Virus record (IMG/VR): IMGVR_UViG_3300042891_000377 | Coordinates: 40,172-104,171 of that record | DNA: 64,000 nt | Strand: one strand, 5' to 3' | Origin: a virus | Shown here: piece after piece, positions 1 to 64,000 of the stretch | How positions within the stretch are numbered: the first letter of the stretch is position 1 | How the letters are laid out: every line of letters begins with the position of its first letter | Notes under the pieces: generated by a model | What the model saw: the letters and a program-made list of their open reading frames with translations, nothing else | What the model was told of the DNA's origin: nothing | Database searches by the model: none | Made by a program: the position numbers and the translations under genes

Positions 1-24
1 AATCAAACTTGAACCTGACACAAA

Positions 25-510
25 ATGATCTTTAATAAAATTAAAGAACTCAAGCAAGAAGGTAAGAAAATCGGTATAACTTTTAGTACGTTTGACATGC
101 TACATGCTGGCCATATAGCTATGTTAAGCGAAGCTAAAAATCATTGTGATTACCTAATTTGTGGCCTACAAACAGATCCAACTATTGATCGTCCTGATAC
201 TAAGAATAAACCTATTCAAAGTATTGTAGAACGACAAATACAATTAGCCGCGTGTCGCTATGTAGATGAAGTGGTTATCTATCAAACAGAACAAGACCTA
301 ATTGACCTGTTGCTAATCTTACCATTGGATGTGCGTGTCTTAGGTGTTGAATATGAACACGAAGAGTTTACAGGGCGAGAGGAATGTATGATGCGTAACA
401 TTGAATTGGTGTTTAATGGACGTGATCACAGTTTCTCTAGTTCAAGTTTGCGTAAACGTGTAGCACATGCCGAAACAATTAAACTATTAAAGGATGGGCA
501 TAATGGGTAA
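25..510 (+). CDS. Cytidylyltransferase-like nucleotidyltransferase (TagD/RfaE-C family)
   Basis: FSTFDMLHAGH (HxGH) motif; C-terminal SSSSLR motif. Confidence 0.85.
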   Translation: MIFNKIKELKQEGKKIGITFSTFDMLHAGHIAMLSEAKNHCDYLICGLQTDPTIDRPDTKNKPIQSIVERQIQLAACRYVDEVVIYQTEQDLIDLLLILPLDVRVLGVEYEHEEFTGREECMMRNIELVFNGRDHSFSSSSLRKRVAHAETIKLLKDGHNG

Positions 511-685
511 TATTAAAGTTGGTTTATTAATGATCATTGCATGGCTTGCATTAGTATGGGCAGTGTATGGTTCAAGCGTAGAACATATCACTATGAAATA
601 TGATTGTGCTATTGCAGAAATTAGCCCAGATGTTCCACAAACTGTTAAAGAACAATGTAGGAAACTACAGGAAGGTAAGAAATAA
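494..685 (+). CDS. Small membrane-anchored hypothetical protein
   Basis: N-terminal hydrophobic helix, two Cys; overlaps both neighbours; start may be 503. Confidence 0.6.
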   Translation: MGIMGNIKVGLLMIIAWLALVWAVYGSSVEHITMKYDCAIAEISPDVPQTVKEQCRKLQEGKK

Positions 686-1218
686 TGGATGTAATGTTAG
701 ACTTAGAAACACTAAGCACACGACCAGAAGCAACTATCTTAACATTTGGCGCTATTAAATTTAGCCCATACAATCAAGAGCCCATGACAGATGGTATCTA
801 CTATCGTATTAACGTTGATGAACAAATTGAGTTAGGCAGTCATGTAGACGAAAATACTATTGCATGGTGGGGCAAACAAGCAGATGATGTACGTGAAGAA
901 GCACTTAGCCCAGAGAACCGTATTAGTCTTGAAGAGTTCACACAAAACTTAAATCGTTTCCTAGTAGGTGCTGACAATATTTGGGCACAGGGTCCGGTGT
1001 TTGATATTGTTATTTTAGAAAACTTATATAGACGATTGGGCAAACCTTGTCCATGGCAGTTCTGGCAGATCCGTGATAGCCGTACTTTGCTTAGTAGTCT
1101 TGGTGACCCACGTGATAAAAACAAAGCAGGCCTGCACAACGCATTGGAAGATGCGGTTTCACAAGCACAGGCAGTACAAATTGTGTTTAATAAGTATAAT
1201 ATAATTAAACAACAATAG
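685..1218 (+). CDS. DEDDh 3'-5' exonuclease (RNase AS-like)
   Basis: DLETL (ExoI), FD (ExoII), HNALEDA (ExoIII). Confidence 0.85.
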   Translation: MDVMLDLETLSTRPEATILTFGAIKFSPYNQEPMTDGIYYRINVDEQIELGSHVDENTIAWWGKQADDVREEALSPENRISLEEFTQNLNRFLVGADNIWAQGPVFDIVILENLYRRLGKPCPWQFWQIRDSRTLLSSLGDPRDKNKAGLHNALEDAVSQAQAVQIVFNKYNIIKQQ

Positions 1219-1225
1219 AGAAATA

Positions 1226-2056
1226 ATGAATATAGTCACTAAACTTAGTTCGGACACTAAAGTAAAAATTTTACAAGCGTTGGTGTATGTAATTTTACTA
1301 ATTACGTTAATTACCGCGTGGAGTACTAGTTTATTCTTAGTTGGATTGGGGCTAGGGTGGTTCCTATGGTTAGCAGGTGTACACGGAAGCCTACACAAAT
1401 ATTCAAGTCATAGATGTTTTGATGCTAAAAATAAACTAGCTGAACATTTTATTTTGTTAATGGGAACACTTTGTAGTTTAGGTAGTAATATTAGTTGGGC
1501 TGCTACACATCGTAAACATCATCAACATTCGGACCAAGAAGGTGATCCTCACAGCATACACACTGGCACGGGCAGTTTTTGGCGAGCAGTAAAGATATAC
1601 TTTTATTATTTTCCAACATACTTAATTAATCCTCGTACAATTAAAGATCTAACAGTTGACCCGCTACATAAATTATATCACCAGCACTATTATAAAATTG
1701 TTCTTGCTTATGTATTAATACTAGCCGCCATAGATCCAATATATGTAGGATATTTTTGGGCACTGCCTGTGTTTTATGTCTACACTGGAATCAGTTATAT
1801 TACAGTAATGGCACACAACATTACTCTGCACAAATTTATTGGTTATAAGAATTTTAAAACTACTGATCAAACATTTAACTGGCATCTAGCTAGTATTTTA
1901 TTACCTGGTGAAGGTAATCATAATAATCATCATGCTTTACCAGGTGCAGCTAAAAATGCCTTAAAGAAAGGTGATATTGATTTGGGTTACTGGTATTTAA
2001 AAATAGTAGGCAAAGTATCTACTAATCAAGATTATTATCAAAAGTTTGTTACCTAA
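1226..2056 (+). CDS. Membrane fatty acid desaturase (delta-9 type)
   Basis: His boxes HKYSSH, HRKHH, GEGNHNNHH; TM segments. Confidence 0.85.
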   Translation: MNIVTKLSSDTKVKILQALVYVILLITLITAWSTSLFLVGLGLGWFLWLAGVHGSLHKYSSHRCFDAKNKLAEHFILLMGTLCSLGSNISWAATHRKHHQHSDQEGDPHSIHTGTGSFWRAVKIYFYYFPTYLINPRTIKDLTVDPLHKLYHQHYYKIVLAYVLILAAIDPIYVGYFWALPVFYVYTGISYITVMAHNITLHKFIGYKNFKTTDQTFNWHLASILLPGEGNHNNHHALPGAAKNALKKGDIDLGYWYLKIVGKVSTNQDYYQKFVT

Positions 2057-2802
2057 TGACAAATTATAATAAAATTAAATTGGCTCAGGGGGTATCGGTA
2101 TTAGCCACAATACTAACCTTGACATTTGAATTTGATTTAACATTGTTACTGTTGGGATTAGCGGTCAGTTGGGTATTCTATTGTATAGGATTATCAATTT
2201 GTCTACATAAATTATCTAGTCATCGAACTTTTGAACCTAAAAACGCTGTAATTAAATACATTTTGTTATGGTTTGGTACAGTAGTAACTATGGGTAGTAC
2301 TATTAATTTTGCCGCTGGGCATAGACAGCATCACAGAATGAGTGATACTCCTGATGATCCTTACTGTTTAACCGGTACATTATGGCATAAAGTTAAACTA
2401 TTCTTTTATTGGTTCCCAGCATATAAGATAAGTCCGTTAATTATTAAAGACCTATTACGTGACAAGGATCATGTTCGCTTTAATAACAACTATTGGAAGA
2501 TACTGTTACTTTATCCTATTATCTTATTAGCAATCGACCCTGTGTGGTTTGGATACTTTTATGCATTGCCTGTTACTTACGTATTGTTGGGCATGGGCTA
2601 TGTAACAGTTATTGCGCATTTACGTTTAGGTAACAGACCCTACGACACTAACGATAATAGTTGGGATAGTAAACTATTTGCTCTATTGCTAGCAGGTGAA
2701 GGATATCATAATACTCATCATGCTTATCCAGGATGGAGCACCTTTGGCCCATTGGATGTTGCAGGGCACGTAATAGAATTAATAAGGAAGAAAGATGTCT
2801 AA
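2056..2802 (+). CDS. Second membrane fatty acid desaturase
   Basis: His boxes HKLSSH, HRQHH, GEGYHNTHH; paralog of upstream gene. Confidence 0.85.
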   Translation: MTNYNKIKLAQGVSVLATILTLTFEFDLTLLLLGLAVSWVFYCIGLSICLHKLSSHRTFEPKNAVIKYILLWFGTVVTMGSTINFAAGHRQHHRMSDTPDDPYCLTGTLWHKVKLFFYWFPAYKISPLIIKDLLRDKDHVRFNNNYWKILLLYPIILLAIDPVWFGYFYALPVTYVLLGMGYVTVIAHLRLGNRPYDTNDNSWDSKLFALLLAGEGYHNTHHAYPGWSTFGPLDVAGHVIELIRKKDV

Positions 2803-3502
2803 ACAACCATTGGTACTAATAGGATCTAGAGCCTTAATGGATTTTTATACAGACACCTGCGAAGTATTAGGTATCGAACTATTAGGCTTCTTGGATCAAT
2901 ACTATTGGGGCAATACAGAAAGTATTAGTGGAGTCCCCTGCATTGGTAGTGAATTAGACCTTATCGACAATCCTAAGAAATATGCCGATGCTAAGTTTAT
3001 GATTGCCAATACCTGGGACGGAAACAGTCGTTTTGAAAATTTAGAACACGACGGCTATCATTTAAGACAGCAACGTTTAGCATTTGTTAAACAGTTAGAC
3101 TTACCGTGTTATACTCTAATTGATCCCAGAGCAATTGTTGCTAAAAATAATCAAATTGGACAAGGCACATACATTGGTCCATTAGCTAATATTAGATCTA
3201 GGAACGTTATTGGCGAGCACGTGTTTATACACGATAATGCTATCATGGCGCACGATGTACATGTGGGTGAAAATAGTATATTAGGTGTTGCTAGTGTTAT
3301 TATGGGCGGAGTGCGTGTAGGCGAAAATGTATACGTGGGTTCAGGTGCATTATTAGTTAACGGAAAAAGTACTAAACAACCATACATTACAGTGGGAAAT
3401 GACTGTAAGATACACGCTGGTGCATTGGTGCAAAAAGATATGGAAGCTGGTACAACTGCTACATTTGTAGGCAAGTACCTAAGAAGAACAGACCTAAGTT
3501 AA
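2795..3502 (+). CDS. Hexapeptide-repeat sugar acetyltransferase (NeuD/PglD-like)
   Basis: N-terminal Rossmann-like region, TLIDPRA, left-handed beta-helix repeats, HD motif. Confidence 0.8.
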   Translation: MSKQPLVLIGSRALMDFYTDTCEVLGIELLGFLDQYYWGNTESISGVPCIGSELDLIDNPKKYADAKFMIANTWDGNSRFENLEHDGYHLRQQRLAFVKQLDLPCYTLIDPRAIVAKNNQIGQGTYIGPLANIRSRNVIGEHVFIHDNAIMAHDVHVGENSILGVASVIMGGVRVGENVYVGSGALLVNGKSTKQPYITVGNDCKIHAGALVQKDMEAGTTATFVGKYLRRTDLS

Positions 3503-3511
3503 GGAACGAAA

Positions 3512-3832
3512 ATGGAAATTATATTTGGTAGAGAAAATGCAGAAAAACTGCGTGAAAAATATACTGTGTTAGATTTAGAAACAGTTGAAAAAGATGGAGT
3601 TGAATTAGAAGTATTCTGCTTAATACCAGCTGATAAAATTAGTCTTGGTGATTTGCCTACACTAGAGCAGTATACTAATCTACATGCGGAATTTCTTGAA
3701 GGATATAAGAATAAACACTACGACTACTGCCGTCAGTGCATCACTTACCTAATGGGTAAGTTTTCCGGTGAAGTTGACACGTTTTATGAAGAAATACTGC
3801 GTAGAATCGATGAAATAGACCCTCCAAAGTAA
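3512..3832 (+). CDS. Hypothetical protein resembling the C-terminal region of the CHASE2 adenylate cyclase at 17176-19200
   Basis: IIFGRENAEKLREKYTVLDLETV vs LIIGPKTAEYCKDDFPVVWLDNI; HAEFLEGY vs HEEYRKEY; FYEEILRRI vs YYELMIERM. Confidence 0.6.
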   Translation: MEIIFGRENAEKLREKYTVLDLETVEKDGVELEVFCLIPADKISLGDLPTLEQYTNLHAEFLEGYKNKHYDYCRQCITYLMGKFSGEVDTFYEEILRRIDEIDPPK

Positions 3833-3853
3833 TACTATAAGTTAATTATAATA

Positions 3854-3885
3854 GAGCCCCTGTTAAATAATACTAACGGGGGCTT
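3854..3885 (+). promoter_or_regulatory. Hairpin overlapping a TAAATA late-type promoter in front of csgF
   Basis: GAGCCCCTGTTA-aataatac-TAACGGGGGCTT; TAAATA at 3864-3869. Confidence 0.55.
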
Positions 3886-3889
3886 TCTC

Positions 3890-4387
3890 ATGATTAGGAC
3901 ACCTATCTGCAATCTTTTAATGGTCGCCATGCTAATTGCCGGCGCCAATATCGTGCAGGCTGGGGAAATGGTCCATACCTTTAACAGTCCGGCATTCCAC
4001 GGACAAGGATTTGGTATACATGCCCTTACAATTAAGCAATTAGAAGATCAAGCCAAAGACAAGCGCGAATCTGCCGCAGAAGCTATACAGGCTAAAGCAG
4101 AATCTGCTGCACTTAATACTCCGCAGGCACGCTTTATTGCTAATCTGGAATCGAGAATTTATAGTCAGTTGGCTAAACAACTAACTGATAGTATGTTTGG
4201 GGAAGGTGCTACTTGTACTACAGCAGGCATAGTATGTGGTAATATTCCAAACTTAGGTGGTAACAGTATCCAGTGGAGTCTTGGAGCAGGTAGTGATAAT
4301 GGTTTGATTATTATCACCATACAAGATTTAAGTAATGTTGACAATGTAACAACTATGAAAGTACCGGCGGGCTCATTTTATTTTTAA
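3890..4387 (+). CDS. csgF: Curli assembly protein CsgF-like
   Basis: Signal peptide then GEMVHTFNSPAFHG (CsgF N-terminal motif); FIANLESRIYSQLAKQL; directly upstream of csgG. Confidence 0.8.
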   Translation: MIRTPICNLLMVAMLIAGANIVQAGEMVHTFNSPAFHGQGFGIHALTIKQLEDQAKDKRESAAEAIQAKAESAALNTPQARFIANLESRIYSQLAKQLTDSMFGEGATCTTAGIVCGNIPNLGGNSIQWSLGAGSDNGLIIITIQDLSNVDNVTTMKVPAGSFYF

Positions 4388-4396
4388 GGATGATAA

Positions 4397-5263
4397 ATGA
4401 ATAAAACACTTATATCCTTATTAATAGCCGCGCTGTTAACAGGATGCGCTACAGGTAGTGTTATTAAAGAAAAAATAACAGGTGAGCAATTTGACAAGCC
4501 TGAGATAGTACGTGAAACATATTTTACTAAACCAGAGAATAAGGTATTACCTCCAAGTGGTGGGCCTATTCCTATAGCAGTATATAGTTTTCAGGATAAA
4601 ACTGGACAGCGTAAGAATATACCTAACGTGGCTAGTTTTAGTACTGCGGTAACACAGGGTGCAGAAGCATATCTAATTGGTGCTCTACAAGACGTAGGCG
4701 ACCAACGTTGGTTTACTGTGTTAGAGCGTGTGGGCTTAGATAACTTGATTAAAGAGCGTCAAATGATTCGTCAAATGCGTGAACAATATCAAGGACGTGA
4801 CGCTAAGGCATTACCACCAATGATGTTTGCTGGTGTTATTGTAGAAGGAAGTGTAACAGGTTATGATAGTAATCTGCTTACAGGAGGTAGTGGTATGCGC
4901 ATACTAGGTATCGGAGCACAAACGCAATACCAAAGTGATACAGTTACAATTACTCTAAGAACAGTAAGCGTTAATACAGGTGAAGTATTAACAACTGTAA
5001 CAGTTACTAAAACAGTGTTAAGCTACATGGACAAACTTGGTATACTAAAGTTTGTTGAAGAAGGCACAAAAGCCGTTGAAGCTGAAACTGGTATGAGTAT
5101 CAATGAAAGTGTCAATAAAGCAACTAGCCTAGCAGTTAAGGCTGCTGTAATTGCTACTATTCGAGAAGGAGTGCGTAAAGGGCACTGGGCATTTAAGGAA
5201 GAGCCTAAGCCTGTAGTACAAACAGATGGTGTAAAATACCCTTTGTTAGAAACAAAAAAATAA
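4397..5263 (+). CDS. csgG: Curli secretion channel CsgG (outer-membrane lipoprotein)
   Basis: Lipobox LTGC; AVYSFQDKTGQRK, STAVTQGA, WFTVLERVGLDNLIKERQMIR. Confidence 0.92.
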   Translation: MNKTLISLLIAALLTGCATGSVIKEKITGEQFDKPEIVRETYFTKPENKVLPPSGGPIPIAVYSFQDKTGQRKNIPNVASFSTAVTQGAEAYLIGALQDVGDQRWFTVLERVGLDNLIKERQMIRQMREQYQGRDAKALPPMMFAGVIVEGSVTGYDSNLLTGGSGMRILGIGAQTQYQSDTVTITLRTVSVNTGEVLTTVTVTKTVLSYMDKLGILKFVEEGTKAVEAETGMSINESVNKATSLAVKAAVIATIREGVRKGHWAFKEEPKPVVQTDGVKYPLLETKK

Positions 5264-5296
5264 TAATAGGATTTTAAAAATCCAAGGAGCAACACG

Positions 5297-6082
5297 ATGA
5301 AATATAATTTAAAAGCAACGGTAAGTATGATGTTTTTAGCATTGTCAACATCGGTAATGGCCGCAGGCCCAACAGGTCCTAACCGTGTTTACATTGAACA
5401 ATTGGGTAACACCAATAATGTTACAATTGAACAAGTTGGCGGCACTAACGATGTTGGTGGTACCGCTGGTAGTGTAGCAGTTGACGCAACAGGTCTAAGT
5501 ACATTAACAGTAACAGCACCTAGTACAAGTAACTATGCTACAATTAACGGCAGTAATAACGGTGTAACTATAACGCAAACTGGTGACGATAATCAATCAC
5601 AGTACAACATTAAAGGTGGCAATAACAGCTTTACAAGTACTCTAACTGGTGATGGTAATCAAAGTAAACTTACTATTGGTAATAGCACCACTAATGGTAT
5701 GCGTAATACTGTTACTGAAACTGTTACAGGTAGTACTAATATGTTGATTACTAATATTGTTGGTAGTGACAACGCATTATCAACTACTATCACTGGTAGC
5801 AGTAACCAACTGACTACTGATGTAACTACTAGTAATGCTGATATTACCAACACTATTAGTGGTAGTAACAATATATTTAATATACAACAACGAGATGCTG
5901 CAGGCAGTGCTGGCCATAGTTTAATCACATCAACTACAGGTGATTATAACAGTATTACTACACAGCAACAAGGTACAAATGATACTACATTGAATATTAG
6001 TACAACTGGTGATCATAACACTATTACTATACGTTCAAGTAGCAGTGCTATAGTAAGCCCAGTATCAGCAATAGTGAGATAG
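5297..6082 (+). CDS. Secreted curlin-repeat (CsgA/CsgB-like) beta-solenoid protein
   Basis: Signal peptide; repeated IxQxGxxN / GxxN units rich in T, N, G, S; follows csgG. Confidence 0.75.
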   Translation: MKYNLKATVSMMFLALSTSVMAAGPTGPNRVYIEQLGNTNNVTIEQVGGTNDVGGTAGSVAVDATGLSTLTVTAPSTSNYATINGSNNGVTITQTGDDNQSQYNIKGGNNSFTSTLTGDGNQSKLTIGNSTTNGMRNTVTETVTGSTNMLITNIVGSDNALSTTITGSSNQLTTDVTTSNADITNTISGSNNIFNIQQRDAAGSAGHSLITSTTGDYNSITTQQQGTNDTTLNISTTGDHNTITIRSSSSAIVSPVSAIVR

Positions 6083-6085
6083 TCA

Positions 6086-7177
6086 ATGAAACTATTGCTT
6101 GCTTTAGCGTGCTTAGTAGCAACTACTAACGCATGGGCAGGCATTGGAACTGTAAGCGATACTAAAGGTACCGCTTGTTCAATAGAGCGTGCTAAACAGA
6201 CCCTGCCTGGCAACAAAGGTGCGACCATAGAAAGTATGGATACCTATGTTACAGGCGGCTGTGTTAGCAATATCACATTTAAAGATGACACCAAAGTAAA
6301 AATAACAGAAAACAGTCGACTAATGATAGACGACTTTGTTTACGATCCTAAAAAATCCGACGCAGGTAAACTAGCTCTTAAAGTAGGTATGGGCACAGTA
6401 CGTTATGCCTCTGGACAAATTGCTAAAAACAATCCACAAAAGGTAGATATTAAAACACCCACAGCTAGTATTGCTGTTCGCGGTACAGACTTTAACATGA
6501 CTGTAGACGAAGCAGGACAGAGTTTAGTTATTCTTGTGCCTAGCTGTAAAGATGGTGAAAAGATTAAAGAATACGAGCTAGAAGAAAACTTATGTAAAGT
6601 GGGCAAGATCGAAGTCAGCACACTGGCTGGTGTAGTTACCTTAGACAAAGCATTTGAAGGTACGTATGTAACCAGTGCTAACATGATGCCTAGTCCTCCA
6701 GCTATTATTAACACAATTGAAAGTAAGATTGGTAACAGTCTTATTATCACTCGCCCACCCGAAATTGTCAAAGCTAGTAAAGAAGCAGGTAAAAGCAAAC
6801 GTGATCTAGAACAAGAAGAACTAGAAGCTATTCAAGCAAGTCAACTTGCTCAACGTATAGCTAAAGAAGGTGAAGCTAAAGCTGTAGTGTTGCCTTATAG
6901 CTTTGACAGTGGTAAATCAGGATGTAATCCGGCAATCAATGTCTGCGTTAAATGGGAAAATCCGGATGGTGAAAGCATACAGGCCAAAGGTCGAGGTATA
7001 GCGTTTCGTCAAAGTGAAGATCACTATGCAGAAGTTAAAACACAGGGCTACGAAAGTAATACGTCAATTGAAATAATTCACGATGATAATATTGCCTCAG
7101 CTACAATTGGTTCGGGCGATCCAGGTGGCAATGTAGTGCGTATCAAACAGAATTCTGGAGTGTTAAGACGACAATGA
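6086..7177 (+). CDS. Secreted FecR-domain protein
   Basis: Signal peptide; ITFKDDTKVKITENSRLMID; TPTASIAVRGTDF (FecR signature). Confidence 0.8.
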   Translation: MKLLLALACLVATTNAWAGIGTVSDTKGTACSIERAKQTLPGNKGATIESMDTYVTGGCVSNITFKDDTKVKITENSRLMIDDFVYDPKKSDAGKLALKVGMGTVRYASGQIAKNNPQKVDIKTPTASIAVRGTDFNMTVDEAGQSLVILVPSCKDGEKIKEYELEENLCKVGKIEVSTLAGVVTLDKAFEGTYVTSANMMPSPPAIINTIESKIGNSLIITRPPEIVKASKEAGKSKRDLEQEELEAIQASQLAQRIAKEGEAKAVVLPYSFDSGKSGCNPAINVCVKWENPDGESIQAKGRGIAFRQSEDHYAEVKTQGYESNTSIEIIHDDNIASATIGSGDPGGNVVRIKQNSGVLRRQ

Positions 7178-8301
7178 AACGGCTCCTTGTAATCTTATTA
7201 TTAGTTTGCTCCAATACCTGGGCCGCAGGACTTGCTGGACTTAATTATCAGAACTATGCCGCAGGTGGTGCTATGCCATCATATACGCAAGATGCTAATG
7301 GAAACATCACTAATCGCACACTACTATCAACTGGAACTGTGAATACGGTGGGATTAACTACTAGTAGTGGAGCAGGCTTGCCTACTCGCAGTGATGGATT
7401 TATAGTTCGTTTCTATGGTTACATCAATATAGAAACAGCAGGTACATATTACTTTGGCGGGCAAGCAGACGACGGTATCCGTATTAAGATTAATAACATA
7501 TCTGTGGTTAATAGTTGGATAGAATCTGGCGGCGCATTTAGAGAAGGCAGCATTACTTTGTCAGCAGGAGTTGTTCCGGTAGAAGTAATGTATTACGAGA
7601 ACGGCGGTGGACAAATGGTTAACTTCCAATGGTTTATGAACGGCTATTGGCAGATTGTACCTACAGCGTCGATAGCTACAGATACTACCTATTGGGCGCC
7701 TGCGGCTCCTGTACTATGTTGCGGCGGCAGTTCGTCAAGTTTTAATGCTAGTCCATCTAATGTAACAAAAGTACAGTCATACGCCACAAGGAATACCAAT
7801 GACAGTCAGGTGTACATAGACCAAATTGGTAATGATAACGAGATCACAGTTAACCAAACAGGTACTAAAAATAACTACACAGAATACAATAGTAGTGGTA
7901 GTTTCAATACCGTTAATATCTCACAAACTGGTAATAGTTCAACAACAGCAAACTACGTAGAACTAAATGTCAACGGTGATAGTAATATAGTAAATCTAAC
8001 GCAGCAGAGTACAGGTGGTGCCAAGGGTATCTACGCTACAGTTAACGATGACAATAATAATGTAACAGTCTTACAGAAAGACGGTGGTAATGCTTACTTA
8101 AACTTAAACCTAAGTGGCGGTAATAAAACTGTAGACATAACGCAACAAGGCAGTGCTGCACACATGGCTGACATTACTCTAACTGGAGCAGGTGCTAGAA
8201 GTTTAAACTTAAATCAGCAAGGTAGCACACAACAGTTTTACAGTATTAATAGTAGTTGCGCTAGTGCCTGTCAGGCAATAACAGTAATACAAGGACAATA
8301 A
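7174..8301 (+). CDS. Secreted PA14-domain plus curlin-repeat protein
   Basis: PA14 motifs GTYYFGGQADDGIRIKIN and YYENGGG; C-terminal QxGxxN repeats. Confidence 0.75.
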   Translation: MKRLLVILLLVCSNTWAAGLAGLNYQNYAAGGAMPSYTQDANGNITNRTLLSTGTVNTVGLTTSSGAGLPTRSDGFIVRFYGYINIETAGTYYFGGQADDGIRIKINNISVVNSWIESGGAFREGSITLSAGVVPVEVMYYENGGGQMVNFQWFMNGYWQIVPTASIATDTTYWAPAAPVLCCGGSSSSFNASPSNVTKVQSYATRNTNDSQVYIDQIGNDNEITVNQTGTKNNYTEYNSSGSFNTVNISQTGNSSTTANYVELNVNGDSNIVNLTQQSTGGAKGIYATVNDDNNNVTVLQKDGGNAYLNLNLSGGNKTVDITQQGSAAHMADITLTGAGARSLNLNQQGSTQQFYSINSSCASACQAITVIQGQ

Positions 8302-8334
8302 CAGCAGAATCAGTGCTGTAACGTTATTAATAAC

Positions 8335-8371
8335 TGTTGTATTTTTACAACATTGTTATCAAAAAACAACA
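8335..8371. promoter_or_regulatory. Tandem palindromic operator-like sites upstream of the porin promoter
   Basis: TGTTGTA-tttt-TACAACA (8335-8352) followed by a degenerate copy TGTTATC-aaaa-AACAACA. Confidence 0.45.
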
Positions 8372-8376
8372 AAAGG

Positions 8377-8405
8377 TTGACTCTCCATTATAAATACTGT
8401 ACACT
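8377..8405 (+). promoter_or_regulatory. Sigma70-like promoter with an embedded late promoter (TATAAATA 8389-8396)
   Basis: TTGACT-17-TACACT. Confidence 0.6.
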
Positions 8406-8452
8406 GATAGTATAACATATTAGTGTTATCCAATAAAAGGAGAAGTATCGTA

Positions 8453-9664
8453 ATGAAGAAATTATTATTAGCAACATTATTAGCAAGTATGTATTCAACT
8501 GCGAACGCTGGCATTCAAATTCCAGCTGGTGATTGGACTCTAGACATCGGCGGCGTTGTAAACGCTTACTACACAAACACACGCGGCACAGGTGATGCTG
8601 TAGTTGGTGGCGCCGGTGGCCCTAATACCAATGGTCAACGCAATGAATCAAATATTACAACTGGTCTATTACCAAACGTATTATCAGTTTCTGGTAAATC
8701 ACGTCAAAATGATTTAGACATTGGTTTCACTATTGCAATCAATCCAGGCGCTTCAACAACAGCAGCTGGTGATCAAGGCGCTAACCAAGAAAATCGTCAA
8801 GCATTTTTGACTATCGGTGATAAATCATGGGGTAGTGTAAAACTAGGTAAAGACCTAGGTATTTTCGCTAGTGATGCTATCTTAAACGACATGACATTGT
8901 TAGGTGTTGGTTCTGGTGCTGGCGCACTAGCTGGTAACACAACTACATTGGGTCGTATTGGTACTGGTTATATGTACGCTGACTGGAAATCACAAATTGC
9001 TTACACATCACCAAACTTTAATGGATTTCAATTCACAGCAGGTGTAACACAAGCATGGAATGCTCAAACAGCTGACTTAAATGCAGCAACAGCAGGTGTA
9101 CAAGCTGCTTCAGCAACTTCAACAGGCCGTGGTGGTGCACAACCAGCTTTCGAAGGTAAAGTATCTTACTCATTAGCAGGTCCCATTGCTGCTAAAGTTT
9201 GGTCAAGTGCCATTACACAAAAAGTTGAAGGTGTTACTGGTGCCAGTGCCGATGACCGTGCTTATGCTTGGGACGTTGGTACAAACTTAACAGCTGGTCC
9301 ATACGGTTTAACTGCTTATTACTTTGATGGTAAAGGTATTGGCCGTACACTTCAATTAGCTGATGGTTTTGATACTACTGGTCGTCGTCGTGATTCAAAC
9401 GGTGGTTATGTACAAGGTACATACACATTGCCAACAGCAACTAAACTTGGCGTAAGCTGGGGTCAAAGTAAACTAGATCGTAACAGTGGTGAAACAGCAA
9501 CCGCATTAGTTTCGAAAAACGAAATGTGGACACTTGGTGCTTACCACCCACTTACTAAATCAGTTAACCTAGTAGCTGAATACTCAGACGTTAAGTCAGA
9601 AGCACAAAACGGTGCTGAAGGCAAATCACGCTCAGTATCGGCAGGTGCTATCTTATTCTTCTAA
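8453..9664 (+). CDS. Gram-negative general porin
   Basis: AGGAG RBS, signal peptide, ENRQAFLTIG..WGSVKLGK, IAYTSPNFNGFQF, C-terminal Phe. Confidence 0.88.
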   Translation: MKKLLLATLLASMYSTANAGIQIPAGDWTLDIGGVVNAYYTNTRGTGDAVVGGAGGPNTNGQRNESNITTGLLPNVLSVSGKSRQNDLDIGFTIAINPGASTTAAGDQGANQENRQAFLTIGDKSWGSVKLGKDLGIFASDAILNDMTLLGVGSGAGALAGNTTTLGRIGTGYMYADWKSQIAYTSPNFNGFQFTAGVTQAWNAQTADLNAATAGVQAASATSTGRGGAQPAFEGKVSYSLAGPIAAKVWSSAITQKVEGVTGASADDRAYAWDVGTNLTAGPYGLTAYYFDGKGIGRTLQLADGFDTTGRRRDSNGGYVQGTYTLPTATKLGVSWGQSKLDRNSGETATALVSKNEMWTLGAYHPLTKSVNLVAEYSDVKSEAQNGAEGKSRSVSAGAILFF

Positions 9665-9688
9665 GATTAACTTCTTAGTCTAATAATT

Positions 9689-9715
9689 AAAAAGCCCACT
9701 CCGGTGGGCTTTTTT
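9689..9715 (+). terminator. Intrinsic terminator
   Basis: AAAAGCCCAC-tccg-GTGGGCTTTTTT. Confidence 0.85.
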
Positions 9716-9742
9716 ACGGAGATAACATCATTTGGTTAAAAA

Positions 9743-9849
9743 TGTAACAAATTGTAAAAATATTGCTTGACAGGTGGCCGGTTATCATATACACTAGTAA
9801 ACATATAGCAAATCACATTTGTAACAAGATGTAACAAACTATATAAATA
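9743..9849 (+). promoter_or_regulatory. xoxF promoter region: sigma70-like promoter, flanking direct-repeat pairs and late promoter
   Basis: TTGACA(9767)-17-TACACT(9790); TGTAACAAAT-TGTAAAAA (9743-9760); TGTAACAAGA-TGTAACAA (9820-9837); TATAAATA 9842-9849. Confidence 0.6.
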
Positions 9850-9946
9850 AAGTTGTTATTAAGGGTCCTTAGTAACATTTTCAAAACTTGTGGTCCGCGG
9901 CATACAGCAACCGGCACGTTTTTATTTAAACACAAGGGAGATGTAA

Positions 9947-11812
9947 ATGAAGTTAAAATCAATTAAAGTAGCATTAAGTTTAGTTTTAGCATTACCAGCA
10001 GTAGCTTTCGCAGCAGCTGACCAAGAAAAAGCAATGAAAGACGCTAACAACTGGGTTGGCCCACGTGGTCAATACGACAACCAAGGTTACAGTGCATTAG
10101 CACAAGTTAACAAAGGTAACGTTAAAGGCCTTAAAGCTGCTTGGACATTCGCTACCGGTGTAAACCGTGGCCACGAAGGTTCACCAGTAGTTGTTGGTAA
10201 CATGATGTACGTTCACACAGCGTTCCCAAACAACGTTTACGCTCTTGACTTAAACGACAATCAAAAAATCGTTTGGTCTTACTTCCCAAAACAAGATCCA
10301 TCAGTACAAGCTGTATTGTGCTGCGATAACGTTTCACGTGGTCTTGGTTACGGCGACGGTAAAATCTACCTACAACAAAACGATGGTAACTTGGTTGCTT
10401 TAGACGCTAAAACTGGTGCTAAAGTATGGTCAACTTTAATCAACGATCCAAAAGTCGGTGCTACTAACACTAATGCTCCACACGTGATCAAAGATAAAGT
10501 ACTGACAGGTTGTTCAGGTGCTGAATTTGGTGTTCGTTGCTTTATCGCAGCTTACAACTTAAAAGACGGTTCATTAGCATGGAAAGCATACTCAACAGGC
10601 CCTGATGCTGAAATGTTAATCGGCGAAGGCTTCAACAAAGATACACCTGAGTACAGCGCACTATCAGTTTACCAAGACGTAAACGGTGGTAACAAATTAG
10701 GTGGTTCTTTCAACACTATCCCTAATGACAAATTAGTAATTGGTCAAAAAGAGTTAGGCACACGTACATGGTTGAAACCACAAGCAGTTAAAGATGGTTG
10801 GCAACATGGTGGTGGCTCTGTATGGGGCTGGTGGCCGTATGATGCTCGTACAAACTTGGTTTACTACGGAACAGGTAACCCATCAGTTTGGAACCCAGAT
10901 GTACGTCCAGGCGACAACAAATGGTCTATGACTGTTTTCGCTCGTGACTTAGACACTGGCGTTGCAAAATGGGGTATGCAAATGACTCCACACGATGAGT
11001 GGGATTACGATGGTATTAACGAAGTAATCTTGTTCGACAAAGGTGGTAAAACATACGCATGGCACCATGACCGTAACGGTTTTGCTTACACTTGGAATGC
11101 TGGTAACGGTAAATTAGTTGCTGCAGAAAAAGTACACCCATTCGTTAACTGGGCAACTGGTGTTGATTTGAAAACAGGCGTGCCTAACAAATTGGCTACT
11201 GCTTCAACTCACCAAGATTACAATGCAAAAGGCGTTTGTCCAGCTGCTTTGGGTACTAAAGACCAACAACCAGCTGCGTACTCACCAAAAACTGGTTTAA
11301 TTTACACTCCATTGAACCACGTATGTATGACATACGAGCCAGTTGAGTCTAAATACGTTGCAGGTCAACCATGGGTTGGTGCTACATTGACCATGTTCCC
11401 AGGTCCAGACGGTGTAATGGGTGGTTTCGGTGCTTACGATCCAATGACAAACAAAAAAGTTTGGTACAACAAAGAGAAATTCTCTGCTTGGGGTGGTGCT
11501 TTAACAACTGCTTCAAACTTAGTATTCTTCGGTACTTTAGATCGTTGGTTTAAAGCTGTAGATGCATCATCAGGTAAAGAACTATGGAAATTCCAAGTTG
11601 GTTCTGGCGTGATTGGTAATGCATTCACATACGGTCACAAAGGTAAACAACACGTTGGCGTGCTATCAGGTATCGGTGGCTGGGCTGGTGTGGCGATGAA
11701 CCTTGGTATGACTAACCCAACAGACGCTTTAGGTGCTGCTGGTGGTTATGCTGAATTAACAAAATACAACGCGGCTCCTGGCGGCGGTGCATTAACAGTA
11801 TTCAGTCTTTAA
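9947..11812 (+). CDS. xoxF: Lanthanide-dependent PQQ methanol dehydrogenase XoxF (probably the Methylophilaceae XoxF4 type)
   Basis: Signal peptide; vicinal CC in LCCDNVSRG; metal ligands in GAEFG and GTGNP; DEWDYDG has the extra Asp that marks Ln-binding MDH (MxaF has DYAG). Confidence 0.93.
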   Translation: MKLKSIKVALSLVLALPAVAFAAADQEKAMKDANNWVGPRGQYDNQGYSALAQVNKGNVKGLKAAWTFATGVNRGHEGSPVVVGNMMYVHTAFPNNVYALDLNDNQKIVWSYFPKQDPSVQAVLCCDNVSRGLGYGDGKIYLQQNDGNLVALDAKTGAKVWSTLINDPKVGATNTNAPHVIKDKVLTGCSGAEFGVRCFIAAYNLKDGSLAWKAYSTGPDAEMLIGEGFNKDTPEYSALSVYQDVNGGNKLGGSFNTIPNDKLVIGQKELGTRTWLKPQAVKDGWQHGGGSVWGWWPYDARTNLVYYGTGNPSVWNPDVRPGDNKWSMTVFARDLDTGVAKWGMQMTPHDEWDYDGINEVILFDKGGKTYAWHHDRNGFAYTWNAGNGKLVAAEKVHPFVNWATGVDLKTGVPNKLATASTHQDYNAKGVCPAALGTKDQQPAAYSPKTGLIYTPLNHVCMTYEPVESKYVAGQPWVGATLTMFPGPDGVMGGFGAYDPMTNKKVWYNKEKFSAWGGALTTASNLVFFGTLDRWFKAVDASSGKELWKFQVGSGVIGNAFTYGHKGKQHVGVLSGIGGWAGVAMNLGMTNPTDALGAAGGYAELTKYNAAPGGGALTVFSL

Positions 11813-11826
11813 TCTGTAGTTAACCT

Positions 11827-11853
11827 AAAAAGCCCACTTCGGTGGGCTTTTTT
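11827..11853 (+). terminator. Intrinsic terminator
   Basis: AAAAGCCCAC-ttcg-GTGGGCTTTTTT; near-identical to those at 9689 and 40800. Confidence 0.88.
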
Positions 11854-11874
11854 ACCTCTGCAATAAATACTTTT

Positions 11875-11973
11875 ATGTATACTTGGCGCGAAACGTTTAT
11901 CTTTATTGAAATCATTCTATTCTTCACACTCGTGTTTTCTATCCCCTACATAGAACAACTAATCCAACCGTAA
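11875..11973 (+). CDS. Small hydrophobic protein, 32 aa (not in ORF track)
   Basis: MYTWRETFIFIEIILFFTLVFSIPYIEQLIQP; TAAATA at 11864-11869 just upstream. Confidence 0.4.
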   Translation: MYTWRETFIFIEIILFFTLVFSIPYIEQLIQP

Positions 11974-12007
11974 CAAAAATTTAATCTGTTTGTAACACTA
12001 CTGTAAT
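11968..12007 (+). promoter_or_regulatory. Pho box array (PhoB-type binding sites)
   Basis: Four heptamers at exact 11-bp period: CCGTAAC 11968, ATTTAAT 11979, TTGTAAC 11990, CTGTAAT 12001 (consensus CTGTCAT), upstream of phosphate genes. Confidence 0.75.
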
Positions 12008-12029
12008 CTTTGTGTGTTTAAATATACAT

Positions 12030-12779
12030 ATGACCACAAGATATAAGACCATTTGTATATCCGACTTTCACCTTGGCACTAAAGATGCTAAGGCTGATCT
12101 ATTAAACAATTTCCTTAAAAATCACACCTGCGAAAATTTATTTTTAGTTGGTGATATTATTGACGGTTGGAAGATACAGCAGAACAAGTGGAAGTGGCAT
12201 CAAAGCCATACTAATGTTATTCGTCGTATATTAGGTTATAGCAAGCGAGGTTGTAATGTAACCTATGTAACTGGCAATCATGACGAGTTTCTTCGCCCGT
12301 TGGTAAGTCATGGATTCAATCTCGGCAATATTCGTATGGTAAATCAAGCAGAATATCGCAGTATAGATGGCGAGTTGTTTCTAATTACCCACGGCGACTT
12401 ATTTGACGGTATTACTAGATTAGCACCGTGGTTAGGATTTTTAGGTGATAAAGCATATGATGTAGCTTTATGGTTTAATAACTATTTTAACTTTGCTCGT
12501 AGAAAATTAGGATTTGGTTATTGGAGTTTAAGCAAGTTTTTAAAAGCTCGCGTTAAGAAAGCAATGGGTTTTGTATTTAAGTTTGAACTTAACATGTTAC
12601 AGTATGCTCAAAAACAAGGGTATGATGGTGTTATCTGCGGACATATACACACACCCGAAATTAAACACATCAACGGCATGATTTATATGAACGACGGTGA
12701 TTGGGTTGAAAGTTGTAGTGCCCTAGTAGAAGATTATGAAGGACGCTGGGATATTATATATTGGAATGAAATTAAATAG
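12030..12779 (+). CDS. plcP: Metallophosphoesterase, PlcP-like phospholipase C (LpxH-like family)
   Basis: ISDFHLG, LVGDIIDGW, GNHDE, HGDLFD, YWSLS, CGHIH, NDGDWVESCSALVE; Pho box and pstS context. Confidence 0.75.
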   Translation: MTTRYKTICISDFHLGTKDAKADLLNNFLKNHTCENLFLVGDIIDGWKIQQNKWKWHQSHTNVIRRILGYSKRGCNVTYVTGNHDEFLRPLVSHGFNLGNIRMVNQAEYRSIDGELFLITHGDLFDGITRLAPWLGFLGDKAYDVALWFNNYFNFARRKLGFGYWSLSKFLKARVKKAMGFVFKFELNMLQYAQKQGYDGVICGHIHTPEIKHINGMIYMNDGDWVESCSALVEDYEGRWDIIYWNEIK

Positions 12780-12791
12780 GAGAGAATGTAA

Positions 12792-13793
12792 ATGACGATT
12801 CAACAGATTAAAACGATAATGTATTATGTAGTAATAGCATTTGCTGTATCAATGGCTGGATTAAAACAAGTTCAGGCAGCAGACAAAATGGTCAAAATAG
12901 ACGGCAGTTCGACAGTCTATCCAATATCAGAAGCAGTAGCAGAAGAATTTCAAAAGAAAACAGGGGTTAAGGTAACAGTAGGTGAAAGTGGTACAGGTGG
13001 CGGCTTTAAAAAGTTCTGTCGCAGTGAAACTGACATCAGCGATGCTAGTCGTCCTATTTCACAAAAAGAGATGGATGCTTGTAAAGAAGCAGGTGTACAG
13101 TACATCGAATTGCCCGTTGCCTACGATGCTCTAACTGTAGTAGTAAACAGCAAAAATGGCTGGGTTAAATCATTTACAGTTGAAGAATTGAAAAAAATAT
13201 GGGCACCGGGTAGTTCAGTTAAAAACTGGAATCAAGTAAATCCAGCTTATCCAAATCAACCACTACAATTATTTGGCCCAGGTACAGCAAGTGGTACATT
13301 TGACTACTTCACCGAAGCTATCAATGGTAAGGCAAAATCCAGTCGCAGCGACTACACACCAAGTGAAGATGACAATGTTCTAGTAACTGGTGTAGCAGGT
13401 AATTCGGGGGCACTAGCTTACTTTGGTTATGCTTATTACGAAGAAAACAAAGATAAATTACGTGCCATTCCTATCATTGCTAAGGGCTCAACAACGCCAG
13501 TATTACCAAGTCCAGAAGCAGTTATGAATGGTACCTATCAACCATTAAGCCGCCCACTGTTTATCTATGTAAATGCAACAGCGGCTGCGTTTAGACCAGA
13601 AGTAAAAGCATTTGTAAATTTCTATTTAGAAAATGCACCTAAGTTAGTAAAAGAAGTAAAGTATGTTCCATTACCAGCAGACGACTATGCGGCAGTAACA
13701 GAGCATTTCAAAGCACTAAAACCAGGTACAGGGTTTAACGGTACTCCAGAAGTAGGCATTAAAATTAAAGACTTAATTAAACGAATCAAATAA
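12792..13793 (+). CDS. pstS: Phosphate ABC transporter substrate-binding protein
   Basis: [45 protein letters not shown]. Confidence 0.95.
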
Positions 13794-13802
13794 GGAAACA
13801 TT

Positions 13803-15212
13803 ATGACATTAAAAAATATTATCACAGGTTTATTCATAGCATCAGCATTAATTGCTACACCAGTATATGCAGACAGCACTAACGACATCGTGAATGCGTT
13901 GGTGATGAAAGGCGTGTTAACCGAAGAAGAAGGTGCCTTAATTAACAAAGGTCGTACTGGAGAAACAAGCGCAGTTAAAAAAGAAAAAGATACCACTGTA
14001 CATGCGGCTAGCAAAATGAATATACGTGGCTACTTACAGATACGAAATACTACTATGCTCAGTGGTGACGAAGGAGTTAACCTTTGGTCAGATCGATCTG
14101 TAGGTGACAAAAATTCACTCGCTGACCAAGACAAAAACTTCCTAATTCGTCGTGCTCGTATTATTATATCAGGTTCGGCAGGTGATCGTTTAGATTACTA
14201 TATTCAACCCGACTTTGCTAGTACAGCAGGTACCACAGGTAACGTTGCGCAACTACGTGATGCTTATGGTGACGTGAATCTAACCAAAGATAAAGTGCAC
14301 CGTGTGCGTGTGGGTCAAAGTAAAGTACCATATGGATTTGAAAACTTACAATCTTCACAAAATCGTTTAGCACTTGATCGTGCCGACGCATTTAACAGCG
14401 CAGTACGTGATGAGCGTGATTTAGGTGCGTTCTACTACTACACACCAGATAATGTACAAAAGTTGTTTAAAGAAATACAAGACAGTGGTTTAAAACATTC
14501 AGGTAACTACGGTATGTTTGGCGTTGGTATATATAACGGCCAGGGTGCTAACCAACAAGATCGTAACGATAATTATCATACAGTAGCACGTTTTACTTAC
14601 CCTTGGAAAACAGAAAGCGGACAAATATACGAAGCTGGTATACAAGGTTATACAGGCAAGTATGTAAGAACAGGCAGTGCGTATAGAAGAAACATGGGCA
14701 ACAACGTTTACGCAACTAAAACACCGACATTAGAACCGGGCAACACAACTGGATTTAAAGACGAACGTATGGGTGTAAGTTTTATGATGTACCCACAACC
14801 GTTTGGTATACAAGGTGAGTGGAACTGGGGTAAAACTCCTGGCTTAGATACTGCTGCTAGTACTGATGGTATTATCAAAGAAACTAACTTGAACGGTGGT
14901 TACATTCAAACTATGTATAAAATTGATAACTTTAAAGTATTAGATACCAATGGTACACTAATTCCATTTGTTAGATGGCAATACTTTGATGGTGCGTCAA
15001 AAGCAGAAACTAACTCACCAATGAACAAGGTTAACGATTGGGAGATGGGTGCTGAATGGCAAATCGCGCCAGAGGTTGAACTTGTGGCTTACTATCATAT
15101 GATGAATCGTAGCAACCTAGTAACAGGAGCATCGGCTACTACACTAGTAAAGCAGGACTATGCTAACTTTAAAGCAGATGCCCTGCGTGTTCAACTACAG
15201 TATAACTTTTAG
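13803..15212 (+). CDS. Phosphate-selective porin (OprO/OprP family)
   Basis: Signal peptide, FLIRRARI, GQSKVPYGFENLQSSQNR, C-terminal QYNF; follows pstS. Confidence 0.8.
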   Translation: MTLKNIITGLFIASALIATPVYADSTNDIVNALVMKGVLTEEEGALINKGRTGETSAVKKEKDTTVHAASKMNIRGYLQIRNTTMLSGDEGVNLWSDRSVGDKNSLADQDKNFLIRRARIIISGSAGDRLDYYIQPDFASTAGTTGNVAQLRDAYGDVNLTKDKVHRVRVGQSKVPYGFENLQSSQNRLALDRADAFNSAVRDERDLGAFYYYTPDNVQKLFKEIQDSGLKHSGNYGMFGVGIYNGQGANQQDRNDNYHTVARFTYPWKTESGQIYEAGIQGYTGKYVRTGSAYRRNMGNNVYATKTPTLEPGNTTGFKDERMGVSFMMYPQPFGIQGEWNWGKTPGLDTAASTDGIIKETNLNGGYIQTMYKIDNFKVLDTNGTLIPFVRWQYFDGASKAETNSPMNKVNDWEMGAEWQIAPEVELVAYYHMMNRSNLVTGASATTLVKQDYANFKADALRVQLQYNF

Positions 15213-15220
15213 GAAACATT

Positions 15221-15310
15221 ATGTTTGAACTTTTTATAGATGCTGTAAAAGATATTAGCGGTATATTGGCGATAATGGCGGCTATTGGTATATGGTCATT
15301 TTTACTATAG
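15221..15310 (+). CDS. Small membrane peptide, 29 aa (not in ORF track)
   Basis: AGGA RBS; MFELFIDAVKDISGILAIMAAIGIWSFLL. Confidence 0.4.
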   Translation: MFELFIDAVKDISGILAIMAAIGIWSFLL

Positions 15311-15443
15311 ATTGCAAGAAAATTACTGGTCTTTAATGATTTTACGTATGTTATTTAGGTCAAAACGGTGTTACTATATGTATAAGTACTAGTAACAACA
15401 AAACATGTTGTGGTACTTTTAATAATTTACTAGGAGAAATACT

Positions 15444-15515
15444 ATGTGGACTAAACCAGCAGCCACTGAAATGCGTTTCGGTTTTGAAGTAACTCTTTAC
15501 GTAATGAACCGTTAA
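15444..15515 (+). CDS. pqqA: PQQ precursor peptide PqqA, 23 aa (not in ORF track)
   Basis: AGGAG RBS; MWTKPAATEMRFGFEVTLYVMNR with the E-x-x-x-Y motif; terminator follows. Confidence 0.95.
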   Translation: MWTKPAATEMRFGFEVTLYVMNR

Positions 15516-15537
15516 TTTTAAGGTCCATAACGTAAAC

Positions 15538-15560
15538 AAAGCCTCTTAGGAGGCTTTTTT
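15538..15560. terminator. Intrinsic terminator after pqqA (possibly bidirectional)
   Basis: AAAGCCTC-ttag-GAGGCTTTTTT. Confidence 0.75.
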
Positions 15561-16010
15561 ATTGGCCCGTGTTTCTGCCAAGGATGCTCTAATTTTTGCT
15601 CGTGTTTCTTCACTAACGACATGCCCTTTACGACTTGCGGCCCAATTAGCCATATGTTCTTCAGACTTCTTTTTGCCCTTCATTGCTTCAGAACGTTTTT
15701 TATTGGCTTCTTCTAACTTACCACTTGCTCGTTGTCTTTCTGTTCTAAGTTTACAACTTTCTCTGAGTTTTGCTTTAGATTCCTCAGACATGGGTTTCTT
15801 GCTGCCTTTACTCCTTGCCATAAACATTGCCTCATCTTGTCCCATTTGCCCAGACAATGCTTGCCAAGCACAATAGTCTTGCCAATTGCCGTGTTGTTCG
15901 TACAGCAAGCGATGCGCTTCTGCGTGAGCTTCTACGGTAAGTTCTATTAGGTTACTAGGATCGTCGGTGCCGCCTAGGTATTGAGGTAAGATGTGATGTA
16001 TATGTTTCAT
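15546..16010 (-). CDS. HNH homing-endonuclease-like protein with NUMOD3-like C-terminus
   Basis: HHILPQYLGGTDDPSNLIELTVEAHAEAH; repeats MSEESKAK, KSEEH, VSEETRAK; TAAATA on minus strand at 16016-16021. Confidence 0.75.
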   Translation of the reverse strand: MKHIHHILPQYLGGTDDPSNLIELTVEAHAEAHRLLYEQHGNWQDYCAWQALSGQMGQDEAMFMARSKGSKKPMSEESKAKLRESCKLRTERQRASGKLEEANKKRSEAMKGKKKSEEHMANWAASRKGHVVSEETRAKIRASLAETRANKKAS

Positions 16011-16041
16011 ACAGTTATTTATTATTGTTACTTCATAACCT

Positions 16042-16091
16042 ATAAACAAAACTTATTGCGACCATTTAAAAATACAATTAAAAAAACCTAT
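16042..16091 (+). promoter_or_regulatory. OxyR-like binding site upstream of ahpC
   Basis: ATAA-N7-TTAT-N7-ATTT-N7-CAAT (16042-16078) vs ATAG-N7-CTAT-N7-ATAG-N7-CTAT; extra ATTA-N7-CTAT at 16077-16091. Confidence 0.55.
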
Positions 16092-16164
16092 TAATCAGGC
16101 TTTTTTTATTAAAAATTTTAATATATAATATATGTACATTAACAATTTAATCAAGGGGAAGTAA

Positions 16165-16731
16165 ATGAGTTTAATCGGAAAACAAGTAGAAGCATTTAAA
16201 GCACAAGCATACCGTCAAGGTCAGTTTGTAGAAGTATCAGAGCAAGATTTAAAAGGTCGTTGGAGTATAGTATTCTTTTACCCAGCAGACTTTACATTCG
16301 TCTGCCCAACAGAATTAGCAGACTTACAAGACGTATACGCTAGTGACTTTAAAGCAATGGGGGTAGAAGTATACAGCGTAAGCACAGACACACACTTTGT
16401 ACACAAAGCATGGGCAGATGCTACAGACACAATCCGTAACATCACCTACACAATGATTGGCGATGCTAACCATCAGTTAGCTCGACAATTTGGTGTGCTA
16501 ATTGAAAGCGAAGGACTAGCTGATCGCGGTACGTTTGTTATTGATCCAGATGGTGTTGTACAGATCATTGAGATCAATCCAGGGGGTGTTGGCCGTGACG
16601 CAAAAGAACTATTGCGTAAAGTTAAAGCGGCAAAATACACTAGAGAGCATCCGGGTGAAGTATGCCCGGCTAAATGGCAAGAAGGAAGTGCTACCTTAGC
16701 ACCAAGTTTGGATTTAGTAGGTAAACTATAA
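16165..16731 (+). CDS. ahpC: Peroxiredoxin AhpC
   Basis: [13 protein letters not shown] and GEVCPAKW. Confidence 0.96.
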
Positions 16732-16736
16732 AAACA

Positions 16737-16763
16737 AAAAGCCCCAATTAAGGGGCTTTTTTA
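16737..16763. terminator. Bidirectional terminator between ahpC and cytochrome c
   Basis: AAAAGCCCC-aattaa-GGGGCTTTTTT. Confidence 0.8.
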
Positions 16764-17060
16764 TCACTGAGTTAACACCCATTTAACTAGCGTTTTAATA
16801 TCCTCGTCTTTGATCTGTGGACTCATTGGCGGCATTGGGATAGGACCCCATACTCCACTACCACCTGCTTTAACCTTTGCTACTAGTTTAGCCTCTACAT
16901 CTTGACCTTTGTATTTCTTAGCAACGTCTTTATACGCTGGACCTAAGATCTTATGATCAACTGCGTGACAAGCTAAACACCCACTTTTCTGTGCCAATGC
17001 TTGGTTAGCATTTGCTGTGATGCAACTACCTAATAATAATACTGCTAAAATAGTTTTCAT
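16764..17060 (-). CDS. Class I cytochrome c (c551/c552, c8 type)
   Basis: Signal peptide, CLACH haem motif, GPAYKDVA, GSGVWGPIPMPP with axial Met. Confidence 0.92.
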   Translation of the reverse strand: MKTILAVLLLGSCITANANQALAQKSGCLACHAVDHKILGPAYKDVAKKYKGQDVEAKLVAKVKAGGSGVWGPIPMPPMSPQIKDEDIKTLVKWVLTQ

Positions 17061-17175
17061 TTTAGACCTTTCATAAAAGTTAACTTACAATGTATTTAAC
17101 GCCGATAAACTATATCTATTTATTTTTGGTAGAATTTTGATTGACGAAAATTCCAAAAGAGTAAATAATAGTACT

Positions 17176-19200
17176 ATGATGAAAAATAAACTTAAAAAAC
17201 TCCTAGTCAGTCCGTGGACTGCGTTAATTACATTAGCTGTTATTGTAGTAGTAATCCTACAAGGACCTACATTCGTAGAGTCGGTTAGACTTAGATACTT
17301 TGACACACTGATTAGTGGCAAGGCTCCTACAGAAAATAATATCTATACTGTAAACATAGATGAAGCAACATTAGACAAGTATGGGCAATGGCCATTTAAG
17401 CGTGACAAGTACGCAGACCTAATTGATGACCTGTACAAACATGGCGCTGGCCTAGTTGTTTGGACTGTTATGATGCCAGAAGCAGACCGTCAAGGTGGCG
17501 ATGCGGCCTTGGCATTAGAGTTAGAGGACCATCCAGTTATCCTTACTAACATGCCCAGTGAAAAGTCTAAGAACATCCCACGTAAACCAGGCAGTGCTGT
17601 TATTGGTGACGAGTACAGCGACACAATTATCACCTATCCGGGTATCATTGCTAACATTCCAGAACTAGAACGTAATGCCGCTGGTGTTGGTATTGCTAAC
17701 ACATTCCCAGAGGTAGATGGTGTTAATCGTCGACTACCATTGTTCGTTGGTTATGACAATAACGTATATCCAAGTATTCCGTTAGAAGTATTACGTGTTA
17801 TATCGCAAGACTCAACATTCCAAGTTAAACTAAATGAATTTGGTGTTGAGAAAATGCGCATACCAAGTTTCCGTCCTATCAGCACAGATAGCTTAGGTCG
17901 TATCTGGGTAGACTGGAGTCAAAAGTCAACACAGGTATCAGCAGTCAACTTGCCTACAGACTTTGGTGGTGCTGTGGTTATTGTAGGCCTAAGTGCCGCA
18001 GGTTTAGCTAACCCAGTGCCAACTAGTATCGGTAGCGTATGGCCACAAGATATGCAGGCCGCTGTTATTGGTACGTTAGCTAACAACGTAAACATTGAAC
18101 GTCCATTCTGGGCAGACAATGCTGAACTGTTGGCTCTTATTGTTATCTCACTTATTATTTTAATCTTGAGCCGTTGGGTATATGTTGGCCTAGGAGTTGG
18201 CGTTGTATTGCTTGCGGCAATTACACCTGCAACAATGTATGCGTTTGCGCACTATAACTTCTTGTTTGATGCCATTGTGCCCACAGCAGGCGGTGTACTG
18301 GTTATGCTACACGCTTATGGTGTTAAGTTTATTAGCGAGTTCTTACAGAAACAACAGATCAAGAAACAATTTGGTAGCTACGTTAACCCTACTATTGTTG
18401 AACGCTTACAAAAGAATCCAGAGCTGATTAAACTAGGCGGCGAACGTAAAGAACTTTCAATTGTTATGACTGACCTACGTGGCTTCACAACACTTGGCGA
18501 ATCGTTTGGTGATGATGTAGAAGGACTTACACAGATCATGAATGACTACATGACAGCATTGAGTATTCCTGTGCTAAAGAATGATGGTACTTTAATTAAG
18601 TTTATCGGTGATGCTAGTTTACACGTACACGGTGCTCCGTTGGATGATGCTAATCACGCTAAGACTGCGGTGCGTACTGCACTCGAAATGATCAAAGCCA
18701 TTGAAGACTTTAACGTAGAACTTGTTGCTAGTGGCCGGCCACCGGTTGGTATGGGTGCTGGTGTTAACACAGGTGAAACCTTAATTGGTAACATTGGTGC
18801 TAAGAGCAAGTTTGGTTATGACGTTCTAGGTGACAGTGTAAGTACTGCGGCACGTTTAGAAGGACAAACTAAGTCATATGGTGTGTTACTAATCATCGGT
18901 CCTAAGACTGCTGAATACTGTAAAGATGACTTCCCTGTAGTATGGTTAGACAACATTGCCGTTAAAGGTAAAACTATTGGCTTAGATATCTACACAGTTG
19001 GTCGTACTAATCTTTATATGCACGAGGAGTATCGTAAAGAATATACTCGTGGTAATTGGGGCAAGGCTATTGTATGGGCTAAAAAATTAGTCAACAACGA
19101 TGATGTTGATATTAAACATTACTATGAACTAATGATTGAACGTATGGAACAGGGTGTTCCTGCAAACTGGGATGGCACTTATCACGCCACTTCAAAATAA
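17176..19200 (+). CDS. CHASE2-domain class III adenylate cyclase
   Basis: NIDEATLDKYGQWPF (CHASE2), 3 TM helices, TDLRGFT, KFIGDA, YDVLGDSVSTAARLEG; TAAATA at 17162. Confidence 0.9.
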   Translation: MMKNKLKKLLVSPWTALITLAVIVVVILQGPTFVESVRLRYFDTLISGKAPTENNIYTVNIDEATLDKYGQWPFKRDKYADLIDDLYKHGAGLVVWTVMMPEADRQGGDAALALELEDHPVILTNMPSEKSKNIPRKPGSAVIGDEYSDTIITYPGIIANIPELERNAAGVGIANTFPEVDGVNRRLPLFVGYDNNVYPSIPLEVLRVISQDSTFQVKLNEFGVEKMRIPSFRPISTDSLGRIWVDWSQKSTQVSAVNLPTDFGGAVVIVGLSAAGLANPVPTSIGSVWPQDMQAAVIGTLANNVNIERPFWADNAELLALIVISLIILILSRWVYVGLGVGVVLLAAITPATMYAFAHYNFLFDAIVPTAGGVLVMLHAYGVKFISEFLQKQQIKKQFGSYVNPTIVERLQKNPELIKLGGERKELSIVMTDLRGFTTLGESFGDDVEGLTQIMNDYMTALSIPVLKNDGTLIKFIGDASLHVHGAPLDDANHAKTAVRTALEMIKAIEDFNVELVASGRPPVGMGAGVNTGETLIGNIGAKSKFGYDVLGDSVSTAARLEGQTKSYGVLLIIGPKTAEYCKDDFPVVWLDNIAVKGKTIGLDIYTVGRTNLYMHEEYRKEYTRGNWGKAIVWAKKLVNNDDVDIKHYYELMIERMEQGVPANWDGTYHATSK

Positions 19201-19211
19201 AGGATTAGATT

Positions 19212-19937
19212 GTGTATCTAATAAACAATCAACCTGTAATTGATCTGTCAGAATATGTTAATATGCAGAAGTTGTTTGATCAAAAATCACAGTTCGATTA
19301 TGCTGTGGTTAAGAGTTCACCGCTGGTTACTCCCGCTCGTTATTATCGCACACAATTCTTAGACCAACAACATCTTGGAATTTCAGATGTAATAGAAACA
19401 TATAATAATTCAGATGAATTTGATTTCCTTCAAGACCTTAGAGATCACGGTCAATTGGCTAGTTGGTTAAGATACAATCAAAATCTTATATACGGACAAC
19501 AAAGTGTTCCTATAATCTACCCAACAAATTGGCTTACTAAACATATTGCAGATGAAACAGTCAAAACAGAAAACGTAAAATATTTTAAATTTTTATTTGA
19601 TTGGTTAGCTGATGAACAAATATTTACTGAGTACGGTCGTGTAGTAGTATTTTTAAATGAGCCGGGAGTTTCAACACCAATTCATCAAGACTCTTCCGAT
19701 GCATCACGAAAAGATGAATTCATTTGGTTAAGTCTCGGCGATAGGAAAAAGTTTTTTGTATACGATGAAAAAAATAAAGTTAAGCATTATTTAACAAGTG
19801 CTATCGGCACGTTTGATGCTACTAATTATCATGGCGCTGATGCGGGGGAATTTGCATCGTGGAGTATGCGTATAGATGGTACATTCTCAGATTCATTTTT
19901 AATAAAAACTAATTTATATAAACATTTTAGGAATTAA
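19212..19937 (+). CDS. Hypothetical protein, possible Fe(II)/2OG oxygenase fold
   Basis: TPIHQD and distal NYHG (HxD...H). Confidence 0.45.
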   Translation: MYLINNQPVIDLSEYVNMQKLFDQKSQFDYAVVKSSPLVTPARYYRTQFLDQQHLGISDVIETYNNSDEFDFLQDLRDHGQLASWLRYNQNLIYGQQSVPIIYPTNWLTKHIADETVKTENVKYFKFLFDWLADEQIFTEYGRVVVFLNEPGVSTPIHQDSSDASRKDEFIWLSLGDRKKFFVYDEKNKVKHYLTSAIGTFDATNYHGADAGEFASWSMRIDGTFSDSFLIKTNLYKHFRN

Positions 19938-19938
19938 T

Positions 19939-20724
19939 ATGAAATATTTTATAGTATTAATACTGTTTCTATCAACGTCAGCTATAGCAAAACCTATTAC
20001 TGCTAAAAGTTTTTTAGTGGCAGATAACACAGGCGAAGTTATATTAGAAAAGAATGCCGACCGTGTACAGCCCATTGCTAGCATTACTAAACTAATGACA
20101 GTAATGGTAGTGCTAGACGCCCACCAAAACTTAGATGAAATGATCACATTGGATCGCAGATTAGTTGGCAAGTATCACACTCGATTGCCTCGCAGTGTTA
20201 AACAACTTACTCGTGGTGAATTGATTGATCTTGCTATTGTTAAGAGTGATAACCTTGCCGCATATACATTAGGCGCAAATTATCCGGGCGGTTTAACACG
20301 ATGTATTGCTGAGATGAATCACATTGCGTTTGTACTAGGTATGTCAAATACCACATTTGCTGACCCAACAGGACTAGACGCAGACAACGTCAGTAACGCT
20401 CGTGACTTAGGCAAATTAGTTTTAGCCGCAAAAGAATATACGGAGATTACCGAAGCAAGTGGTAAACCTAATGTAAGTATCAAAGTTAAACGTCGTTGGT
20501 GGCAGTTTGGTAACACTAATCCAATGGTTAGAAATAGCAATGATGTACGAGTGAGTAAAACAGGTTATATAAATGAAAGTGGTGGTTGTGTGGTTATGCT
20601 ACTTGATACTGAATTAGGACAACGTGTGATTGTATTGTTGGGTAGTAAAAATACTCGTACACGTTTCCCAGAAGCACAAAAAATCGCTGTAACAGTTAGT
20701 AACAGCGATATTAATGTTGATTAG
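19939..20724 (+). CDS. D-Ala-D-Ala carboxy/endopeptidase (peptidase S11, PbpG-like)
   Basis: PIASITK (SxxK), SDN, KTG; signal peptide. Confidence 0.9.
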   Translation: MKYFIVLILFLSTSAIAKPITAKSFLVADNTGEVILEKNADRVQPIASITKLMTVMVVLDAHQNLDEMITLDRRLVGKYHTRLPRSVKQLTRGELIDLAIVKSDNLAAYTLGANYPGGLTRCIAEMNHIAFVLGMSNTTFADPTGLDADNVSNARDLGKLVLAAKEYTEITEASGKPNVSIKVKRRWWQFGNTNPMVRNSNDVRVSKTGYINESGGCVVMLLDTELGQRVIVLLGSKNTRTRFPEAQKIAVTVSNSDINVD

Positions 20725-21044
20725 TCACTGCCACCACTAGCGGCTTTATCGTCTTCTGATTTCTTATCAACATTGTTGATAGCTTTCTCAGCTTCTACAC
20801 GTTCAAATTCAATTGTCTTACCGCGTAAATGTAATACTGTGTTTACTTTTTGATTCAAACGTATCAAATCGTTGTCTAACATACGTATACGATCAATTAA
20901 GGCAATAAGCACAGTATTTGCGTCTGAAATGACTGGTTTTACCTCTTTTGTAGCCCATTCCCACACGTATTTGATGATGAATCCCATACCCACTGCCATA
21001 ACAATGGGAAAGCCATATTTGTTTACTAAATCTACTACATCCAT
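20721..21044 (-). CDS. Single-TM coiled-coil protein, paralog of 22523-22804
   Basis: GFPI-TM then LIDRIRMLDNDLIRL. Confidence 0.6.
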   Translation of the reverse strand: MDVVDLVNKYGFPIVMAVGMGFIIKYVWEWATKEVKPVISDANTVLIALIDRIRMLDNDLIRLNQKVNTVLHLRGKTIEFERVEAEKAINNVDKKSEDDKAASGGSD

Positions 21045-21595
21045 AACATTATTCCTTGTGTTAGTAATACAATGCCTACAGCCGCTAGGCCAAAGCTACC
21101 CCAGAACATTAGCATACTAGCAGCAAGGATACTAGCTGATAATAGAACAATGCTTAACTGGAACGCAGTGCTGGCATAACCAATCCACGGTAGTTGTGTT
21201 TTATAGTGATCACGATCTGCTTCTAACTGTTTAGCCTGTTTAAATAACTCTGGCTTACCTTCTGCGCCTTGATCATATGATAGAGCTTTTAGGTGATGAT
21301 GTTCTGCTAGCTTTTTATCACCACGAGCATTAGCTTCTTGCCCAGCTAGTTCATAGCTAGTTTGTTTAATACTTTTAGCTTGGTAGAATACCCATAGGTC
21401 ATTGGCCTGTATGGTATTGTTCATTACTTTGCTGTTCAGACTACCTTGGAACCACATGGTAAATGCCAGTAAGGCTGCAAAGACATTAATTACTAATCCT
21501 GCTTTGCTTTTGATCATACTATCAGCGGTTTCTTTCTCGCCACCTTTCTCTTCGTTTTTGCGTATCATTTTGATTACTGTATCGTGTAATGCCAT
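21035..21595 (-). CDS. Membrane protein (DUF4337-like)
   Basis: ANDLWVFYQAKSIKQ motif, three TM segments. Confidence 0.6.
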   Translation of the reverse strand: MALHDTVIKMIRKNEEKGGEKETADSMIKSKAGLVINVFAALLAFTMWFQGSLNSKVMNNTIQANDLWVFYQAKSIKQTSYELAGQEANARGDKKLAEHHHLKALSYDQGAEGKPELFKQAKQLEADRDHYKTQLPWIGYASTAFQLSIVLLSASILAASMLMFWGSFGLAAVGIVLLTQGIMLWM

Positions 21596-22371
21596 TATCC
21601 ATTGTCTCCGTTTTTCCAACGCTCTAATATAGCCGCATAGCGTGTAATGCTGTGATTAGTAAAGAAGTTAATTTCTCGACGTTTAAGTCCTACTACAAAT
21701 CCGCGCCATACGTCTTTAGTTACCTGCCATGCTGTTGGAGCACGTAAATGACCATAGTGATTCATATAGTACATACCACCAAAGTGTTTGTATGGCCAGG
21801 GCGGAACACGTGCTACAATATCAGCATTGTTGACGAATCGGAAATGTAGTACACCTGTTGCTTCAATTTTCTTAATGTAATTTTTAGTGCCTACTTTTGG
21901 ACTACCATAGGTAAACAAAGCCTGTGGACTAGGACAGTCTTCTGAATACTGTAGACGGTACGCAACCAATGTGGCCATTGCGGCTCCTAGACTGTGTCCA
22001 GTACACCATACTGTACGTGTCTTACCATGATCGTCGGCTAGGTCTTTTAGTTTAGGCCAAATGTTATCTACACTTTCTTTAAATCCACGATGGATCCATT
22101 TTACACCCGAGTCGCTTTTTACTGGACGAGCTTTTAGGTCACTGGCAATATCAGCAAACTCTGTAGGCTGTGTACCACGGCAGGCAATAATCAGATCAGT
22201 TTTGTTTTCTAACCAGTACGCTTGACTACCTTTGATATCTATTAAGGTTGATTTAAACCCAAGTTCTTTAAATGCCGCTTTACCTTCCTTTTCATCCAAG
22301 TAAGCAAGTTCGCTAATTTTAGCAAATAGCCAGGCTTGTTCCGGAAACGCTCGCATGTTTATTGCAGACAT
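21595..22371 (-). CDS. Class 3 lipase (alpha/beta hydrolase)
   Basis: ACRGT, IHRGF, TGHSLGAA, TYGSPKVG, DIVARVP. Confidence 0.88.
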   Translation of the reverse strand: MSAINMRAFPEQAWLFAKISELAYLDEKEGKAAFKELGFKSTLIDIKGSQAYWLENKTDLIIACRGTQPTEFADIASDLKARPVKSDSGVKWIHRGFKESVDNIWPKLKDLADDHGKTRTVWCTGHSLGAAMATLVAYRLQYSEDCPSPQALFTYGSPKVGTKNYIKKIEATGVLHFRFVNNADIVARVPPWPYKHFGGMYYMNHYGHLRAPTAWQVTKDVWRGFVVGLKRREINFFTNHSITRYAAILERWKNGDNG

Positions 22372-22523
22372 AATACTACTCCTATAAGAATTCCAAAAAA
22401 TACACCAACGGCAAAGGCTTTGAACATATCTATGTCATCCCATACTGCTTGTTTCTTAAGCCATGCTTTTGTATGTGCTGGTAAGCTGTTGTGCCATCGT
22501 TCTAATTTAGTAGGTTCAAACAT
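22359..22523 (-). CDS. Small protein with C-terminal TM helix, 54 aa (not in ORF track)
   Basis: MFEPTKLERWHNSLPAHTKAWLKKQAVWDDIDMFKAFAVGVFFGILIGVVLCLQ; coupled to both neighbours. Confidence 0.6.
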   Translation of the reverse strand: MFEPTKLERWHNSLPAHTKAWLKKQAVWDDIDMFKAFAVGVFFGILIGVVLCLQ

Positions 22524-22804
22524 TAATCTCTCCGAGCGTCGTGTTTGCCATCTGCGCGACTAATACGGTCTACATCTGGACGTAGGCCTAGTGCGTTAGA
22601 TACTACTGTATCGATACGTATAACGTCATGGTTCATTGTTTTAACACGATTGTCTAATGCTGTGATGATACCGGCCATGCCTTTGATACTGCCAAGCACG
22701 CCTTGTAATAGTAATTTAATTGTAAGGTAAACAAAGTACCCGCCGGCTAATGCCATTGCAACGGGGAAGCCTAAATCGCCAATTAGTTTGAAAATATCGC
22801 CCAT
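22523..22804 (-). CDS. Single-TM coiled-coil protein, paralog of 20721-21044
   Basis: GFPV-TM then LDNRVKTMNHDVIRI; AGGAG RBS; TATAAATA on minus strand at 22840-22847. Confidence 0.65.
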   Translation of the reverse strand: MGDIFKLIGDLGFPVAMALAGGYFVYLTIKLLLQGVLGSIKGMAGIITALDNRVKTMNHDVIRIDTVVSNALGLRPDVDRISRADGKHDARRD

Positions 22805-22855
22805 TAACTACTCCTTGAATTTTGTTATTATTATACTAGTATTTATAGATTTTGG

Positions 22856-22884
22856 TTGACTTTTTGATTAGATGACTGTATAAT
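22856..22884 (+). promoter_or_regulatory. Phage early sigma70-type promoter
   Basis: TTGACT-17-TATAAT. Confidence 0.8.
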
Positions 22885-22893
22885 CATAAAACT

Positions 22894-23193
22894 ATGAGAA
22901 TAACTAAACTAAATGGTCGATTCAACGCTAACAAAAAATGGGGTTATACTTATTCTATAACCTTTAATGGCTTTGATTGGAAAAGATTCTACGCATTTAA
23001 AGCACAGGCCAAGGCAATGTTTGGTGATAGCATTGAGATGAAAAAGTCTTTTTTATGGCGAGAAGATACTGTTTTGTTGCGTTCAGCTCCTTGGGCGTTC
23101 CATTATGGCAAATCATCAAAGCCTATGATGATATACTTTCGCGACAAGACTGACATGGAACAGTGTGTGATGATGTTTGCTTTGACATCTTAA
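22894..23193 (+). CDS. Hypothetical phage protein
   Basis: ORF directly after promoter. Confidence 0.65.
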   Translation: MRITKLNGRFNANKKWGYTYSITFNGFDWKRFYAFKAQAKAMFGDSIEMKKSFLWREDTVLLRSAPWAFHYGKSSKPMMIYFRDKTDMEQCVMMFALTS

Positions 23194-23201
23194 TATTTTG
23201 G

Positions 23202-23230
23202 TTGACTTTTGAGTAAGTAGGCTGTATAAT
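23202..23230 (+). promoter_or_regulatory. Phage early sigma70-type promoter
   Basis: TTGACT-17-TATAAT. Confidence 0.8.
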
Positions 23231-23262
23231 GCTATACATAAACTAACAACACGGAGCAATAA

Positions 23263-23547
23263 ATGGCATACGTAGTCTACAACAAAGAAACAACTAAAAC
23301 AATACGAGCTAAAGCATATGGTAAAGAGTATTATGCCACAGAAGCTGCCGCTAAAGCGTTCTTAACACGTATGACCAAAATGGGCTATCGTAAAGAAGAC
23401 TTTGCCGTAGCAGAAATCAGTGACTTCCGTGCTAACATTGAAAAGTATGAAACAGTTACTAACTTAATGTCAGGTAAACCTGTTCGCCAAAGCGTGAATA
23501 CTCCATTGAGTTGTGATGTTAGCTCAGAAACATATTGGAGTATGTAA
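23263..23547 (+). CDS. Hypothetical phage protein
   Basis: GGAG RBS, own promoter. Confidence 0.75.
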   Translation: MAYVVYNKETTKTIRAKAYGKEYYATEAAAKAFLTRMTKMGYRKEDFAVAEISDFRANIEKYETVTNLMSGKPVRQSVNTPLSCDVSSETYWSM

Positions 23548-23555
23548 GATTTTGG

Positions 23556-23584
23556 TTGACTTTTTGGTTAAATGACTGTATAAT
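23556..23584 (+). promoter_or_regulatory. Phage early sigma70-type promoter
   Basis: TTGACT-17-TATAAT. Confidence 0.8.
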
Positions 23585-23617
23585 GTTACACATACACTAA
23601 CAACACAGGAGCAATAA

Positions 23618-23938
23618 ATGGACTTTCAAGCTATTCACAATGAAGCACAAACAGCAGCAACTAACGCTCAAAATGCATTTCTTAAAACATACGGCGAAAT
23701 GGCCTACTGTGGTTTTGCCTGGGTTAATGTTTATGTAGATCGTACTAACTCAACAGAAGCTAAGGGTTTACTTGGTGTTGGCTTTAAGAAAGACTACCGT
23801 CCTAAATGTTTAAACTTGTGGAGCCCAGGTAACTACCATGGTCAGAGCATGGATGTGTTAGAAGAAGGTGCTCGTGCTTATGCAGAAGTACTGACTAAAT
23901 ATGGCTTTCGTGCTTATGCTGGTAGCCGTGCAGACTAG
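23618..23938 (+). CDS. Hypothetical phage protein
   Basis: AGGAG RBS; CGFAWV...QSM...GARAYA...SRAD pattern. Confidence 0.75.
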   Translation: MDFQAIHNEAQTAATNAQNAFLKTYGEMAYCGFAWVNVYVDRTNSTEAKGLLGVGFKKDYRPKCLNLWSPGNYHGQSMDVLEEGARAYAEVLTKYGFRAYAGSRAD

Positions 23939-23957
23939 TATGAAAGTTATTAATACA

Positions 23958-23986
23958 TTGACAGCGTCATTAAATACTAGTATAAT
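23958..23986 (+). promoter_or_regulatory. Sigma70-type promoter
   Basis: TTGACA-17-TATAAT. Confidence 0.75.
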
Positions 23987-23992
23987 AGTTTT

Positions 23993-25027
23993 ATGAATAC
24001 TAAACGCATAGGCTTTGCTTGTAAGTGGATCGATAGCCCAGATCAGGTTAATGGTATCAAACCGTTAGATGATGCTAAACAGTATAACACTGGCAGTACA
24101 ACAGTAGCATGGCTTAACCGCCAAACTAAGGAAGTTGCCGAAGAAAAACTATGGGACCTAATGGTAGGTAACATAGAATCAACCCGTAAGTTAGTAGAAA
24201 GAATTGGAACATTAAATGGCAACCTTAGGATGGTTCGTATCAGCTCTGATATATTACCAGTATACACTCAGTCTGATTGGAGTTATTTTTGGCGCAAGCC
24301 TGATGTCGTTAGTTATTGCGAGCAGGCCTTGGGTAAGGTGGGTGAGCTTGCTCGTAGGCTTGATGTGCGCTTATCTTTTCACCCGGGTCAATTCACTGTA
24401 CTTGCAAGTGATAATGACGACATTGTTCACAGAAGTATAGAAGAATTCGAGTACCATGCGGACATGATTCGTTGGATGGGCTATGGTCAAAAATTCCAAG
24501 ACTTTAAATGTAACGTACACATCGCAGGTCGTCGTGGCGCACAGGGCATACGCGATGTATACCCCCGACTAAGTGTTGAAGCACGTAATACCTTAACTAT
24601 CGAAAATGAGGAGATGAAACATGGACTTGTGGATTGCCTTGAGCTTTATGATCTTGTGCCAATTGTGCTTGATATACATCATCATTGGGTCCGAGAGGGA
24701 GAATATATCTCAAGTAATGACCCAAGAGTTGCGAAGGTTATTGAAAGTTGGCGTGGCGTGCGTCCTGCTTGTCATTACAGCGTATCTCGTGAAGACGTAT
24801 TGGTTGGGCACGATACTAGCGTTGCCCCTGACTACCAACAGCTATTAGAATCTGGCTACAAGAAAAGTAAAATGCGAGCACACAGTGACTTCTATTGGAA
24901 CACTGTGGTTAACGATTGGGCATTAGAACACCTGGCATGGGCTGACATTATGTGCGAGGCTAAGGGTAAGAATCTTGCGTCATTTGCCTTGTATGAACGT
25001 GCTAAAGAGTTAGGCTTAACTAGTTAG
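23993..25027 (+). CDS. uvsE: UV damage endonuclease (UvsE/UVDE)
   Basis: RIGFAC, RISSD, RLSFHPGQF, IENEE, LDIHHH, AHSD, DIMCEAKGK. Confidence 0.92.
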   Translation: MNTKRIGFACKWIDSPDQVNGIKPLDDAKQYNTGSTTVAWLNRQTKEVAEEKLWDLMVGNIESTRKLVERIGTLNGNLRMVRISSDILPVYTQSDWSYFWRKPDVVSYCEQALGKVGELARRLDVRLSFHPGQFTVLASDNDDIVHRSIEEFEYHADMIRWMGYGQKFQDFKCNVHIAGRRGAQGIRDVYPRLSVEARNTLTIENEEMKHGLVDCLELYDLVPIVLDIHHHWVREGEYISSNDPRVAKVIESWRGVRPACHYSVSREDVLVGHDTSVAPDYQQLLESGYKKSKMRAHSDFYWNTVVNDWALEHLAWADIMCEAKGKNLASFALYERAKELGLTS

Positions 25028-26266
25028 TACTCGATGTATATCATCATAGGCTATGGCGTTATCGTCGTAGCCTATTTCTTTGAATAGAGTACGACAATTA
25101 TCTAGCAGTTCTTTTGTAATAATATGCTTGAATTCACCGTAGAAATGATGGAAATTGTACTCTACGATTGGCGCTATAGCCTCTATAACCTGTTGTTTCT
25201 CTTCTGCTGTTAACGCACAGTACCAAGCAATCTGCTGAACAACAGCTTCTGTACGTTGATCGTTGTCCTCTATTAAATCATAGCTTTCATCTATAATACC
25301 TTCAAACGTTTTAAACCCATATGACTTCAAGTAGGCTAAATTACCAACTGCACCAAGTAACATGAATGGTTGCTTCATTACAATTGGTTTAAATATCTTT
25401 TCAGTTAAGTGTAGTTTGTTGTAATAAAATACTGTTTCGGTAACTATGTGCCACAAGCTGTCATTAGTGCAACGTGGGATATCTGCACTAGCTAACCCAG
25501 GTATATACTTGTTATCAATAATTAATGGGGTACTAGGTAAATGTAATTTAATATGATCAACAGCTTTAGTTGATAACTTTGTATTACTATCGGCAATTTC
25601 TTCTTGCCATGTTGCTTGTTCGGTTGCTAGTCCAAAACTAATTTGCCCGTGTTCTAACAATAATTCTTCAGCTAATTTGCTTACAAAGTAGCAACGATAG
25701 CTACGATCATTACTTACTAATCGATTAAATGTAATATAGTCGTATTTGTATTCTTTAATTACCTGCTTATTATAATTTAACGCATAAAATCCTCGATACC
25801 AATCTAATGCCGCAAACCCGTGAAAGAAGTAATATAGCAATCGTGCATTGTATTTTTTAGCATAGTGATCGGCTAATTCAGATATTTCACTGGTGACAAT
25901 AGTTTTCTGCTTGTGTACATAAGATAAATTATTGATCCCAAAATTTAAAACTTCTTGCGAAACAACTGGGAAATTGTAAGGATGCGAATTGGTGTTATTA
26001 AATTCAATTATTTCATCTGCTGTATATTTACTTGGATAATCAAATACTTTAAGATAATCATCTGTTAGTTTATTTAATAACGGTTCCTGATCGTAAAAGA
26101 AGATTTTTTCTGTCACACATATAGTACGGGTAAATAATATTATATCATTGATAGTTATTTGCTCTGCATTGGTACTAATAGTTCCGCCGCTAGGGCAATG
26201 ATATAAATCAAAATCTTTAAACAGTTCTTGATATAAAAATTCGTATACATGATCAACTTGGAGCAT
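25016..26266 (-). CDS. Putative glycosyltransferase-like protein, paralog of 30992-31996
   Basis: HIVTET...LTEKIFKPI...PF...YLKSYGFKTF..IIDESYD; start 26266 or 26275. Confidence 0.5.
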   Translation of the reverse strand: MLQVDHVYEFLYQELFKDFDLYHCPSGGTISTNAEQITINDIILFTRTICVTEKIFFYDQEPLLNKLTDDYLKVFDYPSKYTADEIIEFNNTNSHPYNFPVVSQEVLNFGINNLSYVHKQKTIVTSEISELADHYAKKYNARLLYYFFHGFAALDWYRGFYALNYNKQVIKEYKYDYITFNRLVSNDRSYRCYFVSKLAEELLLEHGQISFGLATEQATWQEEIADSNTKLSTKAVDHIKLHLPSTPLIIDNKYIPGLASADIPRCTNDSLWHIVTETVFYYNKLHLTEKIFKPIVMKQPFMLLGAVGNLAYLKSYGFKTFEGIIDESYDLIEDNDQRTEAVVQQIAWYCALTAEEKQQVIEAIAPIVEYNFHHFYGEFKHIITKELLDNCRTLFKEIGYDDNAIAYDDIHRVLTS

Positions 26267-26268
26267 TA

Positions 26269-27507
26269 ATGTCATCTCAATTAAAAACAGTAGGATTCAT
26301 TGGAATCGGCAAACTTGGCCTAGCCTGCGCAGAAGTAATGTCAACTCATTATGATGTTACTGGCTATGATATTTACCCACGTACCAGTGACAAGATAGCA
26401 ATATCTGATACTTTAGAAGGAGCAGTAACAGGTAAGGATGTTATCTTTGTTGCAGTACAAACTCCCCACGATCCAATCTATGATGGATCACAACCAATTA
26501 CACATTTGCCAAACAAAGACTTTGATTACACTATTGTAAATCAAGTATTGGCAGATATTAATCAATATGTTACACAGGACCAACTTGTGGTACTAATTTC
26601 AACAGTGCTACCTGGTACTACACGCAGGGAACTGCGTAAACATATTACCAACGCACGTTTTATCTATAATCCTTATCTAATTGCCATGGGCAGTGTTGAG
26701 TGGGATATGGTTAATCCTGAGATGGTTATTGTTGGTACAGAAGACGGTAGCTTAACTGGTGATGCGCAATTACTTAAAGACTTCTACGCACCCCTTATGG
26801 AAAACGATCCGCGCTACGCTATTGGCACTTGGGATGAAGCAGAAGCAATTAAGATTTTCTACAACACATTTATTTCAACTAAAATTGGTTTGGTAAACAT
26901 GATACAGGACGTTGCTATGAAAAGTGGTAATATAAATGTAGATGTAGTAACAGATGCATTATCAAATGCAACCATGCGTATTATCAGTAAGAAATATCTA
27001 ACAGCGGGCATGGGCGATGCAGGACCATGTCATCCACGTGATAACATTGCGCTACGTTGGCTAGCTGAGAATTTAGACCTAGGCTACGATATTTTTGACA
27101 CTGTAATGCATGCTAGAGAAAAGCAAGCAGAAAATCTAGCAGTATACTTAACTGATTTAGCTGACGAACATAACTTGCCAATTGTTATCCATGGTAAGGC
27201 ATATAAGCCTGATGTAGATATGTTAGATGGTAGTTATAGTTTATTAATTGGGCATTATCTTGAAGAACTTAAAGTTGAGTTTTCGTATAGCGATCCACTA
27301 ACAGGCGATCACGTAGAAAATGGCAAAGATGCTGTGATATTATTAGCACACAATCGTCAGATTACCTATGGATATACCGGCGAACTGCCCGAACAACAAC
27401 TATACTTTACTCCCGGTACTAACAGCATTATCTTAGATCCATGGCGTAAATTTGAAAGTCTAAACTATCAAGTAATTCACTACGGAAATACTCGTGGTCA
27501 GTATTAA
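26269..27507 (+). CDS. UDP-glucose/GDP-mannose dehydrogenase family protein
   Basis: GIGKLG, AVQTP, ISTVLPGT, AEAIKIFYN, GPCHPRD, AYKPDV. Confidence 0.9.
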   Translation: MSSQLKTVGFIGIGKLGLACAEVMSTHYDVTGYDIYPRTSDKIAISDTLEGAVTGKDVIFVAVQTPHDPIYDGSQPITHLPNKDFDYTIVNQVLADINQYVTQDQLVVLISTVLPGTTRRELRKHITNARFIYNPYLIAMGSVEWDMVNPEMVIVGTEDGSLTGDAQLLKDFYAPLMENDPRYAIGTWDEAEAIKIFYNTFISTKIGLVNMIQDVAMKSGNINVDVVTDALSNATMRIISKKYLTAGMGDAGPCHPRDNIALRWLAENLDLGYDIFDTVMHAREKQAENLAVYLTDLADEHNLPIVIHGKAYKPDVDMLDGSYSLLIGHYLEELKVEFSYSDPLTGDHVENGKDAVILLAHNRQITYGYTGELPEQQLYFTPGTNSIILDPWRKFESLNYQVIHYGNTRGQY

Positions 27508-28012
27508 TATTGATCCTTTCTGGGATGATAGTTTTAAACAATTAGATTATGCTGTAGAAGCATTTAATAATCCCGCGGACACAGCACAATGGATGGAGCA
27601 AGGATATCCGGGTAAGTTCACTGGTGCTATGTGCGACATGCGCAGACCACAGCCAGTTTGGAATCCTATGTTTGTTAAATACTTTAACCGTCTTGGCTGG
27701 CAGGATGTAGGCACAAGTTACTATCGCATGAGCAGTGGTACTATATTACCAGTTCACCAAGATACTTATAAACGATACATAGAGTTGTTTGACCTCACAG
27801 GTCGAGAACATACTATATATCGTGCTATAGTGTTCTTAGAGGATTGGGCTAGTGGACACTATTTAGAAATTGATGGTGAGCCAATTATTAAGTGGACGGC
27901 AGGCGATGTAGTTACATGGTGTTACGATACACCGCACATGGCAGCAAACATGGGATTGACTCCTAGATACACATTACAGATAACAGGGCATATAGATGAA
28001 GATAAGCAGTAG
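27494..28012 (+). CDS. Putative Fe(II)/2OG oxygenase or cupin
   Basis: LPVHQD...TPHMAAN...RYTLQITG. Confidence 0.6.
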   Translation: MVSINIDPFWDDSFKQLDYAVEAFNNPADTAQWMEQGYPGKFTGAMCDMRRPQPVWNPMFVKYFNRLGWQDVGTSYYRMSSGTILPVHQDTYKRYIELFDLTGREHTIYRAIVFLEDWASGHYLEIDGEPIIKWTAGDVVTWCYDTPHMAANMGLTPRYTLQITGHIDEDKQ

Positions 28013-28910
28013 CAATGAATGGGGCAAGTTAAAAAGTATAGTAGTAGGTTCAGCAACCTACGCTAACTGGCCTAGTAATGATCCTGTATTCTCACAAGAA
28101 CATTTAAAAACAGCATGGCACGAAACTCCTGTACCAAGTGGCCCTGTGCCGCAATGGATCGTTGATGAGGCAAATGAAGATTTAGATGAGCTCGCTGGAG
28201 TATTAATTAAGTTAGGTATAGAAGTATTTCGTCCCAATGAAATGAATTTTGTTGAACGTGAAGGCATGTACAATTATTGTCCACGTGATAGATTGTTAAT
28301 TGCAGGTAGCTGTGTTATCGATCCTGCCATGATGTATCCTTGCCGTGACCAAGAAATTGAAACATTAGATTTTGTACTTGGAAACGCAAGCGCAGTAATG
28401 CCTATGCCACGCGGCCAAGGTATGATTATGGACGCGGCCAACGTGTGTAGACTTGGTAAAACATGGTTATACTTACTAAGTGACAGCGGTAATCAACAGG
28501 CATTAGATTGGTTGCGTAAAAAATTGCCACACATTAATATTGAAGCATGTAACTTTTACAATGGTGTACACATCGACAGTACAATTGTTCCGTTGCGTGA
28601 AGGATTTGTTGTACTCAATGCCAGCAGGGTAACACCGGATAATTGCCCTAAGGCCTTTGATGGTTGGACTAAACTTTGGGTAACTGACGTAGAAGCACAA
28701 AGTTTTCATGAATACCCCTATGCTAGTAAATGGATTGGATTGAATATGTTAAGCATAGATCCTAATACAGTAATTGTTGATCGAGCACAGTATAGACTTA
28801 TAGAAGACTTGGAACGTGCAGGCTTTGTAACAATTCCATTACAATTAAGACATAGTAGAACACTTGGTGGTGGATTCCATTGTGTGACTCTTGATTTAGT
28901 TAGAGATTAG
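27996..28910 (+). CDS. Amidinotransferase (glycine/inosamine-phosphate amidinotransferase family)
   Basis: NEWGKL, YNYCPRD, DAAN, HID, terminal GGGFHC with catalytic Cys. Confidence 0.88.
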   Translation: MKISSSNEWGKLKSIVVGSATYANWPSNDPVFSQEHLKTAWHETPVPSGPVPQWIVDEANEDLDELAGVLIKLGIEVFRPNEMNFVEREGMYNYCPRDRLLIAGSCVIDPAMMYPCRDQEIETLDFVLGNASAVMPMPRGQGMIMDAANVCRLGKTWLYLLSDSGNQQALDWLRKKLPHINIEACNFYNGVHIDSTIVPLREGFVVLNASRVTPDNCPKAFDGWTKLWVTDVEAQSFHEYPYASKWIGLNMLSIDPNTVIVDRAQYRLIEDLERAGFVTIPLQLRHSRTLGGGFHCVTLDLVRD

Positions 28911-28971
28911 CGCATTCTGTTAATGTGTTTAATTAAGATTTAACTAAATATTTGTAACATTTGGATATATC

Positions 28972-29703
28972 ATGACCAATAGCTTCGCGAGCTACACACA
29001 GGCCTCACTTAATGCTTTGCAATTTAATCTTAAAAGTCAAGATGCGATTAATAAAAAGCAAGAGATACTAACCGGCATTGCTGCCCACTATAAATCTAAC
29101 CCCACAAGTATATTATTTGTTGGGTTTAGTCCATTAATGTTAGGGGTAACTTACAAACAGATATTTGTCACTAACATAACCGCTGAAACAAAAAATTACC
29201 TTGATGCTAGCGACATTAAATACACATATATAGATACAAAGGATTTACCAGGATATAAGAAACAATTCTCCTGGGTAGTAGCAGGTGATGAATATTTTAC
29301 CTTTGCTAACACAGAAGAAGAGCAACAGACTAGTGTAGAAATAATTGCTAGTCTGGCTAAAGATTTAATAGTCACAACATTACGTGATTATAAAAATCAA
29401 AACTTTAAAGACCGTGAGTTTAGCCAACCACAGGCAGTTTATAATCACAGTGATAGTTTAGTATTTTTAGAATATCACAAATATGATTATTCAGATAAAA
29501 ATGCCTGGGCAACAACAGTATATGAAATGCAAGATACTAAAACACAATCTTATGGTCCGTTTAGTCGTCGAGCAATGTTTTTTAAACAGTTAGCAAAGTT
29601 TAGTATCGATGCTGGTGCTAAACAGTTTTATGTACACAAGGATTTAATGTACAAAAGTCTTATACGTAGAAACTATGAGCATGTAATATCAATTTCAATT
29701 TAA
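28972..29703 (+). CDS. Hypothetical protein
   Basis: 243-aa ORF after TAAATA at 28945. Confidence 0.6.
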   Translation: MTNSFASYTQASLNALQFNLKSQDAINKKQEILTGIAAHYKSNPTSILFVGFSPLMLGVTYKQIFVTNITAETKNYLDASDIKYTYIDTKDLPGYKKQFSWVVAGDEYFTFANTEEEQQTSVEIIASLAKDLIVTTLRDYKNQNFKDREFSQPQAVYNHSDSLVFLEYHKYDYSDKNAWATTVYEMQDTKTQSYGPFSRRAMFFKQLAKFSIDAGAKQFYVHKDLMYKSLIRRNYEHVISISI

Positions 29704-29721
29704 AGTTTTTCAAGTGAGTAT

Positions 29722-30990
29722 ATGGATATCAACGAACAATTACAGCCCATTGTCGCCGGGCTAATAGACAATCTCAAAGTATCAATTGAGCAAGAACTGC
29801 ATGATAAAGTCAGTGCCGAAGTAATTAAAAAAATTGCCAGTACTGAACTTGATACAGTAGTTGACAGTCTTGTTAAAAAACAAATTGGCGATCGCCTTGA
29901 TAAATTTAACTTTGCCGATACCAGCAGAGAACAACTAACAGCACAAATTGCTAAGATCACAGCTGATGTCAATAAAACTGTCATTGACAAAGCCAATGTA
30001 CAGATCACACAAGAAATAAAAAAACAACTTGCTACCCTTGATCTTAATTTAATAGTTAACGAAATTGTTAAATCTAAATTACTCGAGCTGATTAAACTAC
30101 ATAATTTTCCAGAAAGAAGCATAGCGCACACTGCTATAAATTTACAAGGTTTCAATTTATCCGGTGATGCTATAAATGGTGGCATTATACAAAACTTTGG
30201 CAGTACTGGTATAGAAGACCGTGCTAGTTTTGTACAACTTACCCTTATGGATCATGCCTGTGCATTTGAAGGTCCTGTGTTTGCACCAAGTGCAAAGATC
30301 ACAGGTGACCTAACAGTAGATGGCACCTTAACACTCAATGGCACTGTTTTGGAATCAAGTCCAGGCTTTGCACAGTTAGTTGATGCCGCGGGTAATGCAG
30401 TTGTTGGAAAACTTGACACCCAATTGTTTACAGGATTCAGTGATATAGTATTTGGTAGAATACAAGAAACTGGAATTGACCTAGATAAGATTACACAAGG
30501 CGGTAAAGAAATTGTTAAGGGACCACAATTAGGCTATCACATTGTTGACAGTAACCTGCAACGTGTGGGTGTGGTCAAAGATCTACAAACATCAGGTGAG
30601 AACTTACTAAGCGATACCTTATATGTTACACAGCGCAGGGTTGGTGTCAACACCATGGACCCGAGTGCTGTGTTTGCAGTATGGGACGAAGAAGTTGAAA
30701 TGATTGTAGCCAAACGTAAACAGGACACTGGCTACATCGGAACGGCACGTAAACAACAACTTACACTTGGCAGTAATAACAAAGAAAATATTATCCTTGA
30801 CACTGACGGTAGTGTTAAGGTTGAGAACTTAGTTGTGGGTCGTGTTGCAATGACATCAGCTACAGCAGTTCCAAACTATGCCGGAGAAATGGCACAGATT
30901 GTCTACAATGAATTACCTGCACCCGGTAGTCCAATTGGATGGGTATGTATTGGTGGTTCAAGATGGGCTAAGTTTGGTATAATAGAATAA
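29722..30990 (+). CDS. Hypothetical protein (helical N-terminus, beta-rich fibre-like C-terminus)
   Basis: Heptad-rich N-half; RVGVNTMDP; C-terminal PIGWVCIGGSRWAKFG. Confidence 0.55.
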   Translation: MDINEQLQPIVAGLIDNLKVSIEQELHDKVSAEVIKKIASTELDTVVDSLVKKQIGDRLDKFNFADTSREQLTAQIAKITADVNKTVIDKANVQITQEIKKQLATLDLNLIVNEIVKSKLLELIKLHNFPERSIAHTAINLQGFNLSGDAINGGIIQNFGSTGIEDRASFVQLTLMDHACAFEGPVFAPSAKITGDLTVDGTLTLNGTVLESSPGFAQLVDAAGNAVVGKLDTQLFTGFSDIVFGRIQETGIDLDKITQGGKEIVKGPQLGYHIVDSNLQRVGVVKDLQTSGENLLSDTLYVTQRRVGVNTMDPSAVFAVWDEEVEMIVAKRKQDTGYIGTARKQQLTLGSNNKENIILDTDGSVKVENLVVGRVAMTSATAVPNYAGEMAQIVYNELPAPGSPIGWVCIGGSRWAKFGIIE

Positions 30991-30991
30991 T

Positions 30992-31996
30992 TTAAACTAA
31001 CGTAGTCTTAAGGTTAGTATGAAATTGCTGTTGCCAATCAGTTTCAAACATAATACGTTTATTATGCTCGACTATTTCACGTATTTTCTCTAATACATCT
31101 GCCTGTGATAATGTAATTAAATATTCCATCTGTTTAAATGCCCGAGCAAACCGGGTAGTTGGATCTTCAATAGTATCATAAGTTTCATCGATAATACCAT
31201 CAAATGTTCTAAATCCTAAACTGCGAAGATTACGCAGATAGTATTGTCCACTAAACACGATAAACAATCTTTCTGCTATTATAGGTTTAACAATCTTTTC
31301 AGTATAGAAACTATAGTCATTATCAAAATTAGTTTCTGCTACGATACTGTATGCAGTTTGATTGTAGATGCTAATAGGAACGATGGTGCTGATACTCATC
31401 TCCATGTTATGATATTTAACTTTGCCTATACTATGGGTAATTGGATTGACAGGAACCATGTCACTTTCCCAAATAAAATTATCATTATTGAATAATTCTA
31501 GATGTGCAAATTTATAATAGGTTAATATGGATAATTTATCTATGCCTGATACGTGTGCATGATCATATATAAAATCTCTATGAGGTCTACTGGCTCCTAG
31601 TAATATATCAAACATTTTTTCTTTAGTATCGTATGGTGTTAATTGTTCCAATGTAGTGTGTTGTTGATAAAACGATCGAGTATTGATAAACCAATCCATC
31701 CATAGATCTGAATCAATACCTTTGACATACCCACAGGTAAAATATTTTATTTTATTGGATTGATATCGTCGCATAAAATCAACTGTAGTTCGATGTAATT
31801 CTGATACTAATATAACAATGCAATCACAGTGAATTAATGCTTGATCTATATCAAGTTCAAAGTTAGAATTATATGGAAATGGTATATGAAATACTGCGCG
31901 AGTTGCTAGCGCAATATTGTCAATTGGAGTGATATTAAGACAATTTAAATGGTATCGGCAAACATCCGAATTTGTATAAACGTTTGCCGATAACAT
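30992..31996 (-). CDS. Putative glycosyltransferase-like protein, paralog of 25016-26266
   Basis: SIVAET...YTEKIVKPI...LRSLGFRTF..IIDETYD. Confidence 0.5.
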   Translation of the reverse strand: MLSANVYTNSDVCRYHLNCLNITPIDNIALATRAVFHIPFPYNSNFELDIDQALIHCDCIVILVSELHRTTVDFMRRYQSNKIKYFTCGYVKGIDSDLWMDWFINTRSFYQQHTTLEQLTPYDTKEKMFDILLGASRPHRDFIYDHAHVSGIDKLSILTYYKFAHLELFNNDNFIWESDMVPVNPITHSIGKVKYHNMEMSISTIVPISIYNQTAYSIVAETNFDNDYSFYTEKIVKPIIAERLFIVFSGQYYLRNLRSLGFRTFDGIIDETYDTIEDPTTRFARAFKQMEYLITLSQADVLEKIREIVEHNKRIMFETDWQQQFHTNLKTTLV

Positions 31997-31999
31997 GTA

Positions 32000-32260
32000 T
32001 TACTTAGTTGTTACTGGTGTTTTTGCAGCAGTTTTCTTTTTACCATAGTATGGTTTACGTTTCTTAGCTGGTGCAGTTGTTTTAGCTGGTAATGGTGCTA
32101 ATTTAACTTCTGCCACTGTGCCTGCACGTTGTCTTGTTGGTTTAGCTGGTGGAATGTAAACAGCAGCTGGTACTTCAGCCTTAGCCGGTGGTGTTAAAAT
32201 TTCTTTAACAGTTTCTTGCGGGGCGCCAAAACCAAAAAGTTGTTTGATAAAATTAATCAT
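32000..32260 (-). CDS. Hypothetical basic Pro/Ala/Lys-rich protein
   Basis: AGGAG RBS; TAAATA on minus strand at 32279-32284. Confidence 0.65.
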   Translation of the reverse strand: MINFIKQLFGFGAPQETVKEILTPPAKAEVPAAVYIPPAKPTRQRAGTVAEVKLAPLPAKTTAPAKKRKPYYGKKKTAAKTPVTTK

Positions 32261-32318
32261 GTAGTTCTCCTTGTGTAATATTTATTCATTATATACGCAT
32301 AGATAAAATTTATTTTAG

Positions 32319-32347
32319 TTGACATTTTGGTAAAATGACTGTATAAT
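32319..32347 (+). promoter_or_regulatory. Phage early sigma70-type promoter
   Basis: TTGACA-17-TATAAT, identical to 32761-32789. Confidence 0.85.
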
Positions 32348-32402
32348 GCTATACATAAACTGTTAATAAGGAAGAACAAAATCCACACTTTTAGGAGCAA
32401 TA

Positions 32403-32753
32403 ATGACCACTAACGCTTACATCTTTGCTTGGGATCAAAAAGGTATTGACAGCATAATTCCAATTAGTCAATACGAAGAATGGGATAAAAAGAACACGTG
32501 GAATGTTCTAACCGATCAACCAACTGAACGTAATCCGTTAAACAGCATCATTCAAAGTCTTGTACTTCGCGCAATTTACAATAGTCAACGTCACTATGAA
32601 ATCTACAGTATAGATTGTGCATTTCCAATAGACGAAAAAGAGTGGCGTGAGATCTGGCAAGAGAATCCGCAGGGCACAGCAGATCTAATACGTGAGCGTG
32701 GTGTTAAGTTATATAGCGATAGAGAAGATAGAAAATCTCAAGTAATCAGTTAG
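32403..32753 (+). CDS. Hypothetical phage protein
   Basis: AGGAG RBS. Confidence 0.7.
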   Translation: MTTNAYIFAWDQKGIDSIIPISQYEEWDKKNTWNVLTDQPTERNPLNSIIQSLVLRAIYNSQRHYEIYSIDCAFPIDEKEWREIWQENPQGTADLIRERGVKLYSDREDRKSQVIS

Positions 32754-32760
32754 ATTTTGG

Positions 32761-32789
32761 TTGACATTTTGGTAAAATGACTGTATAAT
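32761..32789 (+). promoter_or_regulatory. Phage early sigma70-type promoter
   Basis: TTGACA-17-TATAAT. Confidence 0.85.
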
Positions 32790-32821
32790 GTTACACATAC
32801 AATAACAAAACGGAGCAAAAT

Positions 32822-33103
32822 ATGACAACTTCAATTAAAACACAAGCTGATTTAGATTGGGAAATACAAGCATACGGCATGTCGGAAGCTTCTGTTAAGC
32901 ACCTTGTAGAAACACAGGCTTTTCCAGGTACAGAATTGATGTTTGCCGCTGGTATGTTAAGTGATGCGCAACAGATTATGGATCCAGAGTTTAATAAAGA
33001 TGGGTGGGTAAGTCCAGAAACTGCTAACCGTGCTCGTCAATATATGAATGTTGCCAAATATATTATGTTTAACATGATGAAAGACGAAAGGAAGGCTGCT
33101 TAA
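32822..33103 (+). CDS. Hypothetical phage protein
   Basis: GGAG RBS. Confidence 0.7.
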   Translation: MTTSIKTQADLDWEIQAYGMSEASVKHLVETQAFPGTELMFAAGMLSDAQQIMDPEFNKDGWVSPETANRARQYMNVAKYIMFNMMKDERKAA

Positions 33104-33531
33104 TGGGCTTAGACATGTATGCGTATGCCGCAGCCAGAGAAGGGCAACAAAAAGAGTTTTGGCATGATGGTGAGTTTGATCCAGAAACTGGTGACTACGT
33201 TAATGCTAAAGTAACCAAACCAATTGAAATTGCCTATTGGCGCAAGCACCCCAACTTGCATGGTTGGATGGAAGAACTTTGGCGGAGTAAAGGCAGTCCA
33301 CGTGACAGCGATGACGAAGAAACATTCAACGGTATTGAACTTGAACTGACCTGGGAAGATATCGATATGTTAGAGGAAGATATCAATCAAGGCGCACTAC
33401 CTGGTACAAGTGGTTTCTTCTTTGGTGATCCGGCAGATGATTACTATCGTGGGGATGACTTAAAGTTTATTCAAGAAGCACGTAGTCAACTGTTCTTAGG
33501 CTTACGTGTATTTTATAATTCAAGTTGGTAA
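33103..33531 (+). CDS. Conserved hypothetical phage protein
   Basis: MGLDMY...YWRKHPNLHGWM...GFFFG...YNSSW pattern. Confidence 0.75.
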   Translation: MGLDMYAYAAAREGQQKEFWHDGEFDPETGDYVNAKVTKPIEIAYWRKHPNLHGWMEELWRSKGSPRDSDDEETFNGIELELTWEDIDMLEEDINQGALPGTSGFFFGDPADDYYRGDDLKFIQEARSQLFLGLRVFYNSSW

Positions 33532-33541
33532 GGAGAATAGC

Positions 33542-33724
33542 ATGGATAAAATAATTAAACAAATTAAAGGTATTGGTGAAGTTGGTATTGATACAAACGC
33601 AAGTCCAGGCAATGGTCCTTACTATGTTAAGCACTATCGCACAGGCTACGATGTCTGTGGCTTTGACTCCGTTGAAGAAGCACTGATGGAGTTGGAATTT
33701 GTTGAAGATGGAGCATTAGCTTGA
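33542..33724 (+). CDS. Hypothetical phage protein
   Basis: AAGGAG RBS before ATG 33542. Confidence 0.6.
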   Translation: MDKIIKQIKGIGEVGIDTNASPGNGPYYVKHYRTGYDVCGFDSVEEALMELEFVEDGALA

Positions 33725-33948
33725 TCAATCACACACTACAATGGTTAGGTACCAGCTGTTTGATCACTATGTATGTGATCATGAGTTTCTACCCTGAGCT
33801 GTATCCCATCAATATTATACTCGGTTGCTTTGGTGGTGTGTTCTATTTTGCTTGGAGTTTCCGTGTGGCAAATCGTCCGCAGATGTTAGTTAACGCTGCA
33901 GGTGTTTTGGTCTGTTTAGCTGGCTTAGTTAAATTATATTTTGCTTGA
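33721..33948 (+). CDS. Small 3-TM membrane protein
   Basis: Hydrophobic helices; GGAG RBS, TTG start. Confidence 0.6.
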   Translation: MINHTLQWLGTSCLITMYVIMSFYPELYPINIILGCFGGVFYFAWSFRVANRPQMLVNAAGVLVCLAGLVKLYFA

Positions 33949-33973
33949 CAAAAGTGGTTAAATAGTCTATAAT
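33945..33973 (+). promoter_or_regulatory. Sigma70-type promoter
   Basis: TTGACA-17-TATAAT. Confidence 0.75.
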
Positions 33974-34001
33974 ATGTTACTTGATAATAAGGAAACAACA
34001 A

Positions 34002-34241
34002 ATGGTTACTGATGAGTTTCAATACAATAATGAAGAAGAAGCAGAAATGGGTCAGCTTCATGCTATTCATAATAACATGAATCATATTGCCGCAGTACAA
34101 CGTGAGTTAGCTAAACAGGCTGCACAGCCAAGTCTCGAACATTGCGAAGAATGTGGCGATGAAATACCACGAGCAAGACAGCTTGCCATACCCGGTGTTA
34201 GACTTTGCGTTTTCTGTAAAGAACGTGCAGAACGTCATTAA
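34002..34241 (+). CDS. TraR/DksA C4 zinc-finger protein
   Basis: CEECGDEIPRARQLAIPGVRLCVFC. Confidence 0.88.
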   Translation: MVTDEFQYNNEEEAEMGQLHAIHNNMNHIAAVQRELAKQAAQPSLEHCEECGDEIPRARQLAIPGVRLCVFCKERAERH

Positions 34242-35110
34242 TGTTAGCAATCAAATATGCTGATCCATGTAATCTTTCTGATACTGTAACTTTACATTTT
34301 AAATTAAGAAACCATGCAGTAACTAGTAAATGGATCGAAAGATTACTGCTAGCTCAAACACACTATCCAATTGATGCTCCTGATAGATTTTATGGATTTG
34401 GCTCTATAGAAGAACAAACAGCAGATGCATTGCACCGTATGCAACAATGTATTGCACTCATCAATTCTCATGAACAAATCATTGATCGACAACTGACCAA
34501 CGTTGCTGATCAAGATACATTAAATTATCTACATCATATTTTTGAAGTATATCACGGGTTACTAGATCAGCAGACACATCCGGTATGGCAGACAGCATCA
34601 CCAGAAGTTAGGCTAGCATTAGCAGATTTAAACTTACTTGTTCATCGGTGCGAAAGTGTTAATCGAGGTGCACAACCTAGGCACGTAGTGACCTATTATG
34701 GGTTGCCTAAAACAGAAACACTGGCCGTAGAAGATTATGCATTGTTTGAACCCGCTATAAAGTTTGGTACTGTGTATTTGAACTATGCCGAAATAGGCAA
34801 AACATTAGATGATTTAGCAGTAGATAATGATAGATATATTGCAGATGAAGCATTCCAACCATTTAGACATTATAGTGCAGATTTTAATGTTAAATTTTAT
34901 TCAACTGATTATAGACAAGTAGATGAACAATATGCTATAATAAAACAATATTATGATACACATAATAAATTTTTTGAACAACGTAATTTACCCTGGGGAC
35001 ATCCGTATTTAAATATTGGTGCAATACCCTTAGCAGATTTAGTTAACACAACAGATGTAATCGAACAAATAGCAACTCGACAATATGTCAAATCAGTAAC
35101 TTTAATATAA
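34241..35110 (+). CDS. Hypothetical protein
   Basis: Coupled ORF; LNYLHHIFE...LNLLVHRCE. Confidence 0.65.
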
Positions 35111-35118
35111 GGAAACAC

Positions 35119-35739
35119 ATGTCAACTTTAGTCCCAATGGTAGTAGAACGTACGAGTCAAGGCGAACGTAGCTATGACATTTATTCACGCTTACTTAAAG
35201 ATCGTATCATCATGTTAGACACTGATGTCAACGAGCATACTGCTAGTTTAATCGTAGCGCAGATGTTGTTCTTAGAAAGTGAAGCACCAGAGAAAGATAT
35301 CTTATTCTACATCAATAGTCCGGGTGGTAGTGTAACTGCTGGCTTGGCAATTTATGATACAATGCAGTTTATCAAATGTGATGTATCAACTATTGTACTT
35401 GGACAAGCATGTTCGATGGGTAGCTTCCTAGCGCAAGCAGGTGCACCAGGCAAGCGTATTGTTCTGCCAGAAGCACGTACTATGATTCACCGTGTTAGTT
35501 CCGGTACCCCCGGTACACGTGGTAGTGTACACGTACAAGACCTACAGTTTGAAGATGCTAAACGTAGCTTTGAAGAAAGTGTGCGTATTAACAAACGCTT
35601 AACAGAACTGTATGCACGTCATAATACTGCTGGTAAAACGTATGACGAACTTTATGAAGCAATGAAGTTTGACACATTTTTAAGTGCAGACGAAGCTGTT
35701 GCCTATGGTCTAGCAGACGAAGTGATTACTAAACGTTAA
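35119..35739 (+). CDS. clpP: Clp protease proteolytic subunit
   Basis: [29 protein letters not shown] (Ser), MIH (His). Confidence 0.95.
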
Positions 35740-36809
35740 TGACCAAATTATGCCTTGACTTTATCACCGAATCAACACAGCCATTATTTACTGTTTTAAT
35801 TGATGGCTGTGTAGTATCGGCAGTAGTAAACGATAAAGAATTAACTATATCAGCCGATTTACAATACGGATTCCATACACTGGCTATTTCAGTAACCAAT
35901 CCATCGTCACCTATTGTATTCACTGATGCAAAATTAGATGGAGTTAGTTTCCGACAAACGTTATATACAATGTTTGCTAATAAGCAATGCAAAAGACAAA
36001 CAACAACTTTAACAATCACTGATAATATATTATATCTTCCATTTATTAATCCGATAGCGGTATGGATTGCATCCTGCGCAGAAAAAATTCCTGCAAAATT
36101 ATATGCGCATAGTTTGTATGATGAATTTGAAATTTATTATCCCGAATCTATAGTTATTCCTACTAGTTTTCCAAAAATACTACAAGATTATATGTTGTGT
36201 AATACAGACTTTTATATGCATGCTAAATCATTATTATTAGATCCGTATTATAACGCAGAAGTACCGTATGCAAAACTTAGTAAATTAACATATGATGATA
36301 CTGCATTGTATACTGAATTATTTGCAAATTTAGAATTCTTTAAGAATAATGCACGTACACCAGCGCAGAGCAAATATAACAAATTAGAAACAAGTAAATC
36401 TGACTGGAGAGTGTTTGATTTTATTCTTGAAAAAAACATATTGCCCGAGGCACAGTTTCCTGCCCTCTATAAGTTATTGCATGATCTTAATTTAGATGAA
36501 ATATTACATGGATTTATAGGTATACTTGGCCCAGGTGAATACATAACCCCGCACGTTGATCGTTACGAGGGTATGGAATTTATAATAGAAAAATATGGTG
36601 GTTGTGGACAGCTATATATTCCTGTGAACTTTAAAGAAGGCAACTATTTTAAATTTAATAATATTGGATTAGTTCCGTTAGATGGTCCAATGTTAATTAA
36701 TACTCAACATTTTGCTCATGCATTAATAAACAATAGTAATGAATATCGATTTGCAATAGGTATACACGGATCTCGACTACATATTACAAATAAAGATGAT
36801 AATGGCTAA
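35739..36809 (+). CDS. Hypothetical protein with C-terminal Asp/Asn beta-hydroxylase-like domain
   Basis: LGPGEYITPHVD...INTQHFAHALINNSNEYR. Confidence 0.55.
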   Translation: MTKLCLDFITESTQPLFTVLIDGCVVSAVVNDKELTISADLQYGFHTLAISVTNPSSPIVFTDAKLDGVSFRQTLYTMFANKQCKRQTTTLTITDNILYLPFINPIAVWIASCAEKIPAKLYAHSLYDEFEIYYPESIVIPTSFPKILQDYMLCNTDFYMHAKSLLLDPYYNAEVPYAKLSKLTYDDTALYTELFANLEFFKNNARTPAQSKYNKLETSKSDWRVFDFILEKNILPEAQFPALYKLLHDLNLDEILHGFIGILGPGEYITPHVDRYEGMEFIIEKYGGCGQLYIPVNFKEGNYFKFNNIGLVPLDGPMLINTQHFAHALINNSNEYRFAIGIHGSRLHITNKDDNG

Positions 36810-38109
36810 CTCTAACGTATTCTGTAATACACCTTGGTATGAGGCTCACATCTATTGGGATGGCAGCTTTGGTACCTGTTGTCAAGAGAGTAGGAAATTA
36901 TACGCAGAATCTGAAACACAATACAACATTAAAACAATGTCTTTAGCAGAATGGTTTAATAGCAGACCTGCTAGAGAATTTCGTATGGATATGTTTAGCA
37001 ACGAAGGCACTGTTACGTGTAGTCAATGTTATAACGAGCAAGGGGTAAGTGGTACAAGTCGTAGACATCGCAGTAATCAAAAAAGTGTAATTTTTACAAA
37101 GCAGGCATTTGGTGAAAGTTTCAAACAAAGTCCAGGTTATAAACAGTTCATGTTTAGTAAAGGTATGGATGGTATGACTAACACTATGCCAATTGATCTA
37201 CATATTGATTTAGGTAACTATTGCAACTTAGCTTGTAAGATGTGCTGGTCTGGTGCAAGCAGTAAAATTGCAACTCAATATGTCAAGTGGGGGAATGAAG
37301 AACATAAACAATATCTTGGTAGTGATTGGACTAAAGATACAGAAACGTGGAATAGATTCTTAAATGAATTACTAACCATTCCTAAACTAAAAAATATACA
37401 TTTAATGGGCGGTGAAACTTTACTAACAGGTCAATTTGAAGAATTAATTGACTTTATGACTGCACATAATAGATTTGATGTATGCTTTAGTTTTGTCACT
37501 AACGGAACAAAGTTTAATGAATCACTAATTAACAAACTAAAAAAATTTGCACGAGTAGGCATCGAAGTAAGTATAGAAACTGTAACTGCGCATAATGATT
37601 ATGTTAGGCAAGGTACTAATACAGCAATAGTATTAGAAAATATACAAAAATATATACAGCACTGTACTGATACGTCAGTGTCGGTCACTATACGTCCTGC
37701 TATAAGCGCATTAACAGTTGGTTATTATTATACGTTATTAGAATATTGTTTAGAACATAAGTTGATGATTAAAAGTTTGCTCGTAACAACTCCAAAATAT
37801 TTAGACATTAAGGTGTTGCCGTATGCAATTAAACAAAACTATCTGCAACACTATACAACTATAGTAGATCAGCTAGCGGACATTGATATTGATATTGATT
37901 TTAACGAGAGTGATGCAGGTAATTATAAAAAATCTATTAAACAACAGGCTATGCAAATGATCAATATACTTACACCTGTATTGATAGATAACGAAGATGG
38001 CTTACCAGAATTAGTTACTATGTGCAAAAAATGGGATACTGAATATAAATTCGATGCAATTACATTATATCCAGAATTAACCAAGGTGTTTGATCAGTAT
38101 GGATACTAA
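36802..38109 (+). CDS. Radical SAM protein with N-terminal SPASM/twitch-like domain
   Basis: CNTPW..GTCC..CSQC; CNLACKMC; MGGE; TNGT. Confidence 0.85.
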   Translation: MANSNVFCNTPWYEAHIYWDGSFGTCCQESRKLYAESETQYNIKTMSLAEWFNSRPAREFRMDMFSNEGTVTCSQCYNEQGVSGTSRRHRSNQKSVIFTKQAFGESFKQSPGYKQFMFSKGMDGMTNTMPIDLHIDLGNYCNLACKMCWSGASSKIATQYVKWGNEEHKQYLGSDWTKDTETWNRFLNELLTIPKLKNIHLMGGETLLTGQFEELIDFMTAHNRFDVCFSFVTNGTKFNESLINKLKKFARVGIEVSIETVTAHNDYVRQGTNTAIVLENIQKYIQHCTDTSVSVTIRPAISALTVGYYYTLLEYCLEHKLMIKSLLVTTPKYLDIKVLPYAIKQNYLQHYTTIVDQLADIDIDIDFNESDAGNYKKSIKQQAMQMINILTPVLIDNEDGLPELVTMCKKWDTEYKFDAITLYPELTKVFDQYGY

Positions 38110-38566
38110 CCAAACCTACCAAGTTGACCTTTCGATACTACTCAAACCTCGTTGGGTCAATACGCCGCCGACTATTAGAATTGGCTTAAATGATACATTA
38201 GAAAATATCACATTAGATAAAGATACTTGGTTTGATTATAGCTACATGTCTGCATCTACTACAAATAAATTACAAATTGAATACTATGGTAAAACTAATG
38301 CAGATACTGATATAGATAATAACAAAGATACCGCGGTCATAATTGATCAAATAAAGATCAATGGTATATCTAGTCCCAAATTTGCATGGGCGGGCGTATA
38401 TACTCCTACCTATCCATTACATTATATCAACGACAATCCTACTGCAGCAAGTACTTTGTCTCCATTCACTTATATGGGATGGAATGGAATTTGGACATTG
38501 GAATTTACAATACCTGTATTTACATGGATACATAACGTTGAAGGTTTAGGTTGGATTTACGACTAG
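38090..38566 (+). CDS. Hypothetical protein
   Basis: Coupled ORF; MGWNGIWTLEFTIPVFTWIH resembles the N-terminal domain of 35739. Confidence 0.6.
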   Translation: MISMDTNQTYQVDLSILLKPRWVNTPPTIRIGLNDTLENITLDKDTWFDYSYMSASTTNKLQIEYYGKTNADTDIDNNKDTAVIIDQIKINGISSPKFAWAGVYTPTYPLHYINDNPTAASTLSPFTYMGWNGIWTLEFTIPVFTWIHNVEGLGWIYD

Positions 38567-38579
38567 TTGCAAATTTTGG

Positions 38580-38608
38580 TTGACTTTTTGGTAAATCGAC
38601 TGTATAAT
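38580..38608 (+). promoter_or_regulatory. Phage early sigma70-type promoter
   Basis: TTGACT-17-TATAAT. Confidence 0.8.
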
Positions 38609-38645
38609 GTATTTTGTAAGTTAATTAAACAACAGGAGAATTAAA

Positions 38646-38843
38646 ATGCGATTCGAAGTTAGTTACAAAACTTTAGCACGTGGACTTAGTGAAAGTGGTG
38701 GTGTTATCCACGGTACCGATGGTCCAAGTAATTATGTTGTTGTAGTAGAGGCGGCAAACCAGAACTATGCAGAAAATCAAGTACGCAATATGAATGGTGG
38801 TGCTGATCGTTGTATCATTCAATATGCACGTCATATTGGTTAA
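38646..38843 (+). CDS. Hypothetical phage protein
   Basis: AGGAG RBS. Confidence 0.7.
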   Translation: MRFEVSYKTLARGLSESGGVIHGTDGPSNYVVVVEAANQNYAENQVRNMNGGADRCIIQYARHIG

Positions 38844-38856
38844 GGAGAAATAAATT

Positions 38857-39054
38857 ATGGCAAGCAAAGAATCAAATCGTACTATTGTAACAGGTGTTGA
38901 TAATTTCACAGTCAACATCATGGACAATGGTTTTACGGTAGAGTACACTGGTAATAACAGTGACAATGATTGGATCACTTCGAAAACAATCGTAGGTGAT
39001 GTTGATAAACTATGTGAAATCATTCGTGGAATTGTTGTTATTCCACGTTCTTAG
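38857..39054 (+). CDS. Hypothetical phage protein
   Basis: AAGGAG RBS. Confidence 0.7.
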   Translation: MASKESNRTIVTGVDNFTVNIMDNGFTVEYTGNNSDNDWITSKTIVGDVDKLCEIIRGIVVIPRS

Positions 39055-39062
39055 GAGATATT

Positions 39063-39371
39063 ATGTCTTTATTTAAAGTAGCAGGTGTTAGTACACTAAA
39101 TGGCCTTACTAAAGTACGTTTTGCTAATGACTTTGTTAGTCGTGTTAAGATGTTGATTAAATCAGGTCATACTGACATTGAATTAATTGAACTAGCAGAA
39201 CCATTATCCAAACCAGAAATAGTTGCGTATCTTAAAACCACTGACTTAATGCAGACAGCTCGTTATGCAGAAGCAATTAATTTGTCGGATGAAAAGTATA
39301 ACACTGTCAAATTTGTTAAACCTGCAATTAGTTTAGAAGCAATTAAAGCACGGGTAGGCATTGTTGCGTAG
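39063..39371 (+). CDS. Hypothetical phage protein
   Basis: AGGAG RBS; FKVAGVS..KVRFAND. Confidence 0.7.
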   Translation: MSLFKVAGVSTLNGLTKVRFANDFVSRVKMLIKSGHTDIELIELAEPLSKPEIVAYLKTTDLMQTARYAEAINLSDEKYNTVKFVKPAISLEAIKARVGIVA

Positions 39372-39375
39372 TAAG

Positions 39376-39402
39376 AAAAAGCCCGTGTAATGCGGGCTTT
39401 TT
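39376..39402 (+). terminator. Intrinsic terminator
   Basis: AAAAAGCCCGT-gtaat-GCGGGCTTTTT. Confidence 0.75.
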
Positions 39403-39528
39403 AATATGCAACAGTTATATAGTTATAACATCATAGTATAATCCTGTTACAAAATATTTACACCTTAAAGGTTAAATACTGATAACGGCGCCCTGTTATA
39501 TTTCCGCCGCTTATCGGAGGAATACAGA

Positions 39529-39939
39529 ATGCGTAAAATACTATTGTTGTTAACAGCATCTTTGATTCAAACTGCGGTTGCTGCTGATTTACCCAAGGAA
39601 ATGTACATGCCCAATGATGCTGGTGGGTTTGTTGTATTAACAGTAGAAGCATGTAGATTCAAACAAGTGGCAAAGGACTATCCGTATCGAGCGTATGCTG
39701 TCAATCACGAAGGCTGTTGGGATAGTCCAGATACATCAGATGTTCCTACACAAATAATGTCAAAGTCGGAAGGCGCACCAGAGGCCCCAACCATCCGAGT
39801 TATATCAATGGTTAACACTTGGTGGGAAGAAGGCGGCAAAGCAACGTTCATGCAACGAAATTTTAGTCCAGAAAAGAAACGATATTTAAGTAATGGTACA
39901 ATTGAAATGACATTAAAGCCAATTGTAGTAAAACCGTAG
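39529..39939 (+). CDS. Secreted hypothetical protein
   Basis: Signal peptide; GGAGG RBS; TAAATA at 39473. Confidence 0.65.
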   Translation: MRKILLLLTASLIQTAVAADLPKEMYMPNDAGGFVVLTVEACRFKQVAKDYPYRAYAVNHEGCWDSPDTSDVPTQIMSKSEGAPEAPTIRVISMVNTWWEEGGKATFMQRNFSPEKKRYLSNGTIEMTLKPIVVKP

Positions 39940-39947
39940 GAAGTAAC

Positions 39948-40079
39948 ATGAAAACACGTAAACTAGTAAGGAAAATGTATAGAGCCTGTGTACGACACAA
40001 TGTAATAAAACAAAAGAAATTGTGGCTAAAATTGATTAAAAAGTCATTAAAACATAAACATACTGAAACTATGCAATAA
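39948..40079 (+). CDS. Small basic protein, 43 aa (not in ORF track)
   Basis: MKTRKLVRKMYRACVRHNVIKQKKLWLKLIKKSLKHKHTETMQ; AGGA RBS. Confidence 0.5.
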   Translation: MKTRKLVRKMYRACVRHNVIKQKKLWLKLIKKSLKHKHTETMQ

Positions 40080-40198
40080 ATAGTTGATATATGCTATCTA
40101 GTATATGCTGGATAGCATATACTGAGGTATGTTAGTTAACACACGATTTTCGGCCTCGTCCGTGTATAATTAATAGTATACACAGAGGAGAAGTTAAA

Positions 40199-40441
40199 AT
40201 GAAAGTAAGCGTTTTATTAACAGCAGTATTATTAGCAGTTGCAAGCATTGCATCAGCTGAAGAAGTTAAACAGAACACTAACACTCAACATCAACTATCA
40301 AAACGTCCTTATGCAGCGCCTGCTGTAGATAAGGAAACATTTGATGGCGCGGTTGTTGATAAAAAAGAAGTAGAGAAACCTACACATTTAAATTTACACA
40401 TGTTGGGTAAGCGTCCGTTTATGGAAAAAGCGACTGACTAA
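40199..40441 (+). CDS. Small secreted protein with duplicated H-x-L-[SG]-KRP-[YF] motif
   Basis: GAGGAG RBS, signal peptide, HQLSKRPY and HMLGKRPF. Confidence 0.75.
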   Translation: MKVSVLLTAVLLAVASIASAEEVKQNTNTQHQLSKRPYAAPAVDKETFDGAVVDKKEVEKPTHLNLHMLGKRPFMEKATD

Positions 40442-40447
40442 AGAAAT

Positions 40448-40797
40448 TGTTGTAGCCGTAAGGCAAAGTTGTAAAGTAAGGCATGTTGGACGGCGGTTCG
40501 ATTCCGCCCAGGTCCACCAAAAGTATATTGTCACTAAGGTCCCGTAAGGATTATGTCTTTGGCGAGATAGTATGCTTCTGATGGGCCTGACCAGGTTTCG
40601 ACAGCGTGAGATAGGATAACAACTCAACACGTGGGGTCACGTAAAATACAAATCTTGTAAATGCAAAAACATCTACAACTGGTGCTGTAAAAGTATCTAT
40701 GGGTCGTGGCTTCCGCTTCGGTTCTGCTACTCGTACAGCAACGTTTGCCTAAGAAACAAACACCACGGGGTAACTATACCTTGTAATCAAAAATAGT
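40448..40797 (+). ncRNA. ssrA: Circularly permuted (two-piece) tmRNA gene; outer ends approximate
   Basis: Acceptor piece GAC-GGCGG-TTCGATT-CCGCC-CAGGTCC-ACCA ends 40519; hairpin intervening segment 40520-40582; coding piece starts GGGCCTG at 40583 and pairs with CAGGTCC including G3:U70; tag frame 40663-40752. Confidence 0.9.
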
Positions 40798-40798
40798 A

Positions 40799-40827
40799 GA
40801 AAGCTCACTTCGGTGGGCTTTCTTTTT
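40799..40827 (+). terminator. Intrinsic terminator after tmRNA
   Basis: GAAAGCTCAC-ttcg-GTGGGCTTTCTTTTT. Confidence 0.8.
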
Positions 40828-40829
40828 GC

Positions 40830-40858
40830 TTGACATTTTGATTAACTGAGTATATAAT
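40830..40858 (+). promoter_or_regulatory. Sigma70-type promoter
   Basis: TTGACA-17-TATAAT. Confidence 0.8.
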
Positions 40859-40892
40859 AGCATTTGTAAGTTAATAATCAATAAGGAAAAAT

Positions 40893-42101
40893 ATGAGCTA
40901 TCCAGACAAAGATCCTAAAGATATTTATGGACAAGACCTTATTAAGGTATTTGGACCGCAGGCACAGCGTAGACATATCAGTACGTTGACTGCACAAGAA
41001 AAGCAAGCTATCTTGGACAAAGTACCCGACTATGTTGAGACAGACGATTTAGGTAATAGACCTAGCTTTTTTCAAATTACCAATAAGATACTTTGGGTGC
41101 TACAACAAACACAGGCTTTAAATGGTATTGATTTAGATTGGTGCCCAACATTAGCTAACCGTGCAATGAAACGCCACCCGGATCATTATTTTCCTGTAAA
41201 TAAAGCATATAAAAATAATTCAGTACAGCGTGGTATATGGTTACGTCACTTACTAGGCGATATTTTATTTCAATTTGACCCAAATCATGTGCTTATGGGT
41301 TTAGCACGTAAACTAAGCGATGGCACAGCTAACTTAAATAACGGGCAACATCGTACAGTAGGTTGTATTATTATAGGTATTAGAGAAGTGCCCATTGAAT
41401 GGCAAGAAAGTGATTTAGAAAGTGTTGACGTAGACTTGTATGCGACTGATAACCTACACACCCTTTCAGCTAGTCCGTTTGATGAGTTCCGTATCCAAGT
41501 GCGCCGTAATCAAGTGCGTAAAGCAGAAGGTCGTACAGACCTTATTGCAGATGATATTAAATGTGAACATATCTTTGATATTCATGCACGATATGGCAGT
41601 CGTTTTGTAGAAAAAGGCCAGGAAGAAACATTAGCACGTGAATGTACAGGTGTTGGTAACATGATCAAATACTATGACACATATGGTGCTGATATCTACG
41701 AACGTGCTGTTAGTATCTGTTGCAGTGTGTTTTCTAAGGCTACACTAGCAACTGGTAATGCTTGGGGCTTAATGGAGTTTTTACGCGAGCAAACCAATAA
41801 TGGCAGTTGGGAAAATCCCGCCGAGTTAGATTGGGCTGTTCAACAATCGCTACTATACAAATATAGCGATCCTAAGAAAAGTGGAATGCATTTAGATATT
41901 AAAAAAGCGTTTGTTGATTTCCTAGATAACTCTAGTAAGGCAAACTTGTATATGGATTGTCCAGAGCCTCGTAGAATTGCTGGCGGAATTCTTAAGTTAT
42001 GCCAAACATCTAACCCAGAATTAACATGGGCACCAGTTAACTATCAAGGTCGAGATGTATTAGATGCACTCAAGTCATTCTTTGTAATGCCTAAGGCCTA
42101 A
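40893..42101 (+). CDS. Hypothetical protein with ParB/Srx-like (DGQHR-type) motif
   Basis: VQR...LNNGQHRT. Confidence 0.55.
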   Translation: MSYPDKDPKDIYGQDLIKVFGPQAQRRHISTLTAQEKQAILDKVPDYVETDDLGNRPSFFQITNKILWVLQQTQALNGIDLDWCPTLANRAMKRHPDHYFPVNKAYKNNSVQRGIWLRHLLGDILFQFDPNHVLMGLARKLSDGTANLNNGQHRTVGCIIIGIREVPIEWQESDLESVDVDLYATDNLHTLSASPFDEFRIQVRRNQVRKAEGRTDLIADDIKCEHIFDIHARYGSRFVEKGQEETLARECTGVGNMIKYYDTYGADIYERAVSICCSVFSKATLATGNAWGLMEFLREQTNNGSWENPAELDWAVQQSLLYKYSDPKKSGMHLDIKKAFVDFLDNSSKANLYMDCPEPRRIAGGILKLCQTSNPELTWAPVNYQGRDVLDALKSFFVMPKA

Positions 42102-42102
42102 A

Positions 42103-42621
42103 ATGGTGCATACTGAAATTAATCAGCAGATACAGGATAGACGCCTACATTCTGGCAATGACGACGATACCTATTATAATGAATCCTTATATGGTTATGC
42201 CTGCGAAAACTTTACAGATCCGTATGTACTATTCAAATTGGCTATCTACGGATATTATATGAAACGGTATAAATGGACTAAAGTTGAAGCAGATTGGTTT
42301 ATTGATACCCAAAAGGAAAATTCAGTAAGTTGGACCGACGGTGTTCAAACATACTATTATGATTGGGGTAAAGGTAAAAATAAAGTAACAGATGATTATC
42401 TACACTATCCTAACCTAGATCATATTATTCCAGCTAGTATTGGGGAGAAACCAGATAACAGCCCGCAAAATTTCCGTATCCGTTGCCGTAGATTAAATGA
42501 AAATAGAGGCAATACCAACACAGATAAAGAACGTCGTGCTACTATAATCGATATGTATCTCGATATGGGTATAGAAGAACGTCGATCATTATTAAATTAT
42601 CTATCAAATCTCTTGACATAA
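42103..42621 (+). CDS. HNH-endonuclease-like protein
   Basis: NLDHIIPAS...NSPQNFRIRCRRLNENRG. Confidence 0.6.
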   Translation: MVHTEINQQIQDRRLHSGNDDDTYYNESLYGYACENFTDPYVLFKLAIYGYYMKRYKWTKVEADWFIDTQKENSVSWTDGVQTYYYDWGKGKNKVTDDYLHYPNLDHIIPASIGEKPDNSPQNFRIRCRRLNENRGNTNTDKERRATIIDMYLDMGIEERRSLLNYLSNLLT

Positions 42622-42641
42622 ATATTTTTCTGTAATACACT
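42613..42641 (+). promoter_or_regulatory. Sigma70-like promoter for groES-groEL
   Basis: TTGACA-17-TACACT with internal TAAATA. Confidence 0.55.
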
Positions 42642-42704
42642 ATGTATTTCGTGCCTAACCTAGGGCGTGTACATATTTTTATTTGCTTAATAAAGGAGTA
42701 ACAA

Positions 42705-44613
<1,909 letters not shown>

Positions 44614-44637
44614 TTAACTATAAGTTAATTGTTCCTA

Positions 44638-44668
44638 AAAATAGCACCTCCGGGTGCTATTTTTTTTT
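44638..44668 (+). terminator. Intrinsic terminator; late promoter TAAATA follows at 44677
   Basis: AATAGCACC-tccg-GGTGCTATTTTTTTTT. Confidence 0.85.
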
Positions 44669-44716
44669 GCCTGGAATAAATACTGTATAATTCATTAAAT
44701 GGGGAATATAGGAACC

Positions 44717-45994
44717 ATGGCAAATAGTAATTTCGTAGTACACAACGGGCTCACAGTTGGGCCGACAACAATCGATGCAACAAGCGGTAACGTTTCAATT
44801 CCGGTAGGAAAGATGATTACCATTGGTAACATTATTTTACGTGATAACGGTGATGGACAATTAGCTGTACGTGACATCACAGACAACAGCGATGCAATCA
44901 TCAATGCTACTTTAGATTCTGGATCACAGACATTAGGTAATATTCAAATTGGTAATAACCATATTGAATCAATTAACGCCAACGGACAACTTAGTCTTCG
45001 TCCAAACGGTACCGGTAATATTGCGCTTAGTTCAAATACCATTGATGTTGGGCGAGGCGGAGTCACAACTATTTCAACAGGCGGTACCTTCACAGGCGCT
45101 AATTTAACATTAGCACCGGGCGGAGCAGGATTTGTTGTTGTTACTGGTAATTTACAAGTTAGTGGTAATTTTGTTGTTAATGGTACTACAACAAATATTA
45201 ACTCAACGAATTTAGTTATTGAGGATAAAAATATTGTCCTTGCTGACGTTGCTGCACCTGATAATACTACTGCGGATGGTGGTGGTATTACACTTAAAGG
45301 TGCTACAGATAAAACTCTTAATTGGGTTAATGCAACTGCTGCATGGACATCATCTGAAGACTTTGCCTTGGCATCTGGTAAAGTTTATAAGATTAATGGT
45401 ACCTCAGTATTAAGCTCAACTACACTAGGATCTGGCGTAACAGGTTCTAGTTTAACTTCAGTTGGTACGTTGACTGCACTTACAGTTAGCGGTGCAATCA
45501 CAGTTAACAGCGGTAATGGTGTTACAGCCTTAATTAACGGTGGTACTAACGGAGTAGGTAATATTGGTTCATCAACTACAGGGTTTAACACAGTATTTGC
45601 TAAATCGACATCAGCACAATATGCTGACTTGGCAGAAAACTATCAAGCAGATGCAGCGTATACACCGGGCACAGTGGTACACTTTGGTGGTGAGTTCGAA
45701 GTTACAGCATGTGATACGGATATGTGTACTCGTGTGGCAGGTGTTGTATCTACTGCTCCGGCACACTTAATGAACACTGGTTTAGCGGGTGACAACGTAG
45801 TAGCACTAGCATTAACGGGTCGTGTTCCATGTCTAGTACAAGGCAATGTACGTAAAGGTGACATGATGGTAAGTGCAGGCAATGGCCGAGCAAGAGCAGA
45901 AGCTAATCCAAGTGTCGGATCAGTAATTGGTAAAGCAATAGAAAACTTTGATGGTCTAGAAGGCGTTATTGAAGTAGTGGTAGGCATTAGGTAA
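44717..45994 (+). CDS. Tail fibre/virion structural protein
   Basis: G/T/N-rich beta repeats; SLTSVGTLT; C-terminal AQYADLAE...ALTGRVPC module. Confidence 0.7.
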   Translation: MANSNFVVHNGLTVGPTTIDATSGNVSIPVGKMITIGNIILRDNGDGQLAVRDITDNSDAIINATLDSGSQTLGNIQIGNNHIESINANGQLSLRPNGTGNIALSSNTIDVGRGGVTTISTGGTFTGANLTLAPGGAGFVVVTGNLQVSGNFVVNGTTTNINSTNLVIEDKNIVLADVAAPDNTTADGGGITLKGATDKTLNWVNATAAWTSSEDFALASGKVYKINGTSVLSSTTLGSGVTGSSLTSVGTLTALTVSGAITVNSGNGVTALINGGTNGVGNIGSSTTGFNTVFAKSTSAQYADLAENYQADAAYTPGTVVHFGGEFEVTACDTDMCTRVAGVVSTAPAHLMNTGLAGDNVVALALTGRVPCLVQGNVRKGDMMVSAGNGRARAEANPSVGSVIGKAIENFDGLEGVIEVVVGIR

Positions 45995-46021
45995 TTAAAC
46001 ACTAAAATAGTATTAAAATAG

Positions 46022-46055
46022 AATAGGACCTTAGGGTCCTATTTTCGTATAAATA
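46022..46055 (+). promoter_or_regulatory. Terminator-like hairpin followed by late promoter
   Basis: AATAGGACC-ttag-GGTCCTATT; TATAAATA 46048-46055. Confidence 0.65.
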
Positions 46056-46078
46056 CTTAGAATAATACGAGAATCTCA

Positions 46079-47044
46079 ATGGCATTAACTAGACCAACCG
46101 CAGCTCAGATTAATACAGTGATCACATCCATCAGTGATCCAATAATGGTATTAAATCAAGGTAGCACTGCAGCCAATATAGACATTGGTTTTGTAATGAA
46201 TCGTACCAATGGTACAGTGGCTAATATAGCACTATTTTGGGATGAAAGTGCTAATACTTTTGCTACAGCATTTACTACGAATTCGGGTAGAACTGATGCT
46301 AATATTACAATTAGTGAATATGCTAATATTAAAGCAGGTACAATATTTGGTAACATTGGCGGCGGAAGTACATTAAGTAATGTCTATGTTACTGGCAGTC
46401 TGTTACCTGCAGCAAATGTCACGTTTGATCTAGGCAGCCCAACCCAACGTTGGCGTGAGGGGTGGTTTAGCGGTAGTACAATCCACATCGGTAGTGAATC
46501 TATCAGTGTAGACACCAATGGTAAATGGATGTTTACCAGTGATGGAACCACTGTAGAGTTAGGTAAAAATAATGATTTCAATCCGCCCAATGCAAACGTT
46601 TCTGGTGCAGTTACCGCAGGTAGTATTAATGTCACTGGGTTTGTGTCACAGGGAACAGGAACGTATGTAACACGTCAATATGTCCTACACGGCACAACAA
46701 CTAATGCTACAGAAACAGAGATACTAACAGTAGGTGCAGGTACAAGAATGCCTGTAAATACAAATACCACGGTACTGTATGATATACATATCGTAGCAAG
46801 AAGAACTGATGCCACCGGTGAATCTGCCGCATGGGAATTAGAAGGCTGTGCGGATAATTTTTCAGGTACAGTAGCTGACGTTGGCGATGTGTACGAAATT
46901 GTTGTAGCACAAGATGATGTAACATGGGATGTTGATGCTAGAGCAGACGACACAAATAATAGTATAAACTTGTATGTTACAGGTGCAGCAAATAAAACAA
47001 TCCGCTGGACCGCAGTGGTTAAAACAATTGAGGTAGCAGAATAA
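46079..47044 (+). CDS. Tail fibre/virion structural protein
   Basis: LLPAANVTFDLGSPTQRWR fibre repeat; late promoter. Confidence 0.65.
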   Translation: MALTRPTAAQINTVITSISDPIMVLNQGSTAANIDIGFVMNRTNGTVANIALFWDESANTFATAFTTNSGRTDANITISEYANIKAGTIFGNIGGGSTLSNVYVTGSLLPAANVTFDLGSPTQRWREGWFSGSTIHIGSESISVDTNGKWMFTSDGTTVELGKNNDFNPPNANVSGAVTAGSINVTGFVSQGTGTYVTRQYVLHGTTTNATETEILTVGAGTRMPVNTNTTVLYDIHIVARRTDATGESAAWELEGCADNFSGTVADVGDVYEIVVAQDDVTWDVDARADDTNNSINLYVTGAANKTIRWTAVVKTIEVAE

Positions 47045-49023
47045 TGTCGGCACGTATACGTTCATTTAAATTTGACAATGTATCAAAGAAAATATCTATT
47101 GCAGGGCAGGTAGTATCCGATGGATCAACTAGTACCCCTACAGTATCTGGTAATTTGTCAGCAAATACGCAGGGTAATATTACTTCTGTGGGTACATTAA
47201 GCTCGCTGGTTGTAACTGGTAATATATCAGCAGCAAATTACAATTATGCCAATGGTGTTAGTATATTAGCAGGGGTTATAGCTAATGCAGGAGCACAGTC
47301 TGCATCAATAGCATCGCTGAATACAACTAAGGCAAATCTGAGTGGTGCAACATTCTCTGGACCAGTTACGACTACAGAATTATTTGTTACATCCCCGGGT
47401 GGTGACGAGGGTGGACAACTTAACCTAGCTCCGTCAGCGACCAATACTACTTTAGCTGGCAATGTTGTTATTGATGTATTCCAAAATAGATTAAGAATTT
47501 TCGAAGGAGGCGGAACAGCTCGCGGTGGATATTTTGATCTATCAGGATTAAGTGCAGGTGTAGGTACTAACCTAGCCGCAGGCGGTGGCGGTTCTCCGGG
47601 CGGAACAAATTCACAAATACAATTTAATAATTCTTCTTCGTTTGGTGGTGCATTAAGTTTATATTACTTTTCAGGTAATGGTGTAGTTTTAGCCAACGCT
47701 GCCGTTGCATCAACTTCAACTACGACCGGTGCACTGCAAGTATCTGGTGGTATTGGTGTAGCTGGTAATGTGTGGTGTGGTCAAGTTTATTCAACTAATA
47801 ATGGCAACGGTACTAACTATAGAATCGGTGATGACGCTTGGTTGGGTGATGTGAATACAGCAGATACTGCACAAATAATGGGCGCACAGAATGGTAATAA
47901 TGGTTATTTACGATTTGGTAATGTAGGTACAGAAACATTAGGTCGTGCCGGTAGTGGTGCGTTAACCTGGACAGGTACGTTCTCTGCGGGCAACATTAAT
48001 TCCGATAATCATAATTATGCAAATGGTACTTCGATAATTACCACATTATCAACTACTATTACCACTGCTAACACTAACATGAAAGGATATGTTGATGGGC
48101 AGATATCGACTACTAGTTCATCAGTAACCACAGCCAACACCAACATGAAAGGATATGTTGATGCGGCTAATACTATACAGTCAAATCAAATAGCAGGTGC
48201 CAATGCTGCTATAGTTACTGCTAACACAGCACTTAAAGGTTATACTGATGCTGCAATTACTACAGTTACCAATTCAGTTACTGGTGCTAATGCCGCAATA
48301 CCTGTCTATACTGCTGGTATCACTGCTCCAAGTAGCCCAAAATCAAATGATGTATGGTACGATACTGCAACAGATATAACATTTTTATATATAAACGATG
48401 GTGATAGTAATCAATGGGTTGATATAACATCAACTCCGCTAAATGTTGCAGTATCTACGGTAACCGGAACCACGTTAAGTATTTCGGGCGCCGGATCTAT
48501 AGGTACTACATTTAGTTCTGGAGCACATACTATTACTGGTAGTCCTACTACTGCCCTTATTAATGGTGGTACAAATGGAGTAGGGAATATCGGAGCTAGT
48601 GGTGCTACATTTAATACTATATTTGCAAAATCAACTTCGGCTCAATATGCCGATTTGGCAGAAAAATATACATCAGATAATGAGTATAACCCAGGTACTG
48701 TTTTAATATTTGGAGGATTACAGGAAGTTACAATATCAACCAACTCGCATGATCCTACGGTTGCTGGGGTCGTAACTACAAATCCTGCATATCTAATGAA
48801 TAATGATATTATCGGAGTAGCAGTTGCACTAACCGGAAGAGTACCATGTCAAGTAAAGGGGCCGGTAAATAAAGGTGATAGATTAGTTTCCAGTAGCACT
48901 CATGGTACAGCACAACGATTAAGTATGAGTGAATATACTCCGGGTTGTATAATAGGTAAGAGCTTAGAAACAATCGAAACTAACGAAATTAAATTAATTG
49001 AAGTAGCAATAGGAAGATTTTAA
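47044..49023 (+). CDS. Long tail fibre protein
   Basis: PGGTNSQIQFN, repeated TTANTNMKGYVD, shared AQYADLAE C-terminal module. Confidence 0.7.
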   Translation: MSARIRSFKFDNVSKKISIAGQVVSDGSTSTPTVSGNLSANTQGNITSVGTLSSLVVTGNISAANYNYANGVSILAGVIANAGAQSASIASLNTTKANLSGATFSGPVTTTELFVTSPGGDEGGQLNLAPSATNTTLAGNVVIDVFQNRLRIFEGGGTARGGYFDLSGLSAGVGTNLAAGGGGSPGGTNSQIQFNNSSSFGGALSLYYFSGNGVVLANAAVASTSTTTGALQVSGGIGVAGNVWCGQVYSTNNGNGTNYRIGDDAWLGDVNTADTAQIMGAQNGNNGYLRFGNVGTETLGRAGSGALTWTGTFSAGNINSDNHNYANGTSIITTLSTTITTANTNMKGYVDGQISTTSSSVTTANTNMKGYVDAANTIQSNQIAGANAAIVTANTALKGYTDAAITTVTNSVTGANAAIPVYTAGITAPSSPKSNDVWYDTATDITFLYINDGDSNQWVDITSTPLNVAVSTVTGTTLSISGAGSIGTTFSSGAHTITGSPTTALINGGTNGVGNIGASGATFNTIFAKSTSAQYADLAEKYTSDNEYNPGTVLIFGGLQEVTISTNSHDPTVAGVVTTNPAYLMNNDIIGVAVALTGRVPCQVKGPVNKGDRLVSSSTHGTAQRLSMSEYTPGCIIGKSLETIETNEIKLIEVAIGRF

Positions 49024-49025
49024 TC

Positions 49026-49784
49026 ATGGCAGGATTTCCAACTGGTCCAACCAATGGGCAACAAGTAACAGCAAATGGAATTACATACACTTATAATAGT
49101 ACCAAAACAGCTTGGGTGCGCAATACTACAGCTGGTACAAACTTAACAGCGGCAAGTTTAGCAGTTACAAATAGTACAGCAAGTACTAGTTCGGCCTCGG
49201 GTGCCTTAATAGTAACAGGCGGTGTGGGCATTGGCGGTAATTTATATGTTGCCGGAGCAATAAACATTGCTACATTAGGAGTAACTACGCTTACAGTTAG
49301 TACAACTTCGTCGCTTGCCGCTGCAACAGCCGCATCTTTATCTACAGCAACAATAGTGGCATCAGGTACAACGCAAGTGCAGTCACTTGGTATAGGTACT
49401 GCTGCAAGTGGAATAACAGGTGAGATACGTGCAACAAATGCCATTACAGCATTTTATTCAGACAAACGATTAAAAACAAATTTCAAAACAATTGAAAACC
49501 CATTAGACAAAGTAGATCAACTTACTGGACTAATGTACACACAAAATGCATTAGCTGAACAGTTTGGGTATAATGATTACTCACAACAAGTTGGCGTGTT
49601 TGCACAAGATGTACAACAAGTACAACCAGAAGCAGTCAAACCTGCTCCATTTGATATTGCTGAAGATGGTACAAGTAGTTCGGGCGAAAACTACCTTACT
49701 GTACAATACGAAAAATTAATTCCGTTATTAATCGAAGCAATTAAAGAATTAAGGGCTGAAGTAAATCAGTTAAAAGGACTTTAA
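49026..49784 (+). CDS. Tail fibre with intramolecular chaperone (peptidase S74) domain
   Basis: YSDKRLKTN...GVFAQDVQ...YEKLIPLLIEAIKEL. Confidence 0.85.
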   Translation: MAGFPTGPTNGQQVTANGITYTYNSTKTAWVRNTTAGTNLTAASLAVTNSTASTSSASGALIVTGGVGIGGNLYVAGAINIATLGVTTLTVSTTSSLAAATAASLSTATIVASGTTQVQSLGIGTAASGITGEIRATNAITAFYSDKRLKTNFKTIENPLDKVDQLTGLMYTQNALAEQFGYNDYSQQVGVFAQDVQQVQPEAVKPAPFDIAEDGTSSSGENYLTVQYEKLIPLLIEAIKELRAEVNQLKGL

Positions 49785-49785
49785 C

Positions 49786-51105
49786 GTGGCAGTTAGCTTA
49801 ACTACTTCTAACTATAATCTATTAGACCCATCATCTTGGACTGCTGGATCTGGCAGTGTTGGTATATTTTCTGCAAATGGTGATACTGGAGAACAAAACA
49901 GATATATTGGCACGGATCCCTGGGGCAATGCTGCAATGGTTTGGCAATCAGTTCCATCGGGCAATAGTGGAGCCGACGGCGGATGGAACACTAGTGGAGT
50001 ATCTATCGATTCATCTAAATTATATAGATTTTCTGTCTGGGTTAAACGAACATCAGCAACTGGCGGCGGAACATTCTACTTTGGTCTACAAAGCAGTTCG
50101 GGTTCTACAGTAGGATTAGATAATGATGTTGTAAATACCAACCCATATTTTGATTATCGCGGAACTTCTGCGTTAACACAAAATCAATGGTATCTTTTTG
50201 TGGGTCATTGTTATCCAGCAACATATTATAGTCGGTTGCCACACGACGACAGTGGATATTATACCACCTCAGGAAGAGTTGGGTGGAATGCAGGTAATGT
50301 ACCAAACGATTGTAGGTGGGTAGCAGGAACAACTACTGCGGTGCATCGAACATATCATTACTATTGTGCAGAGGCTACTACCCATCTTGAATTTTTCTAT
50401 CCGAGGATCGACTGCATTGACGGAACACACCCGTCAATACAGAGGTTATTGTCTAATCCATCTGATTCGGAACGAATTACTTTTCCTGATTCTACGAGTC
50501 AAAGTACTAATTTTGACAGTGCAAAAGATGCCGGAAAACTAATGTCTACTACAACATTTACGAGTTCAGGTACCTGGATTAAACCACCGGCGTGTACTCG
50601 AATTATTGTTAAAGTAGTCGGCGCCGGCGGTGGCGCCTCTGGGTATTGCGAAAGTGGCGGCGCCGGCGGTTACTCAGAAAAAGTAATAGATGTTGCACAA
50701 ATATCTACTGTTGCAGTTACAGTAGGCGGCGGTGGGGGTGCTGTTGGTTACTACGCAGCAGGTGGAAACGGTGGTACAAGTTCATTTGGGTCTTACTGCT
50801 CCGCCACCGGCGGGTATGGAGCAAACCAACATGCAGGTCATACAGGTGGCCACGGTGGGGTTGGTTCTAGTGGTGATGTCAACTTTCTAGGTGGCACAGG
50901 GACTGGCCACGGAAATACTGGCGGCAGAGAAGCAGTTGGCACCGGCGGAGCGGGTTATTGGGGCGGCGGAAAAAGAGCATCACATTCCACTAATGCTGAT
51001 GTTGGCTATTCAGCGCCAGGCGCTGGTGGATGTGGCGGAGCAATGCAAGGATGGGTAGGCAGTGCAGGTGCCTCGGGATTAGTTGTTGTATATGAATATA
51101 GATAA
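49786..51105 (+). CDS. Glycine-rich tail-associated protein with an extra N-terminal beta domain
   Basis: FTSSGTWIKP, VGAGGG, GGTSSFG, GLVVVYEY. Confidence 0.7.
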   Translation: MAVSLTTSNYNLLDPSSWTAGSGSVGIFSANGDTGEQNRYIGTDPWGNAAMVWQSVPSGNSGADGGWNTSGVSIDSSKLYRFSVWVKRTSATGGGTFYFGLQSSSGSTVGLDNDVVNTNPYFDYRGTSALTQNQWYLFVGHCYPATYYSRLPHDDSGYYTTSGRVGWNAGNVPNDCRWVAGTTTAVHRTYHYYCAEATTHLEFFYPRIDCIDGTHPSIQRLLSNPSDSERITFPDSTSQSTNFDSAKDAGKLMSTTTFTSSGTWIKPPACTRIIVKVVGAGGGASGYCESGGAGGYSEKVIDVAQISTVAVTVGGGGGAVGYYAAGGNGGTSSFGSYCSATGGYGANQHAGHTGGHGGVGSSGDVNFLGGTGTGHGNTGGREAVGTGGAGYWGGGKRASHSTNADVGYSAPGAGGCGGAMQGWVGSAGASGLVVVYEYR

Positions 51106-51114
51106 GGAATTATC

Positions 51115-51786
51115 ATGGCAATTACATTAACCGCAACAGGAATCACTTTTCCTGATTCTACGAGTCAAAGTACCAAATTTGACAGTACGATAGATGTGGG
51201 TAGAATTATTAATATAACTTCATTTACTACAACGGGTACTTGGACCAAACCTGCTGGGTGTACGTCTGTGTTAGTTAAACTTGTGGGCGGTGGCGGTGGC
51301 GCCGCTGGGTATTGCGAAAGTGGCGGCGGTGGCGGTTATTCGGAAAAGGTTATTGATGTCACAGCAGTTGCCACAGTTGCAGTTACAGTAGGCGGTGGTG
51401 GTTCCTCGGTTGGTTACTACGCAGCTGGCGCAGCTGGTGGTACAAGTTCATTTGGTGCATACTGTTCTGCAACTGGTGGTGGTGGTGCAAATACAGGAGG
51501 TTCTCACTGTGGCGGCAACCCGGGATTAGGCAGTGGCGGAAGTATAAATCTATATGGCGGAGTCGGAACAGGTCACACAAACCATGGTGGCCATTTCCCT
51601 GGTGGTCAAGGCGGCGGAACATTCTTTGGGTCGAGTGGCACAGTAAATCGAGCCACCACAAGTAATAAATTATATAACGGATCACCAGGAACAGGCGGGC
51701 CTGGTGGTAGAACAAATGATGGCAGCGGCGGCGCTGGTATTGCAAATGGCGAGTCCGGTCTTGTTATCGTTTATGCATATAGTTGA
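51115..51786 (+). CDS. Glycine-rich tail-associated protein (paralog 2)
   Basis: Same motifs as 49786-51105. Confidence 0.7.
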   Translation: MAITLTATGITFPDSTSQSTKFDSTIDVGRIINITSFTTTGTWTKPAGCTSVLVKLVGGGGGAAGYCESGGGGGYSEKVIDVTAVATVAVTVGGGGSSVGYYAAGAAGGTSSFGAYCSATGGGGANTGGSHCGGNPGLGSGGSINLYGGVGTGHTNHGGHFPGGQGGGTFFGSSGTVNRATTSNKLYNGSPGTGGPGGRTNDGSGGAGIANGESGLVIVYAYS

Positions 51787-51795
51787 GGGAATAAC

Positions 51796-52458
51796 ATGGC
51801 AATCACATTAGGTATAAATGGTATTACTTTTTCAGATAATTCGATACAATTATCTAATTTTGACAGCTCGATTAGTACAGGTAAGTTATTATCTATATCG
51901 ACCTTTACAGCATCAGGCACATGGACTAAACCATCTGGCTGTACGAATATTGTAGTTAAAGTTGTTGGTGGTGGTGGTGGTGGTTCATCATACTGTGAAA
52001 GTGGTGGTGGTGGTGGATTTAGTGAAAAGAGGCTGGATGTAACCGCAGTTTCTACTGTTGCAGTTACAGTAGGTGGCGGCGGCCTATTAGCAGCTTATTC
52101 CGGCGGCAACGCTGGTGGTACAAGTTCATTTGGTGCATACTGTTCTGCCACTGGTGGATATGGATCTAATCAGAATCTTGGTCATACAGGTGGGTTTGGT
52201 GGTGTTGGATCTGGCGGCGATATTAATCTATACGGTGGATCCGGAACCGGTCATGGTAATTCTATGGGCAACGGAGCAATAGGTAAAGGCGGCCCTAGTT
52301 ATTGGGGCGGAAATTCTAATTTAACTGGACGACATCAAAATCCTGGTGGAACAAGAACAGCGGCACCTGGAGCAGGTGGTACAGGCGGTGTTACAAACGA
52401 AAATTTAGGTGGCCAAGGTGGGATGAATGGGCTAGTAGTTGTATGGGAATATAAATAA
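51796..52458 (+). CDS. Glycine-rich tail-associated protein (paralog 3)
   Basis: Same motifs as 49786-51105. Confidence 0.7.
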   Translation: MAITLGINGITFSDNSIQLSNFDSSISTGKLLSISTFTASGTWTKPSGCTNIVVKVVGGGGGGSSYCESGGGGGFSEKRLDVTAVSTVAVTVGGGGLLAAYSGGNAGGTSSFGAYCSATGGYGSNQNLGHTGGFGGVGSGGDINLYGGSGTGHGNSMGNGAIGKGGPSYWGGNSNLTGRHQNPGGTRTAAPGAGGTGGVTNENLGGQGGMNGLVVVWEYK

Positions 52459-52472
52459 AGGAGTGCAGTAAA

Positions 52473-52880
52473 ATGAAAAGAGCATTAATACATAGTGCAG
52501 AACCAGGTAGAGTTTGTGACGTAGTAGAGATTGGTAGTGAATTTGAAGTATCCCCAGATTTTAGTTGGATTGATTGCCCAGACGATACAACATCATCGCA
52601 CACCTATGATGCAGACACACAGACATTTAAAGCATTTGATATGTTATCAATGCCGGGGTTTACTGAAAATGCATATAAAATTGCACGTTCGATTGCATAT
52701 ACAGACATTGGTAATCAATTGGATATGTTATATAAAGAATTGCAAGCAACGGGTACAATTAGCAATGTTGGTCCGTGGTCAACACACATAACAGCAGTTA
52801 AAGGTGCAATACCAAAAGATGATCCTGCCGCAGTACTAGCGTGGAATATTGCACAGGTGCAAGCAAATAACCCGCAATAG
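52473..52880 (+). CDS. Putative tail fibre assembly/chaperone protein
   Basis: WIDCPDD; R..AY..IGNQLDMLY...VK..IPK; follows fibre genes. Confidence 0.55.
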   Translation: MKRALIHSAEPGRVCDVVEIGSEFEVSPDFSWIDCPDDTTSSHTYDADTQTFKAFDMLSMPGFTENAYKIARSIAYTDIGNQLDMLYKELQATGTISNVGPWSTHITAVKGAIPKDDPAAVLAWNIAQVQANNPQ

Positions 52881-52916
52881 GTTGTAATACACAATCGTTT
52901 CGTGTATAATATTAGT

Positions 52917-54146
52917 ATGACCACATACTCGAAACGATTTTCAATAGCACACTGGGATAGACTCTCAGAAGAACATGCTGATGCTTATTATACAATGTTT
53001 AAGAATGCAAGTCCTGAATTTTTAGACAATATTCACGATATCTACTTTGGCAAATACTTTTACTATAATTACAATGGTGTAGATAAACGATGTGGAAATC
53101 CAATGGGAGTCGAAGCATCGGACACTCACATTGATTACCTATTTAAAATACAAGAAGAACTTGGTGTTGAAATATCACTTACATTTAACACTGTTCAAGT
53201 ACCGCACGAAGTAATATTCAATTACGAAATTAGACAACAGTTTGTGCAATGGATTGGTTCATATTATGATCGTGGATTACGTAGTTGTACTATGTCAAGC
53301 GAACACATATTGCGTACAGGTGAGTTACAAACACGCTGCCCTGATATGCGATGGAAAAGCACAGTAAATCAAATTGTATCCGACGCACAGCAATTTATTG
53401 ACTATGCGTATCTTGGATACAATACTATTTTATTAGACAGAAGTTTAAATAGAAACATTAAAGAACTTAAAAAGATTAAGAAGGCACAGGACTATCTTAA
53501 TGGCAAAAACCCCCAAAAGAAATTACTAACATCATTGCTGATTGCCGAAGCATGTGTTTACCATTGCCCGTTTAAGAAAGAACACGATAGCGTAGGCGAA
53601 GTTATAAGCACTGAGTATTTTAGAGATGCCGCCAATCTTTCGTGTAATGGCTGGCGTGGTTCGGAAGCATTTAAACAATTACCGCGAGTGGGCATTGACT
53701 TAGTTGCTGTTGATGCAAAAACATTAAATCAATTTTTAGATCTAGTTGATATATTTAAATTCTCCGGACGATTAACTCAAGCACCATTCCTTGCTAAAGA
53801 TGCCAAGTATGCTAAAGCAGTATGGTTTTATAAGACACAAAAACTAGATCAACAGAACACAAATATTGGCAACACAGTATACGCAGATAACTATAAAGAT
53901 ATAGTCGATAATAATCTTGCACCGTTACACGATTGGATTCCTGGTTGGATTGATACACGATTTACTAAAGAAGATTATAAAACAACTTACACAATTTATA
54001 CTGGCATATGGTCGACTGCTCCGGGTAAGAAGTTAGAGAAACTATTAACAACGTGTAGAAATCAGTGTTGGGATTGTCATCAATGCGAACGTACATTTGG
54101 TACAGATGATATCGATTCTGCATTGCAACTAAGGAAAGTAGTATGA
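52917..54146 (+). CDS. Peptidase U32-like (Fe-S) protein
   Basis: STVN, LDRSLNRN, EACVYHCP, FKFSGR, C-terminal CRNQCWDCHQC. Confidence 0.6.
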   Translation: MTTYSKRFSIAHWDRLSEEHADAYYTMFKNASPEFLDNIHDIYFGKYFYYNYNGVDKRCGNPMGVEASDTHIDYLFKIQEELGVEISLTFNTVQVPHEVIFNYEIRQQFVQWIGSYYDRGLRSCTMSSEHILRTGELQTRCPDMRWKSTVNQIVSDAQQFIDYAYLGYNTILLDRSLNRNIKELKKIKKAQDYLNGKNPQKKLLTSLLIAEACVYHCPFKKEHDSVGEVISTEYFRDAANLSCNGWRGSEAFKQLPRVGIDLVAVDAKTLNQFLDLVDIFKFSGRLTQAPFLAKDAKYAKAVWFYKTQKLDQQNTNIGNTVYADNYKDIVDNNLAPLHDWIPGWIDTRFTKEDYKTTYTIYTGIWSTAPGKKLEKLLTTCRNQCWDCHQCERTFGTDDIDSALQLRKVV

Positions 54147-55747
54147 GAAACAAAATTGAAAGAATAACTATTGTAGGAGGCGGCAGTTCGGGATGGATGA
54201 CAGCGGCTGCTATATCAAAACAATTACCACACGTTAAACTTACTCTAATCGAGTCGCCCAATATCCCAACAATTGGAGTAGGCGAAAGTACAATCGGACA
54301 GATAAACGAATTCCTTCACTATCTTGGTCTTAAAGATGAAGATTGGATGAAGCACTGTAACGCAACATATAAGACATCAATTAAGTTTATCGATTTTAGA
54401 GAAAACCCAACAGAAAAGCCACACGTATTTCATTACCCGTTTGGTAGATATGACTTTACTGATAAGCCCAGAGGTCTAATGGAATGGTTTATTGGTGCCG
54501 CAACACTACCTAATATTGATCCATATTCATTTGCAGAATTTTATCACGATCAGGTTATAATGACTGATGCAAATAAAATGACAAAGAATGAGGATCATCT
54601 AATACGTGGATTTAATTTTAAATCCGACACAGCATATCATATGGATGCAACTCTATTTGGTAATTATCTACGTGACCATTTATGTTTGCCGGTGGGTATG
54701 ACACATATTCTAGATAACGTGTTAACCGCAACAATGGATGCAAAAGGACACATTGATACTATTGTAACTGAAAAGAATGGTGAGCTAACAGCAGATTTGT
54801 TTATTGACTGTACGGGTTTTAGATCACTATTACTTGAACAAACATTAAAAGTTCCATTCATATCATTCCATGACACACTATTAAATGATAGCGCAGTAGC
54901 AGGTGTTATTCCATATATCGATAAAGATAAAGAAATGGAGTGCGTTACAAGTTGTACTGCAATTGAAGCAGGATGGGTTTGGAATATCCCTTTGTGGGAT
55001 AGACTTGGCACGGGGTATGTTTACTCAAGTAAATTTGCAACAAAAGAACAAGCAGAAGAACAATTTAAAAATCATTTAAAATCTAATAGAATGACAGTAC
55101 AAGATGTTGCACGTGTTGACGCAATGGAAGTTCGACATATTGCTATTAAACATGGTGTACATGAACGTACCTGGGAAAAGAATGTTATTGGTATAGGTCT
55201 ATCAAATGGATTCATTGAGCCACTTGAATCAACTGGTTTAATGCTTACACATGAATGTATTATTAAGATGGTAAATCTACTCAAAATGCGCAATGGCAGA
55301 GTTACGCGGTTTGATGTTGATGCATTTAATTTTGCATTTCGTGAACAAATTACAGGATTTAAAGACTTTATCAGTCAGCACTATGCCTTGTCTATGCGTA
55401 ATGATAGTGCATACTGGAATCATGTTAGTGAAGAAACTACATATTCACAACAGATGTATGATTTTAAAGCTGGCGTATTAGGTTCATACAATGATATTGC
55501 ATATCGACTTCATAGGTCGCGTGTAGTAGGCAACGACATGGGCGGAATAGCATATATCATTGCAGGCATGGGGCACAACGTTATTGATAGTAGCAGAGTA
55601 GATTTTAATAATAATCAGTACAGCGAACCCGTTGATATGGCTACTAATACATGGAACACATGGCGCGAACACCGAGCACAAACTGTTAAAGTTGTCGATG
55701 CATTACCTACACATTACGCATTTCTAAAAAGCACAATATATAAATGA
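54143..55747 (+). CDS. Flavin-dependent tryptophan halogenase family protein
   Basis: GGGSSGW, IGVGEST, ATYK, FIDCTGF, GWVWNIP, FIEPLESTG. Confidence 0.9.
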   Translation: MRNKIERITIVGGGSSGWMTAAAISKQLPHVKLTLIESPNIPTIGVGESTIGQINEFLHYLGLKDEDWMKHCNATYKTSIKFIDFRENPTEKPHVFHYPFGRYDFTDKPRGLMEWFIGAATLPNIDPYSFAEFYHDQVIMTDANKMTKNEDHLIRGFNFKSDTAYHMDATLFGNYLRDHLCLPVGMTHILDNVLTATMDAKGHIDTIVTEKNGELTADLFIDCTGFRSLLLEQTLKVPFISFHDTLLNDSAVAGVIPYIDKDKEMECVTSCTAIEAGWVWNIPLWDRLGTGYVYSSKFATKEQAEEQFKNHLKSNRMTVQDVARVDAMEVRHIAIKHGVHERTWEKNVIGIGLSNGFIEPLESTGLMLTHECIIKMVNLLKMRNGRVTRFDVDAFNFAFREQITGFKDFISQHYALSMRNDSAYWNHVSEETTYSQQMYDFKAGVLGSYNDIAYRLHRSRVVGNDMGGIAYIIAGMGHNVIDSSRVDFNNNQYSEPVDMATNTWNTWREHRAQTVKVVDALPTHYAFLKSTIYK

Positions 55748-55920
55748 CAGAAACACATATACGAACCCTTGCTCGCACACTAAGTTATCGATTTGCGGCT
55801 GCGGCAATTACAGCATTGTGGACAGGACTCGGGCAAGCAATTGCAATTCATATAGTGTTAGCGGCACTTCATTACGTAATGGAACGTATATGGTTACAGA
55901 TCAACTGGGGCAAATCTTAG
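55744..55920 (+). CDS. Small membrane protein, DUF2061-like, 58 aa (not in ORF track)
   Basis: MTETHIRTLARTLSYR...HYVMERIWLQINWG. Confidence 0.65.
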   Translation: MTETHIRTLARTLSYRFAAAAITALWTGLGQAIAIHIVLAALHYVMERIWLQINWGKS

Positions 55921-55921
55921 G

Positions 55922-55950
55922 TTGACAAGATGGCAAAATGGCTGTATAAT
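55922..55950 (+). promoter_or_regulatory. Sigma70-type promoter
   Basis: TTGACA-17-TATAAT. Confidence 0.8.
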
Positions 55951-55968
55951 ACACTTATAAATTAATAA

Positions 55969-57315
55969 ATGAGTGTATACATGATAAACGCTATTTTAGA
56001 AGAAGTCGCAAACGAACCCAGTAAGAATGCAAAAATTGCCATCCTTACCAAGCACAAAGACAATAAAGAATTACAGGAAGTTGTTCGTCTTGCATATGAC
56101 CCAACTGTAAACTTCTTCATTAAAAAAATTCCCCCGTACGAAACTAAAATGCGCATTGACTTCATGACTATGTCAGAAGCATTTTCGTTATTAGAAATGT
56201 TAAGCACACGCCAAGTTACTGGCACTGCTGGTATTAATCAGCTTAAACTTATACTAGAATGTGTGTCAGCAGACAATGCAAAAGTAATTGCTAAAATTGT
56301 AGACCGTGACCTACGTGCTGGCTTTGGTGAATCGACTGCAAACAAAGTATGGAAGAATTTAATTCCAGAGTTTCCATACATGCGTTGCGCACTGCCAAAG
56401 GCCGCTAAGTTAGATGAGTTTAGTTGGACTAGTGGTGTGTTTAGTCAGCTTAAAGCAGATGGTATGTTTGCCAATGTAAATCACACAGCAGATGGTGAAG
56501 TACAAATTCTAAGTCGTGCGGGTTCATTGTTTCCACCGCAACACTTTGCACACTTAATTGCTGACGTACAAAAAACATTTCCAATTGGTACACAATCACA
56601 CGGCGAATTGCTAATTAAACGTGATGGTGTTGTGCTACCACGTCAAATTGGTAATGGTATCTTAAACAAGGTGCAAAAAGGTGGCGATATTGAATCAAAT
56701 GATGAGATTGTATACCTAGTATGGGATCAAATTGCCCTAACTTCGGTAGTTTCTAAAGGTACTTACAATGTACCTTATCAACTTCGCTTTGCTGAATTAG
56801 CGGCACAAACGATGAAAGCAGAATGTATTGAACTTATCGAAACACGCATTGTACACACAATGGAAGAAGCACTTGCTCACTATCGTGAAATGTTAGATGC
56901 AGGTATGGAAGGCACTATTATTAAAAATGCCCTAGGTATTTGGAAAGATACTACTAGCAAAGACCAAGTCAAGATGAAACTTGATATCGATGTTGATTTG
57001 GTTATAATGGGATTTAATGCCGGCAATGGTAAAAACGAAGCAACATTTGGTTCTATTGTTTGTCAATCAAGCGATGGCTTACTTGAAGTAAACATCAGTG
57101 GCTTTACAGACGAAGTGCGTTTAGAAGTGCATAACAATCGCGATCGACTACTTGGTACAATTGTCACAGTTAAAGGTAACAGTATTATGCCACCAACAGG
57201 TAATAACACAAAATACTCATTGTTCCTTCCACGCTTTGCTGAATTTAGAACAGACAAAACAGTAGCAGATGACTTAGCCAAGGTTATCGAACAGTTTGAC
57301 AATGCTATTAAATGA
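55969..57315 (+). CDS. ATP-dependent DNA ligase (T4 gp30-like)
   Basis: QLKADG (motif I), HGEL, EGTIIK, KMK, SLFLPRF; start may be 55981. Confidence 0.92.
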   Translation: MSVYMINAILEEVANEPSKNAKIAILTKHKDNKELQEVVRLAYDPTVNFFIKKIPPYETKMRIDFMTMSEAFSLLEMLSTRQVTGTAGINQLKLILECVSADNAKVIAKIVDRDLRAGFGESTANKVWKNLIPEFPYMRCALPKAAKLDEFSWTSGVFSQLKADGMFANVNHTADGEVQILSRAGSLFPPQHFAHLIADVQKTFPIGTQSHGELLIKRDGVVLPRQIGNGILNKVQKGGDIESNDEIVYLVWDQIALTSVVSKGTYNVPYQLRFAELAAQTMKAECIELIETRIVHTMEEALAHYREMLDAGMEGTIIKNALGIWKDTTSKDQVKMKLDIDVDLVIMGFNAGNGKNEATFGSIVCQSSDGLLEVNISGFTDEVRLEVHNNRDRLLGTIVTVKGNSIMPPTGNNTKYSLFLPRFAEFRTDKTVADDLAKVIEQFDNAIK

Positions 57316-57608
57316 TAGTAAAATTAATAAACTGGTTAAGGATATTATTAATGACAAAAAACTATAAGTTAGCACAGGAAGCTAACAAAGGCACTGTCTA
57401 CGGTGCTATGTTAGAAATTACTAAGAATCCACGATTATGGCGTTCAAGTCCTGTTGGTCGCGAGTATTGCCATCTTACAGAAGAAGGCCGAGAAGTTATC
57501 GCAGATCTAATGCAGGACCTACTACGTACTGTAGATGTATTAGAAAAGAAAGCCATAGATCAACGTGCTAAAGAAATTACATTTGACATTTTGAAAGGTA
57601 AAGAATAA
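57312..57608 (+). CDS. Hypothetical phage protein
   Basis: Coupled ORF. Confidence 0.6.
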   Translation: MIVKLINWLRILLMTKNYKLAQEANKGTVYGAMLEITKNPRLWRSSPVGREYCHLTEEGREVIADLMQDLLRTVDVLEKKAIDQRAKEITFDILKGKE

Positions 57609-57661
57609 TGTTATTGGCCTGGGGCATGGACGCATTTACTGAATCAATAGAAAGGAATCGT

Positions 57662-57937
57662 ATGATACTGACTAAAGAAGAACTGTTAGAAACATTAAGA
57701 TATAAAGAATGTGAAATAACTTTTACCAAAGTAAATGGTGAAGTGCGTACTATGCCCTGTACCCTTAGAGCAGATATTGTGCCTGCGTACGAGCGTAAAA
57801 CACCGGTTAAAGAAGCCACAGATAAGGAAAAGGCTACTATAAGCGTGTGGTGTACAGATAAAGGTGCGTGGCGTAGTTTCCGTGTGGATAGTGTTACTGA
57901 TATCAAAATTAAATACGAATTACATGATTTTAACTAA
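57662..57937 (+). CDS. WYL-like/SH3-fold phage protein
   Basis: ITFTKVNGEVRTMPCTL...WRSFRVDSV. Confidence 0.7.
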   Translation: MILTKEELLETLRYKECEITFTKVNGEVRTMPCTLRADIVPAYERKTPVKEATDKEKATISVWCTDKGAWRSFRVDSVTDIKIKYELHDFN

Positions 57938-57943
57938 AAGTGG

Positions 57944-57972
57944 TTGACAAAATCATTAACTGAGTATATAAT
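57944..57972 (+). promoter_or_regulatory. Sigma70-type promoter
   Basis: TTGACA-17-TATAAT. Confidence 0.8.
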
Positions 57973-58032
57973 ATACACATGCTTAGAAATTAAGCAATAT
58001 ATATTTTTTTAATCTTTATAAGGAAATAACTA

Positions 58033-58281
58033 ATGGCAAATTTAGCTAAAGTAACAAATCAAGTAGCATTCTTAGAAAAATACCTACGTGGTACAGGTAA
58101 AACTTTAACTGCGGCTCAAGCAGCAGCTAACTACGGTATCAAAAACTTACCAGCTCGTATGTCAGAGTTCCGTAAATGTGGTTTAGTAGTTAAAACAGAA
58201 GTAAACACCACAGGCAAAACTGCTTACGCTGTTACTGCTCGTGATGTTAATGGTTCACGTGCTCGTGCATTCATTGCTTAA
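58033..58281 (+). CDS. Small winged-HTH DNA-binding protein
   Basis: LTAAQAAANYGIKNLPARMSEFRKCG; own promoter and terminator. Confidence 0.65.
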   Translation: MANLAKVTNQVAFLEKYLRGTGKTLTAAQAAANYGIKNLPARMSEFRKCGLVVKTEVNTTGKTAYAVTARDVNGSRARAFIA

Positions 58282-58304
58282 TTAGCAGTAAGTCTACAGA
58301 CCCA

Positions 58305-58331
58305 CAAAAAAGCCGCTTAACGCGGCTTTTT
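58305..58331. terminator. Bidirectional terminator
   Basis: AAAAAAGCCGC-ttaac-GCGGCTTTTTT. Confidence 0.8.
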
Positions 58332-58334
58332 TAT

Positions 58335-58733
58335 TTAAGATGACGAATACGGTGTCCACCAATCATCAAAGTTTTCAGGGTCTACCATAGATATAACTTC
58401 AGTTAATGATTTACTAGTATCATTAATAGATACTTCGTATATAATATTATTATTTTGACAATATTCTACTACGCTAGGATCTGAACATACTGATACTACA
58501 TTCACTGGATTGTTACTTAAATACGAATCTAATGTTTCTCGATTTTCAAAATAACAAATAATTACTTTTGGATTTGCTGTCTCGCCTTTATCAGCAATTT
58601 GTATTAACCCACCGTCTGATATACTTTTGATAAGGTCAATTGCAAGCACAGTAGCACTAACATAGTCACTATGTGTTTCCCATTCAAGTACTTCAACTGG
58701 TCTAGTTGATTTGTAGTAGATATATGCTGCCAT
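58335..58733 (-). CDS. Hypothetical protein
   Basis: AGGA RBS; TAAATA on minus strand at 58755-58760. Confidence 0.6.
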   Translation of the reverse strand: MAAYIYYKSTRPVEVLEWETHSDYVSATVLAIDLIKSISDGGLIQIADKGETANPKVIICYFENRETLDSYLSNNPVNVVSVCSDPSVVEYCQNNNIIYEVSINDTSKSLTEVISMVDPENFDDWWTPYSSS

Positions 58734-58768
58734 ATTAAAAATTCCTATTTTAATTATTTATCTTTTGC

Positions 58769-58797
58769 TTGACTTTTGATTAAATTCATAGTATAAT
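58769..58797 (+). promoter_or_regulatory. Sigma70-type promoter
   Basis: TTGACT-17-TATAAT. Confidence 0.75.
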
Positions 58798-58828
58798 ACA
58801 CTTGTTTTAAACATTAGAGAAAGCGTAT

Positions 58829-59398
58829 ATGATTAAACGTGGCCTAATTTACTTTATTATTGCAGGTGTACTGTACATATTATTTGTGCAGGATCAGCGC
58901 ATGGATGAAATGGAAGAACATGTATTTGAAATACATGATGATGTTGAAATAATTAAAGAAGCAGTACTCGAACGTAGTGCAGGACGAGTCAAATATACAC
59001 CACGAGAGTTTGAATGTTTGGTTCGTAATATATACTATGAAGCCGGTGTTGAAAGTGACCTAGGCAAGTATGCAGTTGCGCAGGTAACACTCAATCGTAA
59101 GAAGTCGGGTTATTGGGGCAAGAATATATGCAACGTTGTATATTCAAAAGCACAGTTTTCGTGGACTAAAGTTAAAGAACGTGCTTGGTCCAAACCCAAA
59201 GATGCAACTTGGACTCGCAGTAGAGAAATCGCTAGTCAAGTATTAAACAATGGAGTTAGAGTTACGCCATTGAAGAAAGCCTTATTCTACCACGCAGACT
59301 ATGTTAGACCAGACTGGCGTGACAGAGATAAAAGAGTAGCAAAGATAGGGCAACACATTTTTTATACACAGGCAAAAGGAAATTCAATTAAACTATGA
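58829..59398 (+). CDS. Cell wall hydrolase (SleB/Hydrolase_2)
   Basis: CLVRNIYYEA, AVAQVTLNR, QFSW, FYHADYV.P.W, IGQHIFY. Confidence 0.9.
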   Translation: MIKRGLIYFIIAGVLYILFVQDQRMDEMEEHVFEIHDDVEIIKEAVLERSAGRVKYTPREFECLVRNIYYEAGVESDLGKYAVAQVTLNRKKSGYWGKNICNVVYSKAQFSWTKVKERAWSKPKDATWTRSREIASQVLNNGVRVTPLKKALFYHADYVRPDWRDRDKRVAKIGQHIFYTQAKGNSIKL

Positions 59399-59832
59399 AA
59401 TACTTCAGTTACGGAATGAATACTAATCTAGCACAAATGGCTCGTCGTTGCCCGCAGGCAGTGAGTTTAGGTGCCGCTGTATTACCAGGGTTTCGCTTTG
59501 AATTTAAATCTTTTGCTACTGTGGTAGCTGATTATACCTGTGATACGGTTGGTGTAGTTTGGGAAATATCAGATGACTGCGAAGATGCCTTAGATATATT
59601 AGAAGGGTTTCCAGTATATTATACCAAACAAATAGTCACAGTGTTAATTGATGGCACGCCCCATACTGCAATGACATACCTAATGTATCCAGATGAGCAA
59701 CTTAGCCTACCAAGTAACAGTTATTATAACATGGTAGCAGATGGTTATGAGGACCATGGCATTAGTTTGGTCCAACTCGAAGATGCTGTTGACCGTGTTC
59801 ACGAGATGTATGGTGCGGCATACTGTAGTTGA
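59395..59832 (+). CDS. Gamma-glutamylcyclotransferase family protein
   Basis: YFSYGMN, GVVWEI, LDILEGFP..Y. Confidence 0.85.
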   Translation: MKYFSYGMNTNLAQMARRCPQAVSLGAAVLPGFRFEFKSFATVVADYTCDTVGVVWEISDDCEDALDILEGFPVYYTKQIVTVLIDGTPHTAMTYLMYPDEQLSLPSNSYYNMVADGYEDHGISLVQLEDAVDRVHEMYGAAYCS

Positions 59833-59857
59833 CAGCAGAGGCTTTTTAGTGTATAAT
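59829..59857 (+). promoter_or_regulatory. Sigma70-type promoter
   Basis: TTGACA-17-TATAAT. Confidence 0.75.
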
Positions 59858-59889
59858 GTAATACATATACTAGCGCAATAGGAAATAAA

Positions 59890-60054
59890 ATGATTGATAA
59901 CACAAAATTTATTGGTATGAAGTCGGTTGATGTGTTTAATTTATTACCCGAATATACTCCACTTGCAAAAGAATACTTAGTTAACAACTTCACAATTGAA
60001 TCACTAACAGAACGTGCTATCTTAGATCAACAAGCACACATTCATTTCGAATAA
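59890..60054 (+). CDS. Small hypothetical protein, 54 aa (not in ORF track)
   Basis: AGGA RBS after promoter; MIDNTKFIGMKSVDVFNLLPEY... Confidence 0.55.
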   Translation: MIDNTKFIGMKSVDVFNLLPEYTPLAKEYLVNNFTIESLTERAILDQQAHIHFE

Positions 60055-60065
60055 GGAGCACGACT

Positions 60066-60770
60066 ATGGCAACTGAGCAAGAAAAAGAAGAGTTATTGCA
60101 GACACTTAAATTTACTCCACGTACCTATCGTGTGGAAATTTGGGGCCGTGGGGGTGAAATTTACTGGGGTAAAGTCGACCGTAAGATCTACGATTTCTTT
60201 AAAGATAAAGAGATTGATATCGAACAGTATGCTGGTAGTTGGGAAGAACGTATGTGGGATGATGTCCCATTTGATATGCGCCCATTTGACCCAGGCAGTC
60301 CATACGAATGTGATGATGTACATACCAGTGGTGCTACATTTGATGACTCTAGTACCATTGTAGTCTATGATGAAACTGGTACTGAAATTTGGACTAGTCC
60401 ATTAGGTGGGGTATTAAGTGACAATGGTGCAGCATATGATTGTGTTGATGAAAAGTATATCAGTGACTATCCAGATGGTACTGTGGTATTTTATGGTGCT
60501 CAAGGTGAAAAGGGTACGTTCTTCGGCAATGATTTTGAAATTAAAGCCCCGTTTGATCCTAGCAAACTACGTGTATTTTATGAAGACATGGATGGTTGGG
60601 AAATTACCACTGGCGTGCAATACGACGGTGAAGACATCGACGGCAACGACTATGATACCAATGGCAAGTGGGGTGAGAACAAGTGGATCATTGTAGGCGG
60701 TGAACCAGTCTACCAAGGTGAAGAACGTGACGAAGATGATTATGAAGATGATTCCGAGGAGGAAAACTAA
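60066..60770 (+). CDS. Acidic hypothetical phage protein
   Basis: AAGGAG RBS; D/E-rich tail. Confidence 0.7.
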   Translation: MATEQEKEELLQTLKFTPRTYRVEIWGRGGEIYWGKVDRKIYDFFKDKEIDIEQYAGSWEERMWDDVPFDMRPFDPGSPYECDDVHTSGATFDDSSTIVVYDETGTEIWTSPLGGVLSDNGAAYDCVDEKYISDYPDGTVVFYGAQGEKGTFFGNDFEIKAPFDPSKLRVFYEDMDGWEITTGVQYDGEDIDGNDYDTNGKWGENKWIIVGGEPVYQGEERDEDDYEDDSEEEN

Positions 60771-60910
60771 TGTTATACTTGACACTAGCAGTAGTTGTAA
60801 TCGTAGCAATTGGTTGGGGATTGGTTTGTACAGTAGGCACTAACATCGGTGGCTGTTGTTCGGGCAACTGTAATCAAGGCCGTAACTGTGATTGCAAGGA
60901 TAAAATCTAG
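60770..60910 (+). CDS. Small TM protein with Cys-rich tail, 46 aa (not in ORF track)
   Basis: GAGGAGG upstream; TM then CCSGNCNQGRNCDC. Confidence 0.6.
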   Translation: MLYLTLAVVVIVAIGWGLVCTVGTNIGGCCSGNCNQGRNCDCKDKI

Positions 60911-61302
60911 TGGCAATAGTATACCCAGGTTATCATTCAACCCCTAATACAAGTAATATCACCTTAGGTAGTGGTGGCGCAGGGGCTAGTACTATTACTG
61001 TGACAGGCGCCGGCGGGGGAACTGGTAGTGTATTAATGTCTGGCGGCACAGGTACTACTTGGGCTAGCACTAGTGCTAAAACATCAATGCAGGGGCAACT
61101 AACCCTAGAAGGTGCTAATCCAGACATTATAATTGGCGATAAAAGTATGGTAACATGGATGCAGAAAGTAGAGCAACGTCTTAGCATACTTGAACCTAAA
61201 CCCGAATTGTTAGCCAAGTATGAAGCATTACAGCAGGCATTCGACCATTACAAAACACTTGAAGCATTACTGCACGGAACAGAGAACGATGCACAAGATT
61301 GA
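60910..61302 (+). CDS. Hypothetical phage protein
   Basis: G/T-rich N-terminus, VEQRLSILEP...Y. Confidence 0.65.
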   Translation: MAIVYPGYHSTPNTSNITLGSGGAGASTITVTGAGGGTGSVLMSGGTGTTWASTSAKTSMQGQLTLEGANPDIIIGDKSMVTWMQKVEQRLSILEPKPELLAKYEALQQAFDHYKTLEALLHGTENDAQD

Positions 61303-61462
61303 TATACACAATTACACCCGCACTATAAGAATGTCGAAGTGGTGTCAAAAAAACTTAAATAACAATGAGTGGGATTTAAAACTGTTATCAATGAATCCAT
61401 TACATTACAAATTTGAATTTAAAGATCCACAGATACATTTAATGGCAGTACTAGCACACTAG
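61289..61462 (+). CDS. Hypothetical phage protein
   Basis: Fills the gap in the operon; start reassigned to ATG 61289. Confidence 0.5.
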   Translation: MHKIDIHNYTRTIRMSKWCQKNLNNNEWDLKLLSMNPLHYKFEFKDPQIHLMAVLAH

Positions 61463-61469
61463 GAATAAT

Positions 61470-62297
61470 ATGAGAAATTATTGGACAATTGGGAAGTTTG
61501 CGGATTGGCTTCGCGGCACAAAAAGTATCGACAGTGGCACAGGCGAAGAATGGAATGCTTGGACAAAGTTAGCCAAAACTACCCATCCATTTCGCTATTG
61601 GTTAGTAGAAACAGCATTGAGCCGGGCGCAAGATGTTTGGTGCTATATTCCAGAACGTATTAACGATGTACGCTACTACCTAAACAATCGCTACACTACT
61701 CGAACACACGCACTTACCAGCAGACTTAAACGTGGGCAATGGCACGAGTTTGAAGAACGCTTACTACATTCATCTTTTGACAGTTTTGTTGACTTTATCG
61801 AAATTGAAACAGCATGGAGTCATGTGTGTTGGGGCAGTAAAGAAGAACGTGCAAAATATCGTATGCCATGGTGGAGAGCACAGTGGTACACTCGTTGGTT
61901 TGCAGAGTGGCGCTGTCCAGAAGCATCTATTGCGCACTTAGAGTGGGAAATGACTCTTAAGTACAACGACGAATGGACAAAGAAGAAAGATCCATTATAC
62001 GGTAAACCCACACCGCAAGCAGAAGCCGCTAAAGAAAAATGGGAATTATACTACTGGTGGAAACATGTTCGTCCACAACGTGCTGATGCCTATGATTACT
62101 GTGGTTGGAATCAATACTGTGAAGATACTAGGGCCAAAGAAGGAGAAGATTGGCTCTTTGCCGAGGGAAGTAAAAAAGATAAAAAACGTAGCAGAGCTAT
62201 CTTAGCAGCAATGGATCGTCTTGAAAAGCAGTATGACGCAGAAGATGAAGAAATGTTAATTCGTTTAGTTAAATTAAGGAAATCGCTATGGACCTAA
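61470..62297 (+). CDS. Trp-rich hypothetical phage protein
   Basis: AGGA RBS; LYYWWKHVRP...MLIRLVKLRKSLWT. Confidence 0.7.
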   Translation: MRNYWTIGKFADWLRGTKSIDSGTGEEWNAWTKLAKTTHPFRYWLVETALSRAQDVWCYIPERINDVRYYLNNRYTTRTHALTSRLKRGQWHEFEERLLHSSFDSFVDFIEIETAWSHVCWGSKEERAKYRMPWWRAQWYTRWFAEWRCPEASIAHLEWEMTLKYNDEWTKKKDPLYGKPTPQAEAAKEKWELYYWWKHVRPQRADAYDYCGWNQYCEDTRAKEGEDWLFAEGSKKDKKRSRAILAAMDRLEKQYDAEDEEMLIRLVKLRKSLWT

Positions 62298-62599
62298 TCA
62301 TAATGATATTTAATATATTATTGACAGCATACGTTACATTTTGTGTATTATTCACTACGTTCTTTGTTGTTAAATTTTATTCTAATTATAAAAAAGAAAT
62401 TGCTAAAATCAAACCTTCGAGTCAACTTGATATTTCAACAGTTAAATTAGTTAGTGTTGAAGTTGTAGCGGATCGTGTGATGATGTATGATGCTGTGACA
62501 CATGCATTTATCTGTCAAGCTGACACAGAAGAAGCACTTTGGGCCACAGCTGAAGCAATGTTTCCGGGCAAGTCATTACTGCGCTATATTAACACTTGA
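62288..62599 (+). CDS. Hypothetical protein with N-terminal TM
   Basis: Coupled ORF. Confidence 0.6.
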   Translation: MDLIIMIFNILLTAYVTFCVLFTTFFVVKFYSNYKKEIAKIKPSSQLDISTVKLVSVEVVADRVMMYDAVTHAFICQADTEEALWATAEAMFPGKSLLRYINT

Positions 62600-62624
62600 C
62601 ATCTAACTGATTTTAGTGTATAAT
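62596..62624 (+). promoter_or_regulatory. Sigma70-type promoter
   Basis: TTGACA-17-TATAAT. Confidence 0.75.
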
Positions 62625-62656
62625 ACTTGTATTGATAATTAAGAAAGGTACTAATT

Positions 62657-62854
62657 ATGAGCACACCTGTGTATATGGATATTGAACAAGCGTATAGCAT
62701 TGTACAGTGGGCAGGCGAAGCGTACGGACAGCGCAATCTTTGGGGTGCATTAGACAGCATGGAAAAGAATTGGGATGACTTGGACAAACAAGAGCGCACT
62801 GCATACAACATGATTAAGCGAGACTTAATTACAACCGCAGGTACTAACGTATGA
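62657..62854 (+). CDS. Hypothetical phage protein
   Basis: First ORF after promoter. Confidence 0.6.
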   Translation: MSTPVYMDIEQAYSIVQWAGEAYGQRNLWGALDSMEKNWDDLDKQERTAYNMIKRDLITTAGTNV

Positions 62855-63039
62855 TAGTTGGATTTGATCATGTTGGTGAAGAACATAAGTGTAATGTTTG
62901 TTCAAGCGAATTCACAGATGACGAAGGTGGAGTGTTAGGTCACTTTGGTATGTTGCCTGTTGCGTTTTGTCCGTGGTGTTTTAGTTCAATGTGTGATATG
63001 GTTGATCAATTAACCGACGATGATGATATAGAAGAATAG
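62851..63039 (+). CDS. Small zinc-finger-like protein
   Basis: CNVC...CPWC. Confidence 0.6.
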   Translation: MIVGFDHVGEEHKCNVCSSEFTDDEGGVLGHFGMLPVAFCPWCFSSMCDMVDQLTDDDDIEE

Positions 63040-63056
63040 CTAGCAAGGAAAAATAT

Positions 63057-63446
63057 ATGACAATGCACATGGTTGGTCCGTATCTTACTACCACAGGCAA
63101 ACGTAAGGGCAAGGAAAAATTCCGCACTGCAGCACATGCACAAAAGGCACGTATGAACGAAGAATCCTGGAAAGAACTACAAAAGAAATGGGGCATTGAG
63201 CAAGAAGAACGTAAGCGTAATCGTGCGCTTAAGGCACCTGCGTATAAGCCTACAGAGCCTTATCGTCGAGATACTGGTCCTAGACATGCTAGTAAGCCCG
63301 ATACAATTAGTATAGCAGTGCGTCCAGAAGATAAAGTCTACACTGGTACTGCTATGGTTGGCATTGGTCAGCTACACAAGTCAAATGCTGTGCCTGTATT
63401 CAGCAAAGAAGATGCTATCGATATTAGTAAAATGAGGCGTGGATAA
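63057..63446 (+). CDS. Basic conserved phage protein
   Basis: YTGT..GIGQLHKSNAVPVF motif. Confidence 0.7.
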   Translation: MTMHMVGPYLTTTGKRKGKEKFRTAAHAQKARMNEESWKELQKKWGIEQEERKRNRALKAPAYKPTEPYRRDTGPRHASKPDTISIAVRPEDKVYTGTAMVGIGQLHKSNAVPVFSKEDAIDISKMRRG

Positions 63447-63631
63447 TGCGTAAGTTTGTAGGCTATGTAGTAACCCGGATCTTGTACTGGTTGGGTGACC
63501 TAGTAAGTAAACCTATGCACTATATTGATCTATGGTGGTTGTATCCTGTGTACAATCGCCTAATGATCTGGAGTGCTGACGTACAAGACTGGTCTGGTGC
63601 TGATGGCCCGTGGGGTACAAAGGAACAATGA
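63446..63631 (+). CDS. Hypothetical phage protein
   Basis: Coupled ORF. Confidence 0.55.
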   Translation: MRKFVGYVVTRILYWLGDLVSKPMHYIDLWWLYPVYNRLMIWSADVQDWSGADGPWGTKEQ

Positions 63632-63861
63632 TGGGAACTGATTATACAAATTATTGGGGAAGTATGTGGGACAGCAGTTGGGAATGGTCACTAAAGTTTG
63701 CTTGGTTACCTGCTAAGATGGACAGTGGCGTAAGCGTTTGGTGGAAGCAATACTATCACGGTGTCAGATTTATTCACGTATCAGCCGCCGAAGGTCCAGT
63801 AATCTTACATCAGTATATGGCTGCTGAAGAATTTATTTGGTATCAATTAACTGCCAAATAG
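63610..63861 (+). CDS. Hypothetical phage protein
   Basis: KFAWLP...VWWKQYY; start probably 63628 or 63631. Confidence 0.55.
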   Translation: MGYKGTMMGTDYTNYWGSMWDSSWEWSLKFAWLPAKMDSGVSVWWKQYYHGVRFIHVSAAEGPVILHQYMAAEEFIWYQLTAK

Positions 63862-63894
63862 GTTAAATAGTATTATAATAAGGAAACAGCCACA

Positions 63895-64000
63895 TTGGCA
63901 AAAGAAGAAGTCTTAAAATTCAGTGGAGTAGTCGAAGAAGTACTAGGCAATTCCATGTTCAGAGTTAAATTAGAAAACAATCACACTGTAATAGCGTATA
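63895..64000 (+). CDS. infA: Translation initiation factor IF-1 (truncated by window end; not in ORF track)
   Basis: TTG start after AAGGA; [35 protein letters not shown] matches the IF-1 N-terminus. Confidence 0.88.

Follow-up and report, generated by a model that had tools for sequence, protein, structure and literature searches.

Does the curli gene block of a large uncultured phage form one unit with a receptor-type cyclase encoded 8.9 kb away, and could such a unit carry a signal from the cell surface through the envelope? In this study, both questions were addressed on a 64,000-nucleotide stretch of viral DNA (the window), which contains the 'viral curli (type VIII secretion) region' that marks marine T4-like phages in the lineage of Melnitz and HTVC008M. 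The gene block is almost certainly the already published "viral curli" region with FecR and adenylate cyclase (PMC9599517), in which the module was described without naming the CHASE2 or PA14 domains (Wittmers et al., 2022).

Organization of the module and its cargo island

We found csgF, csgG, two curlin genes, a FecR gene and a CHASE2 cyclase gene, each intact. Adjacent csgF and csgG are followed by a curlin-repeat gene and then by a FecR-domain gene (Pfam), an order that matches Melnitz and HTVC008M and recurs in IMG/VR loci of sufficient length; the second curlin gene and the cyclase gene lie downstream of the FecR gene, the cyclase shifted by 8.9 kb in the window. All five genes that the original prediction had placed at 3890-8301 were recovered by Pfam or by their repeats, and their products (CsgF, CsgG, curlin 1, FecR and curlin 2) all carry cleavable signal sequences. 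In Melnitz and HTVC008M the six-gene block is contiguous. Together with two agreeing neighbourhood surveys, this bears out the proposal of one module split by an island, and the block is very probably one functional unit. In the csgG-seeded survey a cyclase gene was present within 10 kb at about 43 of 46 loci, and in the cyclase-seeded survey csgG and FecR genes were present within 10 kb at 43 of 47, exceptions including the nearest kin of the window, whose island is longer than the flank. The co-occurrence of phage csgG, FecR and CHASE2 cyclase genes, for which the original prediction had suggested such a survey, was therefore observed from both sides.

The pelagiphage viral type VIII systems (PMC9599517; PMC7029224; Melnitz, PMC9004378) share csgF, csgG, curlin, FecR, second curlin and cyclase in identical order with the window, likewise have no CsgE, and likewise have small proteins accompanying csgF. 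The Melnitz and HTVC008M copies are 42-48% (CsgG) and 37-41% (cyclase) identical to those of the window. In the window, by contrast, the cyclase gene stands 8.9 kb off behind the cargo island, an extra paralog of the cyclase tail precedes csgF, and the two phrog_18771 paralogs, which precede csgF in Melnitz and HTVC008M, are found downstream of the cyclase gene, on the minus strand.

The island (8302..17175; Pfam, NCBIfam TIGR03075) occupies 8.9 kb between the second curlin gene and the cyclase gene. It encodes a porin, an XoxF-type PQQ dehydrogenase, a metallophosphoesterase, PstS, porin O/P, an HNH endonuclease (minus strand), a peroxiredoxin and a cytochrome c (minus strand). In relatives the same slot holds different cargo, with a gap of 16 nt to 6.8 kb. 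Because of XoxF and a beta-type tmRNA, the host of this phage is probably not SAR11.

A late promoter had been proposed for the csg operon. The exact T4 late motif TATAAATA is absent upstream of csgF and occurs inside the island at 8389 and 9842. A conserved late-type TAAATA core (3864..3869, plus strand) is present 21 nt before csgF, within a GC hairpin at about 3855-3881. Of 89 distinct relatives, 60 have TAAATA no more than 45 nt ahead of csgF (67%, against a background of 2.1%). A second core (17162..17167, plus strand) lies 9 nt before the cyclase start codon and is conserved, with TAAATA 10-14 nt before the cyclase ATG in 40 of 98 distinct relatives (41% versus 2.1%). Before module-internal genes it was seen in 0-1% of relatives. 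Judged by these motifs, the module comprises two late-type transcription units, csgF-csgG-curlin-FecR-lectin/curlin and the CHASE2 cyclase. Both units and the phrog_18771 pair remain within a few kb of each other in every arrangement seen.

Pore, curlin-repeat proteins and FecR-fold protein

The CsgF-like protein (3890..4387, plus strand; PF10614, E 6.7e-10, 39.7 bits; phrog_35372) has a signal peptide, and the CsgG outer-membrane lipoprotein pore (4397..5263, plus strand; PF03783, E 3.9e-50, 170 bits) has the lipobox LLTGC. CsgG matched solved E. coli CsgG structures at E 3.6e-48; at the constriction F56 is kept, Y51 is replaced by Ile and N55 by Ser. As anticipated, neither CsgE (PF10627) nor CsgC (PF10610) gave a match within the 104-kb record, which is itself a fragment. 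The CsgG lipoprotein pore, CsgF and secreted curlin-repeat subunits are shared with E. coli csgBAC/csgDEFG. The phage system differs in lacking CsgE, CsgC and CsgD, in its longer subunits, of which one is lectin-headed, and in the FecR-fold protein and cyclase attached to it. At seven alphaproteobacterial curli loci neither FecR nor cyclase genes were present within 8 kb of csgG, and the pairing of the two halves of the module therefore appears to be without cellular precedent.

The first curlin-repeat protein (5297..6082, plus strand) is CsgA/B-like and secreted by a signal peptide. Its Curlin_rpt score of 16.3 bits is below the Pfam cut-off of 20.7 bits, yet N-x-x-x-I-x-Q-x-G repeats are clear by eye, and the curlin gene after csgG is conserved in nearly all loci. 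The second (7174..8301, plus strand) exceeds the cut-off with 23.4 bits and possesses an N-terminal PA14 lectin-type head (E 3e-10). Among relatives this head is PA14, F5/8 type C (discoidin) or unknown, with the curlin repeats conserved. Its start codon overlaps the FecR stop codon by ATGA, an overlap kept in relatives, from which translational coupling of curlin 2 to FecR is predicted. That the curlins are exported and form a lectin-bearing surface structure is, in our estimate, an evenly balanced proposition.

The FecR-fold protein (6086..7177, plus strand; PF04773) is a soluble exported protein. In the AF2 model, a beta-sandwich (49-218) and a helix (225-260) are followed by a C-terminal beta domain. 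The model matched the C-terminal cell-surface signalling domain of PupR (6ovk_R; Z 14.8, rmsd 2.7 over 135 residues; Foldseek E 1.5e-5). No anti-sigma domain, no TM segment and no hydrophobic stretch besides the cleavable signal peptide were found in the protein. Thus, the likeness to the FecR/PupR anti-sigma factors lies in the periplasmic fold, that of the PupR CCSSD, whose binding partner is the signalling domain in an outer-membrane transducer, whereas the cytoplasmic anti-sigma domain, the membrane anchor, the ECF sigma factor and the TonB-dependent transducer of those systems are missing from the phage. The matched PupR domain is one that docks on an outer-membrane protein, and this was counted in favour of the overall explanation given below.

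In 73 distinct phage modules, FecR distances followed those of CsgF (rho 0.74) and CsgG (rho 0.61). The FecR and CHASE2 distances correlated at rho 0.14, not above the 0.17 of CsgG and CHASE2, and FecR tracking CsgF/CsgG but hardly CHASE2 speaks against the predicted relay from FecR to CHASE2. We consider the odds that FecR acts at the pore to be about even, and a relay by FecR to the cyclase to be somewhat doubtful.

The CHASE2 cyclase, its relatives and the downstream genes

The receptor-type class III cyclase (17176..19200, plus strand; CHASE2 E 6e-37, Guanylate_cyc E 9e-18) consists of a TM segment, a periplasmic CHASE2 domain, three further TM segments, a catalytic domain and a conserved helical tail. 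Hydrophobic segments span residues 22-40 and 332-393 in the 687-aa reading; alignment favours ATG 17176 as the start, in agreement with the original prediction. The catalytic domain retains both metal-binding Asp residues, the Arg and the Lys/Asp pair for adenine. Ser stands in place of the transition-state Asn (GDSVSTAARLE), whereas other phage copies keep Asn together with a class IIIb Thr. Phage cyclases of this kind are mosaics of two blocks, and their exchange has been independent of that of the pore block.

Upstream of csgF lies orfA (3512..3832, plus strand), a cytoplasmic 106-aa protein and stand-alone paralog of the C-terminal ~100 residues of the cyclase, which it matches over the last beta-hairpin and the helical tail. 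Although pairwise BLAST was weak (E 0.17), profile-profile comparison of the orfA family with cyclase tails (hhalign, 98.5% probability, E 3e-15) confirmed the paralogy read from this position before. At about 18 of 80 loci this gene stands ahead of csgF. The AF2 model of orfA (pLDDT 89.5) had no match in the PDB.

The closest bacterial cyclases are those of SAR116 (36-37% identity), where a FecR gene follows (loci L090, L091 and L093); the expectation that FecR genes neighbour bacterial CHASE2 cyclases holds for these nearest ones. The SAR116 pairs resemble the phage pair in cyclase architecture and in the adjoining gene for a small exported FecR-domain protein. They lie inside operons for type I secretion in which the ABC and HlyD components include cNMP-binding domains. 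Their output therefore has a visible target in these T1SS parts, in contrast to the phage, whose pore is of type VIII and where no target is visible; moreover, the phage FecR exceeds its bacterial counterpart by 130 residues, with an identity of only ~25%. A FecR gene also adjoins a CHASE2 histidine kinase gene in the LysM/FecR operon of Burkholderia (PMC5192318). The S. meliloti CHASE2 cyclases CyaD1, CyaD2 and CyaK, which respond to an external protein via an outer-membrane barrel (PMC13001267), share the cyclase architecture with the phage. No cNMP-binding or GAF receiver was found in the record of the window, in Melnitz, in HTVC008M or in two giant relatives (98-100% complete by CheckV).

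The DD-peptidase, lipase and small membrane proteins predicted just downstream are all present, together with a DUF4337 protein. The secreted DD-carboxypeptidase (Peptidase_S11; 19939..20724, plus strand; E 9e-42) is an accessory neighbour, following the cyclase at about 10 csgG-seeded loci and 14 of 80 cyclase-seeded loci. Two small membrane/coiled-coil proteins, phrog_18771 paralogs A (20721..21044, minus strand; E 1e-29) and B (22523..22804, minus strand; E 5e-30), flank a DUF4337 membrane protein and a class 3 lipase (Lipase_3; together 21035..22371, minus strand; Pfam). This arrangement is limited to the window's own clade, with matching order in L180-L184 and L028/L065. Paralog B was found at 42-43 of 43 loci and reaches 92% identity in comparisons that give ~54% for CsgG; paralog A is always in the neighbourhood of the module. 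Six records, those of Melnitz and HTVC008M, which hold csgG and the cyclase, are the only GenBank phage entries with the phrog_18771 gene. The same six contain csgG, which is otherwise present in one 1.5-kb Salmonella phage fragment, and the full-length CHASE2 cyclase, of which three other records have partial catalytic-domain matches. Both proteins of the pair are small, begin with a hydrophobic segment near the N-terminus and end in a charged tail; they show no similarity to known holins or antiholins, to any annotated family or to kinases. From their position, the published small 'HK' genes by csgF are probably this pair.

Possible functions of the module

The best explanation, to which we give about even confidence as a whole picture, combines a phage CsgG/CsgF pore, a curlin/lectin fibre, FecR at the pore and a cyclase that reads the envelope. 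Late in infection, the phage CsgG/CsgF pore would be placed into the host outer membrane and would export both curlins, which may build a short surface fibre tipped or decorated by the swappable lectin head. The exported FecR-fold protein would sit at the periplasmic face of the pore, where it may replace the missing CsgE. The CHASE2 cyclase would sense the envelope or periplasmic state and produce cAMP, possibly via FecR as in the bacterial relatives. Counted against this picture were the absence of clumping in Melnitz-infected cells (Buchholz et al., PMC9004378), the rho of 0.14, the separate exchange of the cyclase, the missing receiver, the replacement of Asn by Ser, the sub-threshold curlin 1, the lack of CsgE, and the seven alphaproteobacterial curli loci with neither FecR nor cyclase nearby. 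The predicted trans-envelope signalling is plausible but has only partial support, the FecR-CHASE2 step being its weakest link. It is tempting to go further and propose an envelope-spanning contact sensor, in which the lectin-headed curli fibre reports neighbouring cells, particles or superinfecting phages through pore-associated FecR to the CHASE2 cyclase, and cAMP sets the time of lysis via an unrecognised receiver, for which the phrog_18771 pair and the cyclase-tail paralog are possible candidates. This extension is very unlikely, and any link of the module to lysis or superinfection is speculation.

Alternatively, working curli might simply make infected cells sticky ('sibling capture', superinfection shield or aggregation), FecR and cyclase only regulating the fibre or the host without an inward signal (Zaragoza-Solas 2020; Wittmers 2022). 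This would fit the full set of signal-peptide-bearing components (pore, CsgF and two curlin-repeat proteins) and the swappable lectin heads, which are typical of adhesins. Nevertheless we regard it as unlikely: Melnitz gave no clumping, the pore has no cytoplasmic part on which cAMP could act, the phage records searched encode neither a transcription factor nor a cAMP receiver, and late expression from the TAAATA cores would leave little time to regulate fibre synthesis. Lysis timing has been suggested as well (Buchholz 2022, and the original prediction), and the late-type promoters on both units agree with it, with the CsgG/F pore or the FecR/CHASE2 sensor setting the moment of lysis together with the holin-like pair, the DD-peptidase and the lipase. 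The phrog_18771 pair, small, with a hydrophobic N-terminus and a charged C-terminus, is never apart from the module, some relatives have a DD-peptidase gene after the cyclase, and lipase and DUF4337 adjoin. However, the pair does not resemble known holins or antiholins, an outer-membrane pore of ~1 nm can neither free virions nor depolarise the inner membrane, the linkage of lipase and DUF4337 is restricted to one clade, and curlins and lectin heads would be left without a role; lysis timing is accordingly a distinctly improbable function. Least probable by far is an open import channel, an idea already raised in published work on viral curli, in which CsgG without CsgE stays open and admits nutrients or cofactors to the periplasm, the cyclase being an unrelated host-reprogramming gene kept by synteny. 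The absence of CsgE from the 104-kb record and slot cargo rich in uptake genes (porins, PstS, phosphate porin) agree with it, but the conserved CsgF, two curlins, lectin heads and FecR go unexplained. Moreover, the linkage of the cyclase survives inversions and rearrangements, and function is therefore favoured over synteny.

Compared with the published viral curli, several features of the module are new here. Cargo of many kinds enters the module in one slot, which separates the second curlin from the cyclase, and a conserved late-type TAAATA core stands before csgF and another before the cyclase. FecR diverges in step with CsgF and CsgG but not with CHASE2, the closest bacterial cyclases (SAR116) adjoin a FecR gene in type I secretion operons, and the phage records searched encode no cNMP or GAF receiver. 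The lectin head of the second curlin is swappable, orfA proves to be a genuine paralog of the C-terminal part of the cyclase, and the phrog_18771 pair is linked to the module.

Gene content and the split module

Every gene named in the original prediction was confirmed by Pfam. CsgF (3890-4387), CsgG (4397-5263), a curlin-like protein (curlin 1, 5297-6082), a FecR-domain protein (6086-7177) and a PA14 and curlin-repeat protein (curlin 2, 7174-8301) precede an island of cargo genes, after which a protein with CHASE2 and class III cyclase domains begins at the ATG at 17176, the start that is also favoured by homologue alignment. Peptidase_S11, DUF4337 and Lipase_3 proteins are encoded downstream of the cyclase. 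As had been noted from the sequence, neither CsgE nor CsgC was found in the 104-kb record, which is rated 19% complete. The window forms the final 64 kb of this record; among named phages it is closest to the T4-like Methylophilales phage Melnitz and the Pelagibacter phage HTVC008M. All five envelope proteins have signal sequences at their N-terminus, CsgG carries a lipobox, and the phage CsgG matches the solved E. coli CsgG (E 3.6e-48) with the constriction residue F56 kept.

The phage csgF/csgG cluster has been described before (Zaragoza-Solas et al., 2020, PMC7029224; Buchholz et al., 2022, PMC9004378), and the whole region, including FecR and the cyclase, was reported from podo- and myophages by Wittmers et al. 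(2022, PMC9599517), who found viral curli proteins at 65 of 65 GOV2.0 stations, making up some 0.1% of the viral proteins assembled, with expression evidence in Pacific metatranscriptomes. Neither CHASE2 nor PA14 is mentioned in these three papers. The block studied here is a rearranged example of this published module.

In Melnitz and HTVC008M, csgF, csgG, curlin, FecR, curlin and cyclase genes are contiguous. In an IMG/VR neighbourhood survey from csgG, counting only loci whose downstream flank was 9 kb or longer, the cyclase was located within 10 kb in about 43 of 46 loci. Reciprocally, csgG and FecR were present within 10 kb of the cyclase in 43 of 47 loci, in several arrangements with inversions among them; three of the four exceptions are the nearest kin of the window, in which the island is longer than the flank. 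In relatives the gap between curlin 2 and the cyclase can be as short as 16 nt or as long as 6.8 kb and holds variable cargo (glycosyltransferase, epimerase, amidoligase, phosphoesterase and unknown proteins), and the island content differs even among the closest relatives. Contiguity in relatives, both surveys and the varying gap therefore bear out the central proposal of one module split by an island, and, judged from gene order, the 8.9-kb island (8302-17175) occupies a general cargo slot. Among GenBank phages, csgG occurs in six Melnitz/HTVC008M records and in one 1.5-kb Salmonella phage fragment; a full-length CHASE2 cyclase is found in the same six records, and three others gave partial catalytic-domain matches only. 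A megablast search of GenBank phages with the csg block gave no match.

The csgF-to-curlin 2 operon had also been assigned a late promoter. A TAAATA core indeed lies 21 nt ahead of csgF, and another precedes the cyclase ATG by 9 nt; however, the exact T4 late motif TATAAATA is absent there, and it precedes two island genes. Among distinct upstream regions of relatives, TAAATA was found within 45 nt upstream of csgF in 60 of 89 and of the cyclase in 40 of 98, compared with csgG (0/86), curlin 1 (1/67), FecR (0/92), curlin 2 (0/16) and random 45-mers (2.1%). These frequencies thus point to two late-type units, and the module tolerates splitting because its two halves have separate late-type promoters. 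Sigma-70 and terminator scans were not above shuffles.

The stretch at 1226-3502, between an exoribonuclease gene (685-1218) and an ORF termed orfA (3512-3832), encodes a hexapeptide-repeat transferase and a pair of paralogous fatty-acid desaturases. Since orfA directly adjoins the exoribonuclease gene in L003-L006, the closest relatives, this stretch is a second recent insertion beside the module. In other loci desaturase homologues follow the DD-peptidase. Two IMG/VR contigs of 353 and 372 kb (L040 and L062) carry the module, one with terminal repeats and 100% complete by CheckV; with genome sizes of 350-370 kb, the block is therefore not confined to the ~140-kb pelagimyophages.

FecR, the cyclase and divergence across modules

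The cyclase consists of a TM segment, CHASE2, three TM segments, the catalytic domain and a conserved helical tail. The catalytic domain has both metal Asp, the Arg and the Lys/Asp pair that an adenylate cyclase should have; Ser replaces the transition-state Asn, other phage copies having the canonical class IIIb motif. The catalytic domains in the alignment of phage cyclases (A1) fall into three sequence types, one canonical class IIIb (YTCLGDGVNLASRLEG) and two with Ser for the transition-state Asn (GDxVS) and an Asp substrate residue, and types and CHASE2 halves occur in shuffled combinations. The suspected relationship of orfA to the cyclase is real, as it is a paralog of the last ~100 residues (hhalign 98.5%, E 3e-15); its model (pLDDT 89.5) shows a beta-hairpin and three helices, and a fold search against the PDB returned no match.

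In its model, the FecR protein adopts a periplasmic signalling fold of the PupR type (Z 14.8). An anti-sigma domain and an anchor are both lacking, so the label of iron regulator is unsupported here. A C-terminal motif (GGNvvxIKQ) considered as a curlin repeat was dropped as evidence (hhalign 0.7% probability over 11 columns). In most loci the curlin 2 start overlaps the FecR stop. The C-terminal repeats of curlin 2 are conserved, and its N-terminal head is PA14, F5/8 type C (discoidin) or unknown, depending on the phage.

A relay from a surface lectin/curlin protein through FecR to the CHASE2 cyclase had been proposed. We compared pairwise protein distances across 73 distinct modules, in which linkage and relatedness confound the Spearman values. 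FecR correlated with CsgF (rho 0.74) and CsgG (0.61), and FecR with CHASE2 at 0.14 (Mantel p 0.015), close to CsgG with CHASE2 (0.17). Within the cyclase, rho was 0.67 for CHASE2 and its TM region, 0.64 for catalytic domain and tail, and 0.10 for CHASE2 and catalytic domain. As divergence ranges were similar across all module parts, this pattern indicates that FecR evolves with the pore. On these distances the cyclase is a two-block mosaic whose exchange is independent of the pore block, and the correlations across the 73 modules do not support a specific interface at which FecR and CHASE2 co-evolve. A search for cNMP-binding and GAF domains found none in the window's record, in Melnitz and HTVC008M, or in two relatives of 350-370 kb that are near-complete.

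Companion genes, cargo and bacterial relatives

Downstream, the predicted DD-peptidase and lipase are present; the proteins called holin-like, however, have no similarity to a known holin. The genes at 20721-21044 and 22523-22804 encode paralogous small membrane/coiled-coil proteins (phrog_18771), which PDB profiles, PHROG annotation and the Atlas identified neither as a histidine kinase nor as a known holin. They probably correspond to what Wittmers et al. call 'HK' genes. Of 43 loci, 42-43 have the pair beside the module, placed immediately before csgF or, in convergent orientation, behind the cyclase, and among GenBank phages the protein occurs only in four Melnitz and two HTVC008M records. 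By this neighbourhood evidence, they are obligatory companions of the module.

The island encodes a XoxF-type PQQ methanol/ethanol dehydrogenase (9947-11812; TIGR03075, 613 bits) with a signal peptide and the WDYDG motif typical of lanthanide enzymes, near a porin and a cytochrome c (8455-9664, 16764-17060). In another phage contig (L245), a copy with 85% identity occupies this slot as well. No obvious small ORF for pqqA was seen between xoxF and the phosphoesterase (11812-12012). An HNH/NUMOD3 homing-endonuclease-like gene (15546-16049, minus strand), flanked by a bidirectional terminator-like hairpin (15538-15557), could have helped bring cargo into the slot. Elsewhere, a permuted two-piece tmRNA (40427-40843; Rfam tmRNA_permuted 83.9 bits, beta_tmRNA 84.3 bits) has a 29-residue tag according to ARAGORN; Melnitz also carries one. 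Together with XoxF, the beta-type match suggests that the host may be a methylotrophic betaproteobacterium and not SAR11.

The top 'bacterial' cyclase matches (L083-L089, L094, L115) have csgFG and FecR as well; their taxon names are inconsistent, and they were treated as apparent phage contigs that had ended up in MAGs. The nearest real bacterial cyclases are from SAR116 (36-37% identity), and the expected bacterial pairing was recovered there, with a 225-231-aa FecR-domain gene directly after each copy. These operons encode a C39-peptidase ABC exporter, an HlyD protein and a TolC-like protein, and cNMP-binding domains are present on the ABC or the HlyD component. Operons that link a CHASE2 cyclase to a type I secretion system with cNMP-binding domains on its ABC exporter or HlyD protein occur in MAG contigs of SAR116 and 'Rickettsiales' (L090, L091, L093, L105, L107), a FecR gene standing by the cyclase in the SAR116 loci. 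Such operons suggest a cyclic-nucleotide-gated secretion system, apparently little studied so far, which the FecR/CHASE2 pair appears to serve in cells. SAR116 genomes with the pair have no CsgG, and around seven alphaproteobacterial csgG genes tblastn detected neither FecR nor a cyclase within 8 kb, where a very distant FecR could escape. The phage block therefore appears to combine a curli pore and the FecR/CHASE2 pair. An operon of a CHASE2 kinase and LysM/FecR is known from Burkholderia (PMC5192318), and S. meliloti CHASE2 cyclases react to an external protein through an outer-membrane barrel (PMC13001267).

A possible trans-envelope system

In the most likely picture, a late-expressed pore would export lectin-bearing curlin proteins, FecR would work at the pore, and the CHASE2 cyclase would read some envelope state and make cAMP. 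Trans-envelope signalling would be plausible by analogy; the gene observation and the split module stand, but specific FecR-CHASE2 co-divergence was not found, and this step is the weakest part of the signalling reading. The comparisons group FecR with the pore, show that sensor and catalytic halves of the cyclase are freely swapped, and point to exchangeable lectin heads on the putative fibre. The block is widespread, and hosts without curli would be predicted to gain an entirely new surface structure and a second-messenger enzyme. If it senses or mediates cell contact, it would bear on host finding or lysis timing in phages of very dilute ocean bacteria.

Follow-up and report, generated by a model that had tools for sequence, protein, structure and literature searches.

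The stretch of DNA analysed here (the window, 64,000 nt) is probably part of the genome of a T4-like myovirus which infects freshwater Methylophilaceae and has host-derived metabolic genes aboard, and the conserved core of these genes would consist of xoxF, predicted to encode a lanthanide (Ln)- and PQQ-dependent methanol dehydrogenase of the XoxF4 type, and pqqA, encoding the PQQ precursor peptide. The phage xoxF is a mosaic, in which a gene body almost identical to that of cultured Methylophilaceae is framed by phage-type sequences. The window belongs to a linear contig of 104,171 bp, the full length of the IMG/VR virus record IMGVR_UViG_3300042891_000377, which is a fragment, with a completeness of 19% as estimated by CheckV. 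The genome size of approximately 0.5 Mb implied by the latter estimate was considered but not adopted, since the structural proteins resemble those of T4-like cyanomyoviruses, with genomes of 170–240 kb. Features of the region are compiled in Table 1.

Table 1. Genes and putative control elements in the xoxF-pqqA region (positions in the window)
Feature	Position	Strand	Details
Sigma-70-like promoter upstream of porin (putative function)	8377-8405	+	TTGACT-17-TACACT; TATAAATA in spacer, 8389-8396
Porin, Gram-negative general (Porin_4)	8453-9664	+	79.8 bits; signal peptide
Hairpin terminator after porin	9689-9715	+	GCCCAC-UCCG-GUGGGC, then T run; core 9694-9709
xoxF promoter region (putative function)	9767-9849	+	Sigma-70-like TTGACA-17-TACACT, 9767-9795; T4-late-like TATAAATA, 9842-9849
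Phage-specific xoxF leader	9890-9917	+	Box GTGGTCCGCGG, variable spacer, box CAACCGGCAC; ~30 nt 5' of start codon
xoxF, XoxF4-type Ln/PQQ methanol dehydrogenase	9947-11812	+	621 aa, ORF intact
Hairpin terminator after xoxF	11827-11853	+	Core 11832-11847; phage-type, common to contig L007, unlike sequence downstream of host gene
Phosphate-acquisition insert	12030-15212	+	Metallophosphoesterase 12030-12779, PstS 12792-13793, porin O/P 13803-15212
pqqA, PQQ precursor peptide	15444-15515	+	23 aa, 72 nt
Bidirectional terminator 3' of pqqA	15538-15557
HNH/NUMOD3 homing-endonuclease-like gene	15546-16010	-	Also one in L007
AhpC peroxiredoxin	16165-16731	+	TIGR03137, 316 bits
Cytochrome c551/c552 (c8 class), periplasmic	16764-17060	-	98 aa, CLACH

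Over its full length, the product of xoxF scored 613.5 bits with the TIGR03075 model (PQQ-dependent methanol/ethanol dehydrogenase; cut-off 480), and its best relatives of solved structure in PDB were the Ln-dependent XoxF 6oc5 (672 bits) and 6dam. It possesses a Sec-type signal peptide, the end of which reads AFA/AADQEK, the vicinal pair Cys125-Cys126 (in LCCDN), a DEWDYDG motif with Asp353-Tyr-Asp355, and Glu193, Asn311 and Arg376; the metal and PQQ ligands are complete and the mature enzyme is intact, with the roles of Asp353, Asp355, Glu193, Asn311, Cys125-Cys126 and Arg376 presumed from MxaF/XoxF structures. Ln-dependent XoxF enzymes are marked by an additional Asp two residues past the catalytic Asp (D-x-D), the position being occupied by Ala in Ca-dependent MxaF. 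By these residues, the phage enzyme is predicted to be a lanthanide-dependent XoxF, and the full-length protein with signal peptide, Cys pair and Ln-specific DYD described in the first-pass annotation was confirmed. In the phylogenetic tree, the phage protein was nested among 80 Methylophilaceae sequences as a sister to those of isolates RH-M32 and MMSCM63 (support 99), as expected for the XoxF4 clade predicted earlier; since the tree was calculated without references for XoxF1, 2, 3 and 5, the XoxF4 label follows from host taxonomy, XoxF4 being confined to the family Methylophilaceae, from which enzymes of this type have been characterised (PMC6028718). No XoxF was detected in INPHARED (GenBank phage records), where the only matches were weak ones to glucose dehydrogenases in Acinetobacter phage records.

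Compared with XoxF4 of RH-M32, the mature phage protein is identical but for one residue, at position 158, and has the same ligands and Cys-Cys pair; all other protein differences, 10 substitutions and the deletion of four residues, lie in the signal peptide. Unlike the Methylophilaceae gene, the phage copy is furthermore equipped with a promoter, a leader and a terminator of phage origin, and it lacks the xoxJ and xoxG which adjoin xoxF in the host locus. At the DNA level, the xoxF body shares 98.4% identity with both isolates. Phage-type segments are located at 9908-10009, at 10486-10588 and from 11806 onward, and correspond to the leader and signal peptide, an internal patch of approximately 100 nt and the terminator; the remainder is 98–100% identical to the host isolates, with a core of 1.15 kb (10650-11800) reaching approximately 99.8% identity to the isolate genomes. 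The phage-type sites are clustered at both ends and in the one internal patch (runs permutation test, p < 1e-4). XoxF proteins of phages are polyphyletic, occupying at least four positions in the tree, each of them host-matched, and a single phage clade was rejected by the AU test (p = 3e-55). We read this as repeated replacement of phage alleles by those of hosts, which would be similar to what is seen with cyanophage psbA.

The near-identity of the gene body to the host allele raises the question of assembly. The phage xoxF could be real and its host-identical core nonetheless an artefact, produced by the merging of host reads (bubble popping or repeat collapse), and the recent gene conversion would then be only apparent. 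Graph merging would indeed yield a core of such high identity if the alleles had already been very similar, and six of the eight first-found relatives (L007–L012) break off within xoxF, as contigs typically do at a repeat common to several genomes, indicating that assemblers struggle at this gene. However, where the gene switches between host-type and phage-type, the two types, judged from the phage alleles at hand, have approximately 23 nt (5' side) and 5 nt (3' side) in common, too short for artefactual joins at normal final k-mer sizes. The patch 10486-10588, phage-type and synonymous, interrupts the host-like body, and L007, which stems from a different sample, shares the host-like core yet has its 3' breakpoint elsewhere, near 11635. 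An unrelated phage, the hosts of which are other Betaproteobacteria, shows this layout too: in its XoxF5-type gene, phage leader and signal peptide are followed by a mature part 95–97% identical to bacterial proteins. We therefore consider an assembly artefact unlikely, and slightly favour the view that xoxF is a dedicated phage cassette composed of promoter, conserved leader, signal peptide and terminator, within which the mature-enzyme part would be repeatedly swapped for the allele of the current host; the leader would represent an undescribed cis-element tied to viral Ln methanol dehydrogenases, and xoxF the methylotroph counterpart of psbA exchange.

The leader motif is common to all phage xoxF copies and was absent from the 301 Methylophilaceae genomes searched. 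In relatives, the spacer between the two boxes is a putative hairpin; the leader does not exceed shuffled sequences in stability (z between -0.2 and 1.0) and its outer stem is invariant and for this reason shows no covariation, so that an RNA structure is not established. The search of 8300-17200 against Rfam revealed no known RNA family, with every match below the gathering score. The leader pattern also matched 16 high-GC viral contigs, in 15 of which the same 32-nt match lies upstream of a capsid-like ORF; these were taken as coincidental and unrelated to xoxF. Repeats of TTGTAACA upstream of xoxF were likewise dismissed, as they are not enriched in the window.

Late-type promoters with the TATAAATA octamer had been proposed for porin and xoxF. 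The octamer is present at 8389 and 9842. Each of the five copies in the window precedes a gene start on its own strand by 23–105 nt, and under our gene model a single copy falls into coding sequence (8.5 expected), where it coincides with the final codons of the ORF before it. It is, however, not enriched overall (five copies against 9.9 expected), and among the related contigs it is kept upstream of xoxF in L006 only. T4-type late promoters are read by a phage sigma factor of the gp55 type; for the present octamer, such a promoter is a candidate reading based on five copies. The proposal that one terminator serves porin, xoxF and the tmRNA gene was borne out: near-identical UUCG/UCCG hairpins follow porin and xoxF, and the tmRNA gene has a third copy, with one mismatch, at its 3' end (40803-40818), making three matches against 0.01 expected.

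Besides the present contig, eight IMG/VR contigs with xoxF were found first and four more later, and the phage-borne nature of xoxF and pqqA is supported by these 13 contigs and by phage-type flanks. With L006, our contig has the neighbours of xoxF in common both upstream and downstream, and with L007 those downstream. The gene pqqA adjoins xoxF in six of eight related phage loci and follows it directly in L007. In our contig PqqA is genuine, as had been claimed, scoring 39.6 bits with PF08042 (cut-off 21.1) and possessing the E-x-x-x-Y cross-link motif as EVTLY; a 43-codon ORF directly 3' of xoxF (11842-11973) was also tested as PqqA and rejected. Being host-derived, flanked by phage genes and recurrent in related phages, the genes have the attributes of phage auxiliary metabolic genes.

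The two further components of the four-part methanol-oxidation module of the first-pass annotation, a general porin and a c8-type cytochrome, are present in the sequence. The porin shares 65–77% DNA identity with host paralogues; the cytochrome matched PDB entries 2d0s (104 bits) and 1dvv (94 bits), with Pseudomonas c551 entries matching too, and is 70% identical (amino acids) to a single host orthologue. Its CLACH motif is the CXXCH expected of the c551/c552 proteins, which are class I cytochromes with a mature length of about 80 residues. All four genes thus exist, but the single module did not hold, for the region also contains metallophosphoesterase, PstS, porin O/P, HNH endonuclease and AhpC, and only xoxF and pqqA are linked in relatives. 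Among the loci compared, porin and cytochrome c turned up in this contig alone, and their membership of a conserved methanol-oxidation kit is not supported. Nor can the cytochrome be regarded as the XoxG partner of XoxF: XoxG (cytochrome cL) is recognised by TIGR03872, a length of approximately 170–200 aa and a position beside xoxF/xoxJ, whereas the phage protein is a generic c551/c552 of 98 aa with no match to TIGR03872 at E<=0.01. The PstS/porin O/P block, among the loci compared, occurs in this contig only, and the phosphate-acquisition insert is absent from L007. L007 and L009 also encode AhpC close to xoxF, while L010 and L011 gave weaker matches.

This variability of island content among relatives, with PstS, porins and cytochrome c coming and going and an HNH endonuclease adjoining, might suggest that the genes are phage-borne with another purpose, either directing formaldehyde/formate carbon into nucleotide synthesis or being neutral passengers in a hyperplastic region beside a homing endonuclease; redirection of carbon to purine synthesis has been argued by Coutinho et al. 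2020 (PMC7678222). The linkage of xoxF and pqqA, however, persists across phages with alleles from four host lineages, the dedicated conserved leader is kept, and the mature enzyme is intact with every ligand residue present; upkeep and repeated refreshing are not expected of neutral cargo. We rate such other purposes as rather unlikely.

The contig encodes primase, DnaB-like helicase, ribonucleotide reductase, virion structural and tail-fibre proteins, GroEL and DNA ligase, with one virion protein sharing 45% identity with its T4-like cyanomyovirus counterparts. The host assignment follows from the best relatives, which are Methylophilaceae throughout. That the contig is not a phage at all, but belongs to the host as genomic island or plasmid, or that phage sequence was misjoined to host DNA over the whole 8.4–17.1 kb, is very improbable despite Methylophilaceae homologues for every island gene and a linear contig of low estimated completeness, given that virion, tail-fibre and replication genes flank the island on both sides, that the GC content of the window (~38–39%) is well under that of host loci (46–48%), that the phage-type terminator recurs at the tmRNA gene 29 kb away, that flank synteny is preserved in the independent contigs L006 and L007, and that island genes share only 64–77% DNA identity with the same host genomes, except for xoxF (98%) and the 72-nt pqqA (77–90%). 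In the window, xoxF is the sole stretch with >90% DNA identity to host genomes, and outside the island no match exceeds 71%.

No XoxJ, XoxG, PqqC or PqqE was found on the 104-kb contig, where host XoxG as a query matched nothing and the PqqC search had host genomes as the positive control; since the contig covers only part of the genome, xoxJ, xoxG and pqqB-E are absent as far as these 104 kb go. A radical-SAM gene (36796-38109) was considered as pqqE and rejected, its product being a twitch-domain radical-SAM protein. Host genomes keep xoxF-xoxJ-xoxG together and have 4–5 copies of pqqA along with pqqC, and the reliance on host XoxJ, XoxG and PqqB-E suggested previously is consistent with what the fragment contains. 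During infection, the phage may express a Sec-exported XoxF4, in its mature form one residue away from that of the host, and would add extra PqqA, the peptide consumed in PQQ synthesis, while the host would provide PqqB-E, lanthanide uptake, XoxJ and the cytochrome XoxG, which takes electrons from XoxF. Methanol oxidation, the energy supply of the host, could in this way be kept running while host gene expression fails, a role parallel to that of psbA in cyanophages, and the xoxF body, residing in its phage-specific cassette, would be overwritten by recombination with the allele of the current host.

Methanol dehydrogenase and PqqA in T4-like phages of Methylophilaceae are not novel, having been published by Coutinho et al. 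2020 (Microbiome 8:163; PMC7678222). The Lake Baikal phages VP_139 and VP_266 of that study are, as our contig, T4-like and of low GC, have predicted Methylophilaceae hosts and carry genes for the methanol dehydrogenase large subunit, PqqA, ribonucleotide reductase and radical-SAM proteins; a boost of host methanol oxidation was proposed as their role (PMC7678222). The type of XoxF, lanthanides, cytochrome c, porin, peroxiredoxin and recombination are not mentioned there. The predicted XoxF4 assignment, the near-identity to cultured hosts, the mosaic allele, the polyphyletic phage alleles and the conserved phage-specific leader go beyond that study.

In cyanophages, alleles of psbA (photosystem II D1) track host lineages and are mosaics of host and phage segments. 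Both psbA and xoxF are phage copies of a gene for a key, highly expressed energy-harvesting protein of the host, but xoxF concerns periplasmic C1 oxidation instead of photosynthesis, and XoxF is an exported soluble enzyme, dependent on a rare-earth metal and on a peptide from which its cofactor is made. Large freshwater phages of methanotrophs carry pmoC, another instance of C1-oxidation gene copies in lake phages, although the enzyme concerned is a subunit of the particulate methane monooxygenase and the hosts are different.

In lakes and coastal seas, Methylophilaceae rank among the major consumers of methanol, and XoxF is, to our knowledge, the only methanol dehydrogenase in their streamlined lineages. 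With viral copies of xoxF in circulation, both the turnover of methanol and the demand for lanthanides may be sustained or reshaped by infection, and surveys using xoxF as a marker gene may mistake viral genes for bacterial ones. A likely host is indicated by the near-identity to the cultured RH-M32 and MMSCM63, so that the metagenomic hypothesis of 2020 can be put to the test in the laboratory. The conserved leader may be a new regulatory element, and the mosaic, host-matched alleles would extend to C1 metabolism the exchange of alleles between host and phage known from psbA.

The source record is a linear IMG/VR virus of 104,171 bp (CheckV completeness 19%; the window covers its bases 40,172-104,171), and its contig encodes a primase, a DnaB-like helicase, ribonucleotide reductase, virion structural and tail-fibre proteins, GroEL, DnaK, DNA ligase and a tmRNA. 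One virion protein shares 45% identity with those of T4-like cyanomyoviruses, in agreement with the label 'T4-like' applied to methylotroph phages from Lake Baikal. The GC content of the window is ~38-39%, versus 46-48% in the best host loci. Methylophilaceae genomes hold homologues of every gene of the island (approx. 8.4-17.1 kb), with DNA identities of 64-77% for porin, PstS, porin O/P, AhpC and cytochrome c and of 77-90% for pqqA; outside the island, no Methylophilaceae DNA match in the window exceeded 71%. Other host-like cargo (two fatty-acid desaturases, a D-Ala-D-Ala carboxypeptidase, a twitch-domain radical-SAM protein, a tryptophan-halogenase-like protein and DnaK) was located at window 1226-2802, 19939-20724, 36796-38109 and 54143-55747 and at L003 17472-19388.

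Features of the island, the tmRNA and GroEL (window coordinates), and the second phage xoxF
Feature	Position	Strand	Remarks
Porin_4 porin	8453-9664	+	
xoxF leader	9890-9917		also L005, L006, L009-L012, L119, L122, L123, L127/L136
xoxF, PQQ methanol/ethanol-family dehydrogenase	9947-11812	+	
Metallophosphoesterase	12030-12779	+	
PstS	12792-13793	+	
Phosphate-selective porin O/P	13803-15212	+	
PqqA	15444-15515	+	
HNH/NUMOD3 homing-endonuclease-like gene	15546-16010	-	
AhpC	16165-16731	+	
Small cytochrome c	16764-17060	-	
CHASE2-adenylate cyclase	17176-19200 (region 17137-19200)	+	
tmRNA	40427-40843		ARAGORN, asterisk-marked; tag peptide 29 residues
GroEL	42976-44613		
XoxF5-type gene	L136 5938-7749		IMGVR_UViG_3300048670_001593

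The first-pass annotation had described a full-length XoxF with signal peptide, Cys pair and DYD motif, and this was confirmed: the protein scores 613 bits against TIGR03075 (cut-off 480), its closest solved structures are the lanthanide-dependent XoxF 6oc5 and 6dam, and it possesses a Sec signal peptide, Cys125-Cys126, Glu193, Asn311, Asp353 and, within DEWDYDG, the lanthanide-specific Asp355. PqqA is likewise genuine (PF08042, 39.6 bits against a cut-off of 21.1; EVTLY motif); a 43-codon ORF directly 3' of xoxF was rejected as PqqA. The cytochrome, suggested to be c8-type, is indeed a c551/c552 (c8) protein and was rejected as a cL-type XoxG partner of XoxF. The cyclase gene fuses a CHASE2 sensor to an adenylate/guanylate cyclase domain, and a curli-type secretion set occupies 3890-8301 (a CsgF-like ORF, CsgG with PF03783 at 170 bits, and curlin-repeat, FecR-domain and PA14 plus curlin-repeat proteins).

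xoxF is present in thirteen IMG/VR contigs altogether. Among the eight related loci found first (L005-L012), six have pqqA near xoxF on the same strand, and the porin, cytochrome c and PstS block were not found in these eight. xoxF and pqqA thus make up the conserved unit, frequently accompanied by AhpC, rather than the four-part kit of xoxF, pqqA, cytochrome c and porin proposed originally. L006 shares with the window the upstream csgF/csgG-FecR-PA14 genes, so that the curli-type set is syntenic 5' of xoxF, and the downstream CHASE2 cyclase (53% amino acid identity). The latter is also kept in L007, where pqqA-HNH-AhpC follow downstream as in the window. As pqqA lies immediately 3' of xoxF in L007, window 11856-15310 represents an insertion; relative to L007, the inserted block is devoted to phosphate acquisition (metallophosphoesterase, PstS and porin O/P; 12030-15212). 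Gene content around 12030-16010, which includes the HNH/NUMOD3 gene, differs among relatives, making this a hyperplastic region.

The phage XoxF sequences are polyphyletic. Those of the window and L007 grouped with the Methylophilaceae isolates RH-M32 and MMSCM63, L005 and L008 with isolates LSUCC0401/0665, L006 with Uisw_099_01, and L009-L012 fell within the Ca. Methylopumilus clade; a single phage clade was rejected by the AU test (log-likelihood difference 357, p = 3e-55). These copies nonetheless have in common a leader consisting of the box GTGGTCCGCGG, a variable insert of 6-38 nt, which forms a hairpin in most relatives, and the box CAACCGGCAC. It was absent from 80 host xoxF loci and 5 host genomes, and 301 Methylophilaceae genomes yielded one match, no more than a reversed-pattern control. 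It matched no Rfam family, and its folding energy was no better than that of shuffled sequence.

The xoxF allele of the window is itself a mosaic. Positions 10001-11813 share 98.4% DNA identity with the RH-M32 and MMSCM63 chromosomes, rising to ~99.8% over 10650-11800. Compared with the host enzyme, the protein has 10 substitutions and a 4-residue deletion in its signal peptide and just one difference elsewhere. The match is instead to other phage contigs in the upstream region, in the signal-peptide codons as far as ~10009, in a synonymous patch (10486-10588), in the final seven bases of the gene and in the terminator, and phage-type sites are clustered non-randomly (runs permutation test, p < 1e-4). 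Host reads merged into a phage assembly path could in principle have produced such a host-like core, given its near-identity to a host and the fact that six related contigs break inside xoxF. However, the switch points offer only ~23 nt and 5 nt common to host-type and phage-type sequence (measured against the phage alleles at hand), a phage-type patch sits within the host-like body, L007, from a different sample, has another 3' breakpoint, and an XoxF5 phage repeats the same layout. The simplest reading of these sequences is a long-standing phage xoxF cassette, the coding body of which would have been refreshed from hosts by recombination. Such host-derived refreshing is known for cyanophage psbA.

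The layout recurs in that second kind of phage, an unrelated 78.7-kb viral contig (L127/L136), which carries an XoxF5-type gene behind the same leader and ribosome-binding context. Its product is 54% identical to the window XoxF; the mature part shares 95-97% identity with proteins of uncultured Betaproteobacteria, Burkholderiales and Rhodocyclaceae, while the first 4% (signal peptide) is unaligned in many of the closest matches. The gene has 60% GC and its flanks 48-50%; no pqqA was detected in the 13.5 kb examined around it.

Near-identical hairpin terminators follow porin and xoxF, with a one-mismatch copy at the tmRNA 3' end (3 in the window, 0.01 expected), as had been noted earlier; the sequence downstream of host xoxF is different. 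For the proposed late-type promoters the outcome was mixed: TATAAATA is rarer overall than expected (5 copies versus 9.9), but just 1 copy falls in coding sequence, where 8.5 would be expected, and every copy lies 23-105 nt 5' of a same-strand gene, which fits a putative T4-type late promoter. A candidate sigma-70-like promoter, TTGAC[AT]-17-TACACT, precedes both porin and xoxF.

The novelty of phage methylotrophy genes, which the first-pass annotation had left to a literature check, did not hold, as T4-like Methylophilaceae phages with methanol dehydrogenase and PqqA have been described from Lake Baikal, with a claim to the first viral report (Coutinho et al. 2020, PMC7678222); our searches revealed no further reports. 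XoxF type, lanthanides, cytochrome c, porins and recombination are not among the topics of that study; new details here comprise the mosaic structure of the allele, the host-matched polyphyly, the cultured isolates as candidate hosts and the phage-specific leader.

The host locus has the order xoxF-xoxJ-xoxG-xoxG, and hosts possess pqqC and 4-5 pqqA copies. In the 104 kb of contig seen, xoxJ, xoxG, pqqC and pqqE were all absent, in line with the first-pass annotation, and therefore the phage would supply the XoxF enzyme and the consumed precursor peptide PqqA, the host providing cofactor assembly, lanthanide and electron acceptor. More speculatively, the c551/c552 cytochrome, found only in this contig, could take electrons further along the periplasmic chain.

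Follow-up and report, generated by a model that had tools for sequence, protein, structure and literature searches.

A 64,000-nt stretch of DNA (the window) from a 104-kb IMG/VR virus record carries what is, judging from its sequence, quite likely a working tmRNA gene, circularly permuted and encoded by a large T4-like phage, and this is the best overall explanation of the locus. The gene is predicted to write a tag of 29 residues from a frame that lacks a start codon but would nevertheless be translated. Variation among its relatives indicates that it is the peptide that has been preserved, with purifying selection acting on the tag core [V]K V [S/A/T] M [G/N] [R/K] [G/N] F R F. The tag family has so far been found only in viral and metagenome contigs. 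On the best reading, the product would be a host-dependent rescue RNA whose tag serves as a sequence-specific signal.

ARAGORN reported a permuted tmRNA at 40427-40843 on the plus strand, with the tag AKTSTTGAVKVSMGRGFRFGSATRTATFA*, as the sole gene in the window. In Rfam 15 the model RF04321 (tmRNA_permuted) matched over its full length with 83.9 bits (cut-off 47, E 1.3e-14), and RF01850 (beta_tmRNA) gave 84.3 bits (E 6e-24), which is barely at its cut-off of 84; this model fits the terminal hairpin and several pairs of helix 2 poorly. A relative, L070, reaches 97.7 bits with RF01850. Since close tag relatives, those of the L087 group, obtain higher scores with the alpha model than with the beta model, the beta subtype label is a loose one for the window tmRNA. 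Both ARAGORN and RF04321 place the piece with the T arm and the CCA end upstream of the piece with the 5' acceptor strand and the coding part, and the ACCA at 40516-40519 lies before the coding piece. An initial annotation, made from the letters of the sequence, had proposed just this: a two-piece permuted tmRNA in a phage, with the T-arm/CCA piece first. It is borne out by the agreement of ARAGORN with two Rfam models, by a called tag identical to the one read at that time, and by the phage genes around the locus in an IMG/VR virus record.

The elements of the gene and its surroundings are listed in Table 1. An unconstrained two-strand fold recovered the acceptor stem, the T arm and helix 2. 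All seven pairs of the acceptor stem are standard in each of 28 distinct relatives (28/28), with pairs 4-6 varying on both sides, and the G3:U70 alanine identity pair is invariant (28/28). All five T-stem pairs are likewise standard (100%) in 28 distinct relatives, four of them being changed on both sides, while CCC or CCG takes the place of the encoded CCA in three relatives. Helix 2a is 99% paired in 28 distinct relatives and shows compensatory changes; its closing C-G pair is U-A in L085 and L086. Compensatory variants were also seen for helix 2b (CUCUU/AAGGG in L037, GCUCU/AGAGU in L070), and helix 2c changes from GUUGU/ACAAC to GCUGU/ACAGC in four relatives (L101, L104, L107 and L118). 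The two-strand fold had offered a different partner for the 5' tail, the leader before the resume codon; this pairing showed no covariation, and it is GUUG/CAAC that covaries instead. The hairpin with the GNRA loop reads GCC-GCAA-GGC in L088 and is missing from L037 and L070. The D-loop analogue beside helix 2 is the region of tmRNAs that binds SmpB.

In the region upstream of the resume codon no pseudoknot was found: the 5-bp hairpin stands alone, with no supported second stem, as in the Rfam beta model. Downstream of the tag, the loop of the hairpin finds its pairing partner 10 nt further on in 29 of 30 distinct sequences, with the spacing unchanged, where shuffles lead one to expect 3.8. 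Among the loop pairs that covary are ACUA/UAGU, GUUA/UAAC and AGUA/UACU, and a U-A pair in the stem alternates with C-G. The 63-nt spacer between the pieces folds at -17.1 kcal/mol (z -2.4), a value equalled by 4 of 200 shuffles; in relatives it is 26 to 155 nt long and not conserved in sequence. No sigma-70 type promoter was found directly upstream of the tmRNA, and no T4-type TATAAATA nearby. The acceptor stem GGGCCTG/CAGGTCC with G3:U70, helix 2 formed by CAGCGTG/CATGTTG across the pieces, the intervening hairpin and the pseudoknot-like element 3' of the tag had all been pointed out in the initial annotation, and each of them is present. Because the stems covary and the pseudoknot pairing far exceeds the shuffle expectation, the RNA architecture is under selection.

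Table 1. Features of the permuted tmRNA locus (positions refer to the window).
Feature	Position	Strand	Basis
ClpP	35119-35739	+	Pfam CLP_protease 219 bits; NCBIfam NF001368 255.8 bits, cut-off 249
5' tail of acceptor piece, conserved block UAAAGAAAUUGUUGUAG	40438-40454	+	Family alignment; sequence further upstream unconserved
Helix 2c, GUUG with CAAC	40449-40452 with 40625-40628	+	Covariation
Inserted hairpin GCC-GUAA-GGC, GNRA loop, at helix 2 three-way junction	40455-40464	+	Two-strand fold
Helix 2b, AGUUGU with ACAACU	40467-40472 with 40619-40624	+	Fold, compensatory variation
Internal loop AAAGUAAGG between helix 2b and 2a 3' strands	within 40467-40488	+	
Helix 2a, CAUGUUG with CAGCGUG, 7 pairs	40482-40488 with 40602-40608	+	Fold, covariation
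T arm, GGCGG, loop UUCGAUU, CCGCC	40492-40508	+	Rfam alignment
Acceptor 3' strand CAGGUCC (40509-40515), discriminator A, encoded CCA; end of acceptor piece	40509-40519	+	ARAGORN, Rfam
Intervening spacer, one long hairpin	40520-40582	+	Fold
Start of coding piece, acceptor 5' strand GGGCCUG	40583-40589	+	Rfam, fold, covariation
D-loop analogue GGUUUCGAC	40594-40602	+	Rfam alignment, fold
Internal loop, helix 2b and 2c strands, then A-rich leader ending GUAAAU	40609-40662	+	Rfam, fold, family alignment
Hairpin ACGUG-GGGU-CACGU at pseudoknot-1 position	40629-40642	+	Rfam, fold
Tag frame, resume codon GCA 40663, 29 codons, stop UAA 40750-40752, encodes AKTSTTGAVKVSMGRGFRFGSATRTATFA	40663-40752	+	ARAGORN
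H-type pseudoknot 3' of tag, hairpin GGGGUA-ACUA-UACCUU, loop ACUA with UAGU	40767-40782; loop 40773-40776 with 40794-40797	+	Covariation
Intrinsic terminator, end of coding piece, 11-pair stem then T run	40798-40828	+	Fold z -4.5, stem covaries
Promoter of next gene, perfect TTGACA-17-TATAAT, after terminator	40830-40858	+	
GroES	42705-42998	+	Cpn10 110.9 bits
GroEL	42976-44613	+	PHROG chaperonin GroEL, E 7e-173

Relatives were found with a pattern for the tRNA-like part alone, which matched at least 80 viral contigs, and with a second pattern comprising only the resume context and the post-tag hairpin, which matched 40 viral and 73 metagenome contigs. Among the permuted tmRNAs of viral contigs, the majority encode ordinary tags of 10 residues, ANDxxxALAA, and some of these genes belong to complete phage genomes about 160 kb long. 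Tags of 23-33 residues, falling into several classes, are encoded by a subset, and the window tag belongs to class A, which has the form A-[K/N]-[A/T]-[N/S]-T-x3-VKVSMGRGFRF-x5-7-ending. Some members of the family were missed by ARAGORN and found with RF04321, which matters for annotation.

GCA 40663 had been named as the likely resume codon in the initial annotation, and the use of a different short frame as one thing that would speak against it. The context GUAAAU/GCA is invariant, and selection in relatives acts on the peptide of this frame, which is kept and varies synonymously, whereas the alternative frame from ATG 40661 (MQKHLQLVL*) is not conserved, its length and sequence both differing in relatives. 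Among five distinct core sequences from tag-independent searches, the seven sites that vary are all third positions with synonymous changes; by our own count about 24% of random changes in the core codons are expected to be synonymous. For 22 distinct class-A coding sequences, also found without the tag, pN/pS is 0.26 in the core (pS 0.355) and about 1.0 in codons 1-8, the core value being subject to a class-A tag filter that admitted only residues already observed and so biases pN slightly downward. The selection figures rest on the tag-independent searches throughout, since a search with the back-translated core makes synonymous-only variation circular. Core replacements are few and conservative (S/A/T, G/N, R/K). 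An exchange of R and K via CGT/AAA takes three base changes, and one such exchange occurs within the TFA sub-group (L001 versus L014); one R/K swap of this kind sets the window tag apart from its closest relatives L014 and L048. RNA structure was considered as the reason for the conservation of the core, but the tag region folds no better than shuffles (z -1.1). As core variation is synonymous or conservative and there is no excess folding, the frame is taken to be right and the peptide to be the conserved thing.

The tag had initially been described as a non-canonical one of 29 residues, without acidic residues and ending in TFA. Its length, the lack of any acidic residue and the ending TATFA are as stated, and the ClpXP signal (A)LAA is absent from its end; yet published tmRNA tags range from 8 to 35 residues (PMC8012679), and the tag is not a one-off but belongs to a family. 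The endings of 70 distinct long tags are LAA (38), VAA (15), VLA (5), TFA (3), LAV (2) and ALV (2), with AFA, EFA, VMA, VAV and FAA occurring once each. TFA is carried by the window phage, by an identical metagenome copy (L204), by L014/L048 and by L197, and AFA or EFA endings are seen in two other lineages. In class A the C-terminus is the least conserved part of the tag, but it is always small and non-polar. Long tags with an x-F-A ending in place of LAA are also known from the Mollicutes, whose ssrA tags end in NYAFA and are mainly read by Lon (PMC9382460). Given the published range of lengths and these long AFA tags, neither the length nor the ending is unprecedented, and since Mollicutes tags lack LAA, this ending is typical of tmRNA tags but not strictly defining. 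As the endings of the family are always non-polar, TFA is probably still a degradation signal. The likeness to the Mollicutes tags is a resemblance only: there is no sequence similarity, the host and the phage are of proteobacterial type, and relatives of the window phage encode ClpA and ClpP, not Lon. The Mollicutes case illustrates that a change of tag can accompany a change of protease (PMC9382460). In the E. coli tag LAA is the key determinant for ClpX (PMC9382460), and the class-A tag is the reverse of it, with a fixed core and an ending that is free but small and non-polar.

The core motif gave no match in a set of 185,579 bacterial and archaeal species, each represented by one genome, and a looser core pattern gave five matches in the same set, none of them in a tmRNA. 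The tmRNA gene had no blastn match in 50,697 deposited phage genomes, and the 402-residue ORF downstream of it had no tblastn match in deposited phage genomes.

The source record is a fragment with a CheckV completeness of 19%. It encodes tail-fibre and other virion proteins, GroEL and a tryptophan halogenase, together with a DNA ligase of T4 type, for which the best matches come from large myophages of Proteobacteria. A PQQ-dependent dehydrogenase of the methanol/ethanol type and FecR and PA14/curlin proteins, also encoded in the record, hint at a methylotrophic proteobacterial host; the nearest clusters of a XoxF-like protein are confined to Pseudomonadota and allow nothing finer. The tag core is shared by a relative whose 329-kb genome is complete and has terminal repeats, and class A is a jumbo-phage lineage.

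Within this lineage the surroundings of the tmRNA are fixed. ClpP lies upstream in all nine class-A loci with enough flank, as against none of 40 loci of other classes, and GroEL is found downstream in all ten class-A loci that have sufficient flanking DNA versus 0 of 53 others. The ClpP of the window retains the Ser, His and Asp motifs. A ClpA-type protein of 770 residues is encoded in all five larger class-A records, but in none of five other long-tag records and none of five complete short-tag phages; it matches TIGR02639 with 830 bits over its full length, below the equivalog cut-off of 993. In relatives about 47 kb separate the tmRNA from this gene downstream of it, which is therefore outside the tmRNA operon. 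At this distance the gene would fall past the end of the 104-kb record, and the lack of clpA there is explained by the record being a fragment with an estimated completeness of 19%. SmpB was found neither in the window record, a fragment, nor in five relatives including the complete 329-kb genome. Lon and AAA_2 were not found in the window record either, which is weak evidence in a fragment. Because class A is a single phage lineage, the co-occurrences with Clp and GroESL genes are not independent events, and those with ClpP, ClpA and GroESL may reflect shared ancestry rather than functional coupling.

Two-piece tmRNAs had been listed in the initial annotation for alphaproteobacteria, cyanobacteria and betaproteobacteria, a list that omits the phages, for which they are already described: 53 of 133 distinct phage tmRNA structures are of the two-piece kind, among them those of Melnitz and its relatives (PMC9004378), and tmRNAs of huge phages have been published as well (PMC7162821). 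Thus a two-piece phage tmRNA as such is known already; it is the tag family and the order clpP-tmRNA-groESL that go beyond it. Like the aquatic phages with two-piece tmRNAs (OM43 phage Melnitz, pelagimyophages and cyanophages; PMC9004378), the window phage has a complete permuted ssrA in a large myophage of aquatic type and no SmpB of its own; Melnitz also shares curli-type genes with it, in the window phage the FecR and PA14/curlin domains. In Melnitz the gene is alphaproteobacterial in type and has a glutamine riboswitch linked to it (PMC9004378), whereas the window gene scores as beta type. Unlike the genes of Melnitz-type phages, it writes a 29-residue tag of a phage-only family and lies between clpP and groES-groEL. 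With betaproteobacterial tmRNA (RF01850; in general RF04321) it shares the gene order, the acceptor stem with G3:U70, the T arm, the long helix 2, the simple hairpin at the position of pseudoknot 1 and the resume context UAAAU-GCA; it differs from it in a shortened helix 2, in the extra GNRA hairpin and in a tag that is three times as long as the usual ANDxxxALAA of 10 residues and has TFA at its end. ClpP, ClpA or ClpX, and ClpS have been described as occurring patchily among jumbo phages (Iyer et al. 2021, PMC7824862), in a survey that does not mention tmRNA and describes neither a fixed clpP-tmRNA-groESL order nor a lineage-specific tag. A literature search brought up nothing in print on the VKVSMGRGFRF tag family or on the clpP-tmRNA-groESL arrangement.

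Following established tmRNA biology, a precursor that is probably co-transcribed with the small gene upstream would end at the terminator of 40798-40823. Cleavage by tRNA enzymes of the host would yield an acceptor piece of about 40438-40519 and a coding piece from 40583 to about 40825, the spacer at 40520-40582 presumably being lost in processing, and the two pieces would remain joined by the acceptor stem and helix 2. The host alanyl-tRNA synthetase would charge the RNA via G3:U70 and host SmpB would bring it to stalled ribosomes, where translation would restart at GCA 40663 and append the 29-residue tag. For the fate of the tagged products, gene content suggests, with considerable reserve, that the core is a recognition element for a phage-borne partner, most likely the ClpA-type unfoldase acting with the ClpP encoded 5 kb upstream. 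More specifically, and tentatively, the VKVSMGRGFRF-type core could be a private degradation signal for phage ClpA-ClpP that is independent of host ClpX or SspB, so that rescued fragments would be degraded by a route under phage control. If the core is such a private signal, the LAA ending would be free to drift to TFA, AFA, EFA and VLA, as it has in several sub-lineages.

The main rival, a functional tmRNA whose tag is read by proteases of the host, is about as likely as this private-signal reading. ClpXP or ClpAP would then act via the non-polar C-terminus, or otherwise Lon or Tsp, and the long middle of the tag would serve as a spacer or be bound by an adaptor of the host, for example SspB; the phage would merely raise rescue capacity while it degrades host mRNA. 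The LAA and VAA endings, with a family that mostly ends in ALAA or AVAA, would fit this, as would a phage that relies on host SmpB, first residues (A-N/K-A/T-N/S-T) that resemble the canonical ANDE start of short-tag phage tmRNAs, and the reading of long AFA-ending Mollicutes tags by the Lon of those hosts (PMC9382460). Against it, the part of the tag that ClpX would read is the least conserved one in class A, and the core is phage-only and was seen in no bacterial species genome, so that a host adaptor would have to recognise a sequence that its own tmRNA never writes. The initial annotation had suggested that the RNA may redirect or spare stalled products, and had conjectured a role against RNase or tRNase defences of the host. 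Redirection is plausible, as relatives carry ClpP and ClpA. A tag that spares or repurposes products, for instance by offering GroEL or another partner a beta-hairpin-like handle, or by serving in localisation, is unlikely, even though TFA lacks the LAA signal, the core as read from the sequences alternates hydrophobic and basic residues around a turn-like G-[R/K]-[G/N] triplet, and GroES and GroEL are encoded directly downstream of the tmRNA. All endings of the family are small and non-polar, a general feature of C-terminal degradation signals, and truncated products would hardly be useful; no partner was found. Because the endings are mostly ALAA or AVAA and always non-polar, sparing is less likely than degradation or another sequence-specific use.

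The RNA could also be a decoy that occupies host SmpB or alanyl-tRNA synthetase and blocks trans-translation of the host while itself tagging nothing; a passage of PMC11915505 cites a tmRNA-like RNA of phage DS6A, lacking a coding part, that inhibits endogenous tmRNA in E. coli. For the gene in the window this is very improbable, as its tag frame is unbroken and the encoded peptide is under selection, and the resume context, the stop codon and the post-tag pseudoknot are all conserved. Still less probable, to the point of being negligible, is host DNA, left as the remnant of an attachment site or brought in by assembly contamination: prophages do commonly integrate at tmRNA genes and often contain 3' fragments of these genes (PMC9004378), but the gene in the window is complete with both pieces, its tag family did not turn up in the bacterial genomes searched, and the phage gene order is conserved in more than 20 viral contigs, including the complete 329-kb genome with terminal repeats.

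As a rule, phage tmRNAs are catalogued among the accessories of translation and receive no further attention. The tag described here is selected as a peptide, is specific to a group of very large phages and goes together with protease and chaperonin genes of the phage's own. This offers a testable case of a virus that may set the fate of the products of stalled ribosomes, besides freeing the ribosomes of its host. If the core is indeed read by the phage ClpA-ClpP, it would constitute a natural pair of tag and protease that works independently of that of the host.

The permuted two-piece tmRNA gene directly follows a small open reading frame of 80 residues (Table). This ORF is kept 5′ of the tmRNA in four related viral or metagenomic loci (L037, L057, L070 and L086; 41–56% identity), and in the window as well as in these four the conserved tmRNA block begins 0–5 nt after its end. 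The 80-residue ORF and the tmRNA are probably part of one transcript. The only candidate control elements of this unit are an 11-bp inverted repeat and a TATAAT hexamer.

Features in and around the tmRNA region and other phage genes of the window (window coordinates)
Feature	Position	Strand	Remarks
FecR and PA14/curlin-repeat proteins	6086–8301		
PQQ methanol/ethanol-type dehydrogenase	9947–11812		
CHASE2 adenylate/guanylate cyclase	17137–19200		
Asp/Asn-hydroxylase-like ORF and radical SAM/SPASM enzyme	35739–38109	+	clpP-tmRNA interval
Perfect inverted repeat, 11 bp	40088–40121		TATATGCTATC ... GATAGCATATA; 5′ of 80-residue ORF
TATAAT hexamer	40165–40170		without good −35
80-residue ORF	40199–40441	+	signal-peptide-like start
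172-residue ORF	42103–42621	+	weak HNH-endonuclease signal; between groES and the 402-residue ORF downstream of the tmRNA

Among the relatives, the tmRNA itself varies. The complete 329-kb relative L087 (tmRNA at 3700–4060), with which L090, L096 and L097 are grouped, has the same tag core as the window, and its T loop is unusual (GGCAGAA versus UUCGAUU). The D-loop analogue of L087 is also altered (AGAUUCGAU). ARAGORN did not call the L087 tmRNA, for which the alpha model of Rfam gave a higher score than its beta counterpart. In three other relatives (L106, L107 and L111) the acceptor end is encoded as CCC or CCG where CCA is expected, and these RNAs would therefore need repair or addition of CCA.

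Pattern searches that were independent of the tag revealed that the same RNA scaffold carries further classes of long tags, for example ANADTFDF.AMSFTGNTV...ALAA (class B), ..EVMTF[VT]WDLPANESRYALAA and ..SFKFSGKGVKFSS.., the last ending in VLA. Each of these classes is kept at the peptide level, with pN/pS values of 0.19–0.48 for class B. ClpP or GroEL neighbours were found in none of them.

In relatives, the slot between clpP and the tmRNA is likewise occupied by radical SAM genes, with an identity of only 23–65% (27% in L048, the closest relative). This slot looks like an exchangeable cassette for peptide modification. The 172-residue HNH-like ORF may be a mobile insertion, since L037 and L057 are the only relatives that have it. 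Considering the other phage genes of the window, those for the PQQ dehydrogenase, the FecR and PA14/curlin-repeat proteins and the CHASE2 cyclase suggest a methylotroph as host.
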